Shown here: positions 1 through 64,000 of the stretch, in pieces | How the letters are laid out: each line of letters starts with the position of its first letter | Position numbering within the stretch: position 1 is the stretch's first letter | Virus record (IMG/VR): IMGVR_UViG_3300046096_000928 | Coordinates: 28,554 to 92,553 of that record | Source: a virus | Reading direction: 5' to 3' (one strand) | DNA: 64,000 nt | Made by a program: the position numbers and the translations under genes | Notes under the pieces: model-generated | What the model was told of the DNA's origin: nothing | The model's database searches: none | Seen by the model: only the letters and a program-made list of their open reading frames with translations

Positions 1-1
1 T

Positions 2-367
2 GACAGTATTAATACCCAATCGATCATTGCAGAAAAGGCTAAAGAATTATCGTTATTAGTAAATAAGGCTACCACTATTCTAAATGTAGATAGTGATAGC
101 CTTTTTACTAAATCAGCAGTTGAGATAAAAAAAGATGTGATTTCAAAAATTTATCCAACTCTCAATCTTGATGACAAAACCGAAGTGGCGATCGATGCAA
201 TGTTTGAAACTTGTGAATTATATAAAAATGATAGTAAGAGAATCATTGAAGAGCAAAAACAACTTATTAATAATGCCGTCACGGTAAACAATCTTGATAC
301 TCAAGATACTACCACTGAAATGACTGCGAGAATGAAATCAATCACTACCGCTTGGGAGAATAAATAA
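2..367 (+). CDS. C-terminal part of head scaffold/protease (DUF2213-like), 5'-truncated
   Basis: Frame open from base 2; helical S..EIKK.VI..LDD..IDAMFE pattern; precedes decoration and capsid genes. Confidence 0.5.
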   Translation, partial: DSINTQSIIAEKAKELSLLVNKATTILNVDSDSLFTKSAVEIKKDVISKIYPTLNLDDKTEVAIDAMFETCELYKNDSKRIIEEQKQLINNAVTVNNLDTQDTTTEMTARMKSITTAWENK

Positions 368-867
368 TGACAAGTTTATTGAGCAATTATGATTATATGT
401 CACAGCGTCCTAGACTGACTGGACAAATCAATAGCCTTAAATTATCTAGTAGAGATTCAGCCGTCAATGTTACTCAAGCTATCCCTTTCGGGTGCGTAGT
501 GAAATTTGATACTACAAACTCATTCAGTGAACCTAGCACGGGGAAAGTTGTTCTTATTCCTAATGCTACCACTGACAAAATTGCTGGAATTTCTATTCTT
601 GAGTATATCTATGAAGGGAGTGAATATCCTCTTAATTCAGCGTTTCCTTTTGCTACTCTGTGTGACGTTTTAGTATTTAGTGAAACTGCTAATACTATTG
701 GCGACCCTGTTTTCCTCCGTGTTGTCTCTGGTGCAGGTGGCACAAAAGTCGGGTATGGCTTCCGCAATGTGGCTGTATCTGGGGAAACAATTGCTTTACC
801 TAACTGTTATTGGACTGAAACCAATACAGGTACTAACGAAATATCTGAAATTCATTTTGAACGATAG
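367..867 (+). CDS. Capsid decoration/cement protein
   Basis: IPFG..V, IAGI and GDPVFLR motifs; lies between scaffold and capsid genes. Confidence 0.6.
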   Translation: MTSLLSNYDYMSQRPRLTGQINSLKLSSRDSAVNVTQAIPFGCVVKFDTTNSFSEPSTGKVVLIPNATTDKIAGISILEYIYEGSEYPLNSAFPFATLCDVLVFSETANTIGDPVFLRVVSGAGGTKVGYGFRNVAVSGETIALPNCYWTETNTGTNEISEIHFER

Positions 868-880
868 GAGTAAAAGAAAA

Positions 881-1903
881 ATGACAACTGCACAATACAC
901 AAACGGATTAGTAAAACATTATCTTGAGAATAGACAGTCTATTCATGGAAGTCTTAACTTAGATGATAATGCAATCGCCTTTTTTCAACGACAGTTAGAA
1001 AAAGATTTAGGAAAAGTCTTTGAATCCTTAAAGCCTACTTTGACAGTTGAACAGGATATAGTCACCCAAGCTGGTTTACCTTACGGGACTAAATCGGTAT
1101 TTTATACTGAAGTAGATACAAGAGGAATGGCTAGTATTATCGCTGGTGGTAGTGATGATATTAAACAAGTTAGTATGCTCGGTCAAGAAGTCTCTTATAA
1201 AAGAGCCAGATTGGCGATCGGTTATTCTTACTCTCAAGAAGAGTTAGACACCATGTTTGAAGATACTCTTTATAGAAAACCTTTAAATGTCAATGAATAC
1301 AAATTGAAAGGTTGTATTTATGCCTTAGATGATTTATCTGAAAAGTTAGGCTATTATGGGGATTCAAGTCATGGTATCGTAGGATTATTGACTGATCCAG
1401 CTTTAACTCCCGTTATTGACACCTTCAAACCTTATTTGACTACTCAGACTGCGGAGGCTTTATATAATTGGTTTGTAAGAAGTTATTACTATATCGTTCA
1501 ACAAACTAGACAAAGATTCGCCCCTAATACTTGTTTAATTCCCTTAAAATTGATGATTCGGTTACAATCGGTGCGTTCTCTTTCAGCTAACAATGAAACT
1601 GCTTGGGATATGGTCACTAATTTAATGTCACAAATGGGAGTTACTCTTATGAATAGAGAATCTCTAAGACAATCTGAATTAGAATCAAATGGAGTTACTA
1701 ATGTAGGTGACAACCAAGAGATTATGGTGTTCTATCATAAGTCTCCCGATACTATTTTCAGAATGATCAATGACATCAGAACCCAACCATTCGAGCGTAG
1801 AAATCTTAATTTTAGTACGATCATGTATTACGATGTTACAAGCACTATCATTCCCTATAAAGAAGTAGTAAGTATTATTAAATATCCTATTGCAACAACC
1901 TAA
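881..1903 (+). CDS. Major capsid protein (DUF2184-like, HK97 fold)
   Basis: DDNAIAFFQRQLE, GYSYSQEEL and GYYGD..GIVGLL motifs; AGGAG SD before ATG 881 (start moved from 680). Confidence 0.8.
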   Translation: MTTAQYTNGLVKHYLENRQSIHGSLNLDDNAIAFFQRQLEKDLGKVFESLKPTLTVEQDIVTQAGLPYGTKSVFYTEVDTRGMASIIAGGSDDIKQVSMLGQEVSYKRARLAIGYSYSQEELDTMFEDTLYRKPLNVNEYKLKGCIYALDDLSEKLGYYGDSSHGIVGLLTDPALTPVIDTFKPYLTTQTAEALYNWFVRSYYYIVQQTRQRFAPNTCLIPLKLMIRLQSVRSLSANNETAWDMVTNLMSQMGVTLMNRESLRQSELESNGVTNVGDNQEIMVFYHKSPDTIFRMINDIRTQPFERRNLNFSTIMYYDVTSTIIPYKEVVSIIKYPIATT

Positions 1904-2316
1904 TGAAAACAAAAATTGAATTTCACCCAGAAAGACTCTCGCCGCCAAGACAGGGTGGTTATGTCCTAAGAACAGAAGACTTTGAAACTCTCGCTTTGAA
2001 ACAGGGTGAGAATATTTTTGAAGTAAGTCTTGTTGATCGATTTAGAACACATCCTAGTTTTATTGAGGCTATTAAAACCAGTGCTATCGTCGTGGTTTGT
2101 GAAGAAGTAGAAGAAACTAAAGAGAAAAATATCGGTGACTTCAAAAACGTAAATGATGCAAAAAGAGCGGTCGAGAATAGCTATGATAAACTCAAATTAG
2201 AAACTTGGTTAGATCAGGAAACTAAAGGACAAAATAGAAATACTGTCATCAGTGCTATTAAAATAGCAATAGATAAAATAGAAACGGCTAAATTATCTAC
2301 TGCTTCTATTTCTTAA
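1903..2316 (+). CDS. Head-associated hypothetical protein
   Basis: Translationally coupled to capsid gene; C-terminal E..GQNR.TVI.AI motif. Confidence 0.45.
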   Translation: MKTKIEFHPERLSPPRQGGYVLRTEDFETLALKQGENIFEVSLVDRFRTHPSFIEAIKTSAIVVVCEEVEETKEKNIGDFKNVNDAKRAVENSYDKLKLETWLDQETKGQNRNTVISAIKIAIDKIETAKLSTASIS

Positions 2317-2327
2317 TCTTTTAAAAA

Positions 2328-2369
2328 AATAAAAAAAGATGATCTGTATACAGATCATCTTTTTTTATT
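2328..2369. terminator. 42-bp perfect palindrome, bidirectional terminator candidate
   Basis: AATAAAAAAAGATGATCTGTA|TACAGATCATCTTTTTTTATT between convergent genes. Confidence 0.7.
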
Positions 2370-2374
2370 GCCGA

Positions 2375-3082
2375 CTAATCTATTCTAAGAAGTTTTTTAA
2401 ATTTTTTCTTGGCATCGGCATTATCAAAAATACCGTTATTAATAAGATCAATTTGATTAAATATGGCATCAGTAAGATCAGCATGACTAAAATTAGCACC
2501 GTTAAATTCAGCATCGATAAAATCAGCTTTTTTCAATGAACAATAACTAAAATTAGTAACTTTGAGATCAGAGGATAATCCTATTTTCGATCTCAAGAAA
2601 ATAATTTTATTCAAATAAGAACCATTAAATTGGACTCCTTTTAAATTAGATTTATAAAAATCTGATTTACCTCTAAAGTAGCTACCGTAAAATAGTGAGT
2701 TTTCTAAATTGACGTTCTCAAACTCGCTATTTTCAGTTTTCAATCGATTAAAGATAGAACCACTTAAAACAGAATCGGTAAAACTCACTAAATCCCAATT
2801 ACTATCAGTTGCATTTATTCCTGCTAAATGGCAACCTTCAAAGAATACATTCGCCATTTGTGAATCAGCTAAATTACTCCCACGAAAACTACAATTTCTA
2901 AATAGACAATCACAAAAAGTAGCTTTGCTCAAATCTACATCTTCAAAAAAGCAGTCCTCTATTTGAGAACGATCTATTCTAAGCCCAGTCAAATCTTCCC
3001 CACTAAGAATCAAGTCTTTTAAATCTTCTTTCGATACCTTTGTAAATGACTTATATTCTGCTAAAAATTCTTCTCTATTCAT
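2375..3082 (-). CDS. Pentapeptide repeat protein
   Basis: A(D/N)L/F-xx pentapeptide periodicity (ADFID AEFNG ANFSH ADLTD). Confidence 0.9.
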   Translation of the reverse strand: MNREEFLAEYKSFTKVSKEDLKDLILSGEDLTGLRIDRSQIEDCFFEDVDLSKATFCDCLFRNCSFRGSNLADSQMANVFFEGCHLAGINATDSNWDLVSFTDSVLSGSIFNRLKTENSEFENVNLENSLFYGSYFRGKSDFYKSNLKGVQFNGSYLNKIIFLRSKIGLSSDLKVTNFSYCSLKKADFIDAEFNGANFSHADLTDAIFNQIDLINNGIFDNADAKKKFKKLLRID

Positions 3083-3408
3083 TTTTTTTTACTCCTATTT
3101 TCATTTATTAAATCTAATTCAACCTGTATAGCTGGAATCAAAACAATCAACTGATTTTTTAGGCTTTTTCTTCTTAAGGAATTAGCTAAATAAAAGTCAT
3201 CGGGATGGGTATAATTTTCTATTCCAAACTCTCTCAAATATTCTTCGGCTTCCTTATCATTCACAAAATCAAAACTATGTAAAAAAGGAAACAACCCATC
3301 TATTACAGATTTTGCTTGTATAAAAGCTAATAAGGGCTCTATATACGATGCTTCTAAAGGAATCACCGACTGAACTATCTCAACTATTTTCTGTTTATAT
3401 TTATTCAT
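3079..3408 (-). CDS. Hypothetical protein
   Basis: 109-aa ORF coupled to downstream gene. Confidence 0.5.
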   Translation of the reverse strand: MNKYKQKIVEIVQSVIPLEASYIEPLLAFIQAKSVIDGLFPFLHSFDFVNDKEAEEYLREFGIENYTHPDDFYLANSLRRKSLKNQLIVLIPAIQVELDLINENRSKKK

Positions 3409-3621
3409 TTTTCAATCCAAACAATATTCTACTGTTTTTACATTAGTTAATACTTTTGTTTCCCAAAACTTCTTACATTTTTCTTCTCGTAAGTCATCGT
3501 AGGTCAAAGACAATATTTTATCATCTTTGAAAATATCAACACCATCTCTAAATATCTGTAGTTTAAACATATCTCTTTTTATCAAGTACACTTTTGATTA
3601 TACAGAAATATCTTAAGAGTG

Positions 3622-3918
3622 TTAATCTATTTTAATGATCTTTATTTCTACTACGGGGTAAATTTCTATTATATCTACTCCTAACGCAATGGCGATAAGG
3701 TTTAGGTTATCTTTAGCTATCGTCGGCACTAATCCTGTTTCTATTTTCTCTAACAAGCCATTACTAATGCCTGTTAAGTCTGCTAATCCTTTTCTAGTTA
3801 CATTTCTAGTTTTTCTTAAGTTACTTAAATTCACTCCTAACGATTTATCCCATCTTAAAAAAATAGCGTTTTCTAAATGTACGGTAATCATAACATTATA
3901 TTTAATTATTTTCTGCAT
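3622..3918 (-). CDS. XRE-family HTH regulator
   Basis: LRKTRNVTRKGLADLTGIS..LEKIETG; paralog of 19014..19319. Confidence 0.8.
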   Translation of the reverse strand: MQKIIKYNVMITVHLENAIFLRWDKSLGVNLSNLRKTRNVTRKGLADLTGISNGLLEKIETGLVPTIAKDNLNLIAIALGVDIIEIYPVVEIKIIKID

Positions 3919-3964
3919 TTTAGTTTAACATAGTTTTATAAACAATTTCATTTTAAGGAAAAGA

Positions 3965-5008
3965 ATGGATTTACAATTAGGATTTTTGGCAGAGGAAAAT
4001 GAAATCATAGAGACTGAGGTTAAAGTAGAAAAAATAGAACAGCTCGTATTAACTCAAGGAATAATTGAACCTAGAAAAGCAAAAGAAGATAGTACAGCTT
4101 TAAATTATTGGAAGTCATGGAAGCCTAAAGATAGAAGTAAGTTAGGGAAAGCTGATCACACTTACAAATTAACTCATGGTTGGTTAATGCCTTATTTAGT
4201 TGGCATTGACGAGTTCACAAATAAACGTTGGGAATATTGGGCAAAAGTACAAAGATTATCGCCCGTTGCCTATTATGAATATTTAACTAAAGGTGTAACT
4301 GATAAGTTTGTAGCGGAAGCTATACACTGTCACGATTACCCTGAAATAAGTTTTTCTGAAGATACTACTACTTTAAATTATCTTAATTCTGTTATTGATT
4401 TAATTTGTGGCGATCGCTCAATTAGCGGAATAGATGCTTTTGAATTTCTATTAGATTGGTTATTATTTGGGTTCGGGCATGAAGATTTTACAGAATTACC
4501 AGAATCCCCTTCTCGTGACAAGGCAATAAATAAGAAACTGTATGAATATTTTGATTTATTCCCTTTGTTAATAAATCCTTATGATTATTTTGGGCTTATG
4601 TTACCTGAGTTATTTAATCAAGGGCGTAATCAAAAAGTTGGTTTTTTCCCAACTCCTATGACTATCTGTATCGCTATGACTGAAATGATTAGCGGGAATG
4701 ATAAACCTACTATTCAAAGATTTCAAGAATCGTCAGCTGGTACTGGAAGTCTTGTTTTAGCATGGTCAAAAAAAGGATTATGTGCAAGTATCACAGAATT
4801 ATCTAATACTTGCACTAAGGCTATTTTGGTTAATTGTTATCTTTACGCCCCACAATACGCACGTCCTTTATTTTATTTAGCAGAACAAAGTACTTTTATT
4901 TGTGGGAATGCTCTCAGTAATGAGATATTCCACGATTACCACGCTAAATATAAAAAAATAATTGCTGATGATTTCCGAAATCATTTTGCTGTTTTAACTA
5001 AAAAATAA
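3965..5008 (+). CDS. N6 DNA methyltransferase-like protein with degenerate motifs
   Basis: GFFPTP followed by ESSAGTGSLVL (motif I-like); no (D/N)PP(Y/F) seen. Confidence 0.5.
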   Translation: MDLQLGFLAEENEIIETEVKVEKIEQLVLTQGIIEPRKAKEDSTALNYWKSWKPKDRSKLGKADHTYKLTHGWLMPYLVGIDEFTNKRWEYWAKVQRLSPVAYYEYLTKGVTDKFVAEAIHCHDYPEISFSEDTTTLNYLNSVIDLICGDRSISGIDAFEFLLDWLLFGFGHEDFTELPESPSRDKAINKKLYEYFDLFPLLINPYDYFGLMLPELFNQGRNQKVGFFPTPMTICIAMTEMISGNDKPTIQRFQESSAGTGSLVLAWSKKGLCASITELSNTCTKAILVNCYLYAPQYARPLFYLAEQSTFICGNALSNEIFHDYHAKYKKIIADDFRNHFAVLTKK

Positions 5009-5428
5009 ATCAAGCTCTGCTTTTCTACGACGGTCAAGTCCTGCGGAGGGCTTCCCGTTTATTTTATTCCACCTTTTTAATTCTGTCTCAGCACTTTGAT
5101 AATCTTTTCGATTTATTTTTTTTCGAAGAGTTGATTCTTTAAAAGCATTTAGTCCTACATTAAAAGCAAAACTTGTTAAAGCTCCTAATTGTTGTTTAGT
5201 TAACGGCACTGTTACCAAATCCTCTATTTGTTTTGATAACTTTTCTAACTCAAGATAAAGCATCCCTTCCGCTTTCACTCTATTCATAGTGTCACTCATT
5301 TTTACTGATTTCCCATTTACTCTTGTAAACCCATAACCAATCGTAGGCACTCCCGCAGGACATAAATATGCCTTCTCCCTAAAACTTTCAAACTCCTTCA
5401 CTAAATCAAATGCTTTTTTCTCTATCAT
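4994..5428 (-). CDS. Phage lysozyme (GH24 endolysin)
   Basis: FES..AYLCPAGVPTIGYG, ALTSFAFNVG and GL.RRR.AE motifs. Confidence 0.92.
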   Translation of the reverse strand: MIEKKAFDLVKEFESFREKAYLCPAGVPTIGYGFTRVNGKSVKMSDTMNRVKAEGMLYLELEKLSKQIEDLVTVPLTKQQLGALTSFAFNVGLNAFKESTLRKKINRKDYQSAETELKRWNKINGKPSAGLDRRRKAELDLFFS

Positions 5429-5486
5429 TTTTAATACTAATTGTAGTAAGGCATATTACAATTCTATTTTACATCTATTTTCCATA

Positions 5487-5735
5487 GGCTTTTTTCTATG
5501 CTTATTGTATTTACGATAGAGAAAAGCCAATTGACGAGTTCCTATCAACAGGTTACCTGATATTAGGTTTCCTGTTATTAGGTTACCTGTTAACAGGTTT
5601 TCGATATACATAATTAAGATCAATAAACTCATAATTAAAAAAATAAAGATCAAGTTAATTATGCAAAAAATTTATTTTTTCTTTTTTTCTGTTTAAGAAA
5701 AGAAGCCATTGAAAAATAACTAATTATTCTCTGTA
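5487..5735 (-). repeat. Origin-like module copy A (hairpin, AT/GATC segment, 4 x 15-bp repeats, hairpin)
   Basis: CCT-N6-AGG cores at 5541, 5556, 5571 and 5586; near-identical inverted copy at 43771-44022. Confidence 0.8.
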
Positions 5736-5845
5736 TTGCTGATTATTTAGCTAAATAAGGCTAATGAGGTAAGTAAAGGATTAATCATACTTAAAGAAAC
5801 TTTAAAAGAGTAAAATAATGAAATAAAGCAATGATCAAATAAAGA

Positions 5846-6123
5846 ATGAGAAAAGAGCAAAGACATCCGTTAGCACATATTGACAGGCAAATAGTCAAAA
5901 GTTTTTTTGTGGAAGGAATGAGTGATTTCAATTTGACTGAATTAGCTCGGTTAAAAATCCATCACTATAATTTTTCAGGTGCAACCGATATACGATTCGA
6001 TCTCGATAGCATTATGAATCAATGGGAATTAACTGAAGATTAACTTTACGAAAAAACTAAAGTAATTTATGCGAAAGAGATTTTTCTAATTTCGATTCTG
6101 AGAGTGAAGAAGATTGGAGTTAA
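5846..6123 (+). pseudogene. Cyanobacterial DUF3288 family gene, disrupted
   Basis: QxHP..DRQIV..NL.ELARL.I..F.GA.DI..DL...W.LTE motif; premature TAA at 6041, homology continues LYEKTK and then EEDWS in another frame. Confidence 0.7.
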
Positions 6124-6237
6124 TAAAAAACCTCCTCTGATCGGGAGGTAAAATAATTTAATTAATAGGTTATAATGGAAACAACAAAACCCGACACAGC
6201 TCTGCTAAGTATCTGCAAAGAATCGGGTTACTCAATT

Positions 6238-6960
6238 TTAGGCTTTGGCTAGTGCACCGTATTTTTTATCTAAATAAACTGGCATTTTAAGGGGGACATA
6301 TATTGTCTCCAAACATTGTGCAAAATATCCTAATTCACAGAAGTCATAGGCTTTTATAACCCGTGTCCCACGATGATTGTCAAGATGATAGATAGCCGTA
6401 CTACTTTCAACTGCCCATTCTTTACTACTGCGATACGAACTCCAATGAATACCAACCGACCCATCGAGTAAATCAAATATATCTATTGGATAACCTAGCT
6501 TTTCTACTCGCAACATCAAATAGTTTGCTTTTTCTGCGATGCACCAAGTATTAGGTTGCTTAACTAGATTTTTCTCTAAATCCATAATGCGATCTGAGTA
6601 AACGGTAATTGCTTTTTTAGGTTGCTCAACTGAATAACTACCAGTTTGTCTAATACTTGGTAAGATTTCCTCAAATACCCATTTTTGAAATTGTTTAGCT
6701 GTTTCTAAACGAGATTTAAAGATTAGTTGATAAATACCAGCCTCTTTAGTAATTATCAATACCTTCTCAATTCTTGGCTTGTTTTCCCCATATCTGATGG
6801 TGGGCATTTGATGTAATGTCAAATAATCTGGATCGATTAAGTCTTTTATCGCTGTTTTGGGAGTAGCATAACCTAATGCTTTTGCTACATCGATCGCCAC
6901 TGGATTACCATCTACAAAACGAATATCTTGACTATCAAACTGAAATCGTGTTAAATTCAT
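6238..6960 (-). CDS. Bro-N domain antirepressor-like protein
   Basis: VAIDVAKALGY, EAGIYQLIFKSR..AKQFQKWVFEEILPSIRQTGSY. Confidence 0.88.
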   Translation of the reverse strand: MNLTRFQFDSQDIRFVDGNPVAIDVAKALGYATPKTAIKDLIDPDYLTLHQMPTIRYGENKPRIEKVLIITKEAGIYQLIFKSRLETAKQFQKWVFEEILPSIRQTGSYSVEQPKKAITVYSDRIMDLEKNLVKQPNTWCIAEKANYLMLRVEKLGYPIDIFDLLDGSVGIHWSSYRSSKEWAVESSTAIYHLDNHRGTRVIKAYDFCELGYFAQCLETIYVPLKMPVYLDKKYGALAKA

Positions 6961-7050
6961 ATTAACTCCTAGTTGCTTAACTACTTTTAGGGGTTACGGA
7001 ATGATATACAGCAATTCATAATTAACAGTTATGGGTTGCTTTTCCGTTTC
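6961..7050 (-). promoter_or_regulatory. Structured 5' leader, type A copy 1
   Basis: ACGGAA/TTCCGT outer stem, AGCAA-CC-CATAA/TTATG-AA-TTGCT inner stem, then CCTA...TAGGAG. Confidence 0.65.
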
Positions 7051-7109
7051 TATAACTATTTATATATAAGTCTTTGAAGATTTTAAATCTACTTAATTAG
7101 TCTGTAATT

Positions 7110-8397
7110 CTAACTGTTCAATTTTATTTTGGTTGCTGATATTCTTTGATTAATTATGTTTAAATATTCTTCTTCTTTTTCGATTAGAACATAATTAAAA
7201 CCTGTTTCTATTGCACTTACTGCCGTTGTACCACTGCCTCCAAAAGGATCAAGTACAATTCCATTAGGGGGAGTAATTAACTCGATGAAATATGCCATTA
7301 AATGCCGTGATTTAACTGTCGGATGATCATTATTGACTAATCCTTTACAATTCCTATCAGTTGTGGATGCTTTGGCTTTGTAGTATATGCTATTGACTGT
7401 ATCTGTATCAAAAGGTAAGTTTTTAAAATATCTCGCCGCCGTTCCTTTATCCTCAAAATAAACACCGCTTTTATACGGATTACTTTTAAATTTTACTGAA
7501 TTATCCTTCGTGTATGTATCGTAATTATAGTCACTTGCTCTACTGACAGATTCCCCACTTTGATCGCCAATAACATTAACAGGACAATCTTTAGCGTGAT
7601 TATTTTCTTGGCAGTTAATACCACATGATAAAATTAAATTAGCTGGATAAAGACCGATGTTAGGATTGTGACCATCTTCTGATCCTGTTTCTTTTCCTAG
7701 CCCACTGTGATAAATATTAGTCTTCTCTTTTTTTTGAAAAACCACAAGGCACTCTTTTATTAGTACCAATCCTACCTGCATCAATATTTAATCCGCCCGT
7801 ACCGTGTTTAAGAATATTTCTAACAATACTAGATTCTGAACATTTTTTCTGCCCCAACCACCAACCTTCGATCGCAGGTTTCAACGCAGGAGTTTTCCAA
7901 CCATCCCATCGCTTTGCTAATTCACTTGATGATTTTGTGATTTTAGGGTTATCTTGCCATGAACCACCAAGTGCATTCGTACCATCCTTACATCCCCTTG
8001 CGGATGTAAGGATGCCTATAACCTCTCTTTCTTCTCCTAACATCCGATCAATCTGCTTACTCACATCTTGCCCTTTTTGAAATCCGCCGCCATTTGCATG
8101 GTGTACAATGTCAATAATTCTAAAACCAGCTAATTCTAAAGCCATACCAGTCCAGTGAGAGGTTCTAGGAATACTCCATACTAAACCAATTGCACCAGGC
8201 TTCATGGTACGCATGGCTTCGTTCATTACCTCTGATAACCAATTAATCCAATTAAGCATACCACCCTTGTTATCATCCCATTTCATGGACATAAAGCTGA
8301 TCGAAGAAGGTGGATCAGTAATTAAAGAATCAAAATAATTATCGGGGAATGTTTTTAATACTTTTAAACAATCACCATGCAAAACTTGGTTAATCAT
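7110..8397 (-). pseudogene. N4/N6 DNA methyltransferase split by a 1-nt frameshift in an A8 tract
   Basis: TDPPS in upstream ORF, HPTVK and LDPFGGSGTT in downstream ORF; A8 to A7 at 7728-7735 fuses them. Confidence 0.8.
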
Positions 8398-8534
8398 AGA
8401 TAAAAAACAATTTTAATACTCTTGTAATACAATAGATTACAAGAGTATTAAAATTGTGAGAATTAGGTTAGGCTATTCTACTGTTTGAGAATATTTAATT
8501 TGCCCGACAGGATCAGAATTATAAAAAAGATCAA

Positions 8535-8780
8535 TCAGAATAGTAGTTTTTTTTTTGTTTTGATTGGTTGCACTTTAAAGGAGATCATTGATTTATTAGA
8601 AGCTGTTTTTGTATTATTCCCTTTTATTAGGAAATCTGAAGATGATATAGAAACTTTGAATATATCTTGCATCTTACAAAATAATTCAATCTTCAAAACA
8701 TATAATTTATCTTTCTGTATAGGGGATAAATACCAATCTTCCCCATCTTCTCTTAATAATAATTCTATATTTTTTATCAT
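8535..8780 (-). CDS. Hypothetical protein
   Basis: 81-aa ORF in minus-strand operon. Confidence 0.45.
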   Translation of the reverse strand: MIKNIELLLREDGEDWYLSPIQKDKLYVLKIELFCKMQDIFKVSISSSDFLIKGNNTKTASNKSMISFKVQPIKTKKKLLF

Positions 8781-8806
8781 AGTTGTGTAGTTGTTTTTAA
8801 GTTAGG

Positions 8807-9507
8807 TTAAAGTGATTTTTCTATTAGTTGCCAAATATTTTTATGAACATAAATAGCCCGTTGTTTGCATTCAAGAAGTAAATTTTTAACGTAAGGATTT
8901 TTAGAGTCAAAATAATAAGCGGCGATCATAGTTAGAAAATTATCGGTTTTCATCTTTAACATCTCAACAAGAAATAGGAAAATATTAAAGTAACGAGGAT
9001 CATCGATATGATCTAAAACTGATTTTTCGATAAGATCATTTTCATAGATATATTTAGCAGTGAGAAATTCTTGTAAAAAGACATGAGAGAAAAAATAAAC
9101 ATCATCTTCTTTAGACAAGATTCCTTGCTCACAAAAAGTCTTTACTAATTCTATCACGTCAATATCGGACATCCCGAGGCAATCATCAATATAACCTTGA
9201 GCAGTCAATAATAATTTATATTCTTTAAAAGTTGCTTATTAGTAGAGAAAAATTTATAAGCAACTTTTGAAAGTAAAGCAAACTCTCTTTCAAATTCTGG
9301 ATAGCAACGATCCCCGTCTAAAAGTACTTTAAATATATCTTCATAAGTACGTGTCAAAGAAGAAGATGTTGTCAATCCATCGTAGGGATTTTTAGCTTCT
9401 CTGAATATAGGATTATCAGCTAAATGTTTTAATGAGTATCTGTCTAAACTTTTTAGAAATTGTGCAATGTCTTTTTTGATTTCTTTCTCTTTTAACAAAT
9501 TTTTCAT
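8807..9507 (-). pseudogene. NACHT-type C-terminal (HD1/winged-helix) fragment lacking the NTPase domain, split in two frames
   Basis: LA.NP, LLSKVAY..F, GIL...VYFFSH..LQEFLTA.YI and DPRY..IFL motifs; frames joined by -1 shift at 9223-9229. Confidence 0.6.
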
Positions 9508-9535
9508 TTTTTCTGTTAGTTGTATGTTTTATAAA

Positions 9536-9571
9536 ATAAGTTGGTAATACAATATTGTATTACCAACTTAT
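9536..9571. repeat. 36-bp perfect palindrome
   Basis: ATAAGTTGGTAATACAAT|ATTGTATTACCAACTTAT. Confidence 0.85.
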
Positions 9572-9593
9572 AAAGATTAGGTTAGGGTAGCAA

Positions 9594-10460
9594 TTAAAAA
9601 TCAATACCAGCTTCGGATAAAGTAGCCATATCTTCAGCAGTTAGATTAACTACCCCATTCTCATCAACTGGGGGGTGTGCATAACTTTTTAACTGAGGTA
9701 AAAAACTATGCGCGTGAGATAAAGTAGAGTGATTGTTAGGCAAAACTAAACTACTGAAATTAGCTTCGGTTATTTTCTCATAACCTTTAACCACAGTAGC
9801 TTCAGAAGTTAAACCATTATTATCACCAGATAACTCTCCTTCTATCAGAGTAGGACAGAAGATAAAGCGAGATGTGAATTTACAAGTCGGTGTTTGTTTT
9901 GGCAAAATTTTACCAGTAATTTGTTCAAACTGTTTAAGACTATCATTAATATATTCAGTATATGCAGTCTTGATCAATGAGTGGGCTTTCCCTTTAGTGC
10001 GAAATACTAAAGGAGTGTCTGATAATAAATTGTTATCTTTATCTACAAATAAGACAACTAAAACACTATACATTTCAAAGTCAGTCTTATTAAAATCATT
10101 TTTTTTGTAGTAACTTACTTTTTTCGTTTCTTTCCCTTGCATTAATAAAGGAGCTGCTACAACCTTAATCTCGTTACTTACTAAAGCGTCTTGATAACCA
10201 TTTAAAATAATCATACGGGGGGTACGACTGAACCACATCTTACCCGTAAATTTCTTTTTATCTTTATCTTTTAGTTTTACATCTTCTAAAGCCCAATTTT
10301 CATCTGGTTTAAAATCTATCGCTTTCGCTATATCTTGATTAATTGCAATCCCATGATTATCACTTTGTGGATTAAATAATTGACAGTGTGGATAGCCTTT
10401 TTGACTTGAAACGAACTCACTTACATCTACACCATAATCGGCAACATTTATTTTAGTCAT
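9594..10460 (-). CDS. DUF5895-like cyanobacterial protein (possible ssDNA-binding/annealing)
   Basis: PHCQ..N, PRM.I, LFVDKDN.LL...P...KG and F..RFIFCP; acidic ...GIDF tail. Confidence 0.5.
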   Translation of the reverse strand: MTKINVADYGVDVSEFVSSQKGYPHCQLFNPQSDNHGIAINQDIAKAIDFKPDENWALEDVKLKDKDKKKFTGKMWFSRTPRMIILNGYQDALVSNEIKVVAAPLLMQGKETKKVSYYKKNDFNKTDFEMYSVLVVLFVDKDNNLLSDTPLVFRTKGKAHSLIKTAYTEYINDSLKQFEQITGKILPKQTPTCKFTSRFIFCPTLIEGELSGDNNGLTSEATVVKGYEKITEANFSSLVLPNNHSTLSHAHSFLPQLKSYAHPPVDENGVVNLTAEDMATLSEAGIDF

Positions 10461-10642
10461 TTTTACTTTTTTGTTAAGAGTTGTTATAACTTCAATTATA
10501 ACAAAAAGCCTTGAAAATAGCAAAGGGAAAAGACATTTTTCTTTAGAAAATATAGAAAAAAGATTAATGCTACCAAAGCTAGGTTGTTTTAAAATTCTAT
10601 GATTGTTATAATTCTAGTTATAATAAATGATAAGGTTAGGTT

Positions 10643-10933
10643 ATGGCAAAAAGAATAATACCAATTGAATTAATGGAGAGGGCAAAACAAAATAATATTC
10701 CAGCAATTACAGTTTACAAAAGAGTACAATCTGGTATCTCTATGAATGATGCTGTAACAGTTAAAGATATTAGAAAATATTTTAAAGAGCAAAATACTAA
10801 TTTAATATCTTTTCATTATGAAAACAAGAAAAAATTAGTCTCAAAAATTAAAACATCCGAAAAAACAGCCTCAGAGTTTATATCCGAAGCCATTAATTTT
10901 TATTTACAATATTTAGAAAACAATGAACAATAA
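10643..10933 (+). CDS. Small DNA-binding protein (HTH plus RHH-like)
   Basis: AKQNNIP.ITVYKRV.SG and SEFISEAINFYL. Confidence 0.5.
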   Translation: MAKRIIPIELMERAKQNNIPAITVYKRVQSGISMNDAVTVKDIRKYFKEQNTNLISFHYENKKKLVSKIKTSEKTASEFISEAINFYLQYLENNEQ

Positions 10934-11093
10934 AATTGCAATTCACCCAACTTTACAGAAGTTTAGAGAAGATACTTACAAGGCTATTATCAGAAACGAA
11001 GCCTTAGCTAAATTAAAACAAAAAAAAATAATTCCCTTTAAACCTAAAGAAGATTAACTATAAAACCTAGCATTTAGCTAGGTCTTTCTCTTT

Positions 11094-11546
11094 TTAATAA
11101 TTTATGCCTTCTATATTTTCTACTTGGTGATCGTATAGTTGAGCATATTCGATTAAGTTATTTACCCCCAAAATATTGAGATATTTATAGACGTGTTTAC
11201 AAGCTACTTTGTTTGTTTTGTAAGCAATCTCTAAAAAAAGATAATCGTTACATTCACATTCAATATGATTTTGCATCGGTACTAAAATATAACTATTAAC
11301 ATTTTCTTTATTATGTGCGATATACTCATTATTCCCGAAGCAATGAATCTCAACTTCATTTACTCTTGCTTTTCTGTTTTTTATAATGACTTTTTTTATT
11401 TGTTTTTTAGTAACCAAAGAAATTTCATCATTTTTTAAAATCACAATACCGACATCACTCGCATCATAAGCAATTTTTCTTATTTCACTTTCTTTGATTT
11501 CTAAATACTGCGATACATTTTTTTTGTTGAAGACTATTTGTGACAT
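11094..11546 (-). CDS. SWIM zinc-finger protein
   Basis: CECND...ACKHV. Confidence 0.8.
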   Translation of the reverse strand: MSQIVFNKKNVSQYLEIKESEIRKIAYDASDVGIVILKNDEISLVTKKQIKKVIIKNRKARVNEVEIHCFGNNEYIAHNKENVNSYILVPMQNHIECECNDYLFLEIAYKTNKVACKHVYKYLNILGVNNLIEYAQLYDHQVENIEGINY

Positions 11547-11636
11547 TTTTCTTATTTACTCTATATTTGTTACCTCTTATTATAACATATATATAATAAA
11601 AAGACAATGTAAAAAAACAGGGATTTTAAAAAAAAG

Positions 11637-11981
11637 TTAGGCAACAAAAATAGAAGTACCAATAACAAGTTTTAATAAATTCCAGTAACTCATGCCATAA
11701 ACAGTTTGTTTGTAATAATCAAGATTTCGTTCAAGTAATTTTAAATCTATACTCCTGCCCTCTTCAATAGCTCTTAACGCACCACCTAAAGTTAGGTTTT
11801 CCATTCTTTCTAACTCCAATCGGTGAGCGGTTAAAAAGCCTTGTGCTATCGTTTTCTGTATCTCGACTGTCCAGATTCTACTTGTTAATAAGGATTCACT
11901 CAAGAGTAATTCAGATGCTACTATTTCATCATCTACATCATTGAATACTGTAAATCTTGTTTTAAATTCAGTTACATTCAT
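11637..11981 (-). CDS. Head-tail connector (DUF4054-like)
   Basis: EFKTRF..F, LTAHRL and Y.QT.YG..YW.L motifs. Confidence 0.7.
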   Translation of the reverse strand: MNVTEFKTRFTVFNDVDDEIVASELLLSESLLTSRIWTVEIQKTIAQGFLTAHRLELERMENLTLGGALRAIEEGRSIDLKLLERNLDYYKQTVYGMSYWNLLKLVIGTSIFVA

Positions 11982-12140
11982 TTTTTTTGTTTTGGCGATC
12001 GCTTTCTATTTTGATTTGTTCATTAATTAAATTCCCAACGGCTAACCAATAACTCCTTATAGCTTCGGTTGTGCTTTTTTCTTTATACTTTTTATATTTG
12101 AACATATACTTTTTATCTTTAAATATTTATCTATTTTAAC

Positions 12141-12188
12141 AAACAGTAAAAAGGCTTCTGGAGTAAATCAGAAGCCTTTTTACTGTTT
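12141..12188. terminator. Long inverted-repeat terminator
   Basis: AAACAGTAAAAAGGCTTCTG ... CAGAAGCCTTTTTACTGTTT just after the 12191 stop. Confidence 0.7.
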
Positions 12189-12190
12189 GA

Positions 12191-12916
12191 TTATTTAATA
12201 ATTGTTAAGGTTGTAGTTTCTGGTAGTTTCACGTTAGGATATGCAAAACGCCAAGCATCATGAGGATAAAGTAGTTGATAAGCATATCTTGCGGACGGTA
12301 CTTTTTTGATTTCTAAATTCATCTTTTCAGAAACCGCTTTTAATCTCCGCCAACTAAAGTTTTTCTCACTTATGTTATTAAATTTGGCTATACGGATAAT
12401 TGAGGAATAATCAAAGAGTTCATCAATTACTTCCGCTTGACGTTCTAAGTCTTTTTCTTGATCCTCAATGATAGATTGTTTAAGCTCATTCTCTAAAGCT
12501 AATCGTTCTTTTTCTTCTTCTTGTGCTATTAAAGCAAGTAAAGCTTCTTTGTAGGTTTTAGGCATTAGTGAAGAAACCTCTTTTAATGCTTTTTCTGCTT
12601 CGATAAAATATTTACGAGTATTTTTCCCTATCGCTGAGCGGGATAACATACAGAGTTCTTTCAAAGCATCACAAGTTAAATTAATTACTTCAGAACCACG
12701 ACCACCAGTGCTTTTCAACATTTTGTTAAAAAGATAATCGGTTTCCTTTTCTAAGTAATTATCTATAGCTCTTTTTGCACTTGCTTTTGTAGCATATCCT
12801 GCTACTTCCCATGCCTCATCAAGATCAACAGGATATTTATTCCCCTCTTTCTCTTTCCTCAACCATTCATCTACAATATTTGAGTAGGACTTGGAATTTA
12901 AACTTGAATCTGCCAT
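12191..12916 (-). CDS. AntA/AntB-like antirepressor protein
   Basis: YPVDLD.AW..AGY, GGR....LT.D.LKELCM, RKYFIEAEK and PKTYKEALLAL motifs. Confidence 0.75.
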   Translation of the reverse strand: MADSSLNSKSYSNIVDEWLRKEKEGNKYPVDLDEAWEVAGYATKASAKRAIDNYLEKETDYLFNKMLKSTGGRGSEVINLTCDALKELCMLSRSAIGKNTRKYFIEAEKALKEVSSLMPKTYKEALLALIAQEEEKERLALENELKQSIIEDQEKDLERQAEVIDELFDYSSIIRIAKFNNISEKNFSWRRLKAVSEKMNLEIKKVPSARYAYQLLYPHDAWRFAYPNVKLPETTTLTIIK

Positions 12917-13035
12917 AATAGATATATCTCCTAAGTTACTTAATTATGTTTAGGTGGTACAGACGTTATTAAAAGCGGATTCTTAATCAAAGCTAAGAGT
13001 TCGCTTGTCTGTTTTTCCTTTGTTTATTGTAACAG
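12917..13035 (-). promoter_or_regulatory. Extended -10 promoter (TGTTACAAT) plus structured 5' leader, type A copy 2
   Basis: ACAGAC/GTCTGT outer stem, AAGCG..TCTTA/TAAGA..CGCTT inner stem, CCTAA...TTAGGAG. Confidence 0.65.
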
Positions 13036-13087
13036 TTTTAGGCTATAATTTACGGTTTTATTGAAAAAAGATTACACGAAAACAGGG

Positions 13088-13193
13088 TTGACATTTTTAA
13101 AGAAGCGGATTATAACGAAGGGTATGTTTCCGAATTTATTTAGTGTATGTTTTGGGAAGCTCTGACTATACATCGGGCTTCCCCTTTTTTTTT
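13088..13193 (+). ncRNA. Candidate ~70-nt small RNA with its promoter and intrinsic terminator
   Basis: TTGACA-17-TATAAC (13088-13116); GGGAAGC...GCTTCCC hairpin followed by T9 on the + strand only. Confidence 0.6.
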
Positions 13194-13482
13194 ATGGTAA
13201 ACTTTCTTCTTCTACAATCTCACTTAATGGCAGTTGACGATCAGGATCAAAAGCGTTATAAGTATTGGCTAAATAAGTTAAAGTTTTGCCTATGTCGGGG
13301 ATTGACTCTCTTACTTCTTTACCTGTTATTGTTACTATTCTAGTCTCTAATACATTAAAACTAGCACTATATTTAATAAATGTTAAAGTTGCTATTGAGT
13401 TGTCATTATCTTGATTGTTTATTTCAAGATTGAAATTAGTCATTAAGGAAATAGATAATAATTGTTTTTCTATATATGGCAT
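13192..13482 (-). CDS. Hypothetical protein in virion accessory operon
   Basis: Last gene of tightly packed 15706-13192 operon. Confidence 0.45.
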   Translation of the reverse strand: MPYIEKQLLSISLMTNFNLEINNQDNDNSIATLTFIKYSASFNVLETRIVTITGKEVRESIPDIGKTLTYLANTYNAFDPDRQLPLSEIVEEESLP

Positions 13483-13484
13483 AA

Positions 13485-14318
13485 TTAATCTGCTACTATT
13501 AGTATTGTAAATGAAGCATCACAGCGAGGAGTTCCATTAGTTGCACCTGGTATCGCTGATACTTTTATTGTTGATCCAGCTTTATATTTCAGATAATTCA
13601 AGTTACTCGAATAATTCTGTCCTATTGCTAGGAATATCCTTTCCTGAAATAAATATCTTGGATTATTATCTCTAGTTAATGTTTTTGTGGTCGCCCTTAA
13701 TCTCACGTCCATTGTGGCTACGAGTGCAGCTACATTCCAATCTAAGAGATAACCTGTATAGCCAACGGGAACAGTAAATCTAGCTGATAGAGACTTATTC
13801 CCATTAGCTACTATTTGTTCATAAATGATGGTAGGAGTGCCTGTTTTTCTTAGATTAATAGTACCAGCCGATACTTCTAAAGAACCCCCCTCAACGGCTT
13901 CCATCCATTGAATGGCTGTTGCTGTAATACCAGTTGCTACAGGAGTAGTTCCATTTAAGTTAATATCAGGCGATTCTACTAATTCACCTAAAGAGTTTAA
14001 ATAAGTTATTCTTACCTTACGAGTGCCAGTGCCTAGTAAAGTATCGTTAGCAGAGGTACTAACAACTTCAAGGGCATCTGAAGTTGTTACAGGGGTAAAG
14101 TTTTGTTGCCCAACCGCATTTGTTAAAAATTCACAAACATCATGAAGTTGAGTAGTATTAACAAAAACAGTTCGGTTTCCTAAAATAGCAAAAATATAGG
14201 CTTGTTTTGTATTTAAGAAACTAGTCGATTGGACTATGTAAGGATCAGCTATTCCTATTGTCTCAATCGGATTTATAGCTACTTGTTGACCGCCAGTTAA
14301 AGTAATAATTCTACTCAT
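13485..14318 (-). CDS. Putative virion structural (fibre/decoration) protein
   Basis: VVSTSANDT..GTG.R.V.I..L motif; Thr/Gly-rich beta composition. Confidence 0.5.
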   Translation of the reverse strand: MSRIITLTGGQQVAINPIETIGIADPYIVQSTSFLNTKQAYIFAILGNRTVFVNTTQLHDVCEFLTNAVGQQNFTPVTTSDALEVVSTSANDTLLGTGTRKVRITYLNSLGELVESPDINLNGTTPVATGITATAIQWMEAVEGGSLEVSAGTINLRKTGTPTIIYEQIVANGNKSLSARFTVPVGYTGYLLDWNVAALVATMDVRLRATTKTLTRDNNPRYLFQERIFLAIGQNYSSNLNYLKYKAGSTIKVSAIPGATNGTPRCDASFTILIVAD

Positions 14319-14321
14319 TTA

Positions 14322-14837
14322 TTACCCAAAATAAATAGGTGCATCAAACTCAAATAAAACTCCGCTTGGTACTCCCACCCCTAATGTTTGCTGAAAATTG
14401 CCTACGGTCTGAGCTGGTGCAGTGGTAGTTGCCAATCCTGCTGTCGTCGCACTTAAAAAGTAAACCGCATCCACATCAGCAGTTATAGAGGTGTTTACTC
14501 CTTTTGTATAAATTGTAACGGTATCACCTATCAAAAAATTAGCTAAGACAAAACCTTTAACCAATTTATTGACATCATTCGCTATTCCTTTTCTCACCGA
14601 AGGAGTTCCGCCGTTATCATAAATATTAACAAAATTACCATCAGTTAAATCTTCAGTAGCGATCGCCGTTTCTACTTGTATTTCAACTCCAGTAGGCATA
14701 AAACTAGAATGTATTTTTCCATTAGAATCAGTAGCAATAATTTTATTAGCATCCCCTGATCCTAATGAAGTCGTGATAGCTGAGACTAATCTTGTAGCAC
14801 CAGTAGTTAAAACTGTCAAAAACTTTAAAGCACTCAT
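14322..14837 (-). CDS. Putative capsid fibre/cement-like protein
   Basis: GDANKII.TD..GKI..S.MP, A.EDL..G.FV, YFLS...G. Confidence 0.55.
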   Translation of the reverse strand: MSALKFLTVLTTGATRLVSAITTSLGSGDANKIIATDSNGKIHSSFMPTGVEIQVETAIATEDLTDGNFVNIYDNGGTPSVRKGIANDVNKLVKGFVLANFLIGDTVTIYTKGVNTSITADVDAVYFLSATTAGLATTTAPAQTVGNFQQTLGVGVPSGVLFEFDAPIYFG

Positions 14838-15310
14838 AATAAAATTGGATTATTTTGTAGTATAAAAATGGATTTATCAGTAATAGGTTTAGCTATGTGC
14901 AATAAAAACACAATTCCGTTATCGATTTCTTGAGTTAAATCACCATTGACACCTAAAAAGATAGGCTTATTTAATTCCCAATTCCAATTATCATTTTCAA
15001 CAAGTCCATAATTTCTTATGGTTGCTGTTAAATTTATTGGTACAGAAAATAAATTAAGTCCTAAGAAACTATCGCTATGAGTTAGGTTACTTGCCTTCGC
15101 TACTTCTAATTGTTTTTGTGCATTAAGAATTACTGGACAATTCAAAGGTAAATTTTCTGCTGCCAAATAAAAGACATCGCTATTGCCAGCTAAATTGAAT
15201 GTATAATTACCATTTTGTAAAACCTTAATCTCATTCTGAATAGGTTTTACAATAACTGGTTCAATTTCATTCTTAACAATTACATTAATAGTTTCTGAAG
15301 TAGTAAACAT
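14834..15310 (-). CDS. Putative capsid fibre/cement-like protein
   Basis: AAENL, WNW....PIFLG.NG.LTQ motif. Confidence 0.55.
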   Translation of the reverse strand: MFTTSETINVIVKNEIEPVIVKPIQNEIKVLQNGNYTFNLAGNSDVFYLAAENLPLNCPVILNAQKQLEVAKASNLTHSDSFLGLNLFSVPINLTATIRNYGLVENDNWNWELNKPIFLGVNGDLTQEIDNGIVFLLHIAKPITDKSIFILQNNPILL

Positions 15311-15706
15311 TTAAGTTACCTCTGGTATAACTTGCACATAACCCCAAGTAGTCCCTACTACTACCCCGTCAGGTGATTCTAATTCTAAATCCCAGACAAA
15401 AGTTTTAGAAACAATTAAATCATCTTCATCCCCTTGATACTTTGTAGGCTGTAGTAATGATGTTTGACTAGCTGTTAATTGCAAAGTTATTAATGTATAA
15501 GGATTATTTAGTTCGTCTAATTCAGGAAAAGTCAAAGGCAAGAAAGTAAAAGATGCTAATTCTATTCCCCCTCTAGATAAAAATGTATTCCTAATTTTTG
15601 CACGGGGATTATATGTTGAAACATCATTAGACCACCATATTGGTAAGGTGTATGTCTTACCTTGTATAATTGCTAAGTTTTCAATAAGGTTGATTGCACT
15701 TGCCAT
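15311..15706 (-). CDS. Putative virion structural protein (Ig-like adaptor)
   Basis: IIQG.T, ITL.LTA.QT, WDLEL..PDG.V, G.V.V.PEVT. Confidence 0.55.
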   Translation of the reverse strand: MASAINLIENLAIIQGKTYTLPIWWSNDVSTYNPRAKIRNTFLSRGGIELASFTFLPLTFPELDELNNPYTLITLQLTASQTSLLQPTKYQGDEDDLIVSKTFVWDLELESPDGVVVGTTWGYVQVIPEVT

Positions 15707-15756
15707 AACTAAATTTGTATTACTTTTTGTAGTCTAACATATCGACAAAATCGTAC

Positions 15757-15785
15757 TTGCTAGAATAAATCAAATAAGATATAGT
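15757..15785 (+). promoter_or_regulatory. Repeated promoter P0
   Basis: TTGCTA-GAATAAATCAAATAAGA-TATAGT. Confidence 0.65.
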
Positions 15786-15813
15786 CAAAAATGAGACTTA
15801 AAGAGTAAAAAAT

Positions 15814-16056
15814 ATGAAAATAAATAGAGTTTGTGAAAAGTGCGGGGGTATTCATATAGTAAAGGCTGGACGTAGTAAATCGAATTATCAGCTTTATCAA
15901 TGTCAGGATTGCCGTCATAAATTTAGTGAAACAGGACTAAAAATAGGCAGACAAAAAATTAATTTTAATTGTACTCAATGCGGGACAAAAGCTATTGCTA
16001 AAGGATTATGCAGAAAATGTTACACTAAATCACTCAATAAAAATAAATTAATTTAG
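15814..16056 (+). CDS. Double zinc-finger protein (IS1 InsA-like zinc ribbon plus second CxxC pair)
   Basis: CEKCG..VKAG....Q.Y.CQDCRHKF and CTQC...GLCRKCY. Confidence 0.7.
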   Translation: MKINRVCEKCGGIHIVKAGRSKSNYQLYQCQDCRHKFSETGLKIGRQKINFNCTQCGTKAIAKGLCRKCYTKSLNKNKLI

Positions 16057-16064
16057 AATGTACC

Positions 16065-16093
16065 TTGACAAAATAAATCAAATAAGAGACAAT
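16065..16093 (+). promoter_or_regulatory. Repeated promoter P1
   Basis: TTGACA-AAATAAATCAAATAAGA-GACAAT. Confidence 0.8.
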
Positions 16094-16135
16094 GACAATA
16101 TAAACAAAAAAACAAGTACACAGAGGTTAAAAATT

Positions 16136-16663
16136 ATGAATAACTACGAATTAAAGTTGAACATCGATATAGCTACTATGAGTTACAGAAAACTACAAAA
16201 AGAGTTGAGACGTTTAAAAGAAACATACGGAGTGACAAACATTAAATTAAATTCAAAAAGAACAGTTTTAGCCGCCGAATATAAAAGACTAATGATGATA
16301 GGGCATGAAGAAAAAGAATCTCCAAAACCAACCTTTAACGATCAAGTAGAAATCGTTGCAGAATTAGTAGGGACTAAAGCTACTAACATTTATCAATTAA
16401 TGCGTGATCCTATCTCTTTAAAAGAAGCGATTGAGATTATGTCTTGCGATTTAGACATTGAACCTTATCAATTTGGCATTCTAATTGAAGATACTTTCAA
16501 CATTTGTGATTTAGATTCCTATCTTAATGCAGAGAATGTTGATTTACATTGTTTTCTAAGAGAGATGGCACAAATGACAGAAAAAGAGGTAACAGCAGAA
16601 TGTGAAGCTAGAAATGCAATTACTTATGCAGAAATAGCAAGAGCTTACGGGATCGCTGCTTAA
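16136..16663 (+). CDS. Early hypothetical protein
   Basis: GAGG SD before ATG 16136; N-terminal motif shared with 17140..17958. Confidence 0.6.
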   Translation: MNNYELKLNIDIATMSYRKLQKELRRLKETYGVTNIKLNSKRTVLAAEYKRLMMIGHEEKESPKPTFNDQVEIVAELVGTKATNIYQLMRDPISLKEAIEIMSCDLDIEPYQFGILIEDTFNICDLDSYLNAENVDLHCFLREMAQMTEKEVTAECEARNAITYAEIARAYGIAA

Positions 16664-16695
16664 AATACGAAAACAAATAATACGGAGTAATAACA

Positions 16696-17028
16696 TTGAT
16701 TGATAAAGCTATTAATAGCTTTATCAATCAATGTGAAAAATTTACTTCCTTTGTTAAAAAAACAAAAGAGCAAGTAATAGAAATGGCAAGTAATGATAGT
16801 ACTATGGAATCTATTTTTGAATTAGTATCTAATGAACAAGGAATCACACAAAAAGAACAAATTAAATCTTTAACTGCTCAGTTTTCTCTTAAAGATTATC
16901 AATCAATCTTATTTGAGATTTTGCCAAACTATACCTTATTTCAATTCTTATTAGATCGGACGGATTTAACTGATGAAGAAGCTTTATCAGAATTAGATTG
17001 TTATCACCAATTACAACCTCCTATTTAG
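16696..17028 (+). CDS. Early hypothetical protein
   Basis: GGAG SD, 110-aa ORF. Confidence 0.5.
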   Translation: MIDKAINSFINQCEKFTSFVKKTKEQVIEMASNDSTMESIFELVSNEQGITQKEQIKSLTAQFSLKDYQSILFEILPNYTLFQFLLDRTDLTDEEALSELDCYHQLQPPI

Positions 17029-17044
17029 ACATAGCTTTAATTAA

Positions 17045-17107
17045 GATTTATTTTGTCAAAAAAATATTTTGAAATACCTTGACAAAATAAATCAAATAAG
17101 AGATAAT
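17045..17107 (+). promoter_or_regulatory. Repeated promoter P2 with upstream inverted copy of its -35/spacer
   Basis: GATTTATTTTGTCAA (17045) is the reverse complement of TTGACAAAATAAATC (17079); -10 GATAAT. Confidence 0.8.
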
Positions 17108-17139
17108 AGTAATATACAAACAAAACAAAAGAAAAGATT

Positions 17140-17958
17140 ATGACTTATAAAGAATTGCAACAAGCATTAAAACAGTTCAAAGTGGAAGGTTTAACATCAG
17201 TTAAGTTAAATGCAAGTCAAGAAGTATTACAGGCTGAATACACTCAAGTAATCGAACAAATAGAAATTGACAAGCAACAACAAACAAAAGATGGTTTATT
17301 AGCAGTTGATCGTTTTATTGAGATTGTAGAAAAAACTTTAACTGTTAACCTTTATTGTGACTATAAGATAAATTGCTCAATGATTTTGGAAAATAAAGAG
17401 ATAACATTTAATGAATTAATTTCAAAAATAGCCAAAGATGCGGACGTAAACAGAATAGATTTACTTTTAGCAGTAGAGCAAAACATGGAATATGATTTTA
17501 GTTTTAATCTGACTGATTATCGTTATAATTCAATTGAGTACTTTTTAGAAGTCTTTATTTTTCATGTAGTAACAATCGAAAAAAGATTAAAAGAAATAAC
17601 TCCCCCCGTTTTAGAAATAGTAACTCCAGAAAATGATCCTTCTTTAGATACGGCTATTAAATCTTTTACAAAGGCTATTAATCATGTATTTAAACGATTT
17701 GGTAGCAATAATTTTACTACTGAGGAATCTTTAAGATTATCAATGGGTAATGAGGTGACAGTCAATGATTTTATTAAATTTCTTAATCTAAACACTGGTT
17801 TTGATCTTACTGAATTTATGGAATACTTAGAATATCATCTTGAGGATCAATACCAATATTTGATACAATATTCAAGTATTGATTATGGTAAATATCCGCT
17901 TAAAATGATTTTACAAGATTTTGCTTATTCTATTGATGTTTATCAGTTAATTGCCTAA
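17140..17958 (+). CDS. Early hypothetical acidic protein
   Basis: MTYKELQ..LK...G.T.VKLN N-terminus. Confidence 0.6.
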   Translation: MTYKELQQALKQFKVEGLTSVKLNASQEVLQAEYTQVIEQIEIDKQQQTKDGLLAVDRFIEIVEKTLTVNLYCDYKINCSMILENKEITFNELISKIAKDADVNRIDLLLAVEQNMEYDFSFNLTDYRYNSIEYFLEVFIFHVVTIEKRLKEITPPVLEIVTPENDPSLDTAIKSFTKAINHVFKRFGSNNFTTEESLRLSMGNEVTVNDFIKFLNLNTGFDLTEFMEYLEYHLEDQYQYLIQYSSIDYGKYPLKMILQDFAYSIDVYQLIA

Positions 17959-17960
17959 TC

Positions 17961-18000
17961 ATTTAAAAGTTACTTAGAAATTTCTAAGTAACTTTTAAAT
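17961..18000. terminator. 40-bp perfect palindrome after stop codon
   Basis: ATTTAAAAGTTACTTAGAAA|TTTCTAAGTAACTTTTAAAT. Confidence 0.7.
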
Positions 18001-18039
18001 CTGCCAAAGAAATAGTAATTAAAAATAAAAGAGTTAAAA

Positions 18040-18387
18040 ATGATTGATTTATTATTTGAAGAAGTTAATAAATTTTGTAAAGTAGATAAGGAACAAATTA
18101 CTAAGCTATATAGACATAAAGATTTGAGAGAATTTCTAAATGAGTTAATCTTAACTACTGATTTTGACTTAACAGACGATTTACAGGCTATTGATTATTT
18201 AAGAAGCAATGATCCTACTTTTAAAAAATCGATTCAAATAGCCAATGAATTAGGTATTTATCCAAAAGAGTATAGTTCCGTATTATTAGCCTCTATTTTA
18301 AAACGTTTCAATATATCTCAAGCAATACTCAGGCATTTTGAACAATTCCATAACGCTTATAAAAAATCAAAATTAGAAAATAAATAA
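18040..18387 (+). CDS. Hypothetical protein
   Basis: 115-aa ORF. Confidence 0.5.
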   Translation: MIDLLFEEVNKFCKVDKEQITKLYRHKDLREFLNELILTTDFDLTDDLQAIDYLRSNDPTFKKSIQIANELGIYPKEYSSVLLASILKRFNISQAILRHFEQFHNAYKKSKLENK

Positions 18388-18394
18388 ATAAAAC

Positions 18395-18967
18395 ATGATT
18401 ATTACTCGTGATTTAAAGGATAACATCGATATATTAAATGACTGTGTTTATTGGCTACAAAATCATAATGAAAATAACCTTGAATATAACCGACCTGTTT
18501 TAATTAGTGGCTGTCGTTTTATAGCCTATCGTTTCCCTAATAATAATGGACAATTGGCGATCGCCAAAGTCTCAACTGGTAATCCTATTATTAATTCCGC
18601 CATAAATATTGTTAATCCGTTTGTGATCGATTTTTATCTTGACTTTGAAAAGGATTACATCATAAACTTCGATCAAGATTTCTCACAAGATTCGATCTAC
18701 CAATCTATCTATAACCTAACAGTTGAGAAAATTAAAAATTTAAAATCAATACTTATTGGTTTTAAATTACAAAATAGAAAAGCCTTAGAATATGCCAACG
18801 ATTTTCTCGGTCGTACATACGCACCTTTATTTCAATTAACTGATTTTCTCGGCAAAAGTTTAGATAAAAATGAGCTGTTAGACATCTTTAATCAGCAATT
18901 GTCAGATGATGATTACCAACTTACGATTAATCATTTAAAAGCTTTTGAAACACCTAAAACTCTATAG
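18395..18967 (+). CDS. Hypothetical protein
   Basis: 190-aa ORF containing a HIP1 site. Confidence 0.55.
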   Translation: MIITRDLKDNIDILNDCVYWLQNHNENNLEYNRPVLISGCRFIAYRFPNNNGQLAIAKVSTGNPIINSAINIVNPFVIDFYLDFEKDYIINFDQDFSQDSIYQSIYNLTVEKIKNLKSILIGFKLQNRKALEYANDFLGRTYAPLFQLTDFLGKSLDKNELLDIFNQQLSDDDYQLTINHLKAFETPKTL

Positions 18968-19013
18968 TTTAAAATGCCTTAAATAATATAAACTAAATTT
19001 AGGATAAAATATA

Positions 19014-19319
19014 ATGTTTTGCATTATTACTTTAATTAATGTTATGGACACTCAAAACAACCCACAATTTAGCATCGAAGATATTGCCTATTTTAAATGG
19101 GATAAATCAAAAGGGCTTATTTTGAGAAAATTACGCACCGAAAAGAATTTAACCATGAAACAATTATCTCAAAAAATATCTTTACTTGGTGTTGAGTGCA
19201 GTGTAGATTATCTTGGTACTTTAGAACACGGCAGAGTTGAAAGTCTCAAAGTGGATAAATTGTTAGCAATAGTACATTGTTTAAATGCTTCCTTTGGTTA
19301 TTTTTCTTCTAAATCATGA
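19014..19319 (+). CDS. XRE-family HTH regulator
   Basis: WDKSKG..LRKLRTEKNLTMKQLS...LEHG; start probably ATG 19044. Confidence 0.8.
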   Translation: MFCIITLINVMDTQNNPQFSIEDIAYFKWDKSKGLILRKLRTEKNLTMKQLSQKISLLGVECSVDYLGTLEHGRVESLKVDKLLAIVHCLNASFGYFSSKS

Positions 19320-19436
19320 ATCTTTTTTTATTTTCCCTTGACATCGTTTTTAAAACACGGCAAGATATTAATATGAGTTAATCAACTCTAAAGAACCTTG
19401 ACATAATCACAAATAATTAAATAAGGAAAGGGCAAG

Positions 19437-19921
19437 ATGATGTCTTTAGAATTGATTACTAAATACCTTTCAGTTTTGGATAACAACCAATTAGGCAAAG
19501 CTGAAATAAAAACGTTGGTGAATCTCTTAAAAGAATTTGAAAAAATACCTTCTGAAATTGAGCGGTTTCAATTAAAAATTATAGAACTTATTGATGACAA
19601 GGCGATAAGTGGCTACATCGAGTTAGATGATTGGCTTTATCACATTGAAAGAAATAAACTCTATAAAATAATCTCTATCGATCCTGCCACTCAAAAGAGT
19701 TTATCGAATTAGAAAAAGAGATTGAAGACAGTCGAGATAAGCTAAATGACTATATACGGACTGAAAATGAACAAATATAGAAGTTATGCTTAAAAATGCA
19801 GGAACTTTATGATCGTTTAGCTTCAGCAGTTGAAAACCAAACAGCTATTAATTCAGACGGCTTTGTCTTTGTTAATAAAAACAATAATTTTTATCACACA
19901 GTAAACAATAAAGAGAAATAA
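19437..19921 (+). pseudogene. Disrupted hypothetical gene
   Basis: Coding-like sequence continues in another frame after ~19690, with an internal TAG. Confidence 0.4.
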
Positions 19922-19923
19922 AA

Positions 19924-20283
19924 ATGCACATCCCAAACAGTCTTTTAAAAGACTTGAATATCGGAATAGTAACTTATCACGGTTATCAAATAACTTACCG
20001 TATCAAAGATGGTTATGTCAATGCTACACAGATAGCACAACTCTTTAATAAGATAGTTTGGGAGTGATTACGTTATAACTTAACTCAAGAGTGTATCAAT
20101 ACTTTAGAGATTGAATTAAGTACGGATAAATTAACCGAAATTGGTTTAGGCTCACCCAAAAATGGGGGAGGTCTTTGGATTCACCCTAGTTTAATTATTT
20201 CTTTAGCAAAATGGATAAAAAATGAAGAGTTTATTTATTGGTGTGAAAGTGAGTTCACTAATAAAAGAAAATTAGTAGCTTAG
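19924..20283 (+). pseudogene. KilA-N domain pseudogene
   Basis: DGYVNATQIA...W(TGA)LR...GLWIHP..LAKWI; TGA at 20065 at a conserved Trp position. Confidence 0.75.
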
Positions 20284-20288
20284 AACGA

Positions 20289-20382
20289 TTGCCACAGCGT
20301 AAGTCACTAAATACCGCTACAAAAAGATAGTCTCAACTGAAACTTGAGACTATCAATAATTAACCTTTCACAGGAGTGAATA
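20289..20382 (+). promoter_or_regulatory. Structured leader type B copy 1
   Basis: AGCG...CGCT hairpin, then GATAGTCTCAA/TTGAGACTATC hairpin, then AGGAG. Confidence 0.6.
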
Positions 20383-20908
20383 ATGATTTTAACATACAAA
20401 GACAGTGAAATTCAGCAACGAGATCAAGATAGTTATGTAAATTTAACTCAAATGGCAAAAGCGAACAATGTCAGAGTTTCTAACTGGTTGCAGTTAGAAA
20501 GTTCAAAAGCCTATATTCAGGCACTTGAAGCCGATACGAATATAATCGCATCGGAACTTTTGATCATAAAGAAAGGTTGTAGCTTTAAATTTTGAACAAT
20601 GGATAATGCAAAAACAGCGAAGAGGAAAAAAGATAATCGGAGATATATATATTTTCCTTGACAACGGGAATAATGCCTACAAAATCGGATTTACTACTAA
20701 CTTGAAGGAAAGAGAAAAGCAACATAAAACAAGCAATCCTTTTCTTGAATTAATTAAAGTTTATTCTTCTCAACGAATAGAGAATGAACAACTGTTACAT
20801 CAAAAATTAAGAGATTATCAAATCAAAGGAACTACTGAATGGTATGTAAAAAAGCCACAAGTTTTGAGAATTAAATTAACTATTCTCAAAACACCCCAAA
20901 TAGATTAG
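20383..20908 (+). pseudogene. KilA-N fused to GIY-YIG/T5orf172 domain, frameshifted
   Basis: YVNLTQMAKA; extra T at ~20590 (FK-FEQWIMQ); YKIGFT..L..R..EW motif. Confidence 0.7.
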
Positions 20909-20914
20909 ATAAAT

Positions 20915-21006
20915 TGACCACAGCGTAAGTCATTAAATATCGCTAAAAGATAGTCTCAAATATCAGTTGAGACTATCACTAATTAACTTTAATAGGAGAG
21001 TAGATT
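20915..21006 (+). promoter_or_regulatory. Structured leader type B copy 2
   Basis: Same two hairpins with different loop sequences. Confidence 0.6.
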
Positions 21007-21732
21007 ATGATCTTAACATACAAAGACCAAGAAATTCAGCAACGGGATCGAGATGGCTATGTGAATTTAACTCAAATGGCAAAAGCTAACGAAGTAGAAG
21101 TAAGTAATTGGTTGAGACTAGATAGCTCAAAAGCCTATATAGAAGCGTTAGAAGCCGACCTTCAGATATGCAGATCGAACCTTTTGATCGTGAATAAAGG
21201 GGGAATTGCTAATCAACAAGGTACATGGGCGCATCCTTTAGTAGCGATCGCCTTTGCACAATGGATAAGCCCACAATTTCATATCTGGTGTAATAAATGT
21301 ATCAAAATAATTTTTGAAACTGGTAGTTATTCTGTTTCAAACGTGAAATCCGAACCTATACAACAACCAATAATCCCTGTTCATGTTGTTGCTTTAGAAA
21401 AATCACGAGCGATTACTGAAATTGATAATTCATTATCTAATAAACACCCAAGACTTGCCCAACTTTTAATTGATCATATTGTTTCTGACCTTATAGGAAG
21501 TGAAAAGTTATTAAATGGCGATCGTCTTCGTGGTGTTGTAGAAATTGCAGAAGCAATGGGTTTTAAAAATGCAACTATCAAACGTTGTAATTTAGGCAAG
21601 TACGTTAAACGATTATGTGGACATTTAGCTAGTCAAGAGGAACGATTAGTACACGGCACAATGAGAGCGGTTGCGTGTTACCCAGAAAATAATGAAGAAG
21701 TAAAAACTGCTATCTTTAAATTCTTTAATTAA
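21007..21732 (+). CDS. KilA-N domain protein
   Basis: DGYVNLTQMAKA..NWLRL...GTWAHPLVAIAFAQWISP.F. Confidence 0.9.
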   Translation: MILTYKDQEIQQRDRDGYVNLTQMAKANEVEVSNWLRLDSSKAYIEALEADLQICRSNLLIVNKGGIANQQGTWAHPLVAIAFAQWISPQFHIWCNKCIKIIFETGSYSVSNVKSEPIQQPIIPVHVVALEKSRAITEIDNSLSNKHPRLAQLLIDHIVSDLIGSEKLLNGDRLRGVVEIAEAMGFKNATIKRCNLGKYVKRLCGHLASQEERLVHGTMRAVACYPENNEEVKTAIFKFFN

Positions 21733-21795
21733 TTACATATTAAAATTTCTGATAATACAATCAACTATTTATTAGAAATTTTAATTAAAAGTATA

Positions 21796-21824
21796 TTGAC
21801 AAAATAAATCAAATAAGAGATAAT
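21796..21824 (+). promoter_or_regulatory. Repeated promoter P3
   Basis: TTGACA-AAATAAATCAAATAAGA-GATAAT. Confidence 0.8.
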
Positions 21825-21855
21825 AGTATTATATAAACAAAACAAGAATAGAATC

Positions 21856-22056
21856 ATGAACAACCCAACTATCGAAACAAAAACTAAAAAAGAGTTAGTC
21901 AATGAGTATATAGGCAAACAAGCTAATTTATACTTCCGTACTTATAAAGCAGTTAAAGCAGAAGCAGAGTTAGAAAATATCGAATTATCAACTGAGGACT
22001 TACGCACAATCTCAACAAGTATTTTTATAAGCACTCAAAGAAAATTCAATCTTTAA
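21856..22056 (+). CDS. Early hypothetical protein
   Basis: 66-aa ORF downstream of P3. Confidence 0.55.
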   Translation: MNNPTIETKTKKELVNEYIGKQANLYFRTYKAVKAEAELENIELSTEDLRTISTSIFISTQRKFNL

Positions 22057-22114
22057 TCACTCAAAGGAAGTTTTTATGACTTCCTAAAAAACCAAAAATA
22101 ATAACAATAAAAAA

Positions 22115-22348
22115 ATGACTAAAATTAAATTAATCAAATCTTTATTGCATACATTCAAAAAAATTGATGGCGTAAGGATTAGTAATGCGGATACATTTTT
22201 CTTTATCCGATTTAAAGATAGATTACTTATAATCAAAGCTAAATCTGATAGTTTCCAACAACTAAGAGCAGGTTATACTTTACTCACTCAAATCCTTACT
22301 AAATTAGTTAATCCAAAATTAACCAGCCTTATTGAAAGTCATTATTGA
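22115..22348 (+). CDS. Hypothetical protein
   Basis: 77-aa ORF followed by hairpin. Confidence 0.45.
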   Translation: MTKIKLIKSLLHTFKKIDGVRISNADTFFFIRFKDRLLIIKAKSDSFQQLRAGYTLLTQILTKLVNPKLTSLIESHY

Positions 22349-22486
22349 TTCCAACTAAAATTAATTAATTAAATAACTAAGCTATTTTGGAAAGATAAAC
22401 TTAGTTATTTAATTAATAATGAATAAGGCTAAAACAAGGCTATTAATAGCCAAATAAATATCGAAAAAACTAATTTCAGAAATAAC

Positions 22487-22515
22487 TTGACAAAATAAAT
22501 CAAATAAGAGACAGT
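22487..22515 (+). promoter_or_regulatory. Repeated promoter P4
   Basis: TTGACA-AAATAAATCAAATAAGA-GACAGT. Confidence 0.75.
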
Positions 22516-22558
22516 AGTAATATAAGAACAAAAAACAAACACAGCGAGACTAAATTAA

Positions 22559-22819
22559 ATGAAAGATAAACTTGTAAAATCTATTCTAAACCTACCAGAT
22601 GAGGATCGAAAAGTTGTAATAAAAAAAACGGCAGATATGTTAGCAGAACTTTTTCCAAAACGAAACGAAAAACCCACTTATAGTTTAGGATTTCAGAAAT
22701 ACGAAAAACTAAACAAAAAACAAAGAATGGCATTACAGACCAAGTTTTGGGGGAGACCTTTTAAAGATATTACAGAGGCTCTGGAAACTCAAACTATTAA
22801 GGAAATTTTAGCTAACTAA
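22559..22819 (+). CDS. Early hypothetical protein
   Basis: Downstream of P4, followed by terminator hairpin ~22826-22872. Confidence 0.55.
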   Translation: MKDKLVKSILNLPDEDRKVVIKKTADMLAELFPKRNEKPTYSLGFQKYEKLNKKQRMALQTKFWGRPFKDITEALETQTIKEILAN

Positions 22820-22942
22820 AAACAAAAATAATAACTAGGTTTATTCTCTCAAGATAACCTAGTTATTATTTTTATAGGTTTCTCATCAGTTAAGCTAAAA
22901 CAAAGCCATTAATAGCCAAATAAACAGCTATAGAGAGAAGAA

Positions 22943-23850
22943 TTAAATTGAGGTAGATTGTATTACTTTTAAATTCTCTTTTAATTCTTCAATGTAATCT
23001 TTGTTTAATTTGATCGCCACATAATTTTTATTTTGTCTAATAGCCTCTTTTGCCACCGTACCAATACCAGCAAAAGAATCAAACACTACACCACCGACTG
23101 GACAACCAGCTTTTAAAAAACTCTAATCAAAGTATCTGGAAAACTGGCAAAATGATTAGAGTTTTTTGTTGGCTTCGTATTGACAATCCATACGGTTCTT
23201 TTTCTTCTAAAACCGTCGTTAATAAAATCGTTTAAATTATTTGGCTTTGAGATTTGACTTTCGATATTTCAAATTAGTGTGAACAGTTCTACTCGCAGAT
23301 TCTTTAATCAATTTACAATCAAAATAATATTTTGATTGTTTAGGAAGTAAAAATATATACTCATGGCTTTTCGTGCATCTATCTTTAACTGATTCTGGCA
23401 TTGCGTTAGGTTTATGCCAAATAATATCTTGTCTCAAATACCAGCCATCATCTTGTAAAGCAAAAGCAACACGCCACGGTAAACCTATTAAATCTTTAGC
23501 TTTTAAATTTAAAGAAATTTCTCTTTTTATATTTTCTTGGCAACCATCTTTATATTTTTATGTGATCCCACATTCTCATTAAGATTATCTGTTTTGCCTT
23601 TTAGTGAACTCATAGCATAGGTATCACCGAGATTTAACCATAATGTACCTTCCTCTTTTAAAACCCGTTTAATTTCACGAAAAACCTTAACTAAATTCTC
23701 TACATATTCAGAAGGTTTTTTTTCTAAGCCTAATTGATTTTCGTGTCCATAATTCCTTAATCTAAAATATGGCGGCGAGGTAACACAACAATCTAGTGAT
23801 TTATCAGCTAACGACTTCAAAACTTCCCTACAATCACCTTCTAAAATCAT
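22943..23850 (-). pseudogene. N4/N6 DNA methyltransferase, multiply frameshifted
   Basis: TSPPY, LWLNLGD, RQDIIWHKPNAMPESVKDR and AGCP.GG.V.DSFAG.GT motifs in different frames. Confidence 0.85.
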
Positions 23851-24030
23851 CTTATTTTAATTACAACTATAAACAATCATACTACATACAAAGAAAAATT
23901 AACTAGGGATCAATATTTAATTGGATTTACCTTCTTTATTTTCTTTATGAATAAATCATTGTTCCCAACTAGAAAAACTTTAATCCGTCCCATAATCATC
24001 AACAGAGAAAATAATTGTCCATCTCCTCAA

Positions 24031-24200
24031 CGGCTTCTTTTCTTTAAAAAAAAAGAAAAATCATTTTTACATAATTAACTTGATCTTTGTTTCTTTGATC
24101 AATAAGTGGATTTATTATTATTATGTGTATCAAAAACCTGTTATCACGAATCCTAATAACACGATTTCTGTTATCACGAATCCTAATGATAGGAACTCGT
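24031..24200 (+). repeat. Origin-like module copy B
   Basis: CATAATTAACTTGATCTTT segment and 15-bp-period repeats at 24137, 24152, 24167 and 24182, ending AGGAACTCGTCA. Confidence 0.75.
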
Positions 24201-24463
24201 CATCAGGATTATTTTGCTATGACTACTGGGTAAATCAAATAAATGTCTATCAATACCTAAACAACATTTTAAAGGGAAAGAAACCGATTTAAACGGCAAT
24301 AGAGATAACGATCAGTTTAATAAGTAACGATAAAATCAAAAAAAGGAGAAAAAGATAAGATTCTGTATTTTAATCGGATTTTGACTAAAAAAAGGCGATC
24401 GCCTAATTAAAAAAGATATAATTAGAGAAAAGATAAAATTAGAGAAAAGATAAAATAAAAAAG

Positions 24464-25936
24464 ATGAAAATAATTAAATTAAATGAAGATAGCCTATATA
24501 ATCCTCATAGTGGATTAGGGACAGAATATAGCTCGTTAAAAAATACTTTTTTTAATCTCAGCTTACCAACTAACCCTGAGGATAGAGATAGTTTCTCTTT
24601 GTTGTATCGGACTTTATGGCAAGTAGAAAAAGTAGTAGATTACTTTCCTAGTGAGATGACAAAAGAATGGGGGAAATTAACTTTAAAACAAAATAGAAAA
24701 ATAGAAAATGAGATAGATCAGATTACAGATAAATTAAGAGATATTTTTAGAGATGGTCAAAGATTAGCGAATCTTTATGGTTCAGCAATGGCAATTATCT
24801 ATGTAGAAGATGGAGGAAAATTGTACGAGCCGATTAATTTCAATAAAATAAAATCTTTTCAAGGTTACTCAAGAATATTTGATAGATGGGAATTAACAAT
24901 CGCCCCAAACAGTTATTCAAATAATGAACCTTATGATCCTGAGTATTATACTTTATTGACTTATTCAAATAATCAAAAAGTGCCAAATAATACATTAATT
25001 CACAAAGATAGAATATTAAGATTTAGGGGGCGAAAATTACCACCCTATGAACAAATATTAAATCAAGGTTGGGAAGATTCGGTCTTACAGCCTTTCTTAA
25101 ATCCATTAAAAAATTATTTAGCTGGTTATCAATATGTAACAGAAGCTCTAAGAGATTTTGAGATAATGATTGTTAAAATACAAGATTTAAACGAAAAATT
25201 GGCAGCGAGTGAACAAGGGTATAGAGCGATAAAACAAAGAGCAAAAGAAGTAAGTATTGATGCAAGTAGTCAACGTGGTTTGTGGATGGATAAAGAAACA
25301 GAAGAAGTACAGATATTAAGTAGGAATTTTAGTAATGTAGAAAAAATAGTTGATATTTCATTAAGGGAAATGATCGCCTCCTCTGGTATTGATGCAGGTG
25401 AATTTTATAAAGAAAAGGATCAAATAAAAGCTAACAGTAAAGAGGAAAGATTAGCAACAGCTAATCGTATTAAATCATTACAAGAGGAAAAATGGAGTAA
25501 CTTAATTGAATCACAATTAGAGTTAATTTTAGCTACATACAATATAAAAAAAAATAATAGAAAGTGGGAATGGATAAGTACATATTCACCGACGGAAACC
25601 GAAAAATTAGAAATGGACGATAAAGAATCAATTACTTTAGATAGATATATCTCTAATGGTGTTTTAACGGCTGAAGAAGTTAGAACCTCAGTTTTTGATA
25701 ATCCCGACACAAAAATAATGTTAAATGAAGTCGATAAAAAAAATGTATTAAAAGAACCTGAAAATATAAAAGAAATCTTATTAAATGAAACTACAGAAGA
25801 AAAAGAAAAAAAAGAAAATAAAAAAGATGATCAAAATGAGATACAGAAATTTGTAGTGAAAGAAAATTCAGAATTATTACCAAATAGTTATTATGATATA
25901 GATTTAGACGAATTAGAAACTATAGAAGAAGATTAA
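24464..25936 (+). CDS. Portal protein (DUF1073/HI1409-like)
   Basis: LYR..W...KVVD..P.EMT, ANLYG, IHKDRILRF.G, GW.DS.LQ and Y..NGVLT.EEVR. Confidence 0.85.
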   Translation: MKIIKLNEDSLYNPHSGLGTEYSSLKNTFFNLSLPTNPEDRDSFSLLYRTLWQVEKVVDYFPSEMTKEWGKLTLKQNRKIENEIDQITDKLRDIFRDGQRLANLYGSAMAIIYVEDGGKLYEPINFNKIKSFQGYSRIFDRWELTIAPNSYSNNEPYDPEYYTLLTYSNNQKVPNNTLIHKDRILRFRGRKLPPYEQILNQGWEDSVLQPFLNPLKNYLAGYQYVTEALRDFEIMIVKIQDLNEKLAASEQGYRAIKQRAKEVSIDASSQRGLWMDKETEEVQILSRNFSNVEKIVDISLREMIASSGIDAGEFYKEKDQIKANSKEERLATANRIKSLQEEKWSNLIESQLELILATYNIKKNNRKWEWISTYSPTETEKLEMDDKESITLDRYISNGVLTAEEVRTSVFDNPDTKIMLNEVDKKNVLKEPENIKEILLNETTEEKEKKENKKDDQNEIQKFVVKENSELLPNSYYDIDLDELETIEED

Positions 25937-26247
25937 TCTTTATTTCGAGAATTATGAGTATCTCCGTTTGAAGGGCTAAATCCGTTTAGTTTTTCAAGAT
26001 AGCGTTCAATTCTATCAATTCGTTTCTCGAAGGAACTAAACATATAATTCATTTCTGCTCTTACCGCTTTTATATTAGCGGCATTCTCTCCTATATTATC
26101 CCTAATTTTATTAGTTTTGGATTCTAAACTGCTAGTAATATCGTTTTTGATAATTGTCTGTTTACTGAAATTAAGATAATTAATAAAGGGAACAAATATC
26201 GCCGTTACTAAGATTAGTGCAACTGAGATAATTTCAAAAGGGGTCAT
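25933..26247 (-). CDS. Single-TM coiled-coil protein (holin/XhlA-like candidate)
   Basis: N-terminal hydrophobic helix followed by heptad pattern. Confidence 0.4.
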   Translation of the reverse strand: MTPFEIISVALILVTAIFVPFINYLNFSKQTIIKNDITSSLESKTNKIRDNIGENAANIKAVRAEMNYMFSSFEKRIDRIERYLEKLNGFSPSNGDTHNSRNKD

Positions 26248-26294
26248 TTATTTAGATTATAAAAAGAATAAGTTCATTTTATATGTTAACAAAA

Positions 26295-26531
26295 CTAAAT
26301 AATTGTCTTTTTAACTTTTTTTTGTTCCCAATTTTTTTGGAGATAATTTTTTATTTGTTTAGCTTCGATTCTAGTCTGATTATATTCTTGAATCACTTTT
26401 AATAAATTAAAAGTGAGAAATAGAATAGCTATAAAAACTAAGAAAGGGTGACTTTTTAATCCTATTAATCCGAGTAGAAAGAAAAAAGTGAAGATTAGAT
26501 TTCTTTTACATTTAGAATGTAATTTTAGCAT
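26295..26531 (-). CDS. Small two-TM membrane protein
   Basis: Two hydrophobic stretches. Confidence 0.45.
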   Translation of the reverse strand: MLKLHSKCKRNLIFTFFFLLGLIGLKSHPFLVFIAILFLTFNLLKVIQEYNQTRIEAKQIKNYLQKNWEQKKVKKTII

Positions 26532-26537
26532 ATTAAT

Positions 26538-27074
26538 TTAAAATTTATTGATTTTGGTTATTAATAATGCTATCAGATATTGATTATCTTTATCTATTTT
26601 TTGTCTTATCGCATTTTCTAAAGATTTCGTCAATCGCTCATTAATTCTAGTTATCTTTTTTTTTATAAAAAAATCTAACATGTTGCGTTCGCTTTCTACT
26701 ATGTTGTAAAATAAACAGAATCTATCAAATTGACTATCAGAAAAAGGGTATTTATCCTCTTCTAAAAAAATCACTTCATCTATTCGATCATAAATAAATT
26801 TGGCAGGTACGAATGGTTCAATCTTAGGAAAAACTAACTCATAATTTAGATAATCTTTTTGTAATTTCACAATACTATTTAATTTGATTAATAATGCCGT
26901 TAAATTAGAGTTATACCATTTCCCCGTATTTTTTCTGACTTGGGGAATTAAATAGCCATCATTCCTTTTATTAAAGCCCGTCAATAACTTTTTCTTTGAG
27001 ATATAGACGGGCGTATCATAACTTACTTTTTCGCTCAGTAAATTCAATTCTTTTCTTACTAAATATAACTTCAT
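26538..27074 (-). CDS. Hypothetical protein
   Basis: 178-aa ORF in coupled operon. Confidence 0.5.
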   Translation of the reverse strand: MKLYLVRKELNLLSEKVSYDTPVYISKKKLLTGFNKRNDGYLIPQVRKNTGKWYNSNLTALLIKLNSIVKLQKDYLNYELVFPKIEPFVPAKFIYDRIDEVIFLEEDKYPFSDSQFDRFCLFYNIVESERNMLDFFIKKKITRINERLTKSLENAIRQKIDKDNQYLIALLITKINKF

Positions 27075-27268
27075 TTTAAGTAATCTTTTAATACTTCTAA
27101 AATATCGTTTACGTTTACCTCACTTAAATCTTTTAATTGCATACATAAAGTTAAAACCCCGTCTTTATCTTCTTTTGATTCAATCGTGGCAAACTCTGTT
27201 TTTACAGAGTGTTTACTTGCTTCGATATTGTTTACGCCTTTCCCTTCTAATAGTTGCTTTAAGTCCAT
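27071..27268 (-). CDS. Hypothetical protein (paralog of 27573..27818)
   Basis: MDL..L...G ... IL..LKD..K shared. Confidence 0.5.
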   Translation of the reverse strand: MDLKQLLEGKGVNNIEASKHSVKTEFATIESKEDKDGVLTLCMQLKDLSEVNVNDILEVLKDYLK

Positions 27269-27572
27269 TGTTTTATTTTTTCGATTATTTATTAATTGTT
27301 CTAGCTGATTTGATTACTGGTTTTATTTACGAAAACTTTAAGAAGTCTCAAAATAAACTTAATTTTTTGCTCATCCACGTCTTTAACTTCAATGAGTAAT
27401 CGGGGAAATCTTTATTTTCTTTTATTTCTACTGTTACGTAATCTGTTTCTACATAGTTTGTTGATTCTACTATGCCCGTTACTCCGTAATCTAATAATTC
27501 CTGTTTTAAGTCCATTATCTAAAATCCTTTATTATTTATTTAATTTTGCTCCCGCAAAAAGGCTTTTAATGA

Positions 27573-27818
27573 TTATTTGATCATATCTTTAAGTGTTTTT
27601 AAAATCTCTTTTATTTGGGATTCTGTGACTTTCTTAAATCCTATCTCTAATTTAAAGTGATCCTCGTTCTCTTCTTTTATCACTACGAAGTATAAATCAT
27701 CGTTACTTACTGATTGAGTTACTTCGTATGGATCAGCAAGCCCTAAAGTTTCTAATTCTTTTTGTAAATCCATTATATGAAGTCCTTTTCTATATTTTCT
27801 ATTAACGAATCTTGGCAA
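27573..27818 (-). CDS. Hypothetical protein
   Basis: Probable start MDLQKE at 27773. Confidence 0.5.
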   Translation of the reverse strand: MPRFVNRKYRKGLHIMDLQKELETLGLADPYEVTQSVSNDDLYFVVIKEENEDHFKLEIGFKKVTESQIKEILKTLKDMIK

Positions 27819-28048
27819 CTCAAACCCACTTCGGTGATTATTTGATTTACTGTAATCTGTGTTGTTTCAATTATACTACTAAAATTATGAATTAGGGAAA
27901 ATATATTAGAAATAGTTATCAACAATAAAACTTTTTGATGATGCTCAATCAAAAAATCGTAATCTTCTTTTTCTAACTCCCATTCTATATTTGACTTCAT
28001 TACTAAAAATGTATCTAACTTTTGGGTGAAAATATCTGTATTCATCAT
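27773..28048 (-). CDS. Hypothetical protein
   Basis: 91-aa ORF. Confidence 0.4.
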   Translation of the reverse strand: MMNTDIFTQKLDTFLVMKSNIEWELEKEDYDFLIEHHQKVLLLITISNIFSLIHNFSSIIETTQITVNQIITEVGLSCQDSLIENIEKDFI

Positions 28049-28109
28049 ATTTGTTTTATACTTGTAATAGTTATATATTACATTAAAATGAGAATAAAAA
28101 ATAAAAATA

Positions 28110-28571
28110 ATGACAATTTCATATCAAGGGTTACTGACCGAATTAAAAAGTATAAGCAAGGGGTTAAAAGGAGTAACTGGGATTCAATACAACGCACTGT
28201 TTACCTTTAAAGAAGGTATGGGTAATATTGTTATTGATGAAACCACAGGCAACTATAATTTAGAGACTGAAATGATGAGAACAGTAAAAGCTAAATTGAT
28301 AAAAAGAAAAGACGGCACAGTAGAGAGTGAAGGAGGATTAAATTACTCAAGGGTATATTGTGAAGGTTGGTTAGTTACGCCCGTTGAATATAACGGACGG
28401 ATACCTAATGTAGTTGATTGTAGTTTTATTCAAAATAACTTATCTTATGAAGGTAAATTTTATTTCACGGACGCTATGACAACACCTGTTACTGAATCAA
28501 TGGATTTGGCGATTGCCATTGGTCAAGCTATACAAGGTTATTTTGAATTGAAAGGAGATAACGGATTATAA
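28110..28571 (+). CDS. Putative head-closure protein
   Basis: DETTGN, GWLV.P and G..I.G.F pattern; coupled to neck gene. Confidence 0.5.
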   Translation: MTISYQGLLTELKSISKGLKGVTGIQYNALFTFKEGMGNIVIDETTGNYNLETEMMRTVKAKLIKRKDGTVESEGGLNYSRVYCEGWLVTPVEYNGRIPNVVDCSFIQNNLSYEGKFYFTDAMTTPVTESMDLAIAIGQAIQGYFELKGDNGL

Positions 28572-28945
28572 TGAAATTTACTTTTGATGAAAAGAAATTC
28601 TTAAAAGAGGCTGAGAGAATAGCTGTCAAAGGATTTGGTAAAGTAGCGGATGTAATGCAAGAACAAATAACTGAAGAAAAAAGAGAATACCCTAACCTTA
28701 CGGTGCGGAGGTATGGAGAGGGTAAAACTGGACGTATTGCTACAAGCCCTAGAGACGTGGTAGATAGTGCTGATTTAAGAGATAGTTTTATGAACGCTAG
28801 TAGAATAGAAGGGAATACTATTATTTTTAATGCTACATGGGATGCGGATCATGCTAGTTTAGTTTATTTAGGGACTTCTAAAATTCCTAGCTATACGTGG
28901 GTTGATAATGTAGTACAAACAATTAATTGGCAAACTATTATTTGA
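28571..28945 (+). CDS. Neck protein (HK97 gp10-like)
   Basis: SPRDVVDS..LRDS and W...A..V..GT motifs. Confidence 0.6.
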   Translation: MKFTFDEKKFLKEAERIAVKGFGKVADVMQEQITEEKREYPNLTVRRYGEGKTGRIATSPRDVVDSADLRDSFMNASRIEGNTIIFNATWDADHASLVYLGTSKIPSYTWVDNVVQTINWQTII

Positions 28946-29426
28946 TCGTAATTAGATTGATTTCTTCTAATAAATTTTCTTGCTGTTTTAACATTTCTAC
29001 TAGACTTTGATCGTCAGGGTGATTCCATCCTAAGAGATGTAAGAAGCCATGAGAAGCTAACCAAGTTAACTCAATCTTTAAAGCGTGTTGTTGAGTTATA
29101 GCTTGTCTCTTAGCTGTTTCTACTGAAATGATTATGTCTCCCAAATAAATAGGTTCATCTAAATCATCAATCAATATTTCATTTTCTAAGGAGGCAAAAC
29201 TTAAAACATCGGTTGTTTTATCTATGTTACGAAATTGATTATTTAATGCTTTTATTTCTTCATCATTAGTTAATCTTAGAGTTAGTTCATAATGATCATT
29301 TTGGGGAGTATCTGGACTTAATAAATTTAACCATTGTTGAAACCAATCTTGCCAAATGTCTGACAAAATTGGTTTATCTTGGCTATTGGAATATAAATCT
29401 TCAAAGAAAAGAGTGATAGTAGCCAT
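28938..29426 (-). CDS. ybeY: rRNA maturation endoribonuclease YbeY
   Basis: LNNQFR..DK.TDVLSF, LGDIIIS and HGFLHLLGWNH zinc motif. Confidence 0.95.
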   Translation of the reverse strand: MATITLFFEDLYSNSQDKPILSDIWQDWFQQWLNLLSPDTPQNDHYELTLRLTNDEEIKALNNQFRNIDKTTDVLSFASLENEILIDDLDEPIYLGDIIISVETAKRQAITQQHALKIELTWLASHGFLHLLGWNHPDDQSLVEMLKQQENLLEEINLITIK

Positions 29427-29430
29427 AGGT

Positions 29431-29601
29431 TTAACGTGTTAAGTAAGACATTGCAATTAAAAAAGTAAATAATCCTAAAGTAGTTAAGAAAAAATGCCAT
29501 AAAGAAATTCCTTTTTTAGCAACCATATTACGCATCGCTGATTTAACAAAACTATCTTTTATCTCCTTATTGGCGATCGCCTTTGTTTCTTCTTCATTCA
29601 T
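29431..29601 (-). CDS. DUF3285 family small membrane protein (missed by ORF track)
   Basis: SFVKSAMRNMVAKKGISLWHFFLTTLGL...SYLTR; usual upstream neighbour of cyanobacterial ybeY. Confidence 0.85.
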   Translation of the reverse strand: MNEEETKAIANKEIKDSFVKSAMRNMVAKKGISLWHFFLTTLGLFTFLIAMSYLTR

Positions 29602-29607
29602 ATTTTA

Positions 29608-29841
29608 TCAGTAAAAATTTATTTGTTTTTTTTCATAATAATCTAATTTTGTCTTTAAGATAACTAATTCTTTTTCTAAATCGGTTATTTTTTCATTTTG
29701 TTGGTCAATTCTTTTGTCTAATTGCTTTTCTACTTTATTAAGTCTATTCTCACTTATCATACCAAATAATAGACTTAGTAAAGTATAGCCACCTGTTATT
29801 GTAAATAAGACTTGCTGATAATGTTCTAATAAAAAAATCAT
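29608..29841 (-). CDS. Single-TM coiled-coil protein
   Basis: Hydrophobic helix followed by heptads. Confidence 0.45.
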   Translation of the reverse strand: MIFLLEHYQQVLFTITGGYTLLSLLFGMISENRLNKVEKQLDKRIDQQNEKITDLEKELVILKTKLDYYEKKQINFY

Positions 29842-29888
29842 CTTTTTTCTTCTCAGTCTATACTTTAATTGTATTAAAAGTATATTAA

Positions 29889-30125
29889 TTAAGATTTTAT
29901 CCCACGCTTTTTAGCTTCTTCGGCATATTTTGAATATTCCATTAATTCCATAGCTTTTCCCCCAAAAACTAATACTTGCTCATAGGGTACATAACGATCA
30001 ATGCCATACATTGCATCTACACCCTCTACAGATTCTTTTTCGATGTACTCTATCACAGCTAAAAGTTCATCATCTTTTAACTCCACAACTTCATAATCAT
30101 TTATTAATACGACTGGAGGTTTCAT
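29889..30125 (-). CDS. Hypothetical protein
   Basis: 78-aa ORF. Confidence 0.5.
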   Translation of the reverse strand: MKPPVVLINDYEVVELKDDELLAVIEYIEKESVEGVDAMYGIDRYVPYEQVLVFGGKAMELMEYSKYAEEAKKRGIKS

Positions 30126-30169
30126 TTTTTCTTACTCTAAACTATAATTTAATCATACTTCATTCGCAT

Positions 30170-30567
30170 TACAATATAAATCAAATTATTCACGCTGATT
30201 GTTTTGATATTCTTAAAGATTTACCTGATAATTCTATCGATGCAATCGTTACTGATCCGCCGTATTTCAAGGTAAAAAAGAACAATGGGATAATCCTGGA
30301 CATTCCCAACGGTATCATTTTATAAAGGTAAGCATCCTTGTGAAAAGCTCTTAGAATTAATAAAACATATAGTAAAAGCATCAACTACAGAGAATCAAGT
30401 AATATTAGATTGCGATCGCTGGTAATTTCACAACAGCGATCGCCTGTTTAGAATTAAATAGAAAATATATCTGTATTGAGAAGGATAAAGATTATTTTGA
30501 GATTGGCAAAGAGAGGATTGCCCGTTGGCATGAGAATAAACAAACTGACTTGTTTGCGGGTAATTAA
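30170..30567 (+). pseudogene. N4/N6 DNA methyltransferase remnant with internal deletion
   Basis: INQIIHADC..TDPPY joined almost directly to HPCEK..TTAIAC..IEKD. Confidence 0.8.
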
Positions 30568-30600
30568 TCTTAAGTAAATCTGTTATTTATGACTTAAAAA

Positions 30601-30719
30601 TGTTACAATAAATAAAGGAAGTGAATACTAGAAAAGCAACCCATAAATTGCGTTATGAATTGCTTATTATCATCTAGCATCCCCTAAACCATTTAACCTA
30701 AATAGGAGATATATTTATT
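30601..30719 (+). promoter_or_regulatory. Extended -10 promoter plus structured 5' leader, type A copy 3
   Basis: TGTTACAAT; CTAGA/TCTAG outer stem; AAGCAA-CC-CATAA/TTATG-AA-TTGCTT; CCCCTAAA...TAGGAG. Confidence 0.65.
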
Positions 30720-31460
30720 ATGGCAGAAAAAGCAGTAATTGCGTCAGTAGATTTTGGATACACAAAGATAGAAGGATTGATGTTGCCTGATGGGAGCTAT
30801 CGAATGGGTGTTAGTCAAATAGCCGTACTTTTACAGTTCAACACAAGTCAAGCATCGAGATACATAAGAAATTTACTCGGGAATGATCGCCAATTAGTAA
30901 AGATAGAATCTGATCTGAATAATAAACCGATCAATACTGTAACATTAGAACAATTTGAAGAGATTGTGCATAAAGCCACTCTAAAAGGAAATACACAAGC
31001 AATCGAACTATGGAATCAGAAAAACCCTACTTTAACGATACAAAAGAAAAAACGAGATATAAAAAAGAAGACTGGGTATGTTTATTTATTAGAAGGTGTT
31101 GATGTTTTAAAAGTAGGGTTTTCCACCAACATAAAAAATAGAATAAAAACATTACAGCGATGGGGCGGGGAGTTAAGTCTTTTAATGCAAATAAAAGGGG
31201 ATATTCCTTTAGAAAGAAGACTACATTCAGAATTACATAAAACAGGTAAATATTTTGGTGATGAATGGTATCCGTTATCTCGCAGAAAAGAAATAATCGA
31301 TTTAATGGCAGTCCAACATTTTAAATGTAATCGTGACAATATGACAACTGATCAGCAAGAAATGATCACTGATTTTGAACGAACTGTTAAACGTTTTGCT
31401 TTAAAATATGATCATGCTACCCCGATGGAATTAATTGATAAAGCATTGGAGACATTTTAA
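30720..31460 (+). CDS. Antirepressor-like N-terminal domain fused to GIY-YIG/T5orf172 domain
   Basis: IEGLMLPDGSYR...SQ; GYVYL...KVGFS.N...RI..LQ...EWY. Confidence 0.7.
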   Translation: MAEKAVIASVDFGYTKIEGLMLPDGSYRMGVSQIAVLLQFNTSQASRYIRNLLGNDRQLVKIESDLNNKPINTVTLEQFEEIVHKATLKGNTQAIELWNQKNPTLTIQKKKRDIKKKTGYVYLLEGVDVLKVGFSTNIKNRIKTLQRWGGELSLLMQIKGDIPLERRLHSELHKTGKYFGDEWYPLSRRKEIIDLMAVQHFKCNRDNMTTDQQEMITDFERTVKRFALKYDHATPMELIDKALETF

Positions 31461-31691
31461 ACTTAATCGCAAACCAAAATTAGAGCAATAGATAAAATAA
31501 CTTTTCTTGATTAAATTATCTATTGCTTTTTCTTTATTCTCTTTAGTTGCTGACATGGTTTGAGTGAACAGATAGATATATTGGAAGTTTTTATAATATC
31601 TTTATCTGTAAAACATTTAATTCTAAGGTTGTTAAATTGTTTTTAGGCATGATTAATTATATAGTAAATTTATAGCTATGATCCTTTTCAG

Positions 31692-32444
31692 CTATGATGA
31701 CAGATTCTCCAACTCTACTAACTGATCGAATAATTCATTACTTTTGGCTAACTGATTATTTAGATAATTATTATCCGAAGGTAATCCGTCGACTATTGGT
31801 AATTTATGAATTATACCGTCTTCAATTAATTCATAAATACTGACATCTTCTATCTTTAAACAAGAATTTTTTGGCACAATATTTTGATTTTTTATTCCTT
31901 TCGCTTTTATCGCTAAGGTTAAAGCATTTAAAATATAAGGGCTATCAGTAGTAAAAATAAAAAGATTATCACTATTATTAACCTCTTCTAATTTCTGATA
32001 TAATTTTTTTACTTGCTCTTTTACTGACAATCCTTCTTCTATATTTATAGCTATGATTTTTCCATCAAATACTTTATTCTGATCTATTAAACTAATAAAT
32101 TTAGATTTTTCTGTGAGTGATCTTAATTTAAGTTGTCTATCTATAAATTCAAATTTAAAATTATTCATTATGGCTATTAGCTCAGTAGTCTCAGAACAAG
32201 GAGTGCAATCTATTAAATACCAATTATCGAAATTAGGTAAAATAATATCTGTCTTTTCATTTTGTCGATAGCGATAATCTAAAAATAGGAATTTCAAAAT
32301 TAATTTATAGATTTCTTTATTGCCATGTTGCCCAGTGAATAAAGTTACTTTTGTGATCTCCATAAAACCATCATTTTCTTGATAGCCTGATTTGATATTC
32401 CCTAAGTTTTTTACCTTGATTTTTAGCATTTTATTTATTCCCAA
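31692..32444 (-). CDS. Degenerate AAA_15/AAA_21-type ATPase homolog
   Basis: IKVKNLG.I, TLFTG (no GKS), TTDSPYIL and GLPSD.NYLN..L. Confidence 0.6.
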   Translation of the reverse strand: MGINKMLKIKVKNLGNIKSGYQENDGFMEITKVTLFTGQHGNKEIYKLILKFLFLDYRYRQNEKTDIILPNFDNWYLIDCTPCSETTELIAIMNNFKFEFIDRQLKLRSLTEKSKFISLIDQNKVFDGKIIAINIEEGLSVKEQVKKLYQKLEEVNNSDNLFIFTTDSPYILNALTLAIKAKGIKNQNIVPKNSCLKIEDVSIYELIEDGIIHKLPIVDGLPSDNNYLNNQLAKSNELFDQLVELENLSS

Positions 32445-32742
32445 TAATAGTTACCATTTGATAAGTCGCAAAATGTTCTTTAATCACTCCTATTAATTGT
32501 GTATGCTTTTTATCTCCGTAAATCTCAAGATATTTTTCGCCCTTAGAAATAAAATACCAATGATCAGGTACAGCAGTAACAAGATAATCACCATCTTCTG
32601 CTATTATCTCACAACCTAATTCAATTAATTCCTTATGAACAAGGTTTTTAGGTTGTTTGCTCCAATGCTTGTAAGCGGGGAAATTGATAATCATTTTCTC
32701 ATGTTGTATAAATGCCGTTAATTCTAATTGTTCATTTTTCAT
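32431..32742 (-). CDS. Hypothetical protein
   Basis: Coupled ORF. Confidence 0.5.
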   Translation of the reverse strand: MKNEQLELTAFIQHEKMIINFPAYKHWSKQPKNLVHKELIELGCEIIAEDGDYLVTAVPDHWYFISKGEKYLEIYGDKKHTQLIGVIKEHFATYQMVTIIGNK

Positions 32743-33094
32743 AATTCACTACGATTACTCTAATATTTTTCTCTTTAGCTATATTAATCATGTGTTGAGT
32801 ACCTTTGCTTACACCATTCCAAAAGGCAATTAGCCCGTCTGCTATTTCAGCCATTTGTTGATTTCTTTTATACCCAGCTGACTTACCATAACGATCCCAG
32901 TCTGCTGGATATTTTAATATTTCAAATCCATTCTCAATAGCGTATTTTTCTCCTAAACTATCCGCTCCTTTAGCACGACCACTAATCACTGTGATACCGT
33001 TATTTTTCTGGTTAATAAGTAGCTGATCGCACTTAGTTTTTAATAAATCATAATCAGAAAAATAACGAGTGCCACAAATAATTACTTTAAACAT
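32732..33094 (-). CDS. SLOG/YspA-like (DUF2493) protein
   Basis: VIICGTR.F.DY, SG.AKGAD.LGE, ADW..YGKSAG..RN..MA, SKGT.HMI. Confidence 0.9.
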   Translation of the reverse strand: MFKVIICGTRYFSDYDLLKTKCDQLLINQKNNGITVISGRAKGADSLGEKYAIENGFEILKYPADWDRYGKSAGYKRNQQMAEIADGLIAFWNGVSKGTQHMINIAKEKNIRVIVVNYEK

Positions 33095-34607
33095 CTTGTT
33101 TATAATTTTCTTTTTGTTGTGATACTTTTTCTAATTCTAAACCTAGATAACCGATATGTAAAGGATCAATACTTGGGTTATCTTTGGCGATCTCTCGTAT
33201 TAAAATTAATGGATTTTGTCCGTAATATTCTTTTATCAAATTATCCTGTTTGTCAAGATGTAATACTTTAATTTTTTCTTTATATTTTATTTCCTGATCA
33301 TATTCAATAATAAAATTACCAACAGGATCGGCATAAGTTATTTTTTTATTCCCATAATATTGAGTTTCAATTAAACTATCGGCATTTTCAAAACAATCAT
33401 CATAAATGTGTGCCGATTGACTAATTGTTATTAATGGTGCTAACTCAAGTTTACTATCTACATTGTCTCTAATGTGTACTTGTAATGCCCTTAATCCCAT
33501 CGCATTAGCTACCCAAGCACTAAACATATCATTACTACGAAAAGTAGCCGTCATGCTTAATTTATTATCGATTATACGCACCCATATATGATTAAGACAA
33601 GGTGACCCCCCATGTTCATGGTCACTATCACCAGCATTACGTCCATAACGTGCTAATTCAAAAGGCAATGATTCAGGCATACCACAATCATCAATTACTT
33701 TAATTGTATTACGTTCACAACCGCTACCAGAATCCCATAAATTCATAACGGCACTAGCCGAATCAGTTTCTTTTTTTAATTTGTCGATTACTTCTTTAAT
33801 TTGATCCTTGCCAAACCATGAACGTAATCTTTGACCATAAGTATATTTAACACCTTCTTTATACGGAGCATCTTCTAACATTTGTGGTAGATAATTAGTA
33901 ATATAGTTTTGATCGACAGGTAAATAATTGGGAGTTGGGAAATAAAAATCGCTAGGTTCATCTGTAATTATTGCTTTTAAATCAATTAATTCTTGCCATT
34001 TACCATCATATCCAGTTGGTCTTATTGTGCCATTAGTTCTTATTCTATGAATAATTTTTACCCATGTATCGGCAATAGTTTTACCTGTTACTGTATGGGA
34101 ATAAATATTACTTGGGTTTATTGCTGTTTTACTTTCTTTTATTTCAAATTCGTAATATTTACGTTTCTTACGTTTGGCAAACTGTTTCTCATATATCCCC
34201 ATAGGCTCTTGATACGTCACCGTAATCGAATTTCTTAATTCTTCTAAGGCTTTTTTAGTTATCTCTATATCTAAGTATCCTTTAATCTTTGAATTAATCT
34301 CCCATTTATTGTTTTCTTGCGTAATACCGTACTTGAAAAAATCAAATAGACATTTACAACTACCACTATTTTGATCTTCTCTAGTGGTGCTTAGAACCCT
34401 CAATTGTGTAATCTGAGGATTTAATAATAAATTCCTAATTAGAAAATTTATTCCTCTTGAAGGGCTGTAAAGATTCCCTATTGCCGCATATTCTTTAGAT
34501 GCTAACTTTTTGGCGATCGCCTCTTTAGGTGTCCAGCCAGTGACAATAACTAGATCATCGCCTGTCCCATAAATTAATTGATTCGGTTTATGAATTGCTT
34601 TATACAT
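33087..34607 (-). CDS. thyA: Thymidylate synthase, long cyanobacterial type with N- and C-terminal extensions
   Basis: YTYGQRL, PCLNH, RSND...W.AN and SAHIY. Confidence 0.85.
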   Translation of the reverse strand: MYKAIHKPNQLIYGTGDDLVIVTGWTPKEAIAKKLASKEYAAIGNLYSPSRGINFLIRNLLLNPQITQLRVLSTTREDQNSGSCKCLFDFFKYGITQENNKWEINSKIKGYLDIEITKKALEELRNSITVTYQEPMGIYEKQFAKRKKRKYYEFEIKESKTAINPSNIYSHTVTGKTIADTWVKIIHRIRTNGTIRPTGYDGKWQELIDLKAIITDEPSDFYFPTPNYLPVDQNYITNYLPQMLEDAPYKEGVKYTYGQRLRSWFGKDQIKEVIDKLKKETDSASAVMNLWDSGSGCERNTIKVIDDCGMPESLPFELARYGRNAGDSDHEHGGSPCLNHIWVRIIDNKLSMTATFRSNDMFSAWVANAMGLRALQVHIRDNVDSKLELAPLITISQSAHIYDDCFENADSLIETQYYGNKKITYADPVGNFIIEYDQEIKYKEKIKVLHLDKQDNLIKEYYGQNPLILIREIAKDNPSIDPLHIGYLGLELEKVSQQKENYKQDV

Positions 34608-34660
34608 CTTTTTCTTTTAAAATTTTGTTAAAATATGAGAAATTACAAACAAGCTACAAA

Positions 34661-34855
34661 ATGAACAATAAAAAAAATTTACCACATTTCGACTTTGAAT
34701 TAAAATTAGAGCAAGAGTTTAGAATAAGAGAAGCTAAACTCTTGGTTTCTCTTATAAGTAGGGAAGAGTTAGAACAACTTTTTATTAGTATTTTTACCCA
34801 TAAATTGAGGCAGGATAATCAATTAACATTGATGTATAAAAAATCTTTTCTTTGA
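34661..34855 (+). CDS. nblA: Phycobilisome degradation protein NblA-like
   Basis: 64 aa; ELKLEQEF.I......ISREE....F motif; own TGTTAAAAT promoter at 34626. Confidence 0.75.
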   Translation: MNNKKNLPHFDFELKLEQEFRIREAKLLVSLISREELEQLFISIFTHKLRQDNQLTLMYKKSFL

Positions 34856-34856
34856 T

Positions 34857-35087
34857 TTATGGTAATCCTTTTACATTAAAGCAATGAGTTATAAAACGCT
34901 GATACTTTAAATAAAATTCTCTGAGTTTCCCATCAAGAAATCTGCCCCTATTCATTTCTGGTTTATTTAAAATGATATGAGAAATAGAAAGTAAGCTATT
35001 TAATTCAGTAATTAATTCATGCTTATTTGCCCTTTCTATTTCCAATATTTCCATCATAATAGGAGTCACTTTTTTATCCATCGCCAA
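34857..35087 (-). CDS. Hypothetical protein
   Basis: 76-aa ORF. Confidence 0.4.
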   Translation of the reverse strand: MAMDKKVTPIMMEILEIERANKHELITELNSLLSISHIILNKPEMNRGRFLDGKLREFYLKYQRFITHCFNVKGLP

Positions 35088-35341
35088 TATGTTTAATATC
35101 TATTTTTCTTTAGTTGAATCATTAGTTTCGAGATATTTAATGGCTTCTAAATCCATGATTACTCCTATTTTGTTTCTCAATCTTCACAATAATGTTCTAA
35201 AAGAAATTCTATACATTTTCTGTAGTCATTATCGGATTCCATCTTTTTTGCTAACCAGCTATAGCACTCTTCAGAAGGTTCGATTTTATCTATATTTTTA
35301 TTAGGCAATTGCTCTTTATCTTTATCCATCATTTTTTACTC

Positions 35342-35656
35342 CTATTTTGTTTGTTTTTCTTTTAATTCTTTAAGTCGATTAGTCTTATCTAATGCCTCGA
35401 AATAATCATCATAATAATTTACATTAGTAGTGCCTTCTCTACATTTTAGATGTCTTAAATCACGCATAAAACCATGATTAAAGAATAAACTAATTTCTAT
35501 TTTTGCCTGTTGTATTTCACAGCCTAAAAATCGTTCATATTGTTTACTCACAATAAAATAACCAGCTTCTCTATCTTCTAAATGATAAAAAACACCTGTC
35601 TGATCATTTTCTTTAATTCTTTGCCATTTTAATAAAATTTGTTTTAATTCTTCCAT
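35342..35656 (-). CDS. Hypothetical protein
   Basis: 104-aa ORF. Confidence 0.5.
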   Translation of the reverse strand: MEELKQILLKWQRIKENDQTGVFYHLEDREAGYFIVSKQYERFLGCEIQQAKIEISLFFNHGFMRDLRHLKCREGTTNVNYYDDYFEALDKTNRLKELKEKQTK

Positions 35657-35657
35657 G

Positions 35658-35855
35658 TTATTTACTTTCTTTTTTTACTAATTTGTATTCGACATTCTCT
35701 TTAGTTAGATTTATGTCTCCTTTGCATATTCCGATTAAAAGCAAAGTTATTGAACCTTTTTTACCCCATACATAATCCAAGTTAAAAGCTATTTTTCTTA
35801 ATCTTTCTAACATGTCAGCATCTAATGCTATTGTGTAGTTATTTTTTTTTGCCAT
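35658..35855 (-). CDS. Ribbon-helix-helix protein resembling the N-terminal domain of cyanobacterial WYL regulators
   Basis: YTIALD....L..IA....WG...SI..L...I..G.I. Confidence 0.55.
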   Translation of the reverse strand: MAKKNNYTIALDADMLERLRKIAFNLDYVWGKKGSITLLLIGICKGDINLTKENVEYKLVKKESK

Positions 35856-35885
35856 TTTTTATTTTCTTATTTTTTGTTCTTCTTT

Positions 35886-35929
35886 ATCATATCAAATACA
35901 TTGTAATATTACAATGTATTTGATATGAT
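35886..35929. repeat. 44-bp perfect palindrome upstream of RHH gene
   Basis: ATCATATCAAATACATTGTAAT|ATTACAATGTATTTGATATGAT. Confidence 0.85.
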
Positions 35930-35989
35930 GATTTATAAAGAAAGAAAACAAAGATAACTTATAAATATAAAATGTTAGATAAATAAAGA

Positions 35990-36298
35990 TTAAAAACTCA
36001 AAATTTTGGCAACTAAATCGTCAATAAAAGATAAATCTAATTTGAGTAATGGTTTAGATATATCCTCTTGTGGTGGATTACCCATCGCCCAATGTAAAAA
36101 TCGATATTGTGGATATTTTTCATTGAGTGTTTTTGTAATTTCTTTGACTAAGGTTAAAGTATAAACGTGTTTAGTTTTTACGAAACCCCTATCGATAGGA
36201 TAATCATAGCCATCTTGTGCTGTAAAGGTTGCCATGGTTTTATATCTAACGCCAAATAATTGGATGTGTCCGTTACGTTTTAATGGTATTACTTTCAT
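35990..36298 (-). CDS. Hypothetical protein
   Basis: 102-aa ORF. Confidence 0.5.
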   Translation of the reverse strand: MKVIPLKRNGHIQLFGVRYKTMATFTAQDGYDYPIDRGFVKTKHVYTLTLVKEITKTLNEKYPQYRFLHWAMGNPPQEDISKPLLKLDLSFIDDLVAKILSF

Positions 36299-36330
36299 GG
36301 TTTTATATTAACTGTGCATCAACTTAATTC

Positions 36331-36528
36331 TTAAATACCCACAATGATATGTTTATCTATTCCTTCAAGGAAGACATTATTCTTAACGAAATGTTGTATA
36401 TAAAAAGGTATAACGCTACAACCGCTTTTATCTTTATACCTTTTTATATAATTAGGGTAAGCTACAAAACAAATCGTATTGTTATTGCGAGATACTTCGT
36501 GAAATTCTTTTAGGATTTCTTGTATCAT
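36331..36528 (-). CDS. Hypothetical protein
   Basis: 65-aa ORF. Confidence 0.4.
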   Translation of the reverse strand: MIQEILKEFHEVSRNNNTICFVAYPNYIKRYKDKSGCSVIPFYIQHFVKNNVFLEGIDKHIIVGI

Positions 36529-36792
36529 TTCGACTGTAACCAGAGCATCCCCTACTCTAAAAATACTACATCTTTCATTACCTGTAAATGAGTTTTACTG
36601 ACATCAAATAAAGAAGGCTTGAGATCAGCATATTTTACTACATATTCATAACCAAAACATGGACGGAAATTATATCTTAAATAATCTCTTGGTACTTATG
36701 TAGGTAAATCTAACCGATTCACTTTTTCCCAAAACCGATCCCTTTTGCTTTTCCCATAATTCACTCCTATTATTGTTTTATTTAATCGCCAA

Positions 36793-36927
36793 CTAATCAT
36801 CATTTTGATCTAAATAATTAAGCAATAATTCAACTACCAAAGTATTTAATTGCTTATTATCTTTTACCAATTTTGCTTTTATCTCAGAGTGAAACTCCGC
36901 ATCTATTTTTAAATTTATATTTTTCAT
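36793..36927 (-). CDS. 44-aa RHH (ParG/CopG-like) protein, missed by ORF track
   Basis: MKNINLKIDAEFHSEIKAK......LNTLVVELLLNYL. Confidence 0.6.
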   Translation of the reverse strand: MKNINLKIDAEFHSEIKAKLVKDNKQLNTLVVELLLNYLDQNDD

Positions 36928-37047
36928 AGTACGTTTATATTTCATTCATATTTCTATTTTACCAAACAACGTAATAAAAGAATATTGACAAGGCTCAAAA
37001 CCATTGAGATTACGTTAAAAAAGTTTTCACCCTTGTCAGGAATTAAG

Positions 37048-37509
37048 TTAATTAAAATTTTCTAATTGTTTTAAAAGCCATTTTTTACGTTTAATTAAAG
37101 TTGACTTTGGGGTAATAGGAACTACCTCACAAGAATCTGATTCCCCCATGTGACAACTTTCTTTATTCATCTCCTCTCCACTACCAAAAGCTATATATTT
37201 GTCTTCATTAATTAACCAATAATCCTGTTTTAATCCGAACGTATAAATATCACCTTCATAGCCCCATTCTATTTCTGTTAGCGTCCCGTTATCGAAAAAA
37301 TCAGCTATTTTTGGTTTTATACCTCTTTTCTCTATTAACTCAGTATAAGCATCTAATTCTCTTTGAGTTTCTTCTAAATAATCTGTCAACAATTTTTTTT
37401 GTAATTTCCATTCATCTATTTGTCTTAATTCTTCATCTATTATTTTTAGTTTCCGTTCTAATACGGCGATAGAAAATAATAATTGTTGTTTTTCTTGCTC
37501 TAAACTCAT
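37048..37509 (-). CDS. Hypothetical coiled-coil protein
   Basis: 153-aa ORF. Confidence 0.5.
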   Translation of the reverse strand: MSLEQEKQQLLFSIAVLERKLKIIDEELRQIDEWKLQKKLLTDYLEETQRELDAYTELIEKRGIKPKIADFFDNGTLTEIEWGYEGDIYTFGLKQDYWLINEDKYIAFGSGEEMNKESCHMGESDSCEVVPITPKSTLIKRKKWLLKQLENFN

Positions 37510-37841
37510 TCTATTTTTAATTTAAATTATTCTGTAACTTCAACAGTTTCCGATTTGCTAAATCAACTACTCCACTATTTTCACTTTGTCTGCAACCTTC
37601 TAACCATTCTAAAAAAATTTCTATTGGAATACCGTTTTGATTATCTTACAAACATTTTTCTGCTAATATGTAGTCATTTTCATTCATAATTTATTTTTAT
37701 TGATTATTAATTAGTTTGCTAATGAATAATTTGATGATGGCTTATCCTATTTCGATTGAGATAGAACAAGCGTTAAAATGTTTCCCCCCCACTTAGACGT
37801 GACAAGATAAATTGTTACTCATAATTTACTCTTATTAATTA

Positions 37842-40028
37842 TTAATTGGCACAAGAGACACATTCTTCTTTAAAGTTATCTTTTTGCACTACACGCACAT
37901 AATAGATTGCTTTACATTCTGATTCCCAAGCATTAAGCATTACCTCATAAATATCTTTTGCTGTTAATGCTTCCTCTTTATATACACCTTCATTGAGGTT
38001 AAACACTAATTCCATTGAGATGCCAGTATCTATCCATTTTTGTATTTCAGAAACAGCTTTGACTACCACGTTTTGATCTAAGGTTTTATTTTCTCGGTAA
38101 TACCAAAGTGAATCTTTGATAAATGGTGGTGCAATTGGTACAGTGCCTTTACTCCATTTATCATAATAGAATTTACTGTAACATGGCAAAATACTAGCTG
38201 TACAACCTTGTACTAAACTTGATGATGTATTAGGGGCGATCGCCATTAACATAGAATTTCTGATCCCATTATCTGCAATTAGATCGAATAATGATTCCCA
38301 GTCTTGACTGCCGTTTTCTTCAAACCATTCTAAAGGTTTACTCAAAACTAATTCTTTTGACCAATCACTACCTTCATAAGCTAAATACTTACCCCGTTCA
38401 CCAGCTAACAAAGCCGAGCCTAAAATACAGTTATAAGAAATTATCTCAAATAATGATCCTATAGCTTCGGTATTTTTATAAGATTGTCCATGTTTTGCCA
38501 AATAATCAGCTAAACCCATTGCTCCTACACCTACAGTTCTATAACGATTGTTATGAGCTTTTGCATCTTCAAATGGTGGAGTGGTTAAATCAATAGTATT
38601 ATCTAATAATCTTACTGCTAATTGAGATAAGTCTGCTAATTCTTCTTCACTCTCAATATTAGCTAAATTTAAACTAACTAAGTTACAACAGTGGGCATAT
38701 TGTCCAGAAGCCACATTCGAGAAGCTTTCGACGCATAAATTTACTTGGGGGATATACCCATCATGTTTATTGGCATTATATTTATTGATGGTATCTTTAA
38801 ATGCAATATAGGGCATTCCCGTTTCTAATTGAGATTTCATTATCTCTTTAAATAACTCTCTCGCATTTATCGTTTTTCTTGTCTCTAGTGAATCTGAGTA
38901 AGTTTCTAAAATACTATAAGCTGAATCGAAAAGTTCCCCCCATAATTCAGATAAATCAATATTGAATTTTGTTTTAATTTCATAAGGATCGAATAATGTC
39001 CAATCTTTATTACTTTCAACTCTTCTCATAAATTCATCTGAAATGATTACTTGGGGGAATACATCATAAGCTTTACGTCTTTGATCACCGTTTTCTGTTT
39101 GCATTTCTAAGAATTCAAGTATATCATAATGCCATATATCTAATCCTATTGTAACCGCACCCGCACGTTTCCCCCCTTGATTGACGGCGATCGCCGTATC
39201 ATTCAGTAATTTGACCCATGGTAAAACACCACCACTTGCGTTAGCTTTACCCATTACTTCTGCCCCCGTAGCTCGAATTTTACTTAGATTAACACCAACC
39301 CCACCACCATTTTTACTGATACGAGCGGTATTGGTTATCTCACGGTAAATACTTTCTAAACTATCATCGGCTGTAATAATAAAACAACTGGTTAGACTTC
39401 CGTTAGGTACTCTTAGATTAGCTAAAATAGGAGTTGCTAAAGATATTTTACGTTGTGCAATAGATAAATAAACCTGCTTGGCAAACTCTAAACGATATTC
39501 TTTGATTTCAGGTAAAGCTAAAAGTAAGGCACAAGTCAAAAAAGCCTCTTGTGGTAATTCATTAGGCAGTAAATAACGGCTGGTAAGCAGTAAAGCACCA
39601 GCATAATCATAATCAAAATCATAAGTTTTATCTATCCAAGTAATGGCCTCTTTTAATTCTTCATAAGAATAATCTTTTAACCTTTGGTCATAAATACCAT
39701 CATGTATTTTTGACTGTAAAGAACGTAAATAACCTTCATAGCCATAACCACGACTGACCAAATTATCTTTCCATAATGACCACATCAATAAACGACCTGC
39801 GACATAACGATAATCTGGATCATCTAAAGTACATTTTTCTAAAGCACTTTGAATTAAACTTTCTTGAATCTCACGAGTTGTAATGCCGTCTCTTAATCTT
39901 GCTTTTAAACCAGCTTCTAAAATTAACTCATTTACGTCTAAATCTTCACAAGCCCAAGTAGCTACTTCTCTAATCCTACCAATCTGTAAATCTTCTTTTT
40001 GTCCGTTGCGTTTGACTACTTGAATCAT
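37842..40028 (-). CDS. nrdA: Ribonucleoside-diphosphate reductase alpha subunit (class I, ATP cone)
   Basis: VVKRNG ATP cone, SCF, NLCVE, APNTSSS, YY pair and terminal CVSC. Confidence 0.95.
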   Translation of the reverse strand: MIQVVKRNGQKEDLQIGRIREVATWACEDLDVNELILEAGLKARLRDGITTREIQESLIQSALEKCTLDDPDYRYVAGRLLMWSLWKDNLVSRGYGYEGYLRSLQSKIHDGIYDQRLKDYSYEELKEAITWIDKTYDFDYDYAGALLLTSRYLLPNELPQEAFLTCALLLALPEIKEYRLEFAKQVYLSIAQRKISLATPILANLRVPNGSLTSCFIITADDSLESIYREITNTARISKNGGGVGVNLSKIRATGAEVMGKANASGGVLPWVKLLNDTAIAVNQGGKRAGAVTIGLDIWHYDILEFLEMQTENGDQRRKAYDVFPQVIISDEFMRRVESNKDWTLFDPYEIKTKFNIDLSELWGELFDSAYSILETYSDSLETRKTINARELFKEIMKSQLETGMPYIAFKDTINKYNANKHDGYIPQVNLCVESFSNVASGQYAHCCNLVSLNLANIESEEELADLSQLAVRLLDNTIDLTTPPFEDAKAHNNRYRTVGVGAMGLADYLAKHGQSYKNTEAIGSLFEIISYNCILGSALLAGERGKYLAYEGSDWSKELVLSKPLEWFEENGSQDWESLFDLIADNGIRNSMLMAIAPNTSSSLVQGCTASILPCYSKFYYDKWSKGTVPIAPPFIKDSLWYYRENKTLDQNVVVKAVSEIQKWIDTGISMELVFNLNEGVYKEEALTAKDIYEVMLNAWESECKAIYYVRVVQKDNFKEECVSCAN

Positions 40029-40114
40029 TATTTTCTTTGTTTACGGTTAATATTTTTAGTGTAAAATCTTAATTTTACTTATGTTATTATACTATTAAAC
40101 AATGTTATTTTTCT

Positions 40115-40798
40115 ATGATTAAATATAAAGCGATTAAAAATACTTGGCTTAAAAAAGAGAATATACAAGCCTCCGATTTACCCAATAATAAAAAAATATT
40201 TGTCCCTACTGGTAAACATTTTAATGTGATAAAAGAAACTGAAGTTATTGAGACTGATGTTTTTCAAATTGATTTATCTGATAATGCTGGACGTTGGTTT
40301 ATTTTTACTAAAGATTGGGATATGGATAGAGTGGTAAAAGTTCCCTTAAAAGTATCTGATAATATTGATTGGCAAGATATGAATCAACCTATTAGTAAAT
40401 ATTTTACTGTTAGAGAAGTTACTAATAATGATGCTAGACGTATTCCTAATAAACAACATCAAGTAAATGTTTTACGATTAGCTAAAGAATTAGATTTAGT
40501 ACGGGAAGTTTACGGTGCTTTGATGATTACCTCTTGGATGCGACCAGCACGTGCCGATGGTTATTCTTTTGATATAAACAAAATGGTAGGCGGTGCATCT
40601 TTAAGTCAACATCGAACTGGTTTAGCTGTCGATCTTTATCCTCTCAATTACCCTTTAGTTCAATTCCAATCTGAGATGCTTACTAAATGGCATGGGAGTG
40701 TAGGCAAGGGTCTTAGTAAAGGATTTGTTCATTTAGATGCTAGACAGGGCTTCCCTTGTTTTAATAAAGGGTCTGCTCTTATTGCATGGAATTATTAA
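40115..40798 (+). CDS. Peptidase M15 endolysin with cyanobacterial N-terminal domain
   Basis: ITSW.R, VGGA..SQH..G.AVD and FVHLD. Confidence 0.85.
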   Translation: MIKYKAIKNTWLKKENIQASDLPNNKKIFVPTGKHFNVIKETEVIETDVFQIDLSDNAGRWFIFTKDWDMDRVVKVPLKVSDNIDWQDMNQPISKYFTVREVTNNDARRIPNKQHQVNVLRLAKELDLVREVYGALMITSWMRPARADGYSFDINKMVGGASLSQHRTGLAVDLYPLNYPLVQFQSEMLTKWHGSVGKGLSKGFVHLDARQGFPCFNKGSALIAWNY

Positions 40799-40810
40799 AA
40801 AAAAGAAATT

Positions 40811-41044
40811 ATGTTTAGAATAATCTTAACTTTAATAACGTTAGCTCTAATCGCCACCTCCTGTAACCACAATCAGAAAAATAAAAATAATTATCATTTT
40901 GAGCAAAATCGACCTGATATTGGCTTAGATATTGACAATGATTTAATTATTGATAATCCACCGAGTGTCAAAATACCTGAACCATCTTTTTTATTTTTTT
41001 ACGGTTTAATCCCACTTTTATTTGTTAGTATAAAGAAAACATAA
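40811..41044 (+). CDS. Small lipoprotein with PEP-CTERM-like C-terminal anchor
   Basis: Hydrophobic signal ending ATSC; KIPEPS, TM helix, then KKT. Confidence 0.65.
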   Translation: MFRIILTLITLALIATSCNHNQKNKNNYHFEQNRPDIGLDIDNDLIIDNPPSVKIPEPSFLFFYGLIPLLFVSIKKT

Positions 41045-41054
41045 TTACAAAAAT

Positions 41055-41261
41055 ATGACAAACGTAACACTACCCGCATTTGTTGAAAATATTGAAAAAG
41101 GTTTTATTATAGTTGGCGATACTTTTATTGATGCAGCTAAAATCGTTCTTATTAGTAAAACTGAAACATATGTTAGCATCCGCTTTACTAATGGGTACGC
41201 AGATTTTGAAGGGGCAGAAGCTGTTGAATTTCTTAATAAATATAATCAATTCTTAAAATAA
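41055..41261 (+). CDS. Hypothetical protein
   Basis: 68-aa ORF. Confidence 0.5.
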   Translation: MTNVTLPAFVENIEKGFIIVGDTFIDAAKIVLISKTETYVSIRFTNGYADFEGAEAVEFLNKYNQFLK

Positions 41262-41285
41262 TAATTTACTCCCAAAATATTTTTT

Positions 41286-41660
41286 TTACTCACTTTCTTT
41301 TAGTGAGTTTTTTCGTACTTCTAGTTTTGAGATCGCCTGTTTACTTTTTTGCAGTATAGTAGTAACTTTCTTGAAATCATTTTCATCTACATTCAGATTC
41401 ATTAAGGATAATCCTAAGTTATTTAATTCAGTGGAGATATAGACTATTTCCTGCCATAAAGGATAGTATTTCCATTGTTTAGTTAATTTTCCTTGAGATT
41501 TAATTTCTTGTTCGATCAACTTCATAGTAATTTTATTCACTCTTATTTTATAATTAGGACATATCACACAATTATTTTCACTACCTGCTATTAAACAGCA
41601 GGTTAATTTTTCATTTTTCGTTGCTTCTTTGTAACGATTTATCACTTTTTGTAAATACAT
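41286..41660 (-). CDS. Hypothetical protein
   Basis: 124-aa ORF divergent from recombinase. Confidence 0.45.
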   Translation of the reverse strand: MYLQKVINRYKEATKNEKLTCCLIAGSENNCVICPNYKIRVNKITMKLIEQEIKSQGKLTKQWKYYPLWQEIVYISTELNNLGLSLMNLNVDENDFKKVTTILQKSKQAISKLEVRKNSLKESE

Positions 41661-41806
41661 TTGCGTTTAACTTTTTAAAGTATAATCGTTAATTTTACTG
41701 AAAAATAGTTTATCACAAAGCCGTATCAAAAATAAAAATCATAGTGAAACTTTTTCATGTAATAACGACTAATGATATAGAGATCATTAATAGATGCTAC
41801 AAAATT

Positions 41807-43201
41807 ATGAAAGTATGTTACGCCCGTGTTAGCAGTAGAGAACAAGCCTTAAATAGTAATGCTTTGATACAACAGCTTGATAGATTAAATAGTCAAGTTA
41901 TTGACAAGGTTTATTCCGATGTCGGCTCTGGTAGAACATCAAAAAGATTAGCTTTTAAGGAATTAATTAAAGATATTAAAAAAGGCTTGATCTCTGAATT
42001 GGTTGTTACTCGTATGGATAGACTTATGCGTAGTTTAATGGCTCAAATTGAGTTTGTTCTACTTTTAGAAAAAGAAAATATAATTTTAACTGTCTTGGAT
42101 CAAGCTGTTGATTTTAAAACCGCTTCTGGCAAGTTACAACTAAATATTTTAGGTGCTTTCTCTCAAAACTTTTCTGATGATCTATCCGAAAAAGTAAAAC
42201 ATGGTTATGAATATTACCGCAAGACTAAAAAGACAACCCGTAGTATCTTAGGTTACAAAATTGTTAATAGTCAAATATTGATTGACGATGATCCTTTTCT
42301 TTGTTTATGGCAAAATAAATCTGAATATTCTAAATATAAAATAGCACGTAAAGTTATCGATTTTTATCTGGAAGAAAAAAGTATTTCTGGTTGTCTCAAA
42401 AGATTAAATATTTATTTTGGGTTACAGAAAAGTAATTTTAATCCCCGTGCTTATAAATCACTTCACTTTTCTGAGGCTGGAATAAAATGTTTCCTTACAC
42501 ATCCTATTCTGAGAGGCTATCTAGTTTATTTTCAATATGATAAAAATAATCCTACTCAACTTTACCCTAATAATCATCAACCTATTTTATCTGAGTTAGA
42601 ATATGCCGAAATTTTAAGGATACTTGATCATAATAAAAAAGTAGGTGGTTATGGCAGTAAAAGTAAAAATCCTTTTACTGGTTTTATTTCTTGTCAAACT
42701 TGCTTATCTTCCATGCGGTCACTCAAAATAAAACAAAACCCTTTCAAGTATTATTCTTATTTTCGATGCCAGAATGCCCGACAACAAGCCTGTTCTAATT
42801 ATAAATCTGTTCGTGTTGATAAAATAAAAGCTATTTTATTTCAAACTTTACAATCAAAATATCTTGAGTTAATCAATCTTACTACTGCCATAATCCCCAC
42901 TGATTCTATTGAGATTCAATCTTTACTCAGTCAAATCAACTCTTTATCTTCATTACCTAATAATCCCGCTATTGATCAGGCGATCGCCAATATTCAATTG
43001 CAAATACAAAATTTACAATCTGAACATTCTAAAAATAAACTAATGCATTCGGACAATGAAGATTATTTAAAAAGTATTTTTTCTTCTACTAGCTTTTGGG
43101 AAACTTTATTACCTCATCAACTTAAAGAAATTGTACAGAAATTGGTTAACAAAATTTTAATCTTTGACGGCGAAGTTATTGCGGTAAAATTGAATCTTTG
43201 A
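41807..43201 (+). CDS. Large serine recombinase (XisF-like)
   Basis: YARVSS, D..SG....R, VTRMDRL.R, zinc ribbon CQTC...C...C and coiled coil. Confidence 0.92.
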   Translation: MKVCYARVSSREQALNSNALIQQLDRLNSQVIDKVYSDVGSGRTSKRLAFKELIKDIKKGLISELVVTRMDRLMRSLMAQIEFVLLLEKENIILTVLDQAVDFKTASGKLQLNILGAFSQNFSDDLSEKVKHGYEYYRKTKKTTRSILGYKIVNSQILIDDDPFLCLWQNKSEYSKYKIARKVIDFYLEEKSISGCLKRLNIYFGLQKSNFNPRAYKSLHFSEAGIKCFLTHPILRGYLVYFQYDKNNPTQLYPNNHQPILSELEYAEILRILDHNKKVGGYGSKSKNPFTGFISCQTCLSSMRSLKIKQNPFKYYSYFRCQNARQQACSNYKSVRVDKIKAILFQTLQSKYLELINLTTAIIPTDSIEIQSLLSQINSLSSLPNNPAIDQAIANIQLQIQNLQSEHSKNKLMHSDNEDYLKSIFSSTSFWETLLPHQLKEIVQKLVNKILIFDGEVIAVKLNL

Positions 43202-43520
43202 CACTGAACAAGAGGTAACATGGAATCTGACAAGACAGGAAATCAGCAAACAAGAAAATTCAATGAAGTTATGTGGAAACTACAGACAAACTCAAAAGAC
43301 AAAACAAAAAGTCTTACTGAATTTATTGAAGAAATACGAACTCAAGCTAAAAAAAACAAGGCGATAATAGAAGCTTTGCTGACGTTATAGAAGACATACA
43401 AAATCAGGCAAGAGAGCGAGGTTTAACTGAAGAAATCTTACAGGTTATTTTAGAAAAAGAATAAATCTTTAATTCTGTATTTTCATAGATTACAATAGTG
43501 TTACATTTAAGTTGTAATCT

Positions 43521-43768
43521 ATGAATCAAATCATTAATGCGGTGGCACAATACTTGATCCTTTTGCTGGTAGTTTTACTTTGGCGATCGTCTGTTTAGAA
43601 TTAGAACGTAATTATATTCGTCTTGAAAAAGATAAAGGTTATTTTGAGATTGGTCAAGAAAGAATTAAAGAATGGCATGAAGCAAAAAAGCTACTTTATT
43701 CGATTGATTTCTTGTCTTATGAGTTAATCATCATTCACAACAAAATAAGCCTTAATTTATCTATTTAA
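43521..43768 (+). pseudogene. N4/N6 methyltransferase remnant (N-terminal 7 aa joined to C-terminus)
   Basis: MNQIINA, then GGTILDPFAGSFT.AI.CLEL.R...EKD..YFEIG.ERI. Confidence 0.75.
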
Positions 43769-43770
43769 AC

Positions 43771-44022
43771 ACTAAGAGAATAGATAATCATCTATTCTCT
43801 TAGTGGCTCTTTTTCTTAAACAGAAAAAAGAGAAAATAAATTTTTGCATAATTAACTTGATCTTTATTTTTTTAATTATGAGTTTATTGATCTTAATTAT
43901 GTATATCGAAAACCTGTTAACAGGTAACCTATCAACAGGAAACCTAATATCAGGCAACCTGTTGATAGGAACTCGTCAATTGGCTTTTGTCTATAGCTAT
44001 GCCAAGTAGTATAGACAAAAGT
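43771..44022 (+). repeat. Origin-like module copy C
   Basis: Flanking hairpins; repeats at 43913, 43928, 43943 and 43958. Confidence 0.8.
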
Positions 44023-44094
44023 CTATATATGATTTCTTGTTAATTTACCTTTATTCTTTTTTTTAGTTAATCTAATTATGCTTACGTGGATAAT

Positions 44095-44240
44095 ATCTAA
44101 AAAAGAATAAATATCTTTGCACAATTAATTTGATCTTTTTTTTTGCTTATGCGTTTTTTATTATTCATGTGTATCGAAAACGTAATAAGAGGCTTTCTAA
44201 CAATACATTTTTGTAATTAGAAAGCCTCTTATTACGTTGG
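44095..44240 (+). repeat. Origin-like module copy D (diverged)
   Basis: TTTGCACAATTAATTTGATCTTT and GTGTATCGAAAAC; CGTAATAAGAGG...CCTCTTATTACG inverted pair. Confidence 0.65.
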
Positions 44241-44287
44241 ATCAATTAATGAAAATTATTTTATATAGCTAAATAGATAATATAAAA

Positions 44288-44857
44288 TTATACGATTGAT
44301 CTGATATATTTAAAATCAGTTAAAGGAGTTTGTTGGTGAACATTTCGCATGAACCATTCAAATTCATAAACAACATTAAGAGGAAAACTACTTAAGATAA
44401 GTCGGAGTCGATCTAATCGTGGTTCTTGAGAGCCGTGTATAAGATATAACCGCAAAAGATCGGACTTAATTTCCGTTTGTGTAGCAATCTCATTGAGACT
44501 AAGATTATAAACATTAGTGAGATAAATAAGAACGTCATTAACTGGGTGTGGTGAGTTTTCTCGCTTAGTGTAAAAAAGAAAAGGGTCATAAGAAATAGTG
44601 CCTTGTAAAACAGTATCTTTATGAACACGAGTTATCAATTTAAGGTACATAGAGTACATATTGTCGGGAAGTCTCGCTACGAGGTTATACCAGTTAGAAG
44701 AACTTATAGTACGGCCACTTTTTAGAGAATTGTAACCAGATGTACAAGTGATTCCCACATCACAAAATAAACGATTACGACTTATTTGAGATGCATACAT
44801 TAAAAATTCTATTGCTTTGAGAGGATGGACACATTCTAATAAAGTATTTTTTGCCAT
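44288..44857 (-). CDS. Tandem XRE-like HTH protein, candidate repressor
   Basis: Two HP..-initiated HTH-like halves; divergent from replication operon. Confidence 0.5.
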   Translation of the reverse strand: MAKNTLLECVHPLKAIEFLMYASQISRNRLFCDVGITCTSGYNSLKSGRTISSSNWYNLVARLPDNMYSMYLKLITRVHKDTVLQGTISYDPFLFYTKRENSPHPVNDVLIYLTNVYNLSLNEIATQTEIKSDLLRLYLIHGSQEPRLDRLRLILSSFPLNVVYEFEWFMRNVHQQTPLTDFKYIRSIV

Positions 44858-45145
44858 GTTATTTTTAAAAAGGGTTTATATTTATTTTCATTATATATTA
44901 AAAAGATAAAAAATAGATAAAAACTACTAATATACTTGATGTACCGTTATACTTATCTTTGTTTTCACTAAAAATATATTGATGGCTATTGACAGAAAAT
45001 AAGAAATACGATATAAAGGAAACAGATAAAGTATTTGGAAAAAGACAATGAAAAAAAACAAACTAAAAGTAGAAATAAAAAAAGAGAGTGTTTACAACAA
45101 TGTATGTTCGTTATTAGCTGATAAATAAAAGTTGAAACATAAAAA

Positions 45146-45451
45146 ATGCAAATAAAAGAAGTTTATTATTTCTCAAATCAATGGCTATGGATTTTAATAT
45201 CTGAGAATGGATCAGATTATTTTTATAGATTTGATCAAATAAGAAAATTAAACACAATAGAAAAAAGGATGAGAGAGAGAGAAACAAAGACAATTAAAAA
45301 TTTAAGACAACTTAAGGTCAAAATAATAAAAAATACCTGTAATGGATTTTACTTAGCACAAATATTGAAAGAAAAAAAATGGACACAATTTGTACCTTAC
45401 CAACCTTATTACCTAGACCCGACCATGACAAAACATATCGTAAGCCATTAG
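45146..45451 (+). CDS. Hypothetical protein
   Basis: 101-aa ORF. Confidence 0.4.
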   Translation: MQIKEVYYFSNQWLWILISENGSDYFYRFDQIRKLNTIEKRMRERETKTIKNLRQLKVKIIKNTCNGFYLAQILKEKKWTQFVPYQPYYLDPTMTKHIVSH

Positions 45452-46080
45452 AATATTTTGTAGATGATTCAATTGTGATAATAGTAGGACAAAAACAAAA
45501 AAGAATAACAGGCCGAGCCGTTGATCTTTATGAAAACTGCCGAATATTTACAGTTTTGTCGCCAAAAATGGGAACCAGAAAACAGCAGAAAATATTTGAA
45601 GAGCGTCATGTACTTGATCATTTATGGATTTCTGATAAATGTACTAGGTGGAATAAAGCCATAGCGATTCCCGAAATCTTTGCCATAGGCAAAATTGACT
45701 GGTATGAAAAAAAAGGTGGTATTAAAGATTTAGAATTAAAACCAGTAGATTATAAAACACATTTAGAAAAATTATTTGTAGGGATTGTTTTTATGTATGG
45801 TTTACATATAATAGAAGAAGCTAAGTTATTAACTAGCCAAGATACTGTTACTAAAAACTATGAACATTGGCATGATCAATTAGTATGGTTACAGTTAATA
45901 ACAGAAAGATTTAAAGAAATAATACAAGAGAAAAAAATCGAGCTAGAAAAACCTCTTACTTTGAAATATATTGATTGTTTTTTGAAAGTGATAGAGATCA
46001 AAACAAGTAAAGCTCGGTCTCATGTAAAAAAAATAGAAAATAAAAAAGGATTCAAAATTCATAAGTTAAAATACATCTAA
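45379..46080 (+). CDS. Hypothetical protein
   Basis: 233-aa ORF. Confidence 0.55.
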   Translation: MDTICTLPTLLPRPDHDKTYRKPLEYFVDDSIVIIVGQKQKRITGRAVDLYENCRIFTVLSPKMGTRKQQKIFEERHVLDHLWISDKCTRWNKAIAIPEIFAIGKIDWYEKKGGIKDLELKPVDYKTHLEKLFVGIVFMYGLHIIEEAKLLTSQDTVTKNYEHWHDQLVWLQLITERFKEIIQEKKIELEKPLTLKYIDCFLKVIEIKTSKARSHVKKIENKKGFKIHKLKYI

Positions 46081-46172
46081 ATATTTACGTGTGAACTATA
46101 TTGAGATGTAATAAGGAAAAATCGTAAAAAAGTAAACTATAAACAAAGAAATATATTAAGAAGGAGTAAAAA

Positions 46173-47075
46173 ATGGAAATGGTTGCAGGAAAAGATTTTG
46201 ATTATTACACCAAAGTAATAACAGAAGCTATGAAAGGATTAATTCCAGCCGAAAGGGGAGTTTATCAATATATGAAATCACAAAGTAAGACTTGGCAATT
46301 TAATGTAGAATATATGTCTGAAGAGATGAATTGTACTATTTATCATGTCAGAAAAGTATTGAAAAAATTAATTTCAAAAGGATTAGTTGAAAGAATAGAA
46401 AAACGGGTAAAAGGGTTTTTATTCTATGATTATAAGGTAAGAGATAAACAAGGCGAAGTTAGAGATGATGCGAAATTGATGAATAGAAGTAAAGACAAAA
46501 TATTAGAGCCTACTGTTGTGGAGTCAGTTGAATTAGTAGAAGTTAAACAGAGCAAACAAGAAACAATAAAAGTAGAAAAAAAAGATTGGAAAGTACTATT
46601 TAAAGGCAACGAAAGATTTATTGACAAATTTATTGCTGATAGAAAAGTCTATTTATCTAATTGTGATTATTATAAAACTAACTTGAAAAGAACAGCAACA
46701 GACTTGGAAGCTGAAAATCATATCAGTAAGAAATTAAACACGACCGATTCAGACATGGAGTTAAGAATAGCTGAGTTTATTGTCACTGAGATAAAAAAAG
46801 AAAAAGTTAAAGCTGAGAGAGAATCTAGCCAAATAGTATCAGAATATAAAAAATTAGAAATAGAAAAAAAAGATAAAATTTTAGCGGCTAAAACTAATTT
46901 ATTTAAAGAGAGATTTCCCGATCATTGGGCAGAAAAGCCCACGGGGATGGAGATGAATAGAGAATGGATGGCACGAAAAAAACTTTTAGAAGTGACAATA
47001 AAAGAAGAGCTAGAGGCAATTGAAGAAAAATATAACAAAGAGTATAAACTTTTATTAGAGGTTGTTAAAAGATGA
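46173..47075 (+). CDS. Replication initiator with N-terminal winged helix
   Basis: L..AERGVY.YM.S....W.F.......V.K.LK.L..KG.V.R; directly upstream of DnaB. Confidence 0.7.
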   Translation: MEMVAGKDFDYYTKVITEAMKGLIPAERGVYQYMKSQSKTWQFNVEYMSEEMNCTIYHVRKVLKKLISKGLVERIEKRVKGFLFYDYKVRDKQGEVRDDAKLMNRSKDKILEPTVVESVELVEVKQSKQETIKVEKKDWKVLFKGNERFIDKFIADRKVYLSNCDYYKTNLKRTATDLEAENHISKKLNTTDSDMELRIAEFIVTEIKKEKVKAERESSQIVSEYKKLEIEKKDKILAAKTNLFKERFPDHWAEKPTGMEMNREWMARKKLLEVTIKEELEAIEEKYNKEYKLLLEVVKR

Positions 47076-48379
47076 ATATAATAGCAGAAGCTAAAATAAT
47101 AGGGTATTTTTTATGGAGTGAAAATTTATTATCCCTTTTGCAGATAGAGAGAAAATTATTTCAAGGGGATTTACACAAAGCAATTTACGAAAAAATAGTA
47201 TTTTTAGACAAAAAGAGTAAAGATTTAAGTTCAGGTAATTTAATTACTGAATTGAATAGAGATCGGACTGAGGATATATCTAATACTATAAATGAGATGG
47301 TATTAGTTGCTATGGACTCATCAGAAGTTTTCGACTTGCAAGTATTGATAAAAGAATTAGAAGAAGCTAGATTAAGAACTGATGCACAAGAATTAGCTTT
47401 AAGGATTCAAAAAATATCTTTAGATAAAACTTTAGACTCTAGTCAGATACTAATGGCTATTAAAGAAGATATGGATAGTTTTGTAGATGGTATTGCCTTA
47501 GATGATAAATATCCTTTAAAATTTATATCGCAAGGAATATTTGAGACATTAGAATCGACAAAAACAGGTGTTACGACTACTGCATCAGGATTAGATGGAT
47601 TAGATGGGTTGATAGGGGGATTATTACCTCAGGAAATAACGGTATTAGGTGGACGACCTGGTGATGGTAAAACTTATGCTGGACTTATTATCGGTCATAA
47701 TATAGCAATAAAAGGGAAACCAACAGTCTTTTTTAGCTCAGAAATGTCATTACAAAGCCTTGCAAGAAGATATGTAATTAAAGAATATTTTGCAGAATAT
47801 TCGGAGATATTACCTAGAACAAAATTACTGGGAAAAGAGGAGCTTACTGAAATTGAAACAAATAGGATTCAATTTTTATATGAAAAGTATTTTGACTTAC
47901 CTTTTTTAGTACAAGATAAACCCGGAAGCATTCTAACCATGTCTGATATAAAAAATAATTTATTAGACACAAAAAAAATGTATGGAGAAATAGGATTAGT
48001 AGTTGTTGATTATATCCAAATGATTGCAGATAAACCAAATTTAGGAGAACCATTAACAAAAGCCATAACGAGAGCTTTGTATGATTTAAGAAGTTTAGCA
48101 AAAGAATTTGACTGTCCATTTTTAATTTTAGCACAAGTAAGTAGTAAAAGCCCAGCTACTAGGAGTGATAAAAGACCTATTATTTCTGATCTATGTGACT
48201 CTGGTGGTATAGCACAAGCCGCCGACAATATTGTATTCATGTACCGTGAATATACAAATAATAAAGAAGCTGACCCTAATGATTTAGAAATAATTGTAGC
48301 TAAATCAAGAAATGGTGAAATTGGTACAATTCTATGCTCATTCGATGCACGTACAGGAGTTTTAAAAGGAGTAGATTAA
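47072..48379 (+). CDS. dnaB: DnaB-like replicative helicase
   Basis: GRPGDGKT, FSSEM, VDYIQ, LAQ, SG.I.Q.AD and AKSRNG. Confidence 0.92.
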   Translation: MNIIAEAKIIGYFLWSENLLSLLQIERKLFQGDLHKAIYEKIVFLDKKSKDLSSGNLITELNRDRTEDISNTINEMVLVAMDSSEVFDLQVLIKELEEARLRTDAQELALRIQKISLDKTLDSSQILMAIKEDMDSFVDGIALDDKYPLKFISQGIFETLESTKTGVTTTASGLDGLDGLIGGLLPQEITVLGGRPGDGKTYAGLIIGHNIAIKGKPTVFFSSEMSLQSLARRYVIKEYFAEYSEILPRTKLLGKEELTEIETNRIQFLYEKYFDLPFLVQDKPGSILTMSDIKNNLLDTKKMYGEIGLVVVDYIQMIADKPNLGEPLTKAITRALYDLRSLAKEFDCPFLILAQVSSKSPATRSDKRPIISDLCDSGGIAQAADNIVFMYREYTNNKEADPNDLEIIVAKSRNGEIGTILCSFDARTGVLKGVD

Positions 48380-48380
48380 T

Positions 48381-48939
48381 ATGGCTAAAAAATGGAATCA
48401 AGAAGAAGACGATTTGCTTGAGAAATTTGTTAACACCGTTACAGTGCTAACGATTGTAGAAAAATTGGGGCAATTAAATTCTGACAGAGATATAAAAAGG
48501 AGTGAAGCTACAGTTAGAGCAAGATTGCAAAAACTAGGTTATTCGGTAAAAGCCACAGAAAATAATATGTCTTGTTTTCTGTGGGGTCGAATGCTTGGAA
48601 TTTCATTTCGTAAAATCAGAAGATGGACAAAAAATCATGGTTTATCTTTTGAAGAACAAAATTGTCAGATTCATGTAAGCCGTAAAGCAATGATTGCTTT
48701 AGCTAAAAGGAAACCGCAGTTTTTTGCAGAAATCAAAAAAGATATTTTGATTTCTTATTTTGGAGCTGATTTAACAGAAAGAATATTGACCATCTATTAT
48801 ATATAAAGCTAAAAAAATCAAAAGGACTGATACAGGACTGGTTTATCCAAGTATATCAGAGGCATCTCGTAGTCTAGGAATTAGCAGAAGTACTATTAGG
48901 AAAGAAATACATCGAGATGGTTGGTTAAAAACTATTTAA
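48381..48939 (+). pseudogene. HTH/NUMOD1-like protein, frameshifted paralog of next gene
   Basis: Homology continues in another frame (IKRTDTGLVYPSISEASRSLG...DGWLKTI). Confidence 0.65.
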
Positions 48940-48953
48940 TTTTCAAGAAGCAA

Positions 48954-49538
48954 ATGGCAAGTAACAAAGCATGGTCTGAGAGTGAATTAGAATTATTAGA
49001 AATATTAGTAAATATTTACCCGCCTGAAATGATTACAGGTAAGATAAATAAATTTAATCGGAAACATAAAACAGGAGTCACTAGGACGAAAAATGCTGTT
49101 GAAGTTAAAATAAATCGAATAGGTTATTCTCAATTAGCTACGGAGGATAATATGTCAGCTAGAGAATGGGCAAGATCACTAGGAGTAAATTCTTATAGAG
49201 TGCAGGGTTGGATTAGAAAACAAGGACTACAAGCTATTAAAGGTTGTAATTATTGGATTATAAGTAAAAATAATATGATCGAATTTGCAAATAAAAGACC
49301 TGAACTATTAGCGGTGGTATCAAAAGATATTTTGTTGTATTACTTTGGCGAATCATTAACTCATTTTATTTTGAGTAAAAATAAAATGAGTCCACCTATG
49401 TCAGTTCGGTACAAAATTAAAAGAACAGATACCGGATTAATCTATTCTAGTTTGACGAAAGCGGCCAAAGATTTAGGAATGAATAGACATTCAGTAAGGA
49501 ATGAAGCAAAACGCAATGGTTGGTTGAAATTTGTTTAA
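48954..49538 (+). CDS. HTH DNA-binding protein with NUMOD1-like C-terminus
   Basis: WSESE..LL and IKRTDTGLIYSSLTKAAKDLG. Confidence 0.6.
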   Translation: MASNKAWSESELELLEILVNIYPPEMITGKINKFNRKHKTGVTRTKNAVEVKINRIGYSQLATEDNMSAREWARSLGVNSYRVQGWIRKQGLQAIKGCNYWIISKNNMIEFANKRPELLAVVSKDILLYYFGESLTHFILSKNKMSPPMSVRYKIKRTDTGLIYSSLTKAAKDLGMNRHSVRNEAKRNGWLKFV

Positions 49539-49577
49539 AATCAGCCATGTTAAAATAGAGAAAAGTATGGGAAAAGT

Positions 49578-49820
49578 ATGAAAAATTATTTTAGAATATT
49601 GATAAAGACACTATGGGAAATGTTTATAACATTTTGCTTGATTGTACAATTCAAAATTAGATTAATTTTTTGGCAGCCAACAACTGAGACAATCTTATTT
49701 GATAGTTTTCTAAAAGATGAAACATACCAATTATTTATTGAGTATTATTTTCCAGTATTATATCAAAAATTCATTTATTTACTTAAAGAGACTTTGACTT
49801 GCAATGGGAATGAATTTTGA
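49578..49820 (+). CDS. Hypothetical protein
   Basis: 80-aa ORF preceded by TGTTAAAAT. Confidence 0.4.
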   Translation: MKNYFRILIKTLWEMFITFCLIVQFKIRLIFWQPTTETILFDSFLKDETYQLFIEYYFPVLYQKFIYLLKETLTCNGNEF

Positions 49821-50436
49821 TTCTAAAAGACTAAAAGATAAAATCGAGTTTAGAGAAAATTCTTATTATTATAAATCAAATAAACGTCAATTAAATGATT
49901 GTGATTTAGGTAAATTAGTAAGACAAGAAGTAGAACGGGCTGTAAAAAAACAAGAAAAAATAGCAATACAATTAGTAGTAGGAAAAATAGATTTTGAGAC
50001 ATGGCAAAAAAAATCTATTCAACTGGTTAAAACAACTCATGTTAATATGATGCGATTAGGACGTGGTGGTGCTAGAAATACTTTTGGCATCCATTATTTA
50101 GAAGTGGGAAATGATTTAAGAAAAGTTCATTATCCAGCACATAAAAAATTTTCACAAGACATAAAAAAAGGCAAGTTAACAGCTAAACAAATCGTTAATA
50201 GAGCTAGACAATATGGCTTTGCTATTAAATCTACTTATGAGCGAGGTAGATTGAGTATTGAAATTTTCAAAAAAGTAAAAGAGGCTCGTCGATTATTGGG
50301 AAATTGCAAAAATCATTGTAGTGATTGTGTCGAATATGCAAGTAGAGGATGGGTAAATTTAAGTGATTTGATTTTACCTGGTATGGCTTGTCAGTGTAGG
50401 CAAAAGTGTTGTTGTTTTGTTGAATATGGGAAATAA
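49804..50436 (+). CDS. Minor head/morphogenesis protein (Mu gpF-like)
   Basis: HCSDC..YA..GW..PG..CQC...CCC C-terminal motif. Confidence 0.65.
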   Translation: MGMNFDSKRLKDKIEFRENSYYYKSNKRQLNDCDLGKLVRQEVERAVKKQEKIAIQLVVGKIDFETWQKKSIQLVKTTHVNMMRLGRGGARNTFGIHYLEVGNDLRKVHYPAHKKFSQDIKKGKLTAKQIVNRARQYGFAIKSTYERGRLSIEIFKKVKEARRLLGNCKNHCSDCVEYASRGWVNLSDLILPGMACQCRQKCCCFVEYGK

Positions 50437-50499
50437 AATATGTATTAAGAGTGCAAAATATTATATAATTAAGATATAACAAACAAACAGATTAAGAAA

Positions 50500-51063
50500 A
50501 TGCAAATAAAAGATATAATTGAGAATCAAACTCAGAAATTAAATGAAACCCTCGCTACGATTGAATCAATCCAATTCCAACTAAATGAGCTAAAGCAATC
50601 GTTAAGAGTCGAGCAGCAACTAGCTCAAGCTCAAAAGACGGCAGAAAATGAAGTAAATAAATGGTTAAAAGAAGGAGAGAAATTGCTTAAAGATTGTACG
50701 GGAGTATTCCCTATTGATTTTCTTGACGGCATTAAAGATAAAATAGATGATTTGACAGAAAATGTCAAAGATAATTATTTAGAATTGTCTCAAAGTGATC
50801 GCTTTCTTCATGCAGAAATAGAAGAAAAAAACGATATTCCCTTAATAGTACCGTCAGATGATCTTACACAATTTGAAGAAATGATTGATAGTTTAGATGA
50901 AGTAGATTTTAAAAAATTGAAAATAATTTGTGACATCTCAACGAGGATAAATACCAGAATTACTGTTGCTAAAAAATTGCAGGGGAAAATGAGTTTTGAA
51001 AAGTTAGTTGAAATAATTAATTCTTTTAAATCTAATCTTTATTTACTTAAAACAGCAAATTAA
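50500..51063 (+). CDS. Coiled-coil hypothetical protein
   Basis: Heptad-rich 187-aa ORF. Confidence 0.55.
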   Translation: MQIKDIIENQTQKLNETLATIESIQFQLNELKQSLRVEQQLAQAQKTAENEVNKWLKEGEKLLKDCTGVFPIDFLDGIKDKIDDLTENVKDNYLELSQSDRFLHAEIEEKNDIPLIVPSDDLTQFEEMIDSLDEVDFKKLKIICDISTRINTRITVAKKLQGKMSFEKLVEIINSFKSNLYLLKTAN

Positions 51064-51164
51064 AATAAAATAAAAGTAGGAGCGTTAATATTGAATCCTC
51101 CATTTTTCCAAATAAAATAAAGGATTCAATATTAAGTAAAATAGCTTGATCGCCTACTTTTATT

Positions 51165-51449
51165 TTATTTAATTAGTTTTGCTTTTAACAATCCCTCATT
51201 ATTAAATTCGGCTACTGTTAAATCAATTAACTTAATAGTTGTTTTAATGCCACCTAATCTATTGGTAATAACCAGTTTTGATTTCTCATTTACGGGAAAG
51301 CTCACTTCGTAGAAAATTAAACCATTTTGAATTGTTTTACTAGAGGTAAACGCTGGTTTTATTTCTTCTACTAATAGTTCTGTTTCTACAGAAATATTCT
51401 CAACTATTGTCATATCTGTTTCCTCTATTTTCTTTTTCATAATATCCAT
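51165..51449 (-). CDS. Hypothetical protein
   Basis: 94-aa ORF. Confidence 0.5.
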   Translation of the reverse strand: MDIMKKKIEETDMTIVENISVETELLVEEIKPAFTSSKTIQNGLIFYEVSFPVNEKSKLVITNRLGGIKTTIKLIDLTVAEFNNEGLLKAKLIK

Positions 51450-51657
51450 GTAATATTAAAGTTACACTTTATATTATAACAAATAGAATTAATCAGAAAT
51501 GTAAAAATACTGGGAAAATTAAGCTATGATGTTTATCTCAAGACGGAACAGTGAAATGGTATATTATTTAAACAAGGTAAAAGTGCTATAGATGATCTGT
51601 GCCAAACGATTTTGTTAATAACCTCAGAGATATAATTAACAAATATAAGGAGTTTTT

Positions 51658-51858
51658 ATGGAAATCTATGACCAATTATTTGAAGGCAAATTAAGAGGAA
51701 AAGTAATTACAGATACAATATATTCTGATCATCGTGATCGGGATTGTATTGAATTCTATTTTGAAGATGGAACTTCAATATTTATAGTCTCACAGGGTTT
51801 TTTTTATACTATACAATTTGAGGGAGAAGAGCAAGTAAAAAAAGACCCAGATAATTAA
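51658..51858 (+). CDS. Hypothetical protein
   Basis: AAGGAG SD, 66 aa. Confidence 0.5.
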   Translation: MEIYDQLFEGKLRGKVITDTIYSDHRDRDCIEFYFEDGTSIFIVSQGFFYTIQFEGEEQVKKDPDN

Positions 51859-52247
51859 AGATAAGTATTGATTTCATTCATTAAACTTTCATCAATATTA
51901 ATGGGTTTAATTAATATCTTACCTTCATCCCCCCAAACTTTGAGGTGATGAATATTCCAGACATGAGCATCGTCTTTATAAATAGAATCCAAGATAGCCT
52001 TTTCGCAATTATCTATATCTGGTTTTTGTTGATGAGGCTGTCCTTTCATTAATGTTTTTTTCTTTTTACTCCAAGATGTAGGCATAGGGTAAACGAACAC
52101 CATTAGACAAGGTTGTGGTATTTCAGTTAAATGTTCACGAAGGCGATCGCCAAAGTCCCAATAACGAATTACACAATCTCTACGTTTCCATTTATCTGAT
52201 CTACTCATACGAGGTTTACCTATAGGGGTAACAGGTATTACTAACAT
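51855..52247 (-). CDS. rusA: RusA-family Holliday junction resolvase
   Basis: P.GKPR, P.SWSKKK and KPDIDN..KA.LD....DD. Confidence 0.9.
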   Translation of the reverse strand: MLVIPVTPIGKPRMSRSDKWKRRDCVIRYWDFGDRLREHLTEIPQPCLMVFVYPMPTSWSKKKKTLMKGQPHQQKPDIDNCEKAILDSIYKDDAHVWNIHHLKVWGDEGKILIKPINIDESLMNEINTYL

Positions 52248-52663
52248 TTATTACCTCCGAAAATAACAATCATACTATCGTGCATTGGTGTTTTTGTAGT
52301 TACATATTCCCCTTTCGTATTAATGCCTAAAAATCTTATTCTTTTCTCTATAAAACGGATGTCTTTGGCATTAGGCAAAATATATTTATGGAATAGTTTA
52401 GTGCTAGTAGAAACGGGCAGTAACATAACGCACAATTTACCTTTTTTACTTTCTTCAATTGCTTTTAAAACAAAGGCTTGTTTTAACTTGAGTGAGTACG
52501 GGGGATTAATAAAATTACTTTGTTGCCAGTCAATGGTTAAACCATCAAAGTCATTGTGTAAAGGACAAGGATCAAAATCAAATTGAAATTCTTTATTTAA
52601 GTTCTGATATATTTCTTGTGGTGTTTTCCAATCATCACGAGCGGGTAAATTTCTATTTTTCAT
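52241..52663 (-). CDS. Phage N6-adenine DNA methyltransferase (Dam-like)
   Basis: DDWKTP, FDFDPC, FINPPYS and RI.F. Confidence 0.88.
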   Translation of the reverse strand: MKNRNLPARDDWKTPQEIYQNLNKEFQFDFDPCPLHNDFDGLTIDWQQSNFINPPYSLKLKQAFVLKAIEESKKGKLCVMLLPVSTSTKLFHKYILPNAKDIRFIEKRIRFLGINTKGEYVTTKTPMHDSMIVIFGGNKC

Positions 52664-53115
52664 TATTTAATTCTATCAAAACAGGTAAAAAGTTTTTTCC
52701 TAATAGAGTTGAGGTACATTAAGGTTACTAATTGTGGTGCATAAAGGAATTTTTCTTGATCCGTTATTTTTGTCCAATTAATGATTTTCTCATCTAATCC
52801 TAAATTGTAAGTAATATAACCTGAGTTGGTAGCTCCATAATAATCTTGGTAAAGTCTTTTTTGATCCTTAACATTCTTTAATGATTTGAAATTTGGCAAA
52901 TCTTTTTTAAGAGTTTTAAATAAGACTTCTTGAGAATCAAGATTCGTATAGTAGAAAATGTTTGATTTTAGTCTTTTTGTGAAAGCCGATAACTGAGCAT
53001 AATTTAATTCGAAAATATCGATTACTTGCAATTTATCACCTTCTAATAAACCAAAACTTAAGTAGAAGGTGAATAGGCTATCAAAATGAATAAAAGCTAT
53101 ATATTTAGATTCCAT
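52663..53115 (-). CDS. Hypothetical protein
   Basis: Coupled ORF downstream of terminase. Confidence 0.5.
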   Translation of the reverse strand: MESKYIAFIHFDSLFTFYLSFGLLEGDKLQVIDIFELNYAQLSAFTKRLKSNIFYYTNLDSQEVLFKTLKKDLPNFKSLKNVKDQKRLYQDYYGATNSGYITYNLGLDEKIINWTKITDQEKFLYAPQLVTLMYLNSIRKKLFTCFDRIK

Positions 53116-53410
53116 TTAGTTCTTTTTTTCTAATTGGAGTTATTTCTAATTCCCCATCTTCTTTTTCCCGTACAGAGACTTTGTCTCCATATCTAATTTT
53201 GGATGTAGCTATTCCTATAATAACGTTATCATTCTGTTTCATAGGCACTATGTCTAACTTCCCGTCTTCTCTTTCTTTTAAAAAGACAAATTGACCATAG
53301 CTTATTCGTGACTTAGCTATTCCTTGAATAATGGAATCATTATCTTCAATTTTATTTTTATGATCACCAAAATAATAATTCAATATTTTTTTTATTCTTT
53401 TTAATAACAT
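53105..53410 (-). CDS. Protein with ~35-aa internal tandem duplication
   Basis: GIAKSRISYG..EREDGKLDIVP and GIATSKIRYG..EKEDGELEITP. Confidence 0.6.
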   Translation of the reverse strand: MLLKRIKKILNYYFGDHKNKIEDNDSIIQGIAKSRISYGQFVFLKEREDGKLDIVPMKQNDNVIIGIATSKIRYGDKVSVREKEDGELEITPIRKKELNGI

Positions 53411-53447
53411 TTTTCTTCTTTGTAGTTTTTTTGTATTATAACAAGAA

Positions 53448-54956
53448 TTAATACAAAATTAAGTTTTTTTGTGCAATTGGTAAAGATAAATCAGCGTATT
53501 TATAATAAGTAAAATCCTCTATCAACATAGTGAGAAAAGCGGTAGCCATTACTATATCATCATGGCTACCGCTGACAGCCTCCATTCTTCCATCTTCTTT
53601 TTTCTGAAAAGATAAAAATTCATCTCTTACCATTGCACTATTAGCTAAGGATAATTTATGTTGTTCTAAAAGCATATTTAACCTTTCGATCATCATAGGT
53701 TTTGATTCGCCCGTAGTTCTAATTTTAATAAAAGTAATGTCAGGGTGTTGTATCTGTAATCTCTCAAGGTAAACTTGCCCAACACCTCCTGTTATCTCAA
53801 TACCTACTTTAATCGGTTTATACTTTCCGATTAATTCACTGATTTGATAGATATGGTATTCTGAAGGTTTTTCTCTTTTTCTATACATTTCTACTTGAGA
53901 ATAGTGATTGTCATAGCATTCAAAAACCATAGCTACTAGATAATCTTTACCAATAGTTGCCGTATCTAAAGTGATATAATAATCACTACTTTCTTTAGGT
54001 GTATCATCAAGCTGTTTTAAATGGCAAGTTGATCTAATTAATTCTGATAAGAAAACCATTGAAGCGGCACTATTAAAACATAAGTCATACTCTTGCTTAA
54101 CTGATTCAAAAGAGGCTTTCTTTTTTTTAGTAATATTTTCTAAGTAGTCACCCTGCTTACTATAAACAGGGTGTGCTTTCCAGTGAGTAACATATTTTCC
54201 CCAACCACTGTCATCCGTCCATATCTGAGTAGGTGGTAAAGAACCAGCCCTGACTTTTTCAATAATATCTAAAGGATTTTTGTTATCTGGATTATCGGAC
54301 ATCAATTTTTGATAATACCACCCAGCCTGACCGTTAGGAGTTGAGCCAATAATGGTACGGGCTTGATCTCCAACCATTTCTTGAGAGGGCATATTAGCCT
54401 CAAATGTCATTTCTATTTTTTCTATAAATCCTGCCTCATCATAAAAAATATCAGAGACTGAATCTATACCACGACCAGCTTCGGGTTTAGAGTTAAGAAA
54501 ATGAATATCTCCCCCATATTTGAAAGCAATGTTTTGAGCGTTACTATTTTTTGTTTCTCCTATCCCATATCTCTGTAACTCATCTACTAATGCTCTCATC
54601 CTCCTTGCTAGGTTCGAGGTGTCTTTTTGCCCTTTAGAAAAAACAATAGCTGTATAAGCTGGATTATTTATCGCTTTGAATAGAAAAATTAAGATTACTG
54701 TCATAGAAAAACCCATCTGACGAGATTTGACTACTAAGGTAAAATTATGAGATTCAATTGTATTGTAAAGATCGATTTGATAGTCATAAGGCACTAGATT
54801 GACGTATTTATTCCCCGATCTTATTTTGAGTAAAGAACAAAATTGTACCCAGTCCGTAGGTATGATGATTTTAGATTTTGCAGGAGTTCGTTCCTGTCTG
54901 AATTTTTCAAGTAAGATTAAATCTTGTTTATTGAGAAGGTTTAATCTATTCGCCAT
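53448..54956 (-). CDS. terL: Terminase large subunit
   Basis: KSRQMGFS Walker A, FYDE Walker B, STPNG and HDD.VMA nuclease motif. Confidence 0.92.
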   Translation of the reverse strand: MANRLNLLNKQDLILLEKFRQERTPAKSKIIIPTDWVQFCSLLKIRSGNKYVNLVPYDYQIDLYNTIESHNFTLVVKSRQMGFSMTVILIFLFKAINNPAYTAIVFSKGQKDTSNLARRMRALVDELQRYGIGETKNSNAQNIAFKYGGDIHFLNSKPEAGRGIDSVSDIFYDEAGFIEKIEMTFEANMPSQEMVGDQARTIIGSTPNGQAGWYYQKLMSDNPDNKNPLDIIEKVRAGSLPPTQIWTDDSGWGKYVTHWKAHPVYSKQGDYLENITKKKKASFESVKQEYDLCFNSAASMVFLSELIRSTCHLKQLDDTPKESSDYYITLDTATIGKDYLVAMVFECYDNHYSQVEMYRKREKPSEYHIYQISELIGKYKPIKVGIEITGGVGQVYLERLQIQHPDITFIKIRTTGESKPMMIERLNMLLEQHKLSLANSAMVRDEFLSFQKKEDGRMEAVSGSHDDIVMATAFLTMLIEDFTYYKYADLSLPIAQKNLILY

Positions 54957-55338
54957 CTACTCTAAGCTCCAACTCTATTTGTTGCTTTATCTCATCTATT
55001 TTATATCTGGTATGAATGGTTGCCATCATATCTAAGTTTTCATAAACAGCTCTTAATAAATATCTTGCCGCTTCCATTCTTATTCTTTCGTCTTTTGTTG
55101 TTTTCATTACTTGATATAAGGCTTTTTGACCTTCTTTTATATAAATGTGAGATAAATCTTGCGTTTCTAATAAAACTGTTTTTCTTCTTTCTTGTAATTC
55201 TTTTTCAAAATCTTTACTTTTTCTTAATTGATTTATTTGTTTCAGTGTCATTCCATGACGTTTCATTATTTCTTCTAATGGAATATCCTCTAAGAAACAA
55301 TTTATTAACTTTTCTCTTGTTGTTGTTACTTTAACCAT
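54946..55338 (-). CDS. terS: Terminase small subunit (HTH)
   Basis: N-terminal HTH, RMEAARYLL; overlaps terL start. Confidence 0.65.
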   Translation of the reverse strand: MVKVTTTREKLINCFLEDIPLEEIMKRHGMTLKQINQLRKSKDFEKELQERRKTVLLETQDLSHIYIKEGQKALYQVMKTTKDERIRMEAARYLLRAVYENLDMMATIHTRYKIDEIKQQIELELRVDGE

Positions 55339-55516
55339 AATATATCGAAAATAATTATTTATAGTTTAACATAATACATTACAGCTATATTACACATTGT
55401 TTATAGTAAGGAAATAGTTAAAAGAAAACAAGAAATAAAGGAAGAAAAATTACAAAAAAAATGCAATTTTTACTTATTTAAGATAAAATGATTACAACAG
55501 TGCTACTGAGGAAAAC

Positions 55517-56245
55517 ATGAAAGATTTTTTATGGAATAGGATAACTAAACCAATAAAATTATTTCAAGAAAACGGTGGAATTGTAGGTGTCTGTGAAAAA
55601 GGTGGTCGATTGCTAGGTAAGACGTTAGAAGGGATTTTTAACGTAGGGATTTATCCCCTATTCGGAGTGAGCTTGATTGTACTTGTTACTTATGACTACC
55701 TTAAGAAAGATGAGTATATACCTTCGCTTTTAACTGGAGATTCCGAACCTACAATCAAACTTACTTCGGGGAATAAAACTATTGATTTAGAAATTGAATT
55801 AATAGAAAAAAGGATTTCTAAGGGGGCAAAAAAAGATATTGAAGAATTGTTTGAAATGACTTGTTTTGATAAAGAAATATTTATCAGTCAATATAAGAAG
55901 AAAGTAAAACAATTCCATCCTGACAGCACTAATGGTAGCGATTCTCTATTTCTTGAGTTCAAAAAGTTAGCTGAAGAAATCAGGTGGAAATGGTTTATCG
56001 ATATGAAAAATCTTGATTCAGATGACAAAAGGAAATTTGAATTACAGGAGTTCCCTGAGCTTAGGCATTATAGTTATCTGTATGCCCAAAATCCCAAATA
56101 TAGCACAAATAAAGTGGTAGGAACTATAAGAATAATTAAACCAGCATCTTGTGCAGATGATCTTTATTACTGTCGAGATATGGAAACAAAAAATATTGTT
56201 GAATTAACAGAGCAGGAGTTAGCAACCCATGACATACAGAACTAA
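55517..56245 (+). CDS. Membrane protein with J-domain-like HPD motif
   Basis: TM helix; YKKKVKQFHPD...G...F. Confidence 0.6.
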   Translation: MKDFLWNRITKPIKLFQENGGIVGVCEKGGRLLGKTLEGIFNVGIYPLFGVSLIVLVTYDYLKKDEYIPSLLTGDSEPTIKLTSGNKTIDLEIELIEKRISKGAKKDIEELFEMTCFDKEIFISQYKKKVKQFHPDSTNGSDSLFLEFKKLAEEIRWKWFIDMKNLDSDDKRKFELQEFPELRHYSYLYAQNPKYSTNKVVGTIRIIKPASCADDLYYCRDMETKNIVELTEQELATHDIQN

Positions 56246-56630
56246 AGAATTTATCCCTGAAGTCTATCCTACAGATAGTTATGTTACGGCAAGAAAAAAA
56301 GAGTCACCTACCGAATCCTATACTTGTTATTACGATAATTGTATTTTGAAACCTAGACAGTGGTTAGGTATTTTTATCCAATTATATCTTGCTTATTCTG
56401 ATGTTAAGGGGTTTGCCTCCCCTACTAATTATGAACTTTTAGAAGTGGCTAATGAGAGTTGGGAACATTTTTCACATAAGCCGTTTGAAATCCAAGATAT
56501 TAGTTTAGTTTTAAAGTATTTAGAGAATAAAGAGATTATTGCTAATCAAGCAGGTTATCAATTACAAGCCTCTAAACCTTTACCTCTTTTATCGGCGATC
56601 TCGAATCTATTAAATAAAAAAATATTTTGA
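56229..56630 (+). CDS. Hypothetical winged-helix-like protein
   Basis: Coupled ORF; LKYLENKEII pattern. Confidence 0.45.
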   Translation: MTYRTKEFIPEVYPTDSYVTARKKESPTESYTCYYDNCILKPRQWLGIFIQLYLAYSDVKGFASPTNYELLEVANESWEHFSHKPFEIQDISLVLKYLENKEIIANQAGYQLQASKPLPLLSAISNLLNKKIF

Positions 56631-56640
56631 GGAGTAATAA

Positions 56641-57012
56641 ATGAGATTTGAATGTAAAGCAGAAGACTTAAAGAAAACGGCAAAATCTTTAAGTGATCTT
56701 AATAAAGCAGATGGTGTTTTGATTGTGTCATGGACAATGCGTGAAGAAGAAGAAGATGTAATGTTAAATGTAGCCTATTTCGGACAGTATCAAATCCGAT
56801 TTACTTTATCAAATACATATAGCAATGATCCCGTCATAATGCCTGTCAAGAAAATAACCAATATATACAAAAGTGTAGTATCGATTCCTTTTGACGTTTT
56901 TCTTGAATTGTTATCTGAGGTAGAGGATCAATCAGATTTAATTTTGGAGATTACTGACGAAAAAATGGATATATATCAATTAAATAATCAAGGAGTAAAT
57001 AATGCAGTTTAA
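56641..57012 (+). CDS. Single clamp-domain-like protein
   Basis: MRFEC..EDL and SIPFDVFLELL parallel DnaN domain I (MQFKC..LDL, TVPYKIFKDMI). Confidence 0.45.
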   Translation: MRFECKAEDLKKTAKSLSDLNKADGVLIVSWTMREEEEDVMLNVAYFGQYQIRFTLSNTYSNDPVIMPVKKITNIYKSVVSIPFDVFLELLSEVEDQSDLILEITDEKMDIYQLNNQGVNNAV

Positions 57013-58321
57013 ATGTCAAAGATTGGATTTATTAGCTAATTTAACCACTATCGGTTTAGCTGTGCCAACAAGAACCGCACACCAAGTATTAACTAATGTA
57101 GCAATAAGAACAGATATAGAAAATAATAAATTAATTTTGACTGGCTCGGATTTATATTGTACTATACAAAGTGAGTTTGAATGTGAGATTGGAGAAGATG
57201 GTTCTGTTACTGTGCCATATAAAATCTTCAAAGATATGATTCAGAAATTACCAGATGGAGAATTGGCGATCGCCTGTGAAGATGAAGATGAGGATAATCC
57301 AACTGTTACAATTCATAGTTTTAATGGGAAGTATCAGCTAAAAGGATTATCTTATGATGAATATCCGAATACTATTCAAGAATTGACGGGGGAAACTACT
57401 CTTGATTTGGATGTAGCTAATTTAAAAAGAGGTTTATCTCACGTGTTGCCATCATGTGCTAAGGATGAAACTAAACAAATATTAACAGGGGTAAACGTTA
57501 AGGTAAATTCTAATAATCAGTTAATTTTGGCAAGTACAGACGGACATCGTCTATCTTGTATTACTTTAGATGAAGCATTAATAATAGAAAAGGGTGAGGC
57601 TATAGAAGAACCTTTCAAAGAATTAGAAGATAATAATTTTGATTTACCAGAAGAAAATGATGATATTGATGATGATTTAGATACTTCTCAAGATGATGAT
57701 AATATTGATAATGATTACGATCAAGCAGAAGAGGAGGCAAAGGATAGCGAGATTGAAGTAGAGGCAGTAAAGAACGATGTACAAGTAACCATTAAGGGAG
57801 AAGAATTAGCTAGTTTATTGAGTATTCTAAATAGCCATGATGAGGAAAAAGTCACCCTTAAGTATGATGATAAACATTTATCTTTTAAACTGAAGAATAC
57901 TTTGATTAATAGCCGTATTTTGTCCGGCAACTTCCCTAAATATGAACAATTAATACCTAAAGAATTTACAGGCTGGGTTTGTTGCGATAGAGATAAATTT
58001 ACTAAAGGGCTTGATCAGATTTCTGTACTATTAGACATGAAAAGTAATTTTGTTAAATTCTTAATGGATAATGACGAACAGACATTAACTTTGGTATCAA
58101 CAACCAAAGATTTAGGAGAGGCAAAAATGATTGTCAGATGTGAACTAAATAAAACAATGAATATCGGATTTAACTATCGTTATTTATTAGATGCTATCAA
58201 AGTTTGCAAGAAAACAGAATTAAAAATACAATTTAATGAAGCTAATATGCCAATCGTCATCTCTTGCTTAGGTGAACCAGACGCTTTTACTTTAGTAATG
58301 CCAGTACAGATTAGAGATTAA
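57002..58321 (+). CDS. dnaN: DNA polymerase III beta clamp with long acidic insertion
   Basis: GSDL, STDGHRL, G.FPKYE.LIP, IGFN.RYLLD and LVMPV. Confidence 0.93.
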   Translation: MQFKCQRLDLLANLTTIGLAVPTRTAHQVLTNVAIRTDIENNKLILTGSDLYCTIQSEFECEIGEDGSVTVPYKIFKDMIQKLPDGELAIACEDEDEDNPTVTIHSFNGKYQLKGLSYDEYPNTIQELTGETTLDLDVANLKRGLSHVLPSCAKDETKQILTGVNVKVNSNNQLILASTDGHRLSCITLDEALIIEKGEAIEEPFKELEDNNFDLPEENDDIDDDLDTSQDDDNIDNDYDQAEEEAKDSEIEVEAVKNDVQVTIKGEELASLLSILNSHDEEKVTLKYDDKHLSFKLKNTLINSRILSGNFPKYEQLIPKEFTGWVCCDRDKFTKGLDQISVLLDMKSNFVKFLMDNDEQTLTLVSTTKDLGEAKMIVRCELNKTMNIGFNYRYLLDAIKVCKKTELKIQFNEANMPIVISCLGEPDAFTLVMPVQIRD

Positions 58322-58366
58322 CTATACTAAAGAAAGAGGTTATAAAAGCCTCTTTCTTTAGTATAG
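58322..58366. terminator. Inverted-repeat terminator after dnaN
   Basis: CTATACTAAAGAAAGAGG ... CCTCTTTCTTTAGTATAG. Confidence 0.7.
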
Positions 58367-58375
58367 GAGCGAAGA

Positions 58376-58843
58376 ATGAAAACGAGAAAAGAAAGTAGTG
58401 TATTTTATTTAGAAACATTGAAAATATTGTTAACAGACTATTTAGGTGTTTATGAATTATCGGTTAATGGAGTAATCAAAGGAGAAGTACCTAGTATTCG
58501 GATTCGATACCCTAGTATCACTGAAACTATCGCTTATAAAATGAAAAAAGACGAAGGGATTGAATGTATTTTAGAAGCTGAACCGAATACGGATATCCGA
58601 TTTTTGAATTTTGGTAATACTAAAAATAGTAGATACTGGAAAGTTATTTTAATACAACATGATCCTACTGATGGGTTAGCAGATGTCATTGATTGGTTTT
58701 ATACCTTCCCTAGTTATCTTAGACCTATGTCACAACCTGTTATTAGACAAGCTATACAATTACCTAATAAACAGGGAACACAACCACCTACTGCTTTGAT
58801 TTATATTCCACAAACTCAATTTAATGATATACATTTTATGTAA
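58376..58843 (+). CDS. Putative tail completion/terminator protein
   Basis: L...LG.Y, G.ECI and W.V.L.Q.D motifs; upstream of tail tube gene. Confidence 0.5.
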   Translation: MKTRKESSVFYLETLKILLTDYLGVYELSVNGVIKGEVPSIRIRYPSITETIAYKMKKDEGIECILEAEPNTDIRFLNFGNTKNSRYWKVILIQHDPTDGLADVIDWFYTFPSYLRPMSQPVIRQAIQLPNKQGTQPPTALIYIPQTQFNDIHFM

Positions 58844-58941
58844 TATAGCTGTATTTTGTCGTGTGTTAAAATGGAATTATTGATAAAAGGAAGTCAATAG
58901 CCTTTAGTCAATAGTTGATATTTAATAGTAAAAAAAAGAAT

Positions 58942-59754
58942 ATGCCAATCACAGATATTCGTGAATACGCTGAACTACCAGTATTTGAGTTCGGATTAGA
59001 TAAAACTGGTAATAGTTACCCTAGAGGTGATTTGACGCAAGTAGCGATCGCTCCTGTTTTATACGGAGCTCAGAGACCAGCTAAAATCGAGCTAACAATT
59101 GGGATTTTAGCTACAGGTGATGAAGTTGTCAACATCACTAGCCCAGTTGAGATCACACTCTACAGACGAGTTCCTATTGCTGTAGGGGCTGGTTTAGGGA
59201 CTACCGATGTAATTGATGGGATCATTGTCCCAACTGTAAATATTGTAATTCCAGCAGCTACTCTTACTGCCGTAGCTATATGCCCTTATGTAGGGACTCC
59301 TATCACTGGTACTTCTATTGCCGCTATCTATGAAGGATTGCGTCCTTGTTTATCGGTAGAAGAAGCAACTTTTCCTCAGTCTTCTGCAGATACTGCGATG
59401 ACACAAAATAAATCACAAGGTCCTTGGAAGACTTCAGATGTATTTACTCGTTCATGGACGAGTAATCTTAATGGAGCTTTGTTCCGTGATGATCCTGCTA
59501 TTCCTTTATTAGAAGCGAAAGGTCAAGGTATTGGGAAAGTCTATATTATGATTACCCAAGCTCCTTTTGAAAGTTTCCCTGATGGAGAAGGTGGGTTTTT
59601 GCGATATGGTGCAGGTCCAGGTGCTACTGAAGGATTAGTAACTATTGGTAATACTTCACCAACTGATCCTAGAGCAGAAAATCAAAAAGTTAGTTATGCA
59701 CTAACAGGTGACGGACGTGCAGTTCCTTATCGTATCTTGACCCCTGATATTTAA
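58942..59754 (+). CDS. Major tail tube protein
   Basis: Position before chaperone and tape measure; W.....G...DP and S..LTGDG motifs. Confidence 0.65.
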   Translation: MPITDIREYAELPVFEFGLDKTGNSYPRGDLTQVAIAPVLYGAQRPAKIELTIGILATGDEVVNITSPVEITLYRRVPIAVGAGLGTTDVIDGIIVPTVNIVIPAATLTAVAICPYVGTPITGTSIAAIYEGLRPCLSVEEATFPQSSADTAMTQNKSQGPWKTSDVFTRSWTSNLNGALFRDDPAIPLLEAKGQGIGKVYIMITQAPFESFPDGEGGFLRYGAGPGATEGLVTIGNTSPTDPRAENQKVSYALTGDGRAVPYRILTPDI

Positions 59755-60029
59755 TGTATTTCGATTATTTATCGGACGATCTATCTAAGCCCAAAATATT
59801 TCTTATTAATTGCAAAGTCAATAAGAAATATTTAGAGGTGCAGATGGGTTATCTCAGACAGATGATGGGGATAAAACCCTTAATTCTAAAAGACAAAAGA
59901 GGTGTCTCTATTTGTCTTTTAGAACTGGAAGGGATCGAATTTCTAAAAATAGATTTTATTATTACCGAAACGAAAATAGCAATAAAAGAGAATTATGTCA
60001 ACAATCAATACTTTATTCACGAAAGTTAA
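59754..60029 (+). CDS. Hypothetical tail-region protein
   Basis: Coupled 91-aa ORF. Confidence 0.5.
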   Translation: MYFDYLSDDLSKPKIFLINCKVNKKYLEVQMGYLRQMMGIKPLILKDKRGVSICLLELEGIEFLKIDFIITETKIAIKENYVNNQYFIHES

Positions 60030-60630
60030 TCAGGAATATCATATCGTAATTACAGAAGCAGAAGGTAGTTGTGTAGCAGAAAATGAAAGCACTGCAAAGA
60101 AATTGATAGATAGCAATACAATTAAAGAAATTCCTAATGCGGATGGAGTCAATGAATGGCATTTAATTTTGCCAAAACGAAATAGTTTATTGGTAGGGGA
60201 AACTCAAGAATTACAGACGGCACAGATGAGTGTAGAATCTGCTTCTAACTACATGAGTATTATCGGTGATTTGTTAGCTGAAGGTTATACTCAATCTGAA
60301 GCAGAGGCGATCGTACAAGATACTACAAAGTGGTCAAAATTAAAATCAGAGCAATTACATCAGTTATTGATGATTTTAAGAGAATCTCAATTAAAAGCAA
60401 CTAAAGAAGCTACTAACTTTACAGGAGTAATGTCTCTAAGAGTGAATCCCTCATGGGAGTTAACCGATACTTTAAGATTGCCAATTAGTTTATATAACAA
60501 AATTATGGAATTTATTAATGGCGAATTAACAGGTTGGGCTGATATGGAGGAGAAAAAAAAGACTACCACCATAACAACGGGTCAATTGATTTCTATAGAA
60601 GAGAAGCCAAGCGAGACCGAAGCGGCATAG
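59995..60630 (+). CDS. Tail assembly chaperone (gpG-like)
   Basis: Between tube and tape measure genes; in-phase A AAA AAG slippery site. Confidence 0.7.
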   Translation: MSTINTLFTKVNQEYHIVITEAEGSCVAENESTAKKLIDSNTIKEIPNADGVNEWHLILPKRNSLLVGETQELQTAQMSVESASNYMSIIGDLLAEGYTQSEAEAIVQDTTKWSKLKSEQLHQLLMILRESQLKATKEATNFTGVMSLRVNPSWELTDTLRLPISLYNKIMEFINGELTGWADMEEKKKTTTITTGQLISIEEKPSETEAA

Positions 60631-61046
60631 ATTTTGAAGAGATATTTTATACATTACTTGCTAATGGCTTTTATAAAGCTAGTCTTGAAGAAGGTTATAT
60701 AGAATATCTCAAGCAACCGATCTGGTTTATTTTGAATCTTTTAAAAGCTATTAGAAAAGAAGATAGAAATAAAACCAATATAATTTCAAGTACGACTGCC
60801 AGAGTAGCTATTTTATTAGAACAAGGATTTAGCTCTTTTAGTAGTGAAGGGGGTCGGAAAGATATTAGATTAGATGATTATTTACCCTTCAAGTCTGAAA
60901 CTGATAACTCCGAAATATTGGATCAAGATACGATTGATATTTATTGGGAGTGCGTAAAAGAAGAAATTTTACCTGATGACGTAATTAAAGTATTTAATAC
61001 AGATAAAAAAATAGGCGAAATATTGAAACAAGGAAAAAGAGATTAA
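60561..61046 (+). CDS. gpT-like -1 frameshift extension of tail chaperone
   Basis: The -1 frame is open from 60561 through the 60732..61046 ORF. Confidence 0.7.
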   Translation, partial: DYHHNNGSIDFYRREAKRDRSGIDFEEIFYTLLANGFYKASLEEGYIEYLKQPIWFILNLLKAIRKEDRNKTNIISSTTARVAILLEQGFSSFSSEGGRKDIRLDDYLPFKSETDNSEILDQDTIDIYWECVKEEILPDDVIKVFNTDKKIGEILKQGKRD

Positions 61047-61119
61047 GGACTTTTCCTTGTTTCTTTTTGATTTTTAGGATTTGTTAAGATAGAGAAAGTA
61101 GTATGTATGAGGTGTTAAC

Positions 61120-64000
61120 GTGGTATTAGATGTAGGGACTGTACAATGGACAGCGAAGCTAGATGTAACGCAGATTAATAGACAAATAGCTGACATGGAA
61201 AAGTTACTTCGTAAAGTCGATACTACAATAAAATTTCAAAAAACACCACCAATACTTAAGACAAAAATAGACATTGACGATACTGCGATAAAAAAAAATA
61301 GCTCTGATTTCTACAATAATCCTATTAATATCAGAGCCAAAAACAGATCAAATATTACGGACACAATAGATTCATTAAATACCCAAGTAATTACTCCAGT
61401 GGTAGATCATAAGCCATTAGAAGAATTAAACAAACATCTTGATTTAAAGCAAAAACACTGGGATGATCTGAATGAATATTTTTCGAAATATCCGATCACG
61501 CCTAAGACAGATTTAGGTGGGGCTAGTATTGAAGAAGATTTGACTGGAGATTCTAAAAGTAGCAATAAAGTCAATATTCCTAAAATATTCACTCAGAAAA
61601 AGAAAGATGAAGAAATATCAGAATTTGATGTGAAAGGATGGATAACCCTTTCACATCAAATAGCTAAGGAAATAAAATTAGGATTTAAAGAGATTAGTAG
61701 TTTATTTAGGTTCGTCACTCGGATGCAAAAAGAAGATAAACCTAAAACCCAACCTAACGGAGAAAAAAAAGTAAAAATTGATAAAAATTATAATTTCAGC
61801 CCTAATGATCTTCAGCTAAAAATTCCGACACAAAAGAACAATGTGGGATCGGAATGGAGCGATATATTATCTAATATCCAAGATATATTTAAAGAATTTA
61901 TTGATACTTTTTACAATACTAACAATTCAAATAAAGTAGCTGGAGAAATACTTACAGATACCGATACTATTTCTGATGATTCTTTATCGACCACTAATAA
62001 TAATTTTGCGACAATAGATGATAATAACACTGGTAAAATCCCCCCTAAAAATATTATTTCGACTAAACTACAACCAGAGGTTAGTATTGAGCAAATCACC
62101 ACCATTACAAAACTATTAGAAGATTTAATAAAGATATGTTCTAGCATTGTTGAGAATACTAAAAAAGAACAAGAAAAAACGGTTTTAGGCTCTTTATCCG
62201 AATCGATAATGAAAGGAGTTACTTTAGCTGTGAGTACAGCCAGTGAAACTGTTGGACAAGAATTAGGCGACAGTATGGGTCGTGAGCTATTACCCGTTAT
62301 AAAAGAAAGTGGTATTTCTTTGCTAAAAAATGCCAGAGAAATTAAGAAGGTAAATCAGAGTAAAAAAGATGGCGACACTAAAAAGATGGGTGGTGATCTC
62401 ATTGAAAAAATCCCTGATCAAGCCTTTTCTTTTTTAGAGAAAACTCTTGAGAATGTAGATTTAAATAAGGTTGAAGAATCTCCTCTTAGTGAGAATGAAA
62501 ATAGTAAAGTAACCAGTTTATTAGAAGATTTAAAAACTATTTGCACTCATCTACTCGAGGATATAAAAAATGGAGCATCCTCTGATAGCGACTCCTTGAC
62601 CAGTTCTTTAATGAAAGGGATTAATACGGCTATAGGGACAGCAACCGAAACTATAGGGCTAAATGTAGGAAAGAGTGTTGGACAAAGTATGTCTAAAGAA
62701 ATTATCCCCGTGTTAAAAGGAAAAGGGCTTTCTCTTATTGAAAATCTTAAAGGAGTAAAAGAATTAAATAAAAATGTAACCAAGCCGAATAAAGAAGATG
62801 AATCAAGAAGTATTGATGAATTGGCAACAGATTTAGTTGTATCAGTTCCTGATGAAGCTTTTTCTTTTTTAGAAGGAACGCTTAAAAACCTAGAATTAAA
62901 CCCTGAGCTAGAAACAGAAACAAAATCTGAATCAAATATAGAAACTTTATTAGTTCAGATTATAGATTTATTAAGTATCGTAACAGAAAAAGAATTCGGA
63001 TCAGAAAAGAGAAATCCTTTTGATACTCTTATAGAATCAGCTTTAGCTCCTATCGGTACAAGTATGGGGAATCATGTTACTGAGGGGATGCAAGAATTAC
63101 TCAAAGGGCAGAATGTAATTACTCTTTTAATGGATAACTCCGATGCTATTGTTGAACAATTCGAGAATTTCAAACGGATTACAGAGAATACGATGGAAGA
63201 AAACCTTACAGGAATCAGAGATTCTTTTCTGCAAGGCTTTGAAAATGTAAATGGGGATTTATTAGAGAATACTGTTACCTCTCCTAAAGATACGTCTCCC
63301 CAGAATAATATTGAGAAAAAAGAGGATATTTTTGATAATATATATCGAGAATTTAGCGATATAAACACTAGGCTCGGGTTTGAGCAAAAAGAAATTTCTT
63401 TAGATGATAAAAATCCAGTTAAACAAGAAATAGTTGAACCTCCTTCTTTGCAAACTATTGTCGATTCTATTGCCACTGTTATATCTTTATTAGAAGCGGA
63501 TGATAATATTTTCCTAAATATTTTTTCCAAATTACGAGATACTTTTTCGGATAAGGTTTCGGATATAATTTATAACAAAGTTGGCAGTACGATAAAACAG
63601 TTTATCCCTATATCGCAGTCATTAGAACCTTTACTTGGTGACGATATTTTTAGCACTTCTCCTTCTCCCACTTCAGATACTATTGAAATAAATACTCCTA
63701 ATTCTAGCGATTTTACAACCGAAATAGATAAAGTTATCTTTGCTATAAATGCTTTAAAAAGAGTAGTTACCGATATTGATTTTACTGAGTTAGAAGGCAA
63801 ACTCAATGATTTTTTAAATTCCCTAAATATAACTATTCCCCCTGTTAATGTAGAAAGTCTAAAACAATCATTTAGTGAAATTCAGTCAGTCATCAATGGT
63901 TTAGATTTAAGTAAAGTCTCTACACTTAATACAGATTCACTTATTGGTAACTTAAATAATTTAGTTGATTCATTACCTAAAGAAATAGGATCAGTTGATT
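61120..64000 (+). CDS. Tape measure protein (runs off window end; absent from ORF track)
   Basis: GAGGTG SD, GTG start MVLDVGTV...LD; no stop seen to 64000; internal repeats. Confidence 0.75.
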   Translation, partial: MVLDVGTVQWTAKLDVTQINRQIADMEKLLRKVDTTIKFQKTPPILKTKIDIDDTAIKKNSSDFYNNPINIRAKNRSNITDTIDSLNTQVITPVVDHKPLEELNKHLDLKQKHWDDLNEYFSKYPITPKTDLGGASIEEDLTGDSKSSNKVNIPKIFTQKKKDEEISEFDVKGWITLSHQIAKEIKLGFKEISSLFRFVTRMQKEDKPKTQPNGEKKVKIDKNYNFSPNDLQLKIPTQKNNVGSEWSDILSNIQDIFKEFIDTFYNTNNSNKVAGEILTDTDTISDDSLSTTNNNFATIDDNNTGKIPPKNIISTKLQPEVSIEQITTITKLLEDLIKICSSIVENTKKEQEKTVLGSLSESIMKGVTLAVSTASETVGQELGDSMGRELLPVIKESGISLLKNAREIKKVNQSKKDGDTKKMGGDLIEKIPDQAFSFLEKTLENVDLNKVEESPLSENENSKVTSLLEDLKTICTHLLEDIKNGASSDSDSLTSSLMKGINTAIGTATETIGLNVGKSVGQSMSKEIIPVLKGKGLSLIENLKGVKELNKNVTKPNKEDESRSIDELATDLVVSVPDEAFSFLEGTLKNLELNPELETETKSESNIETLLVQIIDLLSIVTEKEFGSEKRNPFDTLIESALAPIGTSMGNHVTEGMQELLKGQNVITLLMDNSDAIVEQFENFKRITENTMEENLTGIRDSFLQGFENVNGDLLENTVTSPKDTSPQNNIEKKEDIFDNIYREFSDINTRLGFEQKEISLDDKNPVKQEIVEPPSLQTIVDSIATVISLLEADDNIFLNIFSKLRDTFSDKVSDIIYNKVGSTIKQFIPISQSLEPLLGDDIFSTSPSPTSDTIEINTPNSSDFTTEIDKVIFAINALKRVVTDIDFTELEGKLNDFLNSLNITIPPVNVESLKQSFSEIQSVINGLDLSKVSTLNTDSLIGNLNNLVDSLPKEIGSVD

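Follow-up and report, generated by a model that had tools for sequence, protein, structure and literature searches.

A repeated intergenic cassette with promoter-like, dyad-array and terminator-like parts in the genome of a freshwater cyanophage

PeSL (promoter-early stem-loop) elements mediate the shuffling of gene cassettes in T4-type phages, and they are not known to have a dyad-repeat array or an invariant 13-mer, both of which are features of the cassettes described here. They are short cassettes of a promoter and a stem-loop terminator, present many times per genome (PMC2839356, PMC4122927). Repeated intergenic sequences also occur in the genome of halovirus HF2, where nine were tested for promoter activity in reporter fusions (PMC8707807). 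HF2, however, is an archaeal virus with repeats of 29 and 58 bp, and its abstract describes no operator-like array or terminator (PMC8707807). The cassettes of the present cyanophage resemble PeSLs as composite non-coding cassettes of promoter-like and terminator-like parts, repeated between small gene units near variable cargo, but they have no sequence relation to PeSLs, are far longer (~300 bp) and have a putative promoter without a recognisable sigma-70 consensus.

Three further arrangements known from other phages offer partial parallels. The lambda-type origin lies inside the O gene and consists of four dyad-symmetric iterons, an AT-rich region and a palindrome; the cassette likewise sets four dyad-symmetric repeats beside an AT-rich stretch and a palindrome, but it differs in the order of its parts, its 15-bp period, its location outside the initiator gene, its strand-biased terminator-like tail and its number, with at least six copies per genome, most of them far from replication genes and one without an array. 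The PR'-6S RNA-tR' unit of lambda yields, from its promoter, a short leader RNA that is terminated before the lysis and head genes, and the late unit and nut sites place a phage-specific element beside a conserved linear motif. A short terminated leader and such a pairing of elements are proposed here as well, but in several copies rather than one or two and with a phage-specific element whose behaviour is that of DNA rather than of an RNA hairpin, and the cyanophage showed no homologue of Q or N. The C1 operators of P1 and the sopC-like centromeres of N15 (four dispersed partition sites) are scattered through the phage genome. Like them, the cassettes hold putative cis-acting protein-binding sites away from the binder's gene, but the P1 and N15 sites are single and short whereas these are 300-bp composites, and no repressor or partition protein matching the dyads was identified in the cyanophage.

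Anatomy and distribution of the cassette

The ~300-bp non-coding cassette occurs in at least six copies in an uncultivated freshwater cyanophage. Its 92.5-kb virus record contains six, all intergenic: A to D inside the window (the whole 64-kb stretch of DNA analysed) and E and F upstream of it, at genome positions 10242-10438 (+) and 548-727 (-). The positions given for A to D in the sequence-only reading were all borne out, and cassette A extends ~130 nt farther upstream than that reading gave, to about 5821 (Table 1). Each cassette runs in the order A-tract, box1, AT spacer, -10-like hexamer, box2, dyads, AACTCGTCAATTG and hairpin. Box1 (TTTGCATAATTAACTTGATCTTT, up to 3 mismatches) has exactly four matches in the window against none in 100 shuffles, and TGTRTATCRAAAAC has exactly four against a mean of 0.21. 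The AT-rich spacer between box1 and box2 measures 29-35 bp and is not distinctive, because the genome itself is ~70% AT. The near-identity of A and C over about 200 bp also held (203 nt at 90% identity, or 193 nt at 95%).

Table 1. Positions in the window of cassette parts and neighbouring genes
Feature	Position	Strand	Remarks
Phage lysozyme gene	4994-5428	-	~60 nt downstream of cassette A
Cassette A, whole	5487..5821	-	upstream conserved part, A-tract, box1, box2, four dyads, motif, hairpin 2
Hairpin 2 of A	5487..5528	-	13-bp stem, one C-A mismatch, weak U tail
Conserved motif of A, AACTCGTCAATTG	5528..5540	-	
Dyad array of A	5541..5597	-	four 12-bp dyads, 15-bp period
Box2 of A, TGTATATCGAAAAC	5597..5610	-	putative transcription start region; -10-like AATTAT directly upstream
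Box1 of A, TTTGCATAATTAACTTGATCTTT	5645..5667	-	
Cassette B	23992..24218	+	diverged; box1 24066-24088, box2 24124-24137
Array of B	24137-24193	+	ACG ends
Hairpin of B	24179-24210	+	loop is the conserved TAGGAACTCG, then AUUUUGCU
Portal gene	24464-25936	+	downstream of B; own TATAAT and HIP1 site
Serine integrase gene	41744..43201	+	directly upstream of tandem pair C/D; same arrangement in G004
Cassette C	43770..44023	+	box1 43843-43865, box2 43900-43913
Upstream terminator hairpin of C	43770-43805	+	
Array of C	43913-43969	+	
Motif of C	43970-43982	+	
Hairpin 2 of C	43982-44023	+	
Cassette D	44095..44240	+	box1 44116-44138, box2 44168-44181
Hairpin of D	44179-44238	+	single, perfect, 22-bp; replaces dyad array
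Gene for 189-aa protein	44288..44857	-	convergent on C/D; possible tandem Cro/C1-type HTH fold
DnaD-like / HTH_36 replication initiator gene	46173..47075	+	followed by DnaB helicase gene, 47072-48379

Homologous copies were found in four related IMG/VR contigs. No relative of this phage lineage has been cultured; its portal protein is 27% identical to the best match from deposited phages. Three lineages were available for cassette comparison. Three positions are common to the relatives: upstream of portal, behind the serine integrase (where the copies form a tandem pair), and beside a DUF2213 gene in divergent orientation. One of the related contigs, G004, ends near its own cassettes and has no capsid or tail genes, and is therefore probably incomplete.

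Some of these data would suit a passive repeat, or recombination scar, spread by homologous recombination or gene conversion, which shuffles gene cassettes and in which the dyads have no specific role. A, C and E agree with one another at 92-95% identity, whereas identity is 45-90% for proteins shared with G004; A and F sit among cargo genes (hemB, lysozyme, DUF3288) that the probably incomplete G004 contig lacks; methyltransferase genes or fragments lie near every copy of the record; and the tandem duplication sits at different positions in G003 and G004. The three positions conserved across lineages do not fit such a scar, however, and the survival of box1, box2 and the 13-mer in copies that are old and diverged suggests that selection acts on their function. 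We regard such a scar as very unlikely.

The dyad array and the question of replication origins

Between box2 and the conserved motif, 12 of the 13 copies compared carry an array of three to five dyads with a 15-bp period where free of indels. Tandem Repeats Finder reported period-15 arrays at 5547-5599, 24137-24184 and 43910-43971, in agreement with the period claimed earlier for A to C; D, previously described as a degenerate version, contains no 15-bp array at all, only box1, box2 and its one 22-bp hairpin. The ACG ends reported for copy B were confirmed, with ACG replacing AGG in three of the four units. CCT-N6-AGG words are concentrated in the cassettes, which hold 16 of the 25 in the record, where ~6 would be expected in total.

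The four dyads can pair mutually (1 with 4, 2 with 3) to give one long hairpin, which is not significant in B, G1 and G4_x (z of -0.3 to -1.9). Within the dyad units, A-C and G-U mismatches number 13 and 10, and in the long hairpin 15 and 16; folding energies of the array, forward against reverse, show no strand bias. Because G-U is not favoured over A-C and neither strand is favoured, the dyads look like protein-binding sites read at the DNA level rather than RNA helices. The dyads are lineage-specific and confined to the cassettes, and their core changes in concert between phage lineages (CCTGTTAACAGG versus TCTATCGATAGA). This concerted change is consistent with a DNA-level site, although with only three lineages it could reflect gene conversion alone.

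Dyads of this kind could be dispersed DNA sites for a genome-wide function apart from local transcription, as in an immunity repressor network or a centromere-like array. Their DNA-level character, lineage specificity and restriction to the cassettes fit such a role, as does the division of the genome into numerous small transcription units on the two strands. For dozens of such units, however, 4-7 sites are few, and no ParA/ParB pair was found among the ~75 proteins scanned; plasmid-type partition is not expected in any case, because the phage has a serine integrase. The 189-aa protein encoded next to C/D is 80% identical in G004, and its putative recognition helices are identical there although the dyads differ, so it is unlikely to bind them. 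Such a network, taken by itself, appears quite unlikely.

The sequence-only reading had proposed that the modules are origins or initiator-titrating decoys. On such a view, the DnaD-like initiator would attach to the dyads and unwinding would begin in the AT spacer, with C/D as primary origin and the other copies as secondary origins or titrating sites. Several observations, in addition to the resemblance to the lambda origin, agree with this proposal. No iteron-like array was found in or near the initiator gene by checks that included Tandem Repeats Finder, as had been stated before. The tandem pair C/D, ~2 kb from the genes for initiator and DnaB and upstream of the former, coincides with the minimum of cumulative GC skew in both genomes, and the initiators of the two lineages with different dyad sequences share only ~50% identity. 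The skew minimum at the tandem pair is not independent evidence, however, because skew follows gene orientation, and the slope reverses again over a minus-strand block at genome 80-84 kb. Initiator and cassettes are found together in only two genomes, so their covariation carries no statistical power, and the N-terminal winged-helix part of the initiator is, by eye, among the better-conserved parts of the alignment.

Placement and conservation point away from origins as well. Iteron-type origins of phages and plasmids are sited in or beside the initiator gene, usually one or two per replicon, but A, B, E and F are 20-70 kb from it, and the copies before portal and beside DUF2213 keep their positions in relatives, far from replication genes. 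The array is missing from D, which of all copies lies closest to the replication genes, and the diverged copies B, D, G4_x and G1 retain the promoter-like part rather than the array. Conservation is highest in the promoter-like and terminator-like parts, and an origin would have no need of their strand bias. No result speaks specifically for the cassettes as origins; with C and D alone near replication genes and with features of a transcriptional type, neither origins nor decoys are supported, and we consider an origin or initiator-binding array unlikely, although the pair beside the replication genes might act as one.

Promoter-like and terminator-like parts

A -10-like hexamer (AATTAT, TATTAT or TATAAT) precedes box2 at a fixed distance in all copies, and even the most diverged (B, D, G4_x and G1) keep box1, hexamer and box2. 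In a consensus scan, B gave TTGATC-18-TATTAT and G4_x gave TTGATA-17-AATTAT; the two matches lie on the forward strand and end at box2. The other copies of the record (A, C, D, E and F) yielded no sigma-70-type promoter, and promoter-like matches were no commoner than in shuffles. Reuse of a different promoter cassette is seen elsewhere in this phage, with TTGACA-17-GATAAT in four to five copies.

At the other end of the cassette, AACTCGTCAATTG is almost invariant and conserved across phage lineages, and in 10 of 12 copies the tail beyond it forms a more stable fold as the forward strand than as the reverse. Over 13 copies, 45 U residues follow the hairpin on the forward strand against 25 on the reverse strand. 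A stem-loop terminator feature thus lies on the same strand as the cassette; hairpin and U tract are clear in B, G4_port, G4_x and G3_t1, and the tail is weak in A and F. As noted previously, the distal hairpins of A and C differ in sequence but keep their pairing. The structured-RNA alternative raised earlier is partly borne out, for the tail hairpin with its forward-strand bias and not for the dyads, which show neither G-U nor strand bias. ToxI-like RNAs consist of ~34-45-nt tandem repeats followed by a terminator and then an endoribonuclease toxin gene; a type III antitoxin RNA of this kind was rejected, as the units here are 15 nt and the downstream genes encode lysozyme, portal, ALAD and methyltransferase.

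The same features could describe a stand-alone multicopy sRNA gene. Its ~110-130-nt RNA would target a host or phage mRNA in trans and would consist of a 5' hairpin made of the dyads, a conserved single-stranded seed (AACUCGUCAAUUG) and, at its end, an intrinsic terminator. A 5' stem, a conserved unpaired 13-mer and a terminator form the architecture of many trans-acting sRNAs, and the 13-mer is the best-conserved part across lineages. The transcript also looks terminated at the shared positions, where the downstream portal has its own promoter, and C and D lack a downstream gene on their own strand. In either phage genome, however, complementary sites were limited to the cassettes' own opposite strand and single weak matches, and the 5' hairpin lacks RNA-type G-U tolerance and strand bias and is lost in three copies. 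Rfam 15 gave no match at gathering score in the window, and only generic hairpin matches far below threshold in 43650-44350. We consider an sRNA gene rather unlikely.

Translation of the modules had also been raised as a possibility. A small hydrophobic peptide gene, perhaps of a type I toxin-like module, could begin at an ATG inside box2, with the 15-nt units read as xLxxG pentapeptides; the ATG is present in 10 of 13 copies, and 10 of 13, from both lineages, keep this frame open over 31-60 codons. The overlapping small ORF fails the coding tests, however. TTG takes the place of the ATG in two copies and ATC does so in another, and the frame ends after 15-17 codons in G1, G4_x and D. Variable columns are spread evenly over codon positions (17/20/20), and purely synonymous varying codons number only 2 of 20 and 4 of 16. 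There is no Shine-Dalgarno sequence, the putative transcription start lies at or after the ATG, and no homologue was found among 5.8 billion proteins except the window's own copy. A peptide gene is highly improbable.

With respect to neighbouring genes, all four non-tandem copies of the record point at a gene start 60-260 nt away. Three of these four lie in divergent intergenic regions, where either cassette orientation would face a gene start. In three lineages a TATAAT of the portal gene's own lies 35-45 nt ahead of the start, so expression of portal need not depend on cassette B. Both copies of the tandem pair run towards the 3' end of a convergent gene, which does not suit a promoter role. 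The hemB gene follows closely after cassette F.

A possible transcription unit and its meaning

These features lead us to favour, tentatively, a reading of the cassette as a portable, forward-transcribed promoter/operator/terminator unit and not an origin. The A-tract and box1 occupy the place expected of an UP element or activator site. Because the -10-like hexamer stands at a fixed distance before box2, we propose that RNA polymerase starts inside box2 and reads forward, and it would then cross the array, made up of three to five 12-bp sites with dyad symmetry or, in D, of a single long hairpin. A putative phage-encoded, lineage-specific DNA-binding regulator would read the dyads at the DNA level, and its occupancy could gate transcription leaving the cassette. 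The transcript would pass the almost invariant AACUCGUCAAUUG and end, wholly or in part, at hairpin 2. With a cargo gene close by (lysozyme after A, hemB after F), the U tail is poor and the cassette is probably that gene's promoter; at the three shared positions, before portal, behind integrase and beside DUF2213, output would be mostly terminated. There is also a low but appreciable chance that the arrays are dispersed landing sites of one phage-specific protein that, from a handful of conserved positions, coordinates replication initiation or genome-wide silencing with transcription, in a multi-site origin/operator network with a portable promoter and terminator.

Very little is known of transcription and replication control in freshwater cyanophages. 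On either reading, long near-identical repeats of this kind can break or mis-join metagenome assemblies of these phages. If the arrays do bind the initiator, they would represent a rare case of several origin-like sites per phage genome at positions common to relatives. If the cassette is a promoter/operator/terminator unit, it would provide a ready set of cis elements, and an operator of lineage-specific sequence could be used for finding the matching regulator. Such a cassette may help explain the common control of single genes scattered over both strands.

Cassette copies, anatomy and shared positions

The four cassette copies that the sequence-only reading had placed in the window (A to D) are present at those positions, far above chance. 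Box1, at up to three mismatches, gave 4 matches against 0 in 100 shuffles, and box2 gave 4 against a mean of 0.21 expected by chance. Tandem Repeats Finder detected period-15 arrays in A, B and C. Copy D, which had been described as carrying degenerate repeats, proved to have no 15-bp array: after its box1 and box2 comes a single perfect 22-bp hairpin. The window spans bases 28554-92553 of a 92.5-kb virus record, and two further copies, E and F, lie in the remainder of that record; F has three dyads (12-bp quasi-palindromic units) and an altered box2 that allows a perfect 19-bp stem. Of the 25 CCT-N6-AGG words in the whole record, where about 6 would be expected in total, 16 fall inside the cassettes.

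Homologous cassettes are carried by all four related IMG/VR contigs (G001 to G004), whose portals are 80-86% identical to that of the record, and the anatomy was taken from an alignment of 13 distinct copies. The first element, present in most copies, is an upstream stretch of about 130 conserved nucleotides that includes the palindromes GATTAATC and TTATTTAGCTAAATAA; a pyrimidine run, an A-tract and box1 follow. Next comes an AT-rich spacer of 29-35 nt with one or two additional TTGAT(C/T) words, then a -10-like hexamer whose spacing to box2 is constant; it reads AATTAT or TATTAT, and TATAAT in G003 and G004. Box2 is followed by three to five 12-bp dyads with 3-bp gaps and then, in 12 of the 13 copies, by the motif AACTCGTCAATTG, which has one change in G1, is shortened to AACTCGTCA in B and is absent from D. 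In the tail hairpin (hairpin 2), the sequence varies between lineages and pairing is retained (CTTTTCTCTAT/ATAGAAAAAAG in the record, GAAACTTATC/GATAAGTTT in G003 and G004). In related phages a second (C)GTCAATTG(G/A) word and another hairpin lie downstream of hairpin 2, and the unit of motif plus hairpin is therefore itself repeated.

Three positions are common to related phages. One is 170-400 nt upstream of the portal (B; G4_port and G1_port in the relatives), the second holds two tandem copies that immediately follow the serine integrase and converge on the gene for a 189-aa protein (C and D; G4_t2 and G4_t1), and the third is divergent from the DUF2213 gene (E; G4_x). Each cassette in the record also has genes for N6/N4 DNA methyltransferases, or fragments of them, about 0.1-2 kb away; they belong to a repeated methyltransferase / Bro-Rha cassette.

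Coordinates of the cassettes and neighbouring features (window positions unless marked genome; L-numbers are sequence pieces with their own coordinates)
Feature	Position	Strand	Remark
Cassette A	5487-5821	-	
Cassette B	23992-24218	+	
Cassette C	43770-44023	+	
Cassette D	44095-44240	+	
Cassette E	genome 10242-10438	+	outside window (L002); upstream of split N6/N4 methyltransferase
Cassette F	genome 548-727	-	outside window (L004); upstream of truncated ALAD/hemB gene at contig start
Pentapeptide-repeat protein	2375-3082	-	host-like gene
DUF3288 protein	5846-6043	+	host-like gene
Thymidylate synthase-like protein	33087-34607	-	host-like gene
DNA polymerase III beta clamp	57002-58321	+	host-like gene
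Portal's own TATAAT and GGCGATCGCC palindrome	24395-24463; L010 2945-3002; L008 2910-2978		
Second reused promoter cassette	15756-15790, 16064-16098, 17078-17112, 21795-21829, 22486-22520		
189-aa gene / replication operon control region	44858-45378; L168 1060-1520		
N6/N4 methyltransferase genes or fragments	7717-8397, 23052-23096, 23527-23850, 43540-43690; genome 1960-2829, 10655-11527		
Second motif word and hairpin	L055 1140-1160; L049 about 1410-1440; L008 2846-2863; L010 2872-2891		

Predicted transcription, dyad sites and the small open reading frame

In 10 of 12 copies the forward strand gives the more stable fold of the tail that follows the conserved motif, U residues after the best tail hairpin number 45 forward against 25 reverse when summed over the 13 copies, and four copies (B, G4_port, G4_x and G3_t1) end in a plain hairpin-plus-U-tract terminator. 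These features indicate that forward transcription would run through the cassette and end at hairpin 2. A consensus scan gave two forward-strand matches that end at box2, TTGATC-18-TATTAT in B and TTGATA-17-AATTAT in G4_x; no match was found in A, C, D, E or F, and counts of promoter-like matches never rose above those of shuffles. The -35 element is often missing from cyanobacterial promoters, and box1 lies where an activator site or UP element would sit. We infer a promoter from position and conservation, not as a result of these scans.

In three lineages the portal has a TATAAT of its own behind a HIP1 site / GGCGATCGCC palindrome, 35-45 nt before the start codon, and cassette B may thus be an independent unit. 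At A and F, U tails are poor and the lysozyme and hemB genes begin within 60-130 nt downstream; there the cassette may act as their promoter. Another promoter cassette reused in the window, TTGACA-17-GA(T/C)A(A/G)T, keeps its spacer nearly unchanged between copies and precedes small ORFs, one of which encodes a KilA-N protein.

A structured RNA had been proposed as an alternative, and it stands in part: the terminator-like tail hairpins and their forward bias are consistent with it, whereas the dyad array lacks the signal of an RNA helix. In RNAfold and RNAalifold predictions, dyad 1 pairs with 4 and dyad 2 with 3 to form a long hairpin, whose z scores are -4 to -9 in most copies and a non-significant -0.3 to -1.9 in B, G1 and G4_x. 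Mismatches of the A-C and G-U types are balanced (13 against 10 within dyad units, 15 against 16 in the long hairpin), and forward and reverse folding energies of the array show no bias; with the three non-significant copies, these results argue that the long hairpin is not a selected RNA helix. Apparent compensatory changes in the dyads are an automatic consequence of palindromic units changing together. The dyad core is CCTGTTAACAGG-like in the record, TCTATCGATAGA-like in G003 and G004, and takes yet another form in G001; this lineage dependence and the results against an RNA helix suggest that the dyad units behave as symmetric DNA-level sites that a phage-specific protein would bind. A lone perfect palindrome of the G003/G004 dyad type, CCTATCGATAGG, lies inside an ORF at 36188-36199 and may be due to chance. 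Rfam gave no match at gathering or permissive thresholds, no tRNA or tmRNA was found, and seed complementarity revealed no convincing target in either phage genome. Three other candidates (CsrA-type GGA sites, CRISPR-repeat mimicry and a P1-type pac site) were dropped for want of matching features in the sequence.

The modules could alternatively be translated small genes. An ATG lies inside box2. Read through the dyads, its frame stays open for 31-60 codons in 10 of 13 copies, and each 15-nt unit would read as an xLxxG pentapeptide. Two copies, however, have TTG and one has ATC in place of this start, and in G1, G4_x and D a stop closes the frame after 15-17 codons. Variable columns fall about equally on the three codon positions (17/20/20), of the varying codons only 2 of 20 and 4 of 16 change in a purely synonymous way, the window's own copy was the sole match among 5.8 billion proteins searched, and the inferred transcription start lies at or after the ATG. 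These starts and stops, codon positions, protein search and start site indicate that the small ORF is probably not translated.

Proposed replication origins and candidate dyad-binding proteins

The sequence-only reading proposed multiple replication origins or initiator-titrating decoys, and we give the origin reading little credence. The parts list does recall the lambda origin, and, as the sequence-only reading had stated, the initiator gene and its surroundings contain no iteron array. The tandem pair C/D, some 2 kb away from the genes for the initiator and DnaB, sits at the cumulative GC-skew minimum in both genomes, and the initiator is only about 50% identical between the two lineages whose dyads differ. 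However, GC skew tracks gene orientation and reverses again over a minus-strand block at genome 80-84 kb, so the minimum is not independent evidence, and covariation has no statistical power because initiator and cassettes occur together in only two genomes. D is the copy nearest the replication genes, yet it has no array. The portal and DUF2213 copies are retained in relatives far from replication genes. The oldest copies retain the promoter-like parts.

For the 189-aa protein whose gene converges on C/D, the leads point to tandem Cro/C1-type HTH proteins, and its AlphaFold model is of low confidence (pLDDT 56). The G004 version is 80% identical and keeps the putative recognition helices unchanged, and the non-coding control region of 420-520 nt between its gene and the replication operon (79% conserved) carries repeats of another kind, ATAGCCAT(T/C)(G/A)AT words. 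The protein is therefore unlikely to read the lineage-specific dyads. Small ORFs called within this control region resemble T-rich noise. Among about 75 proteins scanned there was no ParA/ParB pair, sigma factor or Q/N-like protein; candidate dyad binders are several Bro-N, KilA-N and Rha proteins and a small HTH protein at 19014-19319.

Host, relatives and comparison with known repeats

The record (about 30% G+C) and G004 each contain 21 copies of the HIP1 octamer GCGATCGC, where about 0.1 would be expected, a strong signature of a cyanobacterial host. With its gene content (ALAD (hemB), PhoH, ribonucleotide reductase, a DUF3288 protein and a pentapeptide-repeat protein) and its occurrence in public sequencing runs that are freshwater metagenomes, with no RNA run listed among them, this identifies the record as a freshwater cyanophage. 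It has no close cultured relative, the best portal match being 27% identical, and at the protein level portal homologues in other assemblies are 45-75% identical.

Searches for further cassettes by blastn of the C/D region against deposited phages and by an exact box1 scan of IMG/VR gave no match. A three-dyad pattern and the 16-mer around the conserved motif, with matches filtered by an nhmmer profile, gave chance matches only besides the four known relatives. With the 189-aa protein and a portal alignment as queries, no contigs other than these four came back, and IMG/VR yielded no further member. A 19-mer had one match in 185,579 prokaryote genomes, within coding sequence, and 13 in JGI metagenomes, none cassette-like; of these 13, nhmmer matched a single one, weakly (E 0.007, about 40 nt).

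Metagenome contigs over 34000-53999 from four freshwater metagenomes are short, with many strain variants and neither a clear joint between cassettes nor usable depth. CheckV rates G004 as 100% complete; two of its own cassettes lie no more than 1-2 kb from the contig ends (1-1155, 64791-67011) and no homologues of the record's capsid, baseplate and other tail genes were found in it, so it is probably a fragment. Cassette repeats may break assemblies. As G004 is probably a fragment, a 37-kb insertion between E and B was dropped as a candidate, and the distances between the G004 copies carry no weight here. A giant ORF of 5182 aa in G004 (15311-30859) has a counterpart of at least 960 aa at 61120-63999, open at the window end.

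Read, as we tentatively favour, as a portable promoter, operator and terminator unit, the cassette is closest in kind to the PeSLs, promoter-plus-stem-loop cassettes of T4-type phages (PMC2839356, PMC4122927), and to repeats with promoters in the intergenic regions of halovirus HF2 (PMC8707807). It differs in its length of about 300 bp, its lineage-specific array of dyad sites, its invariant 13-mer and its positions common to related phages, and it has no sequence relation to them or to any Rfam family.

What the first reader, a model, noticed from the sequence alone, without database searches (positions are those of the whole stretch)
6961..30719. Covarying structured leader RNA shared by three non-homologous antirepressor-like genes
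Seen: the 5' regions of the Bro-N gene (6961-7050, -), AntA-like gene (12917-13035, -) and the 30720 gene (30601-30719, +) share one architecture. The outer stem has fully compensatory sequences (ACGGAA/TTCCGT, ACAGAC/GTCTGT, CTAGA/TCTAG) and a 3' A/U bulge. The inner stem has C-A mismatches (AGCAA-CC-CATAA/TTATG-AA-TTGCT in two copies, AAGCG-AAC-TCTTA/TAAGA-ATC-CGCTT in the third). It is followed by CC(C/A)CCTAAA-like sequence whose CCTA can pair with the TAGGAG Shine-Dalgarno. Two copies also share TGTTACAATAAAyAAAGGAA and TAGGAGATATATyTATTATGGCAGA. The proteins are unrelated, so this is not simple gene duplication. Known: P1/P7 and P4 control antirepressor or lytic transcripts through structured RNA (C4, CI). 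Inference: an undescribed cis-regulatory RNA (protein-, sRNA-, ligand- or RNase-switched) coordinating a lysis-lysogeny regulon.
Basis: partly seen in the sequence, partly recalled or inferred. Interest (0 to 1): 0.85.

Follow-up and report, generated by a model that had tools for sequence, protein, structure and literature searches.

The report
Antisense RNA cassette guarding cyanophage antirepressor genes
The shared "leader" is real and its folding is under selection, but the fold is selected on the opposite strand, so it most likely encodes a roughly 90-base antisense RNA that faces and silences each antirepressor-type gene, much like the sar RNA of phage P22, here packaged as a portable five-copy cassette in a freshwater cyanophage.

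Summary
Observation confirmed and extended. The window belongs to a 92.5-kb temperate cyanophage record, closest to Nodularia phages. It carries five copies of the module, not three. Six more distinct copies lie in four related viral contigs, and a distant homologue sits before the KilA-N gene of cultured Nodularia phages. There is no Rfam match.

The helices covary. The antisense fold is about twice as stable (-26 to -30 versus -12 to -17 kcal/mol).

A TGn-extended -10 box lies on the antisense strand 8 nt (once 7 nt) before the CUCCUA/CCUCUA anti-Shine-Dalgarno word in all ten distinct module copies. In the Nodularia homologue it lies 8 nt before GACCUA. The box is built from different codons in each gene. 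The hairpin reads as terminator-like only on that strand.

Best reading (0.6): convergent promoters plus a sar-like cis-antisense RNA, carried on a recombining cassette that usually follows a DNA methyltransferase gene. No RNA data exist, so expression is inferred.

This scan reached similar sar-like readings on other phages (notes e1-5945956 and e1-1965102, unchecked). I classify it as a new variant of a known kind.

The parts
6238..6960 (-). Gene A: Bro-N / Ant-like protein (240 aa) with a BstA-like C-terminal part
   Evidence: Pfam Bro-N, E 3.6e-18. PHROG anti-repressor Ant, E 1.4e-30, and phrog_6287 BstA, E 2.6e-8.
6928..6957 (+). Predicted antisense promoter of module A: TTGACT-18-TAAATT preceded by TG. 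The extended -10 is TGTTAAATT at 6949-6957, made from codons 2-4 of gene A.
   Evidence: The generic scan flags it with TG before the -10. It lies 8 nt before CUCCUA.
6964..7056 (+). Predicted antisense RNA A (about 90 nt). It has a 5' hairpin holding the anti-SD word CUCCUA (6966-6971) and a 3' bulged hairpin at 6996-7047.
   Evidence: R1 hit of 85.8 bits at 6966-7060. Fold is -26.1 kcal/mol, z -3.66, against -15.4, z -1.63 for the sense strand. Terminator-like on the + strand only.
12191..12916 (-). Gene B: Ant-like protein (241 aa)
   Evidence: PHROG phrog_63 anti-repressor Ant, E 2.4e-17. Weak Pfam AntA match.
12891..12919 (+). Predicted antisense promoter of module B: TTGGAA-17-CATAAT with TG. 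The extended -10 is TGCCATAAT at 12911-12919 and overlaps the start codon.
   Evidence: Flagged by the scan with TG before the -10. It lies 8 nt before CUCCUA.
12926..13022 (+). Predicted antisense RNA B. Anti-SD at 12928-12933; bulged hairpin at 12959-13012, followed by UUUUU.
   Evidence: R1 hit of 78.4 bits. Fold is -26.5 kcal/mol, z -4.34, against -17.1 for the sense strand. Terminator-like site at 12973-13006 plus the tail GTCTGTTTTT on the + strand.
13026..13085 (-). Sense promoter of module B (extended -10 TGTTACAAT at 13026-13034) plus about 50 nt of conserved upstream sequence
   Evidence: Exact TGTTACAAT occurs at only five sites in the genome, four of them in modules. The upstream similarity among B, C, D and E begins about 168 nt before the ATG.
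30556..30609 (+). Conserved upstream block (end of a truncated methyltransferase gene, with GTAATTAA ... GTTATTTA repeats) and the sense extended -10 TGTTACAAT at 30601-30609 of module C
   Evidence: C shares about 300 nt of upstream sequence with D and E.
30617..30710 (-). Predicted antisense RNA C. Anti-SD CUCCUA at 30703-30708; bulged hairpin at 30625-30680.
   Evidence: R1 hit of 94.3 bits at 30615-30708 on the - strand. Fold is -26.2 kcal/mol, z -3.32, against -13.6, z -1.33 for the sense strand.
30717..30725 (-). Predicted antisense extended -10 of module C (TGCCATAAT). It overlaps the ATG and codon 2 of gene C.
   Evidence: It lies 8 nt before CUCCUA. The motif density in the genome is 0.0023 per position.
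30720..31460 (+). Gene C: T5orf172 (GIY-YIG-like) domain protein (246 aa)
   Evidence: Pfam T5orf172, E 2.4e-4. PHROG phrog_4284 and an endonuclease family.
7110..7784 (-). DNA methyltransferase gene directly upstream of module A
   Evidence: PHROG phrog_67 DNA methyltransferase, E 3.9e-28.

Best explanation
Each module is a face-to-face promoter pair that makes two overlapping RNAs.

**The sense RNA.** A sense extended -10 promoter (TGTTACAAT) drives the mRNA of an Ant/Bro/Rha/T5orf172 gene.

**The antisense RNA.** An extended -10 box on the opposite strand overlaps the first codons. It drives an RNA of about 90 nt that starts 1-2 nt before CUCCUA, the exact complement of the Shine-Dalgarno sequence. 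This RNA has three parts:
- a 5'-terminal hairpin;
- a pyrimidine-rich tail that ends at the sense transcription start.

**Proposed action.** The antisense RNA is complementary to the whole 5' UTR. It would block ribosome loading, mark the duplex for RNase III, or both. Convergent transcription would add interference between the two promoters. The expected result is that potentially harmful antirepressor or abortive-infection-type genes stay off unless the sense promoter wins.

**Mobility.** The cassette is portable. It has spread to five unrelated genes, usually behind a DNA methyltransferase gene, and recombines between phages.

**Shown:** the copies, the covariation, the strand asymmetry, and the fixed-distance promoter-like and terminator-like motifs.

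**Inferred:** transcription of the antisense RNA, its ends, and its repressive effect.
For: 1. **Strand asymmetry.**
   - G.U cells on the antisense strand (C.A on the sense strand) number 38, against 7 of the reverse kind. In the inner helix the count is 23 against 2.
   - Double substitutions in copies F, H and I give G.U on the antisense strand but mismatches on the sense strand.
   - Population variants T30656C and G30657A do the same.
2. **Energies.**
   - Hairpins fold at -17.8 to -22 kcal/mol antisense against -9 to -14.4 sense.
   - Whole predicted RNAs fold at -26.1 to -29.6 (z -3.3 to -5.3) against -12.1 to -17.1 (z -0.4 to -2.7).
3. **Antisense promoter.**
   - TGn plus CATAAT, TACCAT or TAAATT lies 8 nt (once 7 nt) before CUCCUA/CCUCUA in all 10 distinct copies, with a purine at position +7.
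   - The box is made from different codons: start codon plus UTR in B and C, codons 1-3 in D and E, codons 2-4 in A.
   - The motif density is 0.0023 per position, so three independent contexts by chance have a probability of about 3e-7.
   - The generic scan adds -35-like hexamers for A (TTGACT) and B (TTGGAA).
4. **Terminator.** Terminator-like sites are called only on the antisense strand, in A, B, D and E. Shuffles give 0.1-0.3 per region.
5. **Distant homologue.**
   - Cultured Nodularia phages (KU230356.1 8348-8442) carry the same two-hairpin layout antisense to, and abutting, a KilA-N gene.
   - The stems are entirely different (-32.4 against -26.9 kcal/mol), and CCUA..UUAAAU..UUAGG is conserved.
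   - TGCAATAAT again lies exactly 8 nt before GACCUA, here built from codons 3-5.
6. **Generality.** Of 21 N-terminal clusters of Rha-family genes in IMG/VR, 11 carry an antisense extended -10-like box within -5..+54 of the ATG. Counted over the 43 distinct gene starts, that is 28 starts against 3.9 expected from shuffles. The density is 27-fold that of the rest of the coding sequence.
7. **Precedent (from memory).** P22 sar RNA is a 68-69 nt cis-antisense RNA over the ant ribosome site, made from a promoter facing Pant (Liao et al. and Wu et al. 1987). [quoted passage not shown]
Against: - No transcript data exist. Only DNA metagenomes hold this phage, so both promoters, both transcription starts and the 3' end are predictions.
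- The run of U after the hairpin is canonical only in B. C is not called as a terminator.
- The 5' anti-SD hairpin is only 71.7% paired across copies, and its covariation is weak.
- The sense RNA can also form the hairpin and an SD-sequestering helix, so a sense-strand role is not excluded.
- The copies come from few lineages: one clade of five viral records plus the Nodularia phages. Cells in the covariation counts are therefore not independent.
- The box near the ATG could partly reflect A/T-rich initiation-region preferences.
Confidence: 0.6

Rival explanations
1. This is the first reader's reading: a sense-strand cis-regulatory leader. The hairpin in the mRNA 5' UTR, together with pairing of CCUA with the UAGGAG Shine-Dalgarno, controls translation or stability in cis. 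A protein, an RNase or a trans-acting RNA would switch it.
For: - The sense promoter TGTTACAAT lies upstream of the hairpin, so the hairpin is in the mRNA.
- RNAfold predicts the hairpin and an SD-pairing helix on the sense strand.
- The outer stem covaries and is Watson-Crick on both strands.
Against: - Sense folds are weak: z -0.4 to -2.7, with 1-63 of 200 shuffles folding as well.
- In the inner helix, 18.5% of cells are unpaired on the sense strand against 2.3% on the antisense strand.
- Double changes in F, H and I create sense mismatches.
- This reading does not explain the fixed-distance antisense extended -10 box or the antisense-only terminator calls.
Confidence: 0.17
2. The module is mainly a mobile promoter / stem-loop cassette, like the PeSL cassettes of T4-type phages. 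Its role would be to provide homology for recombination that shuffles cargo genes. The hairpin would act as a generic terminator or insulator, or as a DNA-level structure, rather than as a specific regulator.
For: - There are five dispersed copies in front of unrelated genes. C, D and E also share the upstream methyltransferase 3' end.
- Copy J of a related phage joins a B-type hairpin to a D-type Rha gene.
- Metagenome contigs break at the module and continue into unlike sequence (share 0.67-0.81).
- PeSLs are described as composite promoter/terminator repeats that mediate modular shuffling (PMC4122927; PMC2839356).
Against: - Recombination homology alone does not require compensatory base changes, a strand-specific G.U pattern, or a fixed antisense -10 to anti-SD spacing.
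- The order of elements is promoter then hairpin. A PeSL has the terminator first, then the promoter.
- This reading is compatible with the best explanation rather than an alternative to it.
Confidence: 0.13
3. The bulged hairpin is a protein- or polymerase-binding RNA. Examples are a put-like processive antitermination element or an operator for a phage RNA-binding repressor. It could act on whichever strand is transcribed.
For: - The position is promoter-proximal.
- The bulge sequence is conserved (UGAUAUA on the antisense strand, UAUAUCA on the sense strand), as is the loop-adjacent UUAAAU.
- HK022 put RNAs are promoter-proximal bulged stem-loops (from memory).
Against: - Modules B and C head single genes rather than long operons; gene C faces a convergent gene, and what follows A, D and E was not checked.
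- No candidate RNA-binding protein was identified.
- The stems differ completely in Nodularia phages while the layout is kept. This fits an antisense or terminator role better than a sequence-specific protein site.
Confidence: 0.05

Closest known systems
sar RNA of Salmonella phage P22 (immI region: Pant-arc-sar-ant)
   Same: - A small cis-antisense RNA is made from a promoter that faces the antirepressor promoter.
- It covers the ribosome-binding site of an Ant-type gene.
- It has two stem-loops.
- It keeps an antirepressor off.
   Different: - There is no sequence or covariance-model similarity (no Rfam hit).
- The RNA is about 90 nt with a three-tier bulged 3' hairpin.
- The antisense -10 box overlaps the start codon.
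- There are five copies per genome, in front of unrelated Bro-N, Ant, Rha and T5orf172 genes.
- The host lineage is cyanobacterial.
- Expression has not been shown.
C4 RNA of P1/P7 and CI RNA of P4
   Same: An RNA-level lock on antirepressor or lytic genes that acts at the ribosome site.
   Different: - C4 and CI are processed from the sense leader and pair through short words with repeated target sites.
- Here the selected fold is on the opposite strand and the complementarity is complete.
- No Rfam family, and so no C4-family model, matched at gathering score.
PeSL cassettes of T4-type phages (Arbiol et al. 2010, PMC2839356; Comeau et al. 2014, PMC4122927)
   Same: Short, repeated, composite promoter plus stem-loop units sit in front of unrelated accessory genes. 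They appear to serve as exchange points for cargo.
   Different: - A PeSL is a terminator followed by an early promoter on one strand.
- This cassette has two convergent promoters around the hairpin, and its stems covary.
- It occurs in a temperate siphovirus-like cyanophage.
Bulged antisense RNAs of plasmids (CopA of R1, RNAI of ColE1, RNAII of pMV158)
   Same: These are fully complementary antisense RNAs. Their long stems are interrupted by bulges or wobble pairs and end in a terminator. Both partners fold into mirror-image hairpins, which allows loop-loop contact (from memory).
   Different: The targets are replication genes of plasmids, and there is no sequence relationship.
Antisense RNA and transcriptional interference at nblA in heterocyst-forming cyanobacteria (PMC13283749, abstract only)
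   Same: Convergent antisense transcription used as a switch in the presumed host lineage (Nostocales).
   Different: It is a host gene and a different RNA. It was not compared in detail.

Membership tests
sar-type cis-antisense RNA guarding an antirepressor gene | The structured RNA is encoded on the strand opposite the gene and overlaps its Shine-Dalgarno region | tested here: met
   G.U against A.C cells are 38 to 7 in favour of the antisense strand. Antisense folds are about twice as stable. The CUCCUA at the predicted 5' end is the complement of UAGGAG.
sar-type cis-antisense RNA guarding an antirepressor gene | Its own promoter, facing the gene's promoter | tested here: met
   This is a sequence motif only. 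A TGn-extended -10 box lies 8 nt (once 7 nt) before CUCCUA/CCUCUA in all 10 distinct copies, and 8 nt before GACCUA in the Nodularia phages. -35-like hexamers are present in A and B. Promoter activity was not measured.
sar-type cis-antisense RNA guarding an antirepressor gene | Intrinsic terminator that gives a short discrete transcript | tested here: inconclusive
   A, B, D and E are called terminator-like on the antisense strand only. C is not called. Only 3-6 of the first 8 tail bases are U, counted from the sequences.
sar-type cis-antisense RNA guarding an antirepressor gene | The transcript is detected and represses the target | not testable with these tools
   No RNA run holds the sequence.
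sar-type cis-antisense RNA guarding an antirepressor gene | Sequence and structure homology to P22 sar | tested here: not met
   No Rfam family reaches gathering score in the window. Nothing relevant appears at E <= 10 around module C. Membership by descent is therefore not claimed; the claim is only 'works like'.
C4 / CI antisense RNAs (P1, P7, P4) | Match to the Rfam C4-type models | tested here: not met
C4 / CI antisense RNAs (P1, P7, P4) | The RNA lies in the sense leader and pairs through short repeated words with the ribosome site | tested here: not met
   The selected fold is on the opposite strand. The only sense-strand pairing to the SD is a 4-6 bp CCUA/UAGG helix without clear covariation (helix 1).
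PeSL mobile regulatory cassettes | A repeated composite promoter plus stem-loop between unrelated accessory genes | tested here: met
   There are five copies at 70-87% identity before proteins with no BLASTP similarity.
PeSL mobile regulatory cassettes | The stem-loop (terminator of the upstream gene) precedes the promoter on the same strand | tested here: not met
   The order is promoter, then hairpin, then SD. The hairpin is terminator-like only on the opposite strand.
PeSL mobile regulatory cassettes | Recombination at the cassette exchanges cargo | tested here: inconclusive
   Copy J joins a B-type hairpin to a D-type gene. Metagenome contigs break at the module. No recombination junction was demonstrated.

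The most novel reading that the evidence does not exclude
A self-contained 'silencer' cassette may be the general control device of KilA-N, Bro, Rha and Ant genes across cyanophages of filamentous cyanobacteria.

- The cassette consists of convergent extended -10 promoters plus a structured antisense RNA.
- It would move between genes, often behind methyltransferase genes.
- Its near-identical copies could cross-regulate each other in trans as one regulon.
- The antisense promoter at the start codon would then be a family-wide, so far undescribed feature of Rha-type genes. It is seen in 11 of 21 gene clusters examined.
Probability: 0.35. Interest if true: 0.7.

Novelty: new variant of a known kind. 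Interest (0 to 1): 0.55.

Why it matters
- **The gene class.** Antirepressor-class genes (Bro-N, KilA-N, Rha, Ant, T5orf172) are among the commonest and least understood phage accessory genes. Some are abortive-infection or lysis-lysogeny effectors.
- **What a portable cassette would explain.** If each travels with its own antisense silencer, that would explain how temperate phages can carry several potentially harmful copies. It would also show how new cargo is put under control at once. It would give a covariation-supported RNA family for cyanophages, for which almost no regulatory RNAs are described.
- **Testability.** The homologue in cultured Nodularia phages makes the idea directly testable.
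- **Method.** C.A 'mismatches' in a conserved hairpin are a cue to read the other strand.

Tried and rejected
- **RNA evidence.** No RNA holder is listed for the stretch. Contigs of four DNA runs were laid. They show variant copies and contig breaks but cannot show transcripts.
- **Pattern scans for the inner stem.**
  - The 42 metagenome contig hits and 26 genome contig hits were all chance matches. None was confirmed by the model.
  - The promoter pattern in viral contigs gave 22 loci, only 2 of them real.
- **blastn of the module against 50,697 phage records.** No match.
- **The genome search 'relatives'.** Not available for a virus record.
- **Terminase search in IMG/VR.** Only one relative was found, so the clade is rare.
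- **R1 on 80 Rha-homologue loci.** It hit only the already known copy. Those genes have other promoter-proximal hairpins.
- **A 10-codon upstream ORF (MNC...).**
  - It starts at the conserved UUAUGAAUUGC and ends at CCUAA. It is present in A, C, D, E and G.
  - It is absent from B, F, H, I and J, where the ATG is lost, and it has no SD. It was rejected as a leader peptide (sequences).
- **DNA-level hairpin (attC-like or IS200-like).** Considered. It could also give G.T asymmetry, but it does not explain the promoter and terminator motifs. No matching recombinase was found apart from a serine integrase.
- **Column-wise pair counting with the Nodularia sequences.** Not attempted.
- **Not used.** No complex prediction or structure prediction was run, because they do not bear on the question.

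Full report
**What is there**

Each folds into the same three-tier hairpin: an outer stem, an inner stem interrupted by C.A mismatches, and a 7-8 nt bulge on the 3' side. This is followed by CCUAAA, UAGGAG and the start codon.

The window is bases 28554-92553 of a 92.5-kb IMG/VR virus record, estimated 80% complete. The record encodes a portal protein, a major head protein, a large terminase subunit, a ribonucleotide reductase, DnaB and a serine integrase. Its terminase is closest, at 39% identity, to those of Nodularia phages, with Cylindrospermopsis phages next. Its DNA is found only in freshwater metagenomes. It is therefore most likely a temperate cyanophage of filamentous cyanobacteria.

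**Copy number and cargo**

Nucleotide search and a covariance model (R1, built from alignment A3) find exactly five copies in the genome, at 78-96 bits. Everything else scores 22 bits or less. Two copies, D and E, lie outside the window.

| Copy | Downstream protein |
|---|---|
| A | Bro-N/Ant-like with a BstA-like tail |
| B | Ant-like |
| C | T5orf172 (GIY-YIG-like) |
| D | Rha (PF09669) |
| E | Bro-like, phrog_8036 |

The five proteins show no pairwise BLASTP similarity, so the module did not spread by simple gene duplication.

Upstream, A and D follow DNA methyltransferase genes. C follows a truncated methyltransferase 3' end. E follows an apparently disrupted copy that is 75% identical in DNA to the D-upstream gene. 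The similarity among B, C, D and E starts about 168 nt or more before the ATG, whereas A shares only the hairpin onwards.

**Relatives**

Four related IMG/VR records hold six further distinct copies: one shared by G001 and G002, one shared by G003 and G004, and three more in G003. Pattern scans of the metagenome and genome collections gave only chance matches. No Rfam family matches.

**Covariation**

The following counts are on the 10 distinct copies.
- The inner helix is 97.7% paired and the outer helix 90%.
- Thirteen of 25 pairs change on both sides.
- None of 500 shuffles reaches the observed covariation.
- Sliding the partner columns drops pairing to 39-56%.

The copies are related, so cells are not independent. 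Even so, the outer stem exists in at least four fully compensated versions (CGGAA/UUCCG, CAGAC/GUCUG, CUAGA/UCUAG, CGAGA/UCUCG). The inner stem exists in two 'alleles' that differ by four double changes, with a further double change in F, H and I.

**Which strand**

- **Wobble pairs.** On the opposite strand each one is a G.U pair. Across the alignment, 38 cells are G.U on the antisense strand and only 7 are the reverse. In the inner helix the count is 23 against 2.
- **Hairpin energies.** The antisense hairpins fold at -17.8 to -22 kcal/mol, against -9 to -14.4 on the sense strand.
- **Whole-RNA energies.** The predicted antisense RNA folds at -26.1 to -29.6 kcal/mol (z -3.3 to -5.3; 0-1 of 200 shuffles fold as well). 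The same stretch read as the 5' UTR folds at -12.1 to -17.1 kcal/mol (z -0.4 to -2.7).
- **Second hairpin.** RNAalifold also predicts an antisense 5' hairpin, CUCCUA paired with UAGGGG. It appears in four of the five single folds. Its covariation is weak, with 71.7% of cells paired.

**Promoters and terminator**

On the sense strand, TGTTACAAT (a TGn-extended -10) precedes the hairpin in B, C, D and E. It is almost confined to the modules: four of the five exact sites in the genome are in modules.

On the antisense strand every copy has TGn plus a -10-like hexamer.

| Copies | Antisense box |
|---|---|
| B, C, F | TGC-CATAAT |
| G | TGA-CATAAT |
| H, I, J | TGT-CATAAT |
| D, E | TGT-TACCAT |
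| A | TGT-TAAATT |

The box always lies 8 nt (once 7 nt) before CUCCUA/CCUCUA, with a purine seven bases downstream. The start codon moves relative to this box: it lies at the 5' end of the hexamer, at its 3' end, or downstream of it. The box keeps its distance to the anti-SD word throughout.

Such a box has a density of 0.0023 per position in this genome. Three independent contexts by chance have a probability of about 3e-7. The generic scan adds -35-like hexamers for A (TTGACT-18-TAAATT, with TG) and B (TTGGAA-17-CATAAT, with TG). It calls the inner stem plus its pyrimidine-rich tail terminator-like in A, B, D and E, only on the antisense strand. C is not called.

The two predicted transcription starts are about 95 nt apart and face each other. 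The antisense RNA would therefore be complementary to essentially the whole 5' UTR. It would end at the sense promoter.

**A distant homologue in cultured phages**

R1 gives a weak hit (20 bits) at the same place in the three Nodularia phage records that were searched with it. The hit is on the strand opposite a KilA-N gene and abuts its start codon (KU230356.1 8348-8442; gene 2AV2_11 at 7575-8345).
- The layout is the same: a 5' hairpin GACCUAG...UUAGGU with the conserved UUAAAU loop word, then a long hairpin with an 8-nt 5' bulge and a 1-nt 3' bulge.
- The stems are entirely different.
- The antisense fold is again the more stable one (-32.4 against -26.9 kcal/mol).
- TGCAATAAT again lies exactly 8 nt before GACCUA, this time built from codons 3-5.

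This is a fourth independent context for the antisense box. It also makes the hypothesis testable in a culturable system.

**Generality**

I examined 43 distinct starts of Rha-family genes from IMG/VR loci. An antisense extended -10-like box lies within -5..+54 of the ATG in 28 of them, which is 11 of 21 N-terminal clusters. Shuffled windows give 3.9. The density is 0.0187 per position against 0.0007 in the rest of the coding sequence. These genes do not carry the same RNA, but many have their own promoter-proximal hairpins. This is suggestive only.

**Mobility**

In the related phage G003, copy J joins a B-type hairpin to a D-type Rha gene. In four freshwater metagenomes, contigs break at the module and run on into unlike sequence, and several variant copies are visible. 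The module therefore behaves as a recombining cassette, functionally reminiscent of the PeSL cassettes of T4-type phages (PMC4122927). Its element order and two-strand design differ from PeSL.

**Interpretation**

The best-supported reading is a sar-like arrangement: convergent promoters and a cis-antisense RNA of about 90 nt that masks the ribosome site of an antirepressor-class gene. Here it is packaged as a portable cassette present five times.

The assignment to the sense leader is probably wrong.

What remains inferred is that the antisense RNA is made, where it ends, and that it represses. No RNA data exist for this phage.

Two earlier notes of this scan (e1-5945956 on a soil-crust cyanophage, e1-1965102 on gut Clostridia phages) reached similar readings on other DNA. 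I did not check them and do not count them as evidence. They do suggest that the theme recurs, which tempers the novelty.

**Scores**

- Novelty: new variant of a known kind.
- Interest: 0.55.
- Confidence in the antisense reading: 0.6.

Noticed in passing
window 5660-5821 (and genome 677-838, outside the window): A 166-nt intergenic segment downstream of gene A is 87% identical to a segment downstream of gene D. It is a separate dispersed repeat and may be the element that other first-stage notes call origin-like.
   Followed up: no
window 30400-30567; L003 246-1472: There are decaying methyltransferase duplicates. Only a C-terminal fragment remains upstream of module C. The copy upstream of module E is split into several short ORFs, yet it is 75% identical in DNA over about 900 nt to the intact gene upstream of D.
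   Followed up: partly
KU230356.1 8348-8442 (L207 1501-1595); also MK605242.1 and MK605246.1: Cultured Nodularia phages carry a single distant copy of the antisense module against their KilA-N gene. The region is unannotated in the records.
   Followed up: yes
L121-L200 (IMG/VR loci with Rha-family genes): Many Rha genes of other viral contigs have an extended -10 promoter followed at once by a GC-rich hairpin with compensated stems, for example GCCCCCG../CCCCTAG../CCCCCGAT... They also carry an antisense extended -10-like box in their first codons, for example an exact TGTTACAAT in L142.
   Followed up: partly
window 30556-30600 and 13035-13085; equivalent stretches in D, E and F-J: About 50 nt upstream of the sense -10 is conserved and contains two direct GTAATT(A/T)A words roughly 22 nt apart. 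This may be an operator for a DNA-binding regulator.
   Followed up: no
window 30654-30686 and the equivalent in A, D, E and G: A 10-codon ORF (MNC...) lies inside the sense hairpin and ends at the conserved CCUAA. It is absent from B, F, H, I and J and has no SD, so it is probably fortuitous.
   Followed up: yes
window 41744-43201: A large serine integrase (phrog_95) indicates a temperate lifestyle for this uncultured cyanophage.
   Followed up: no
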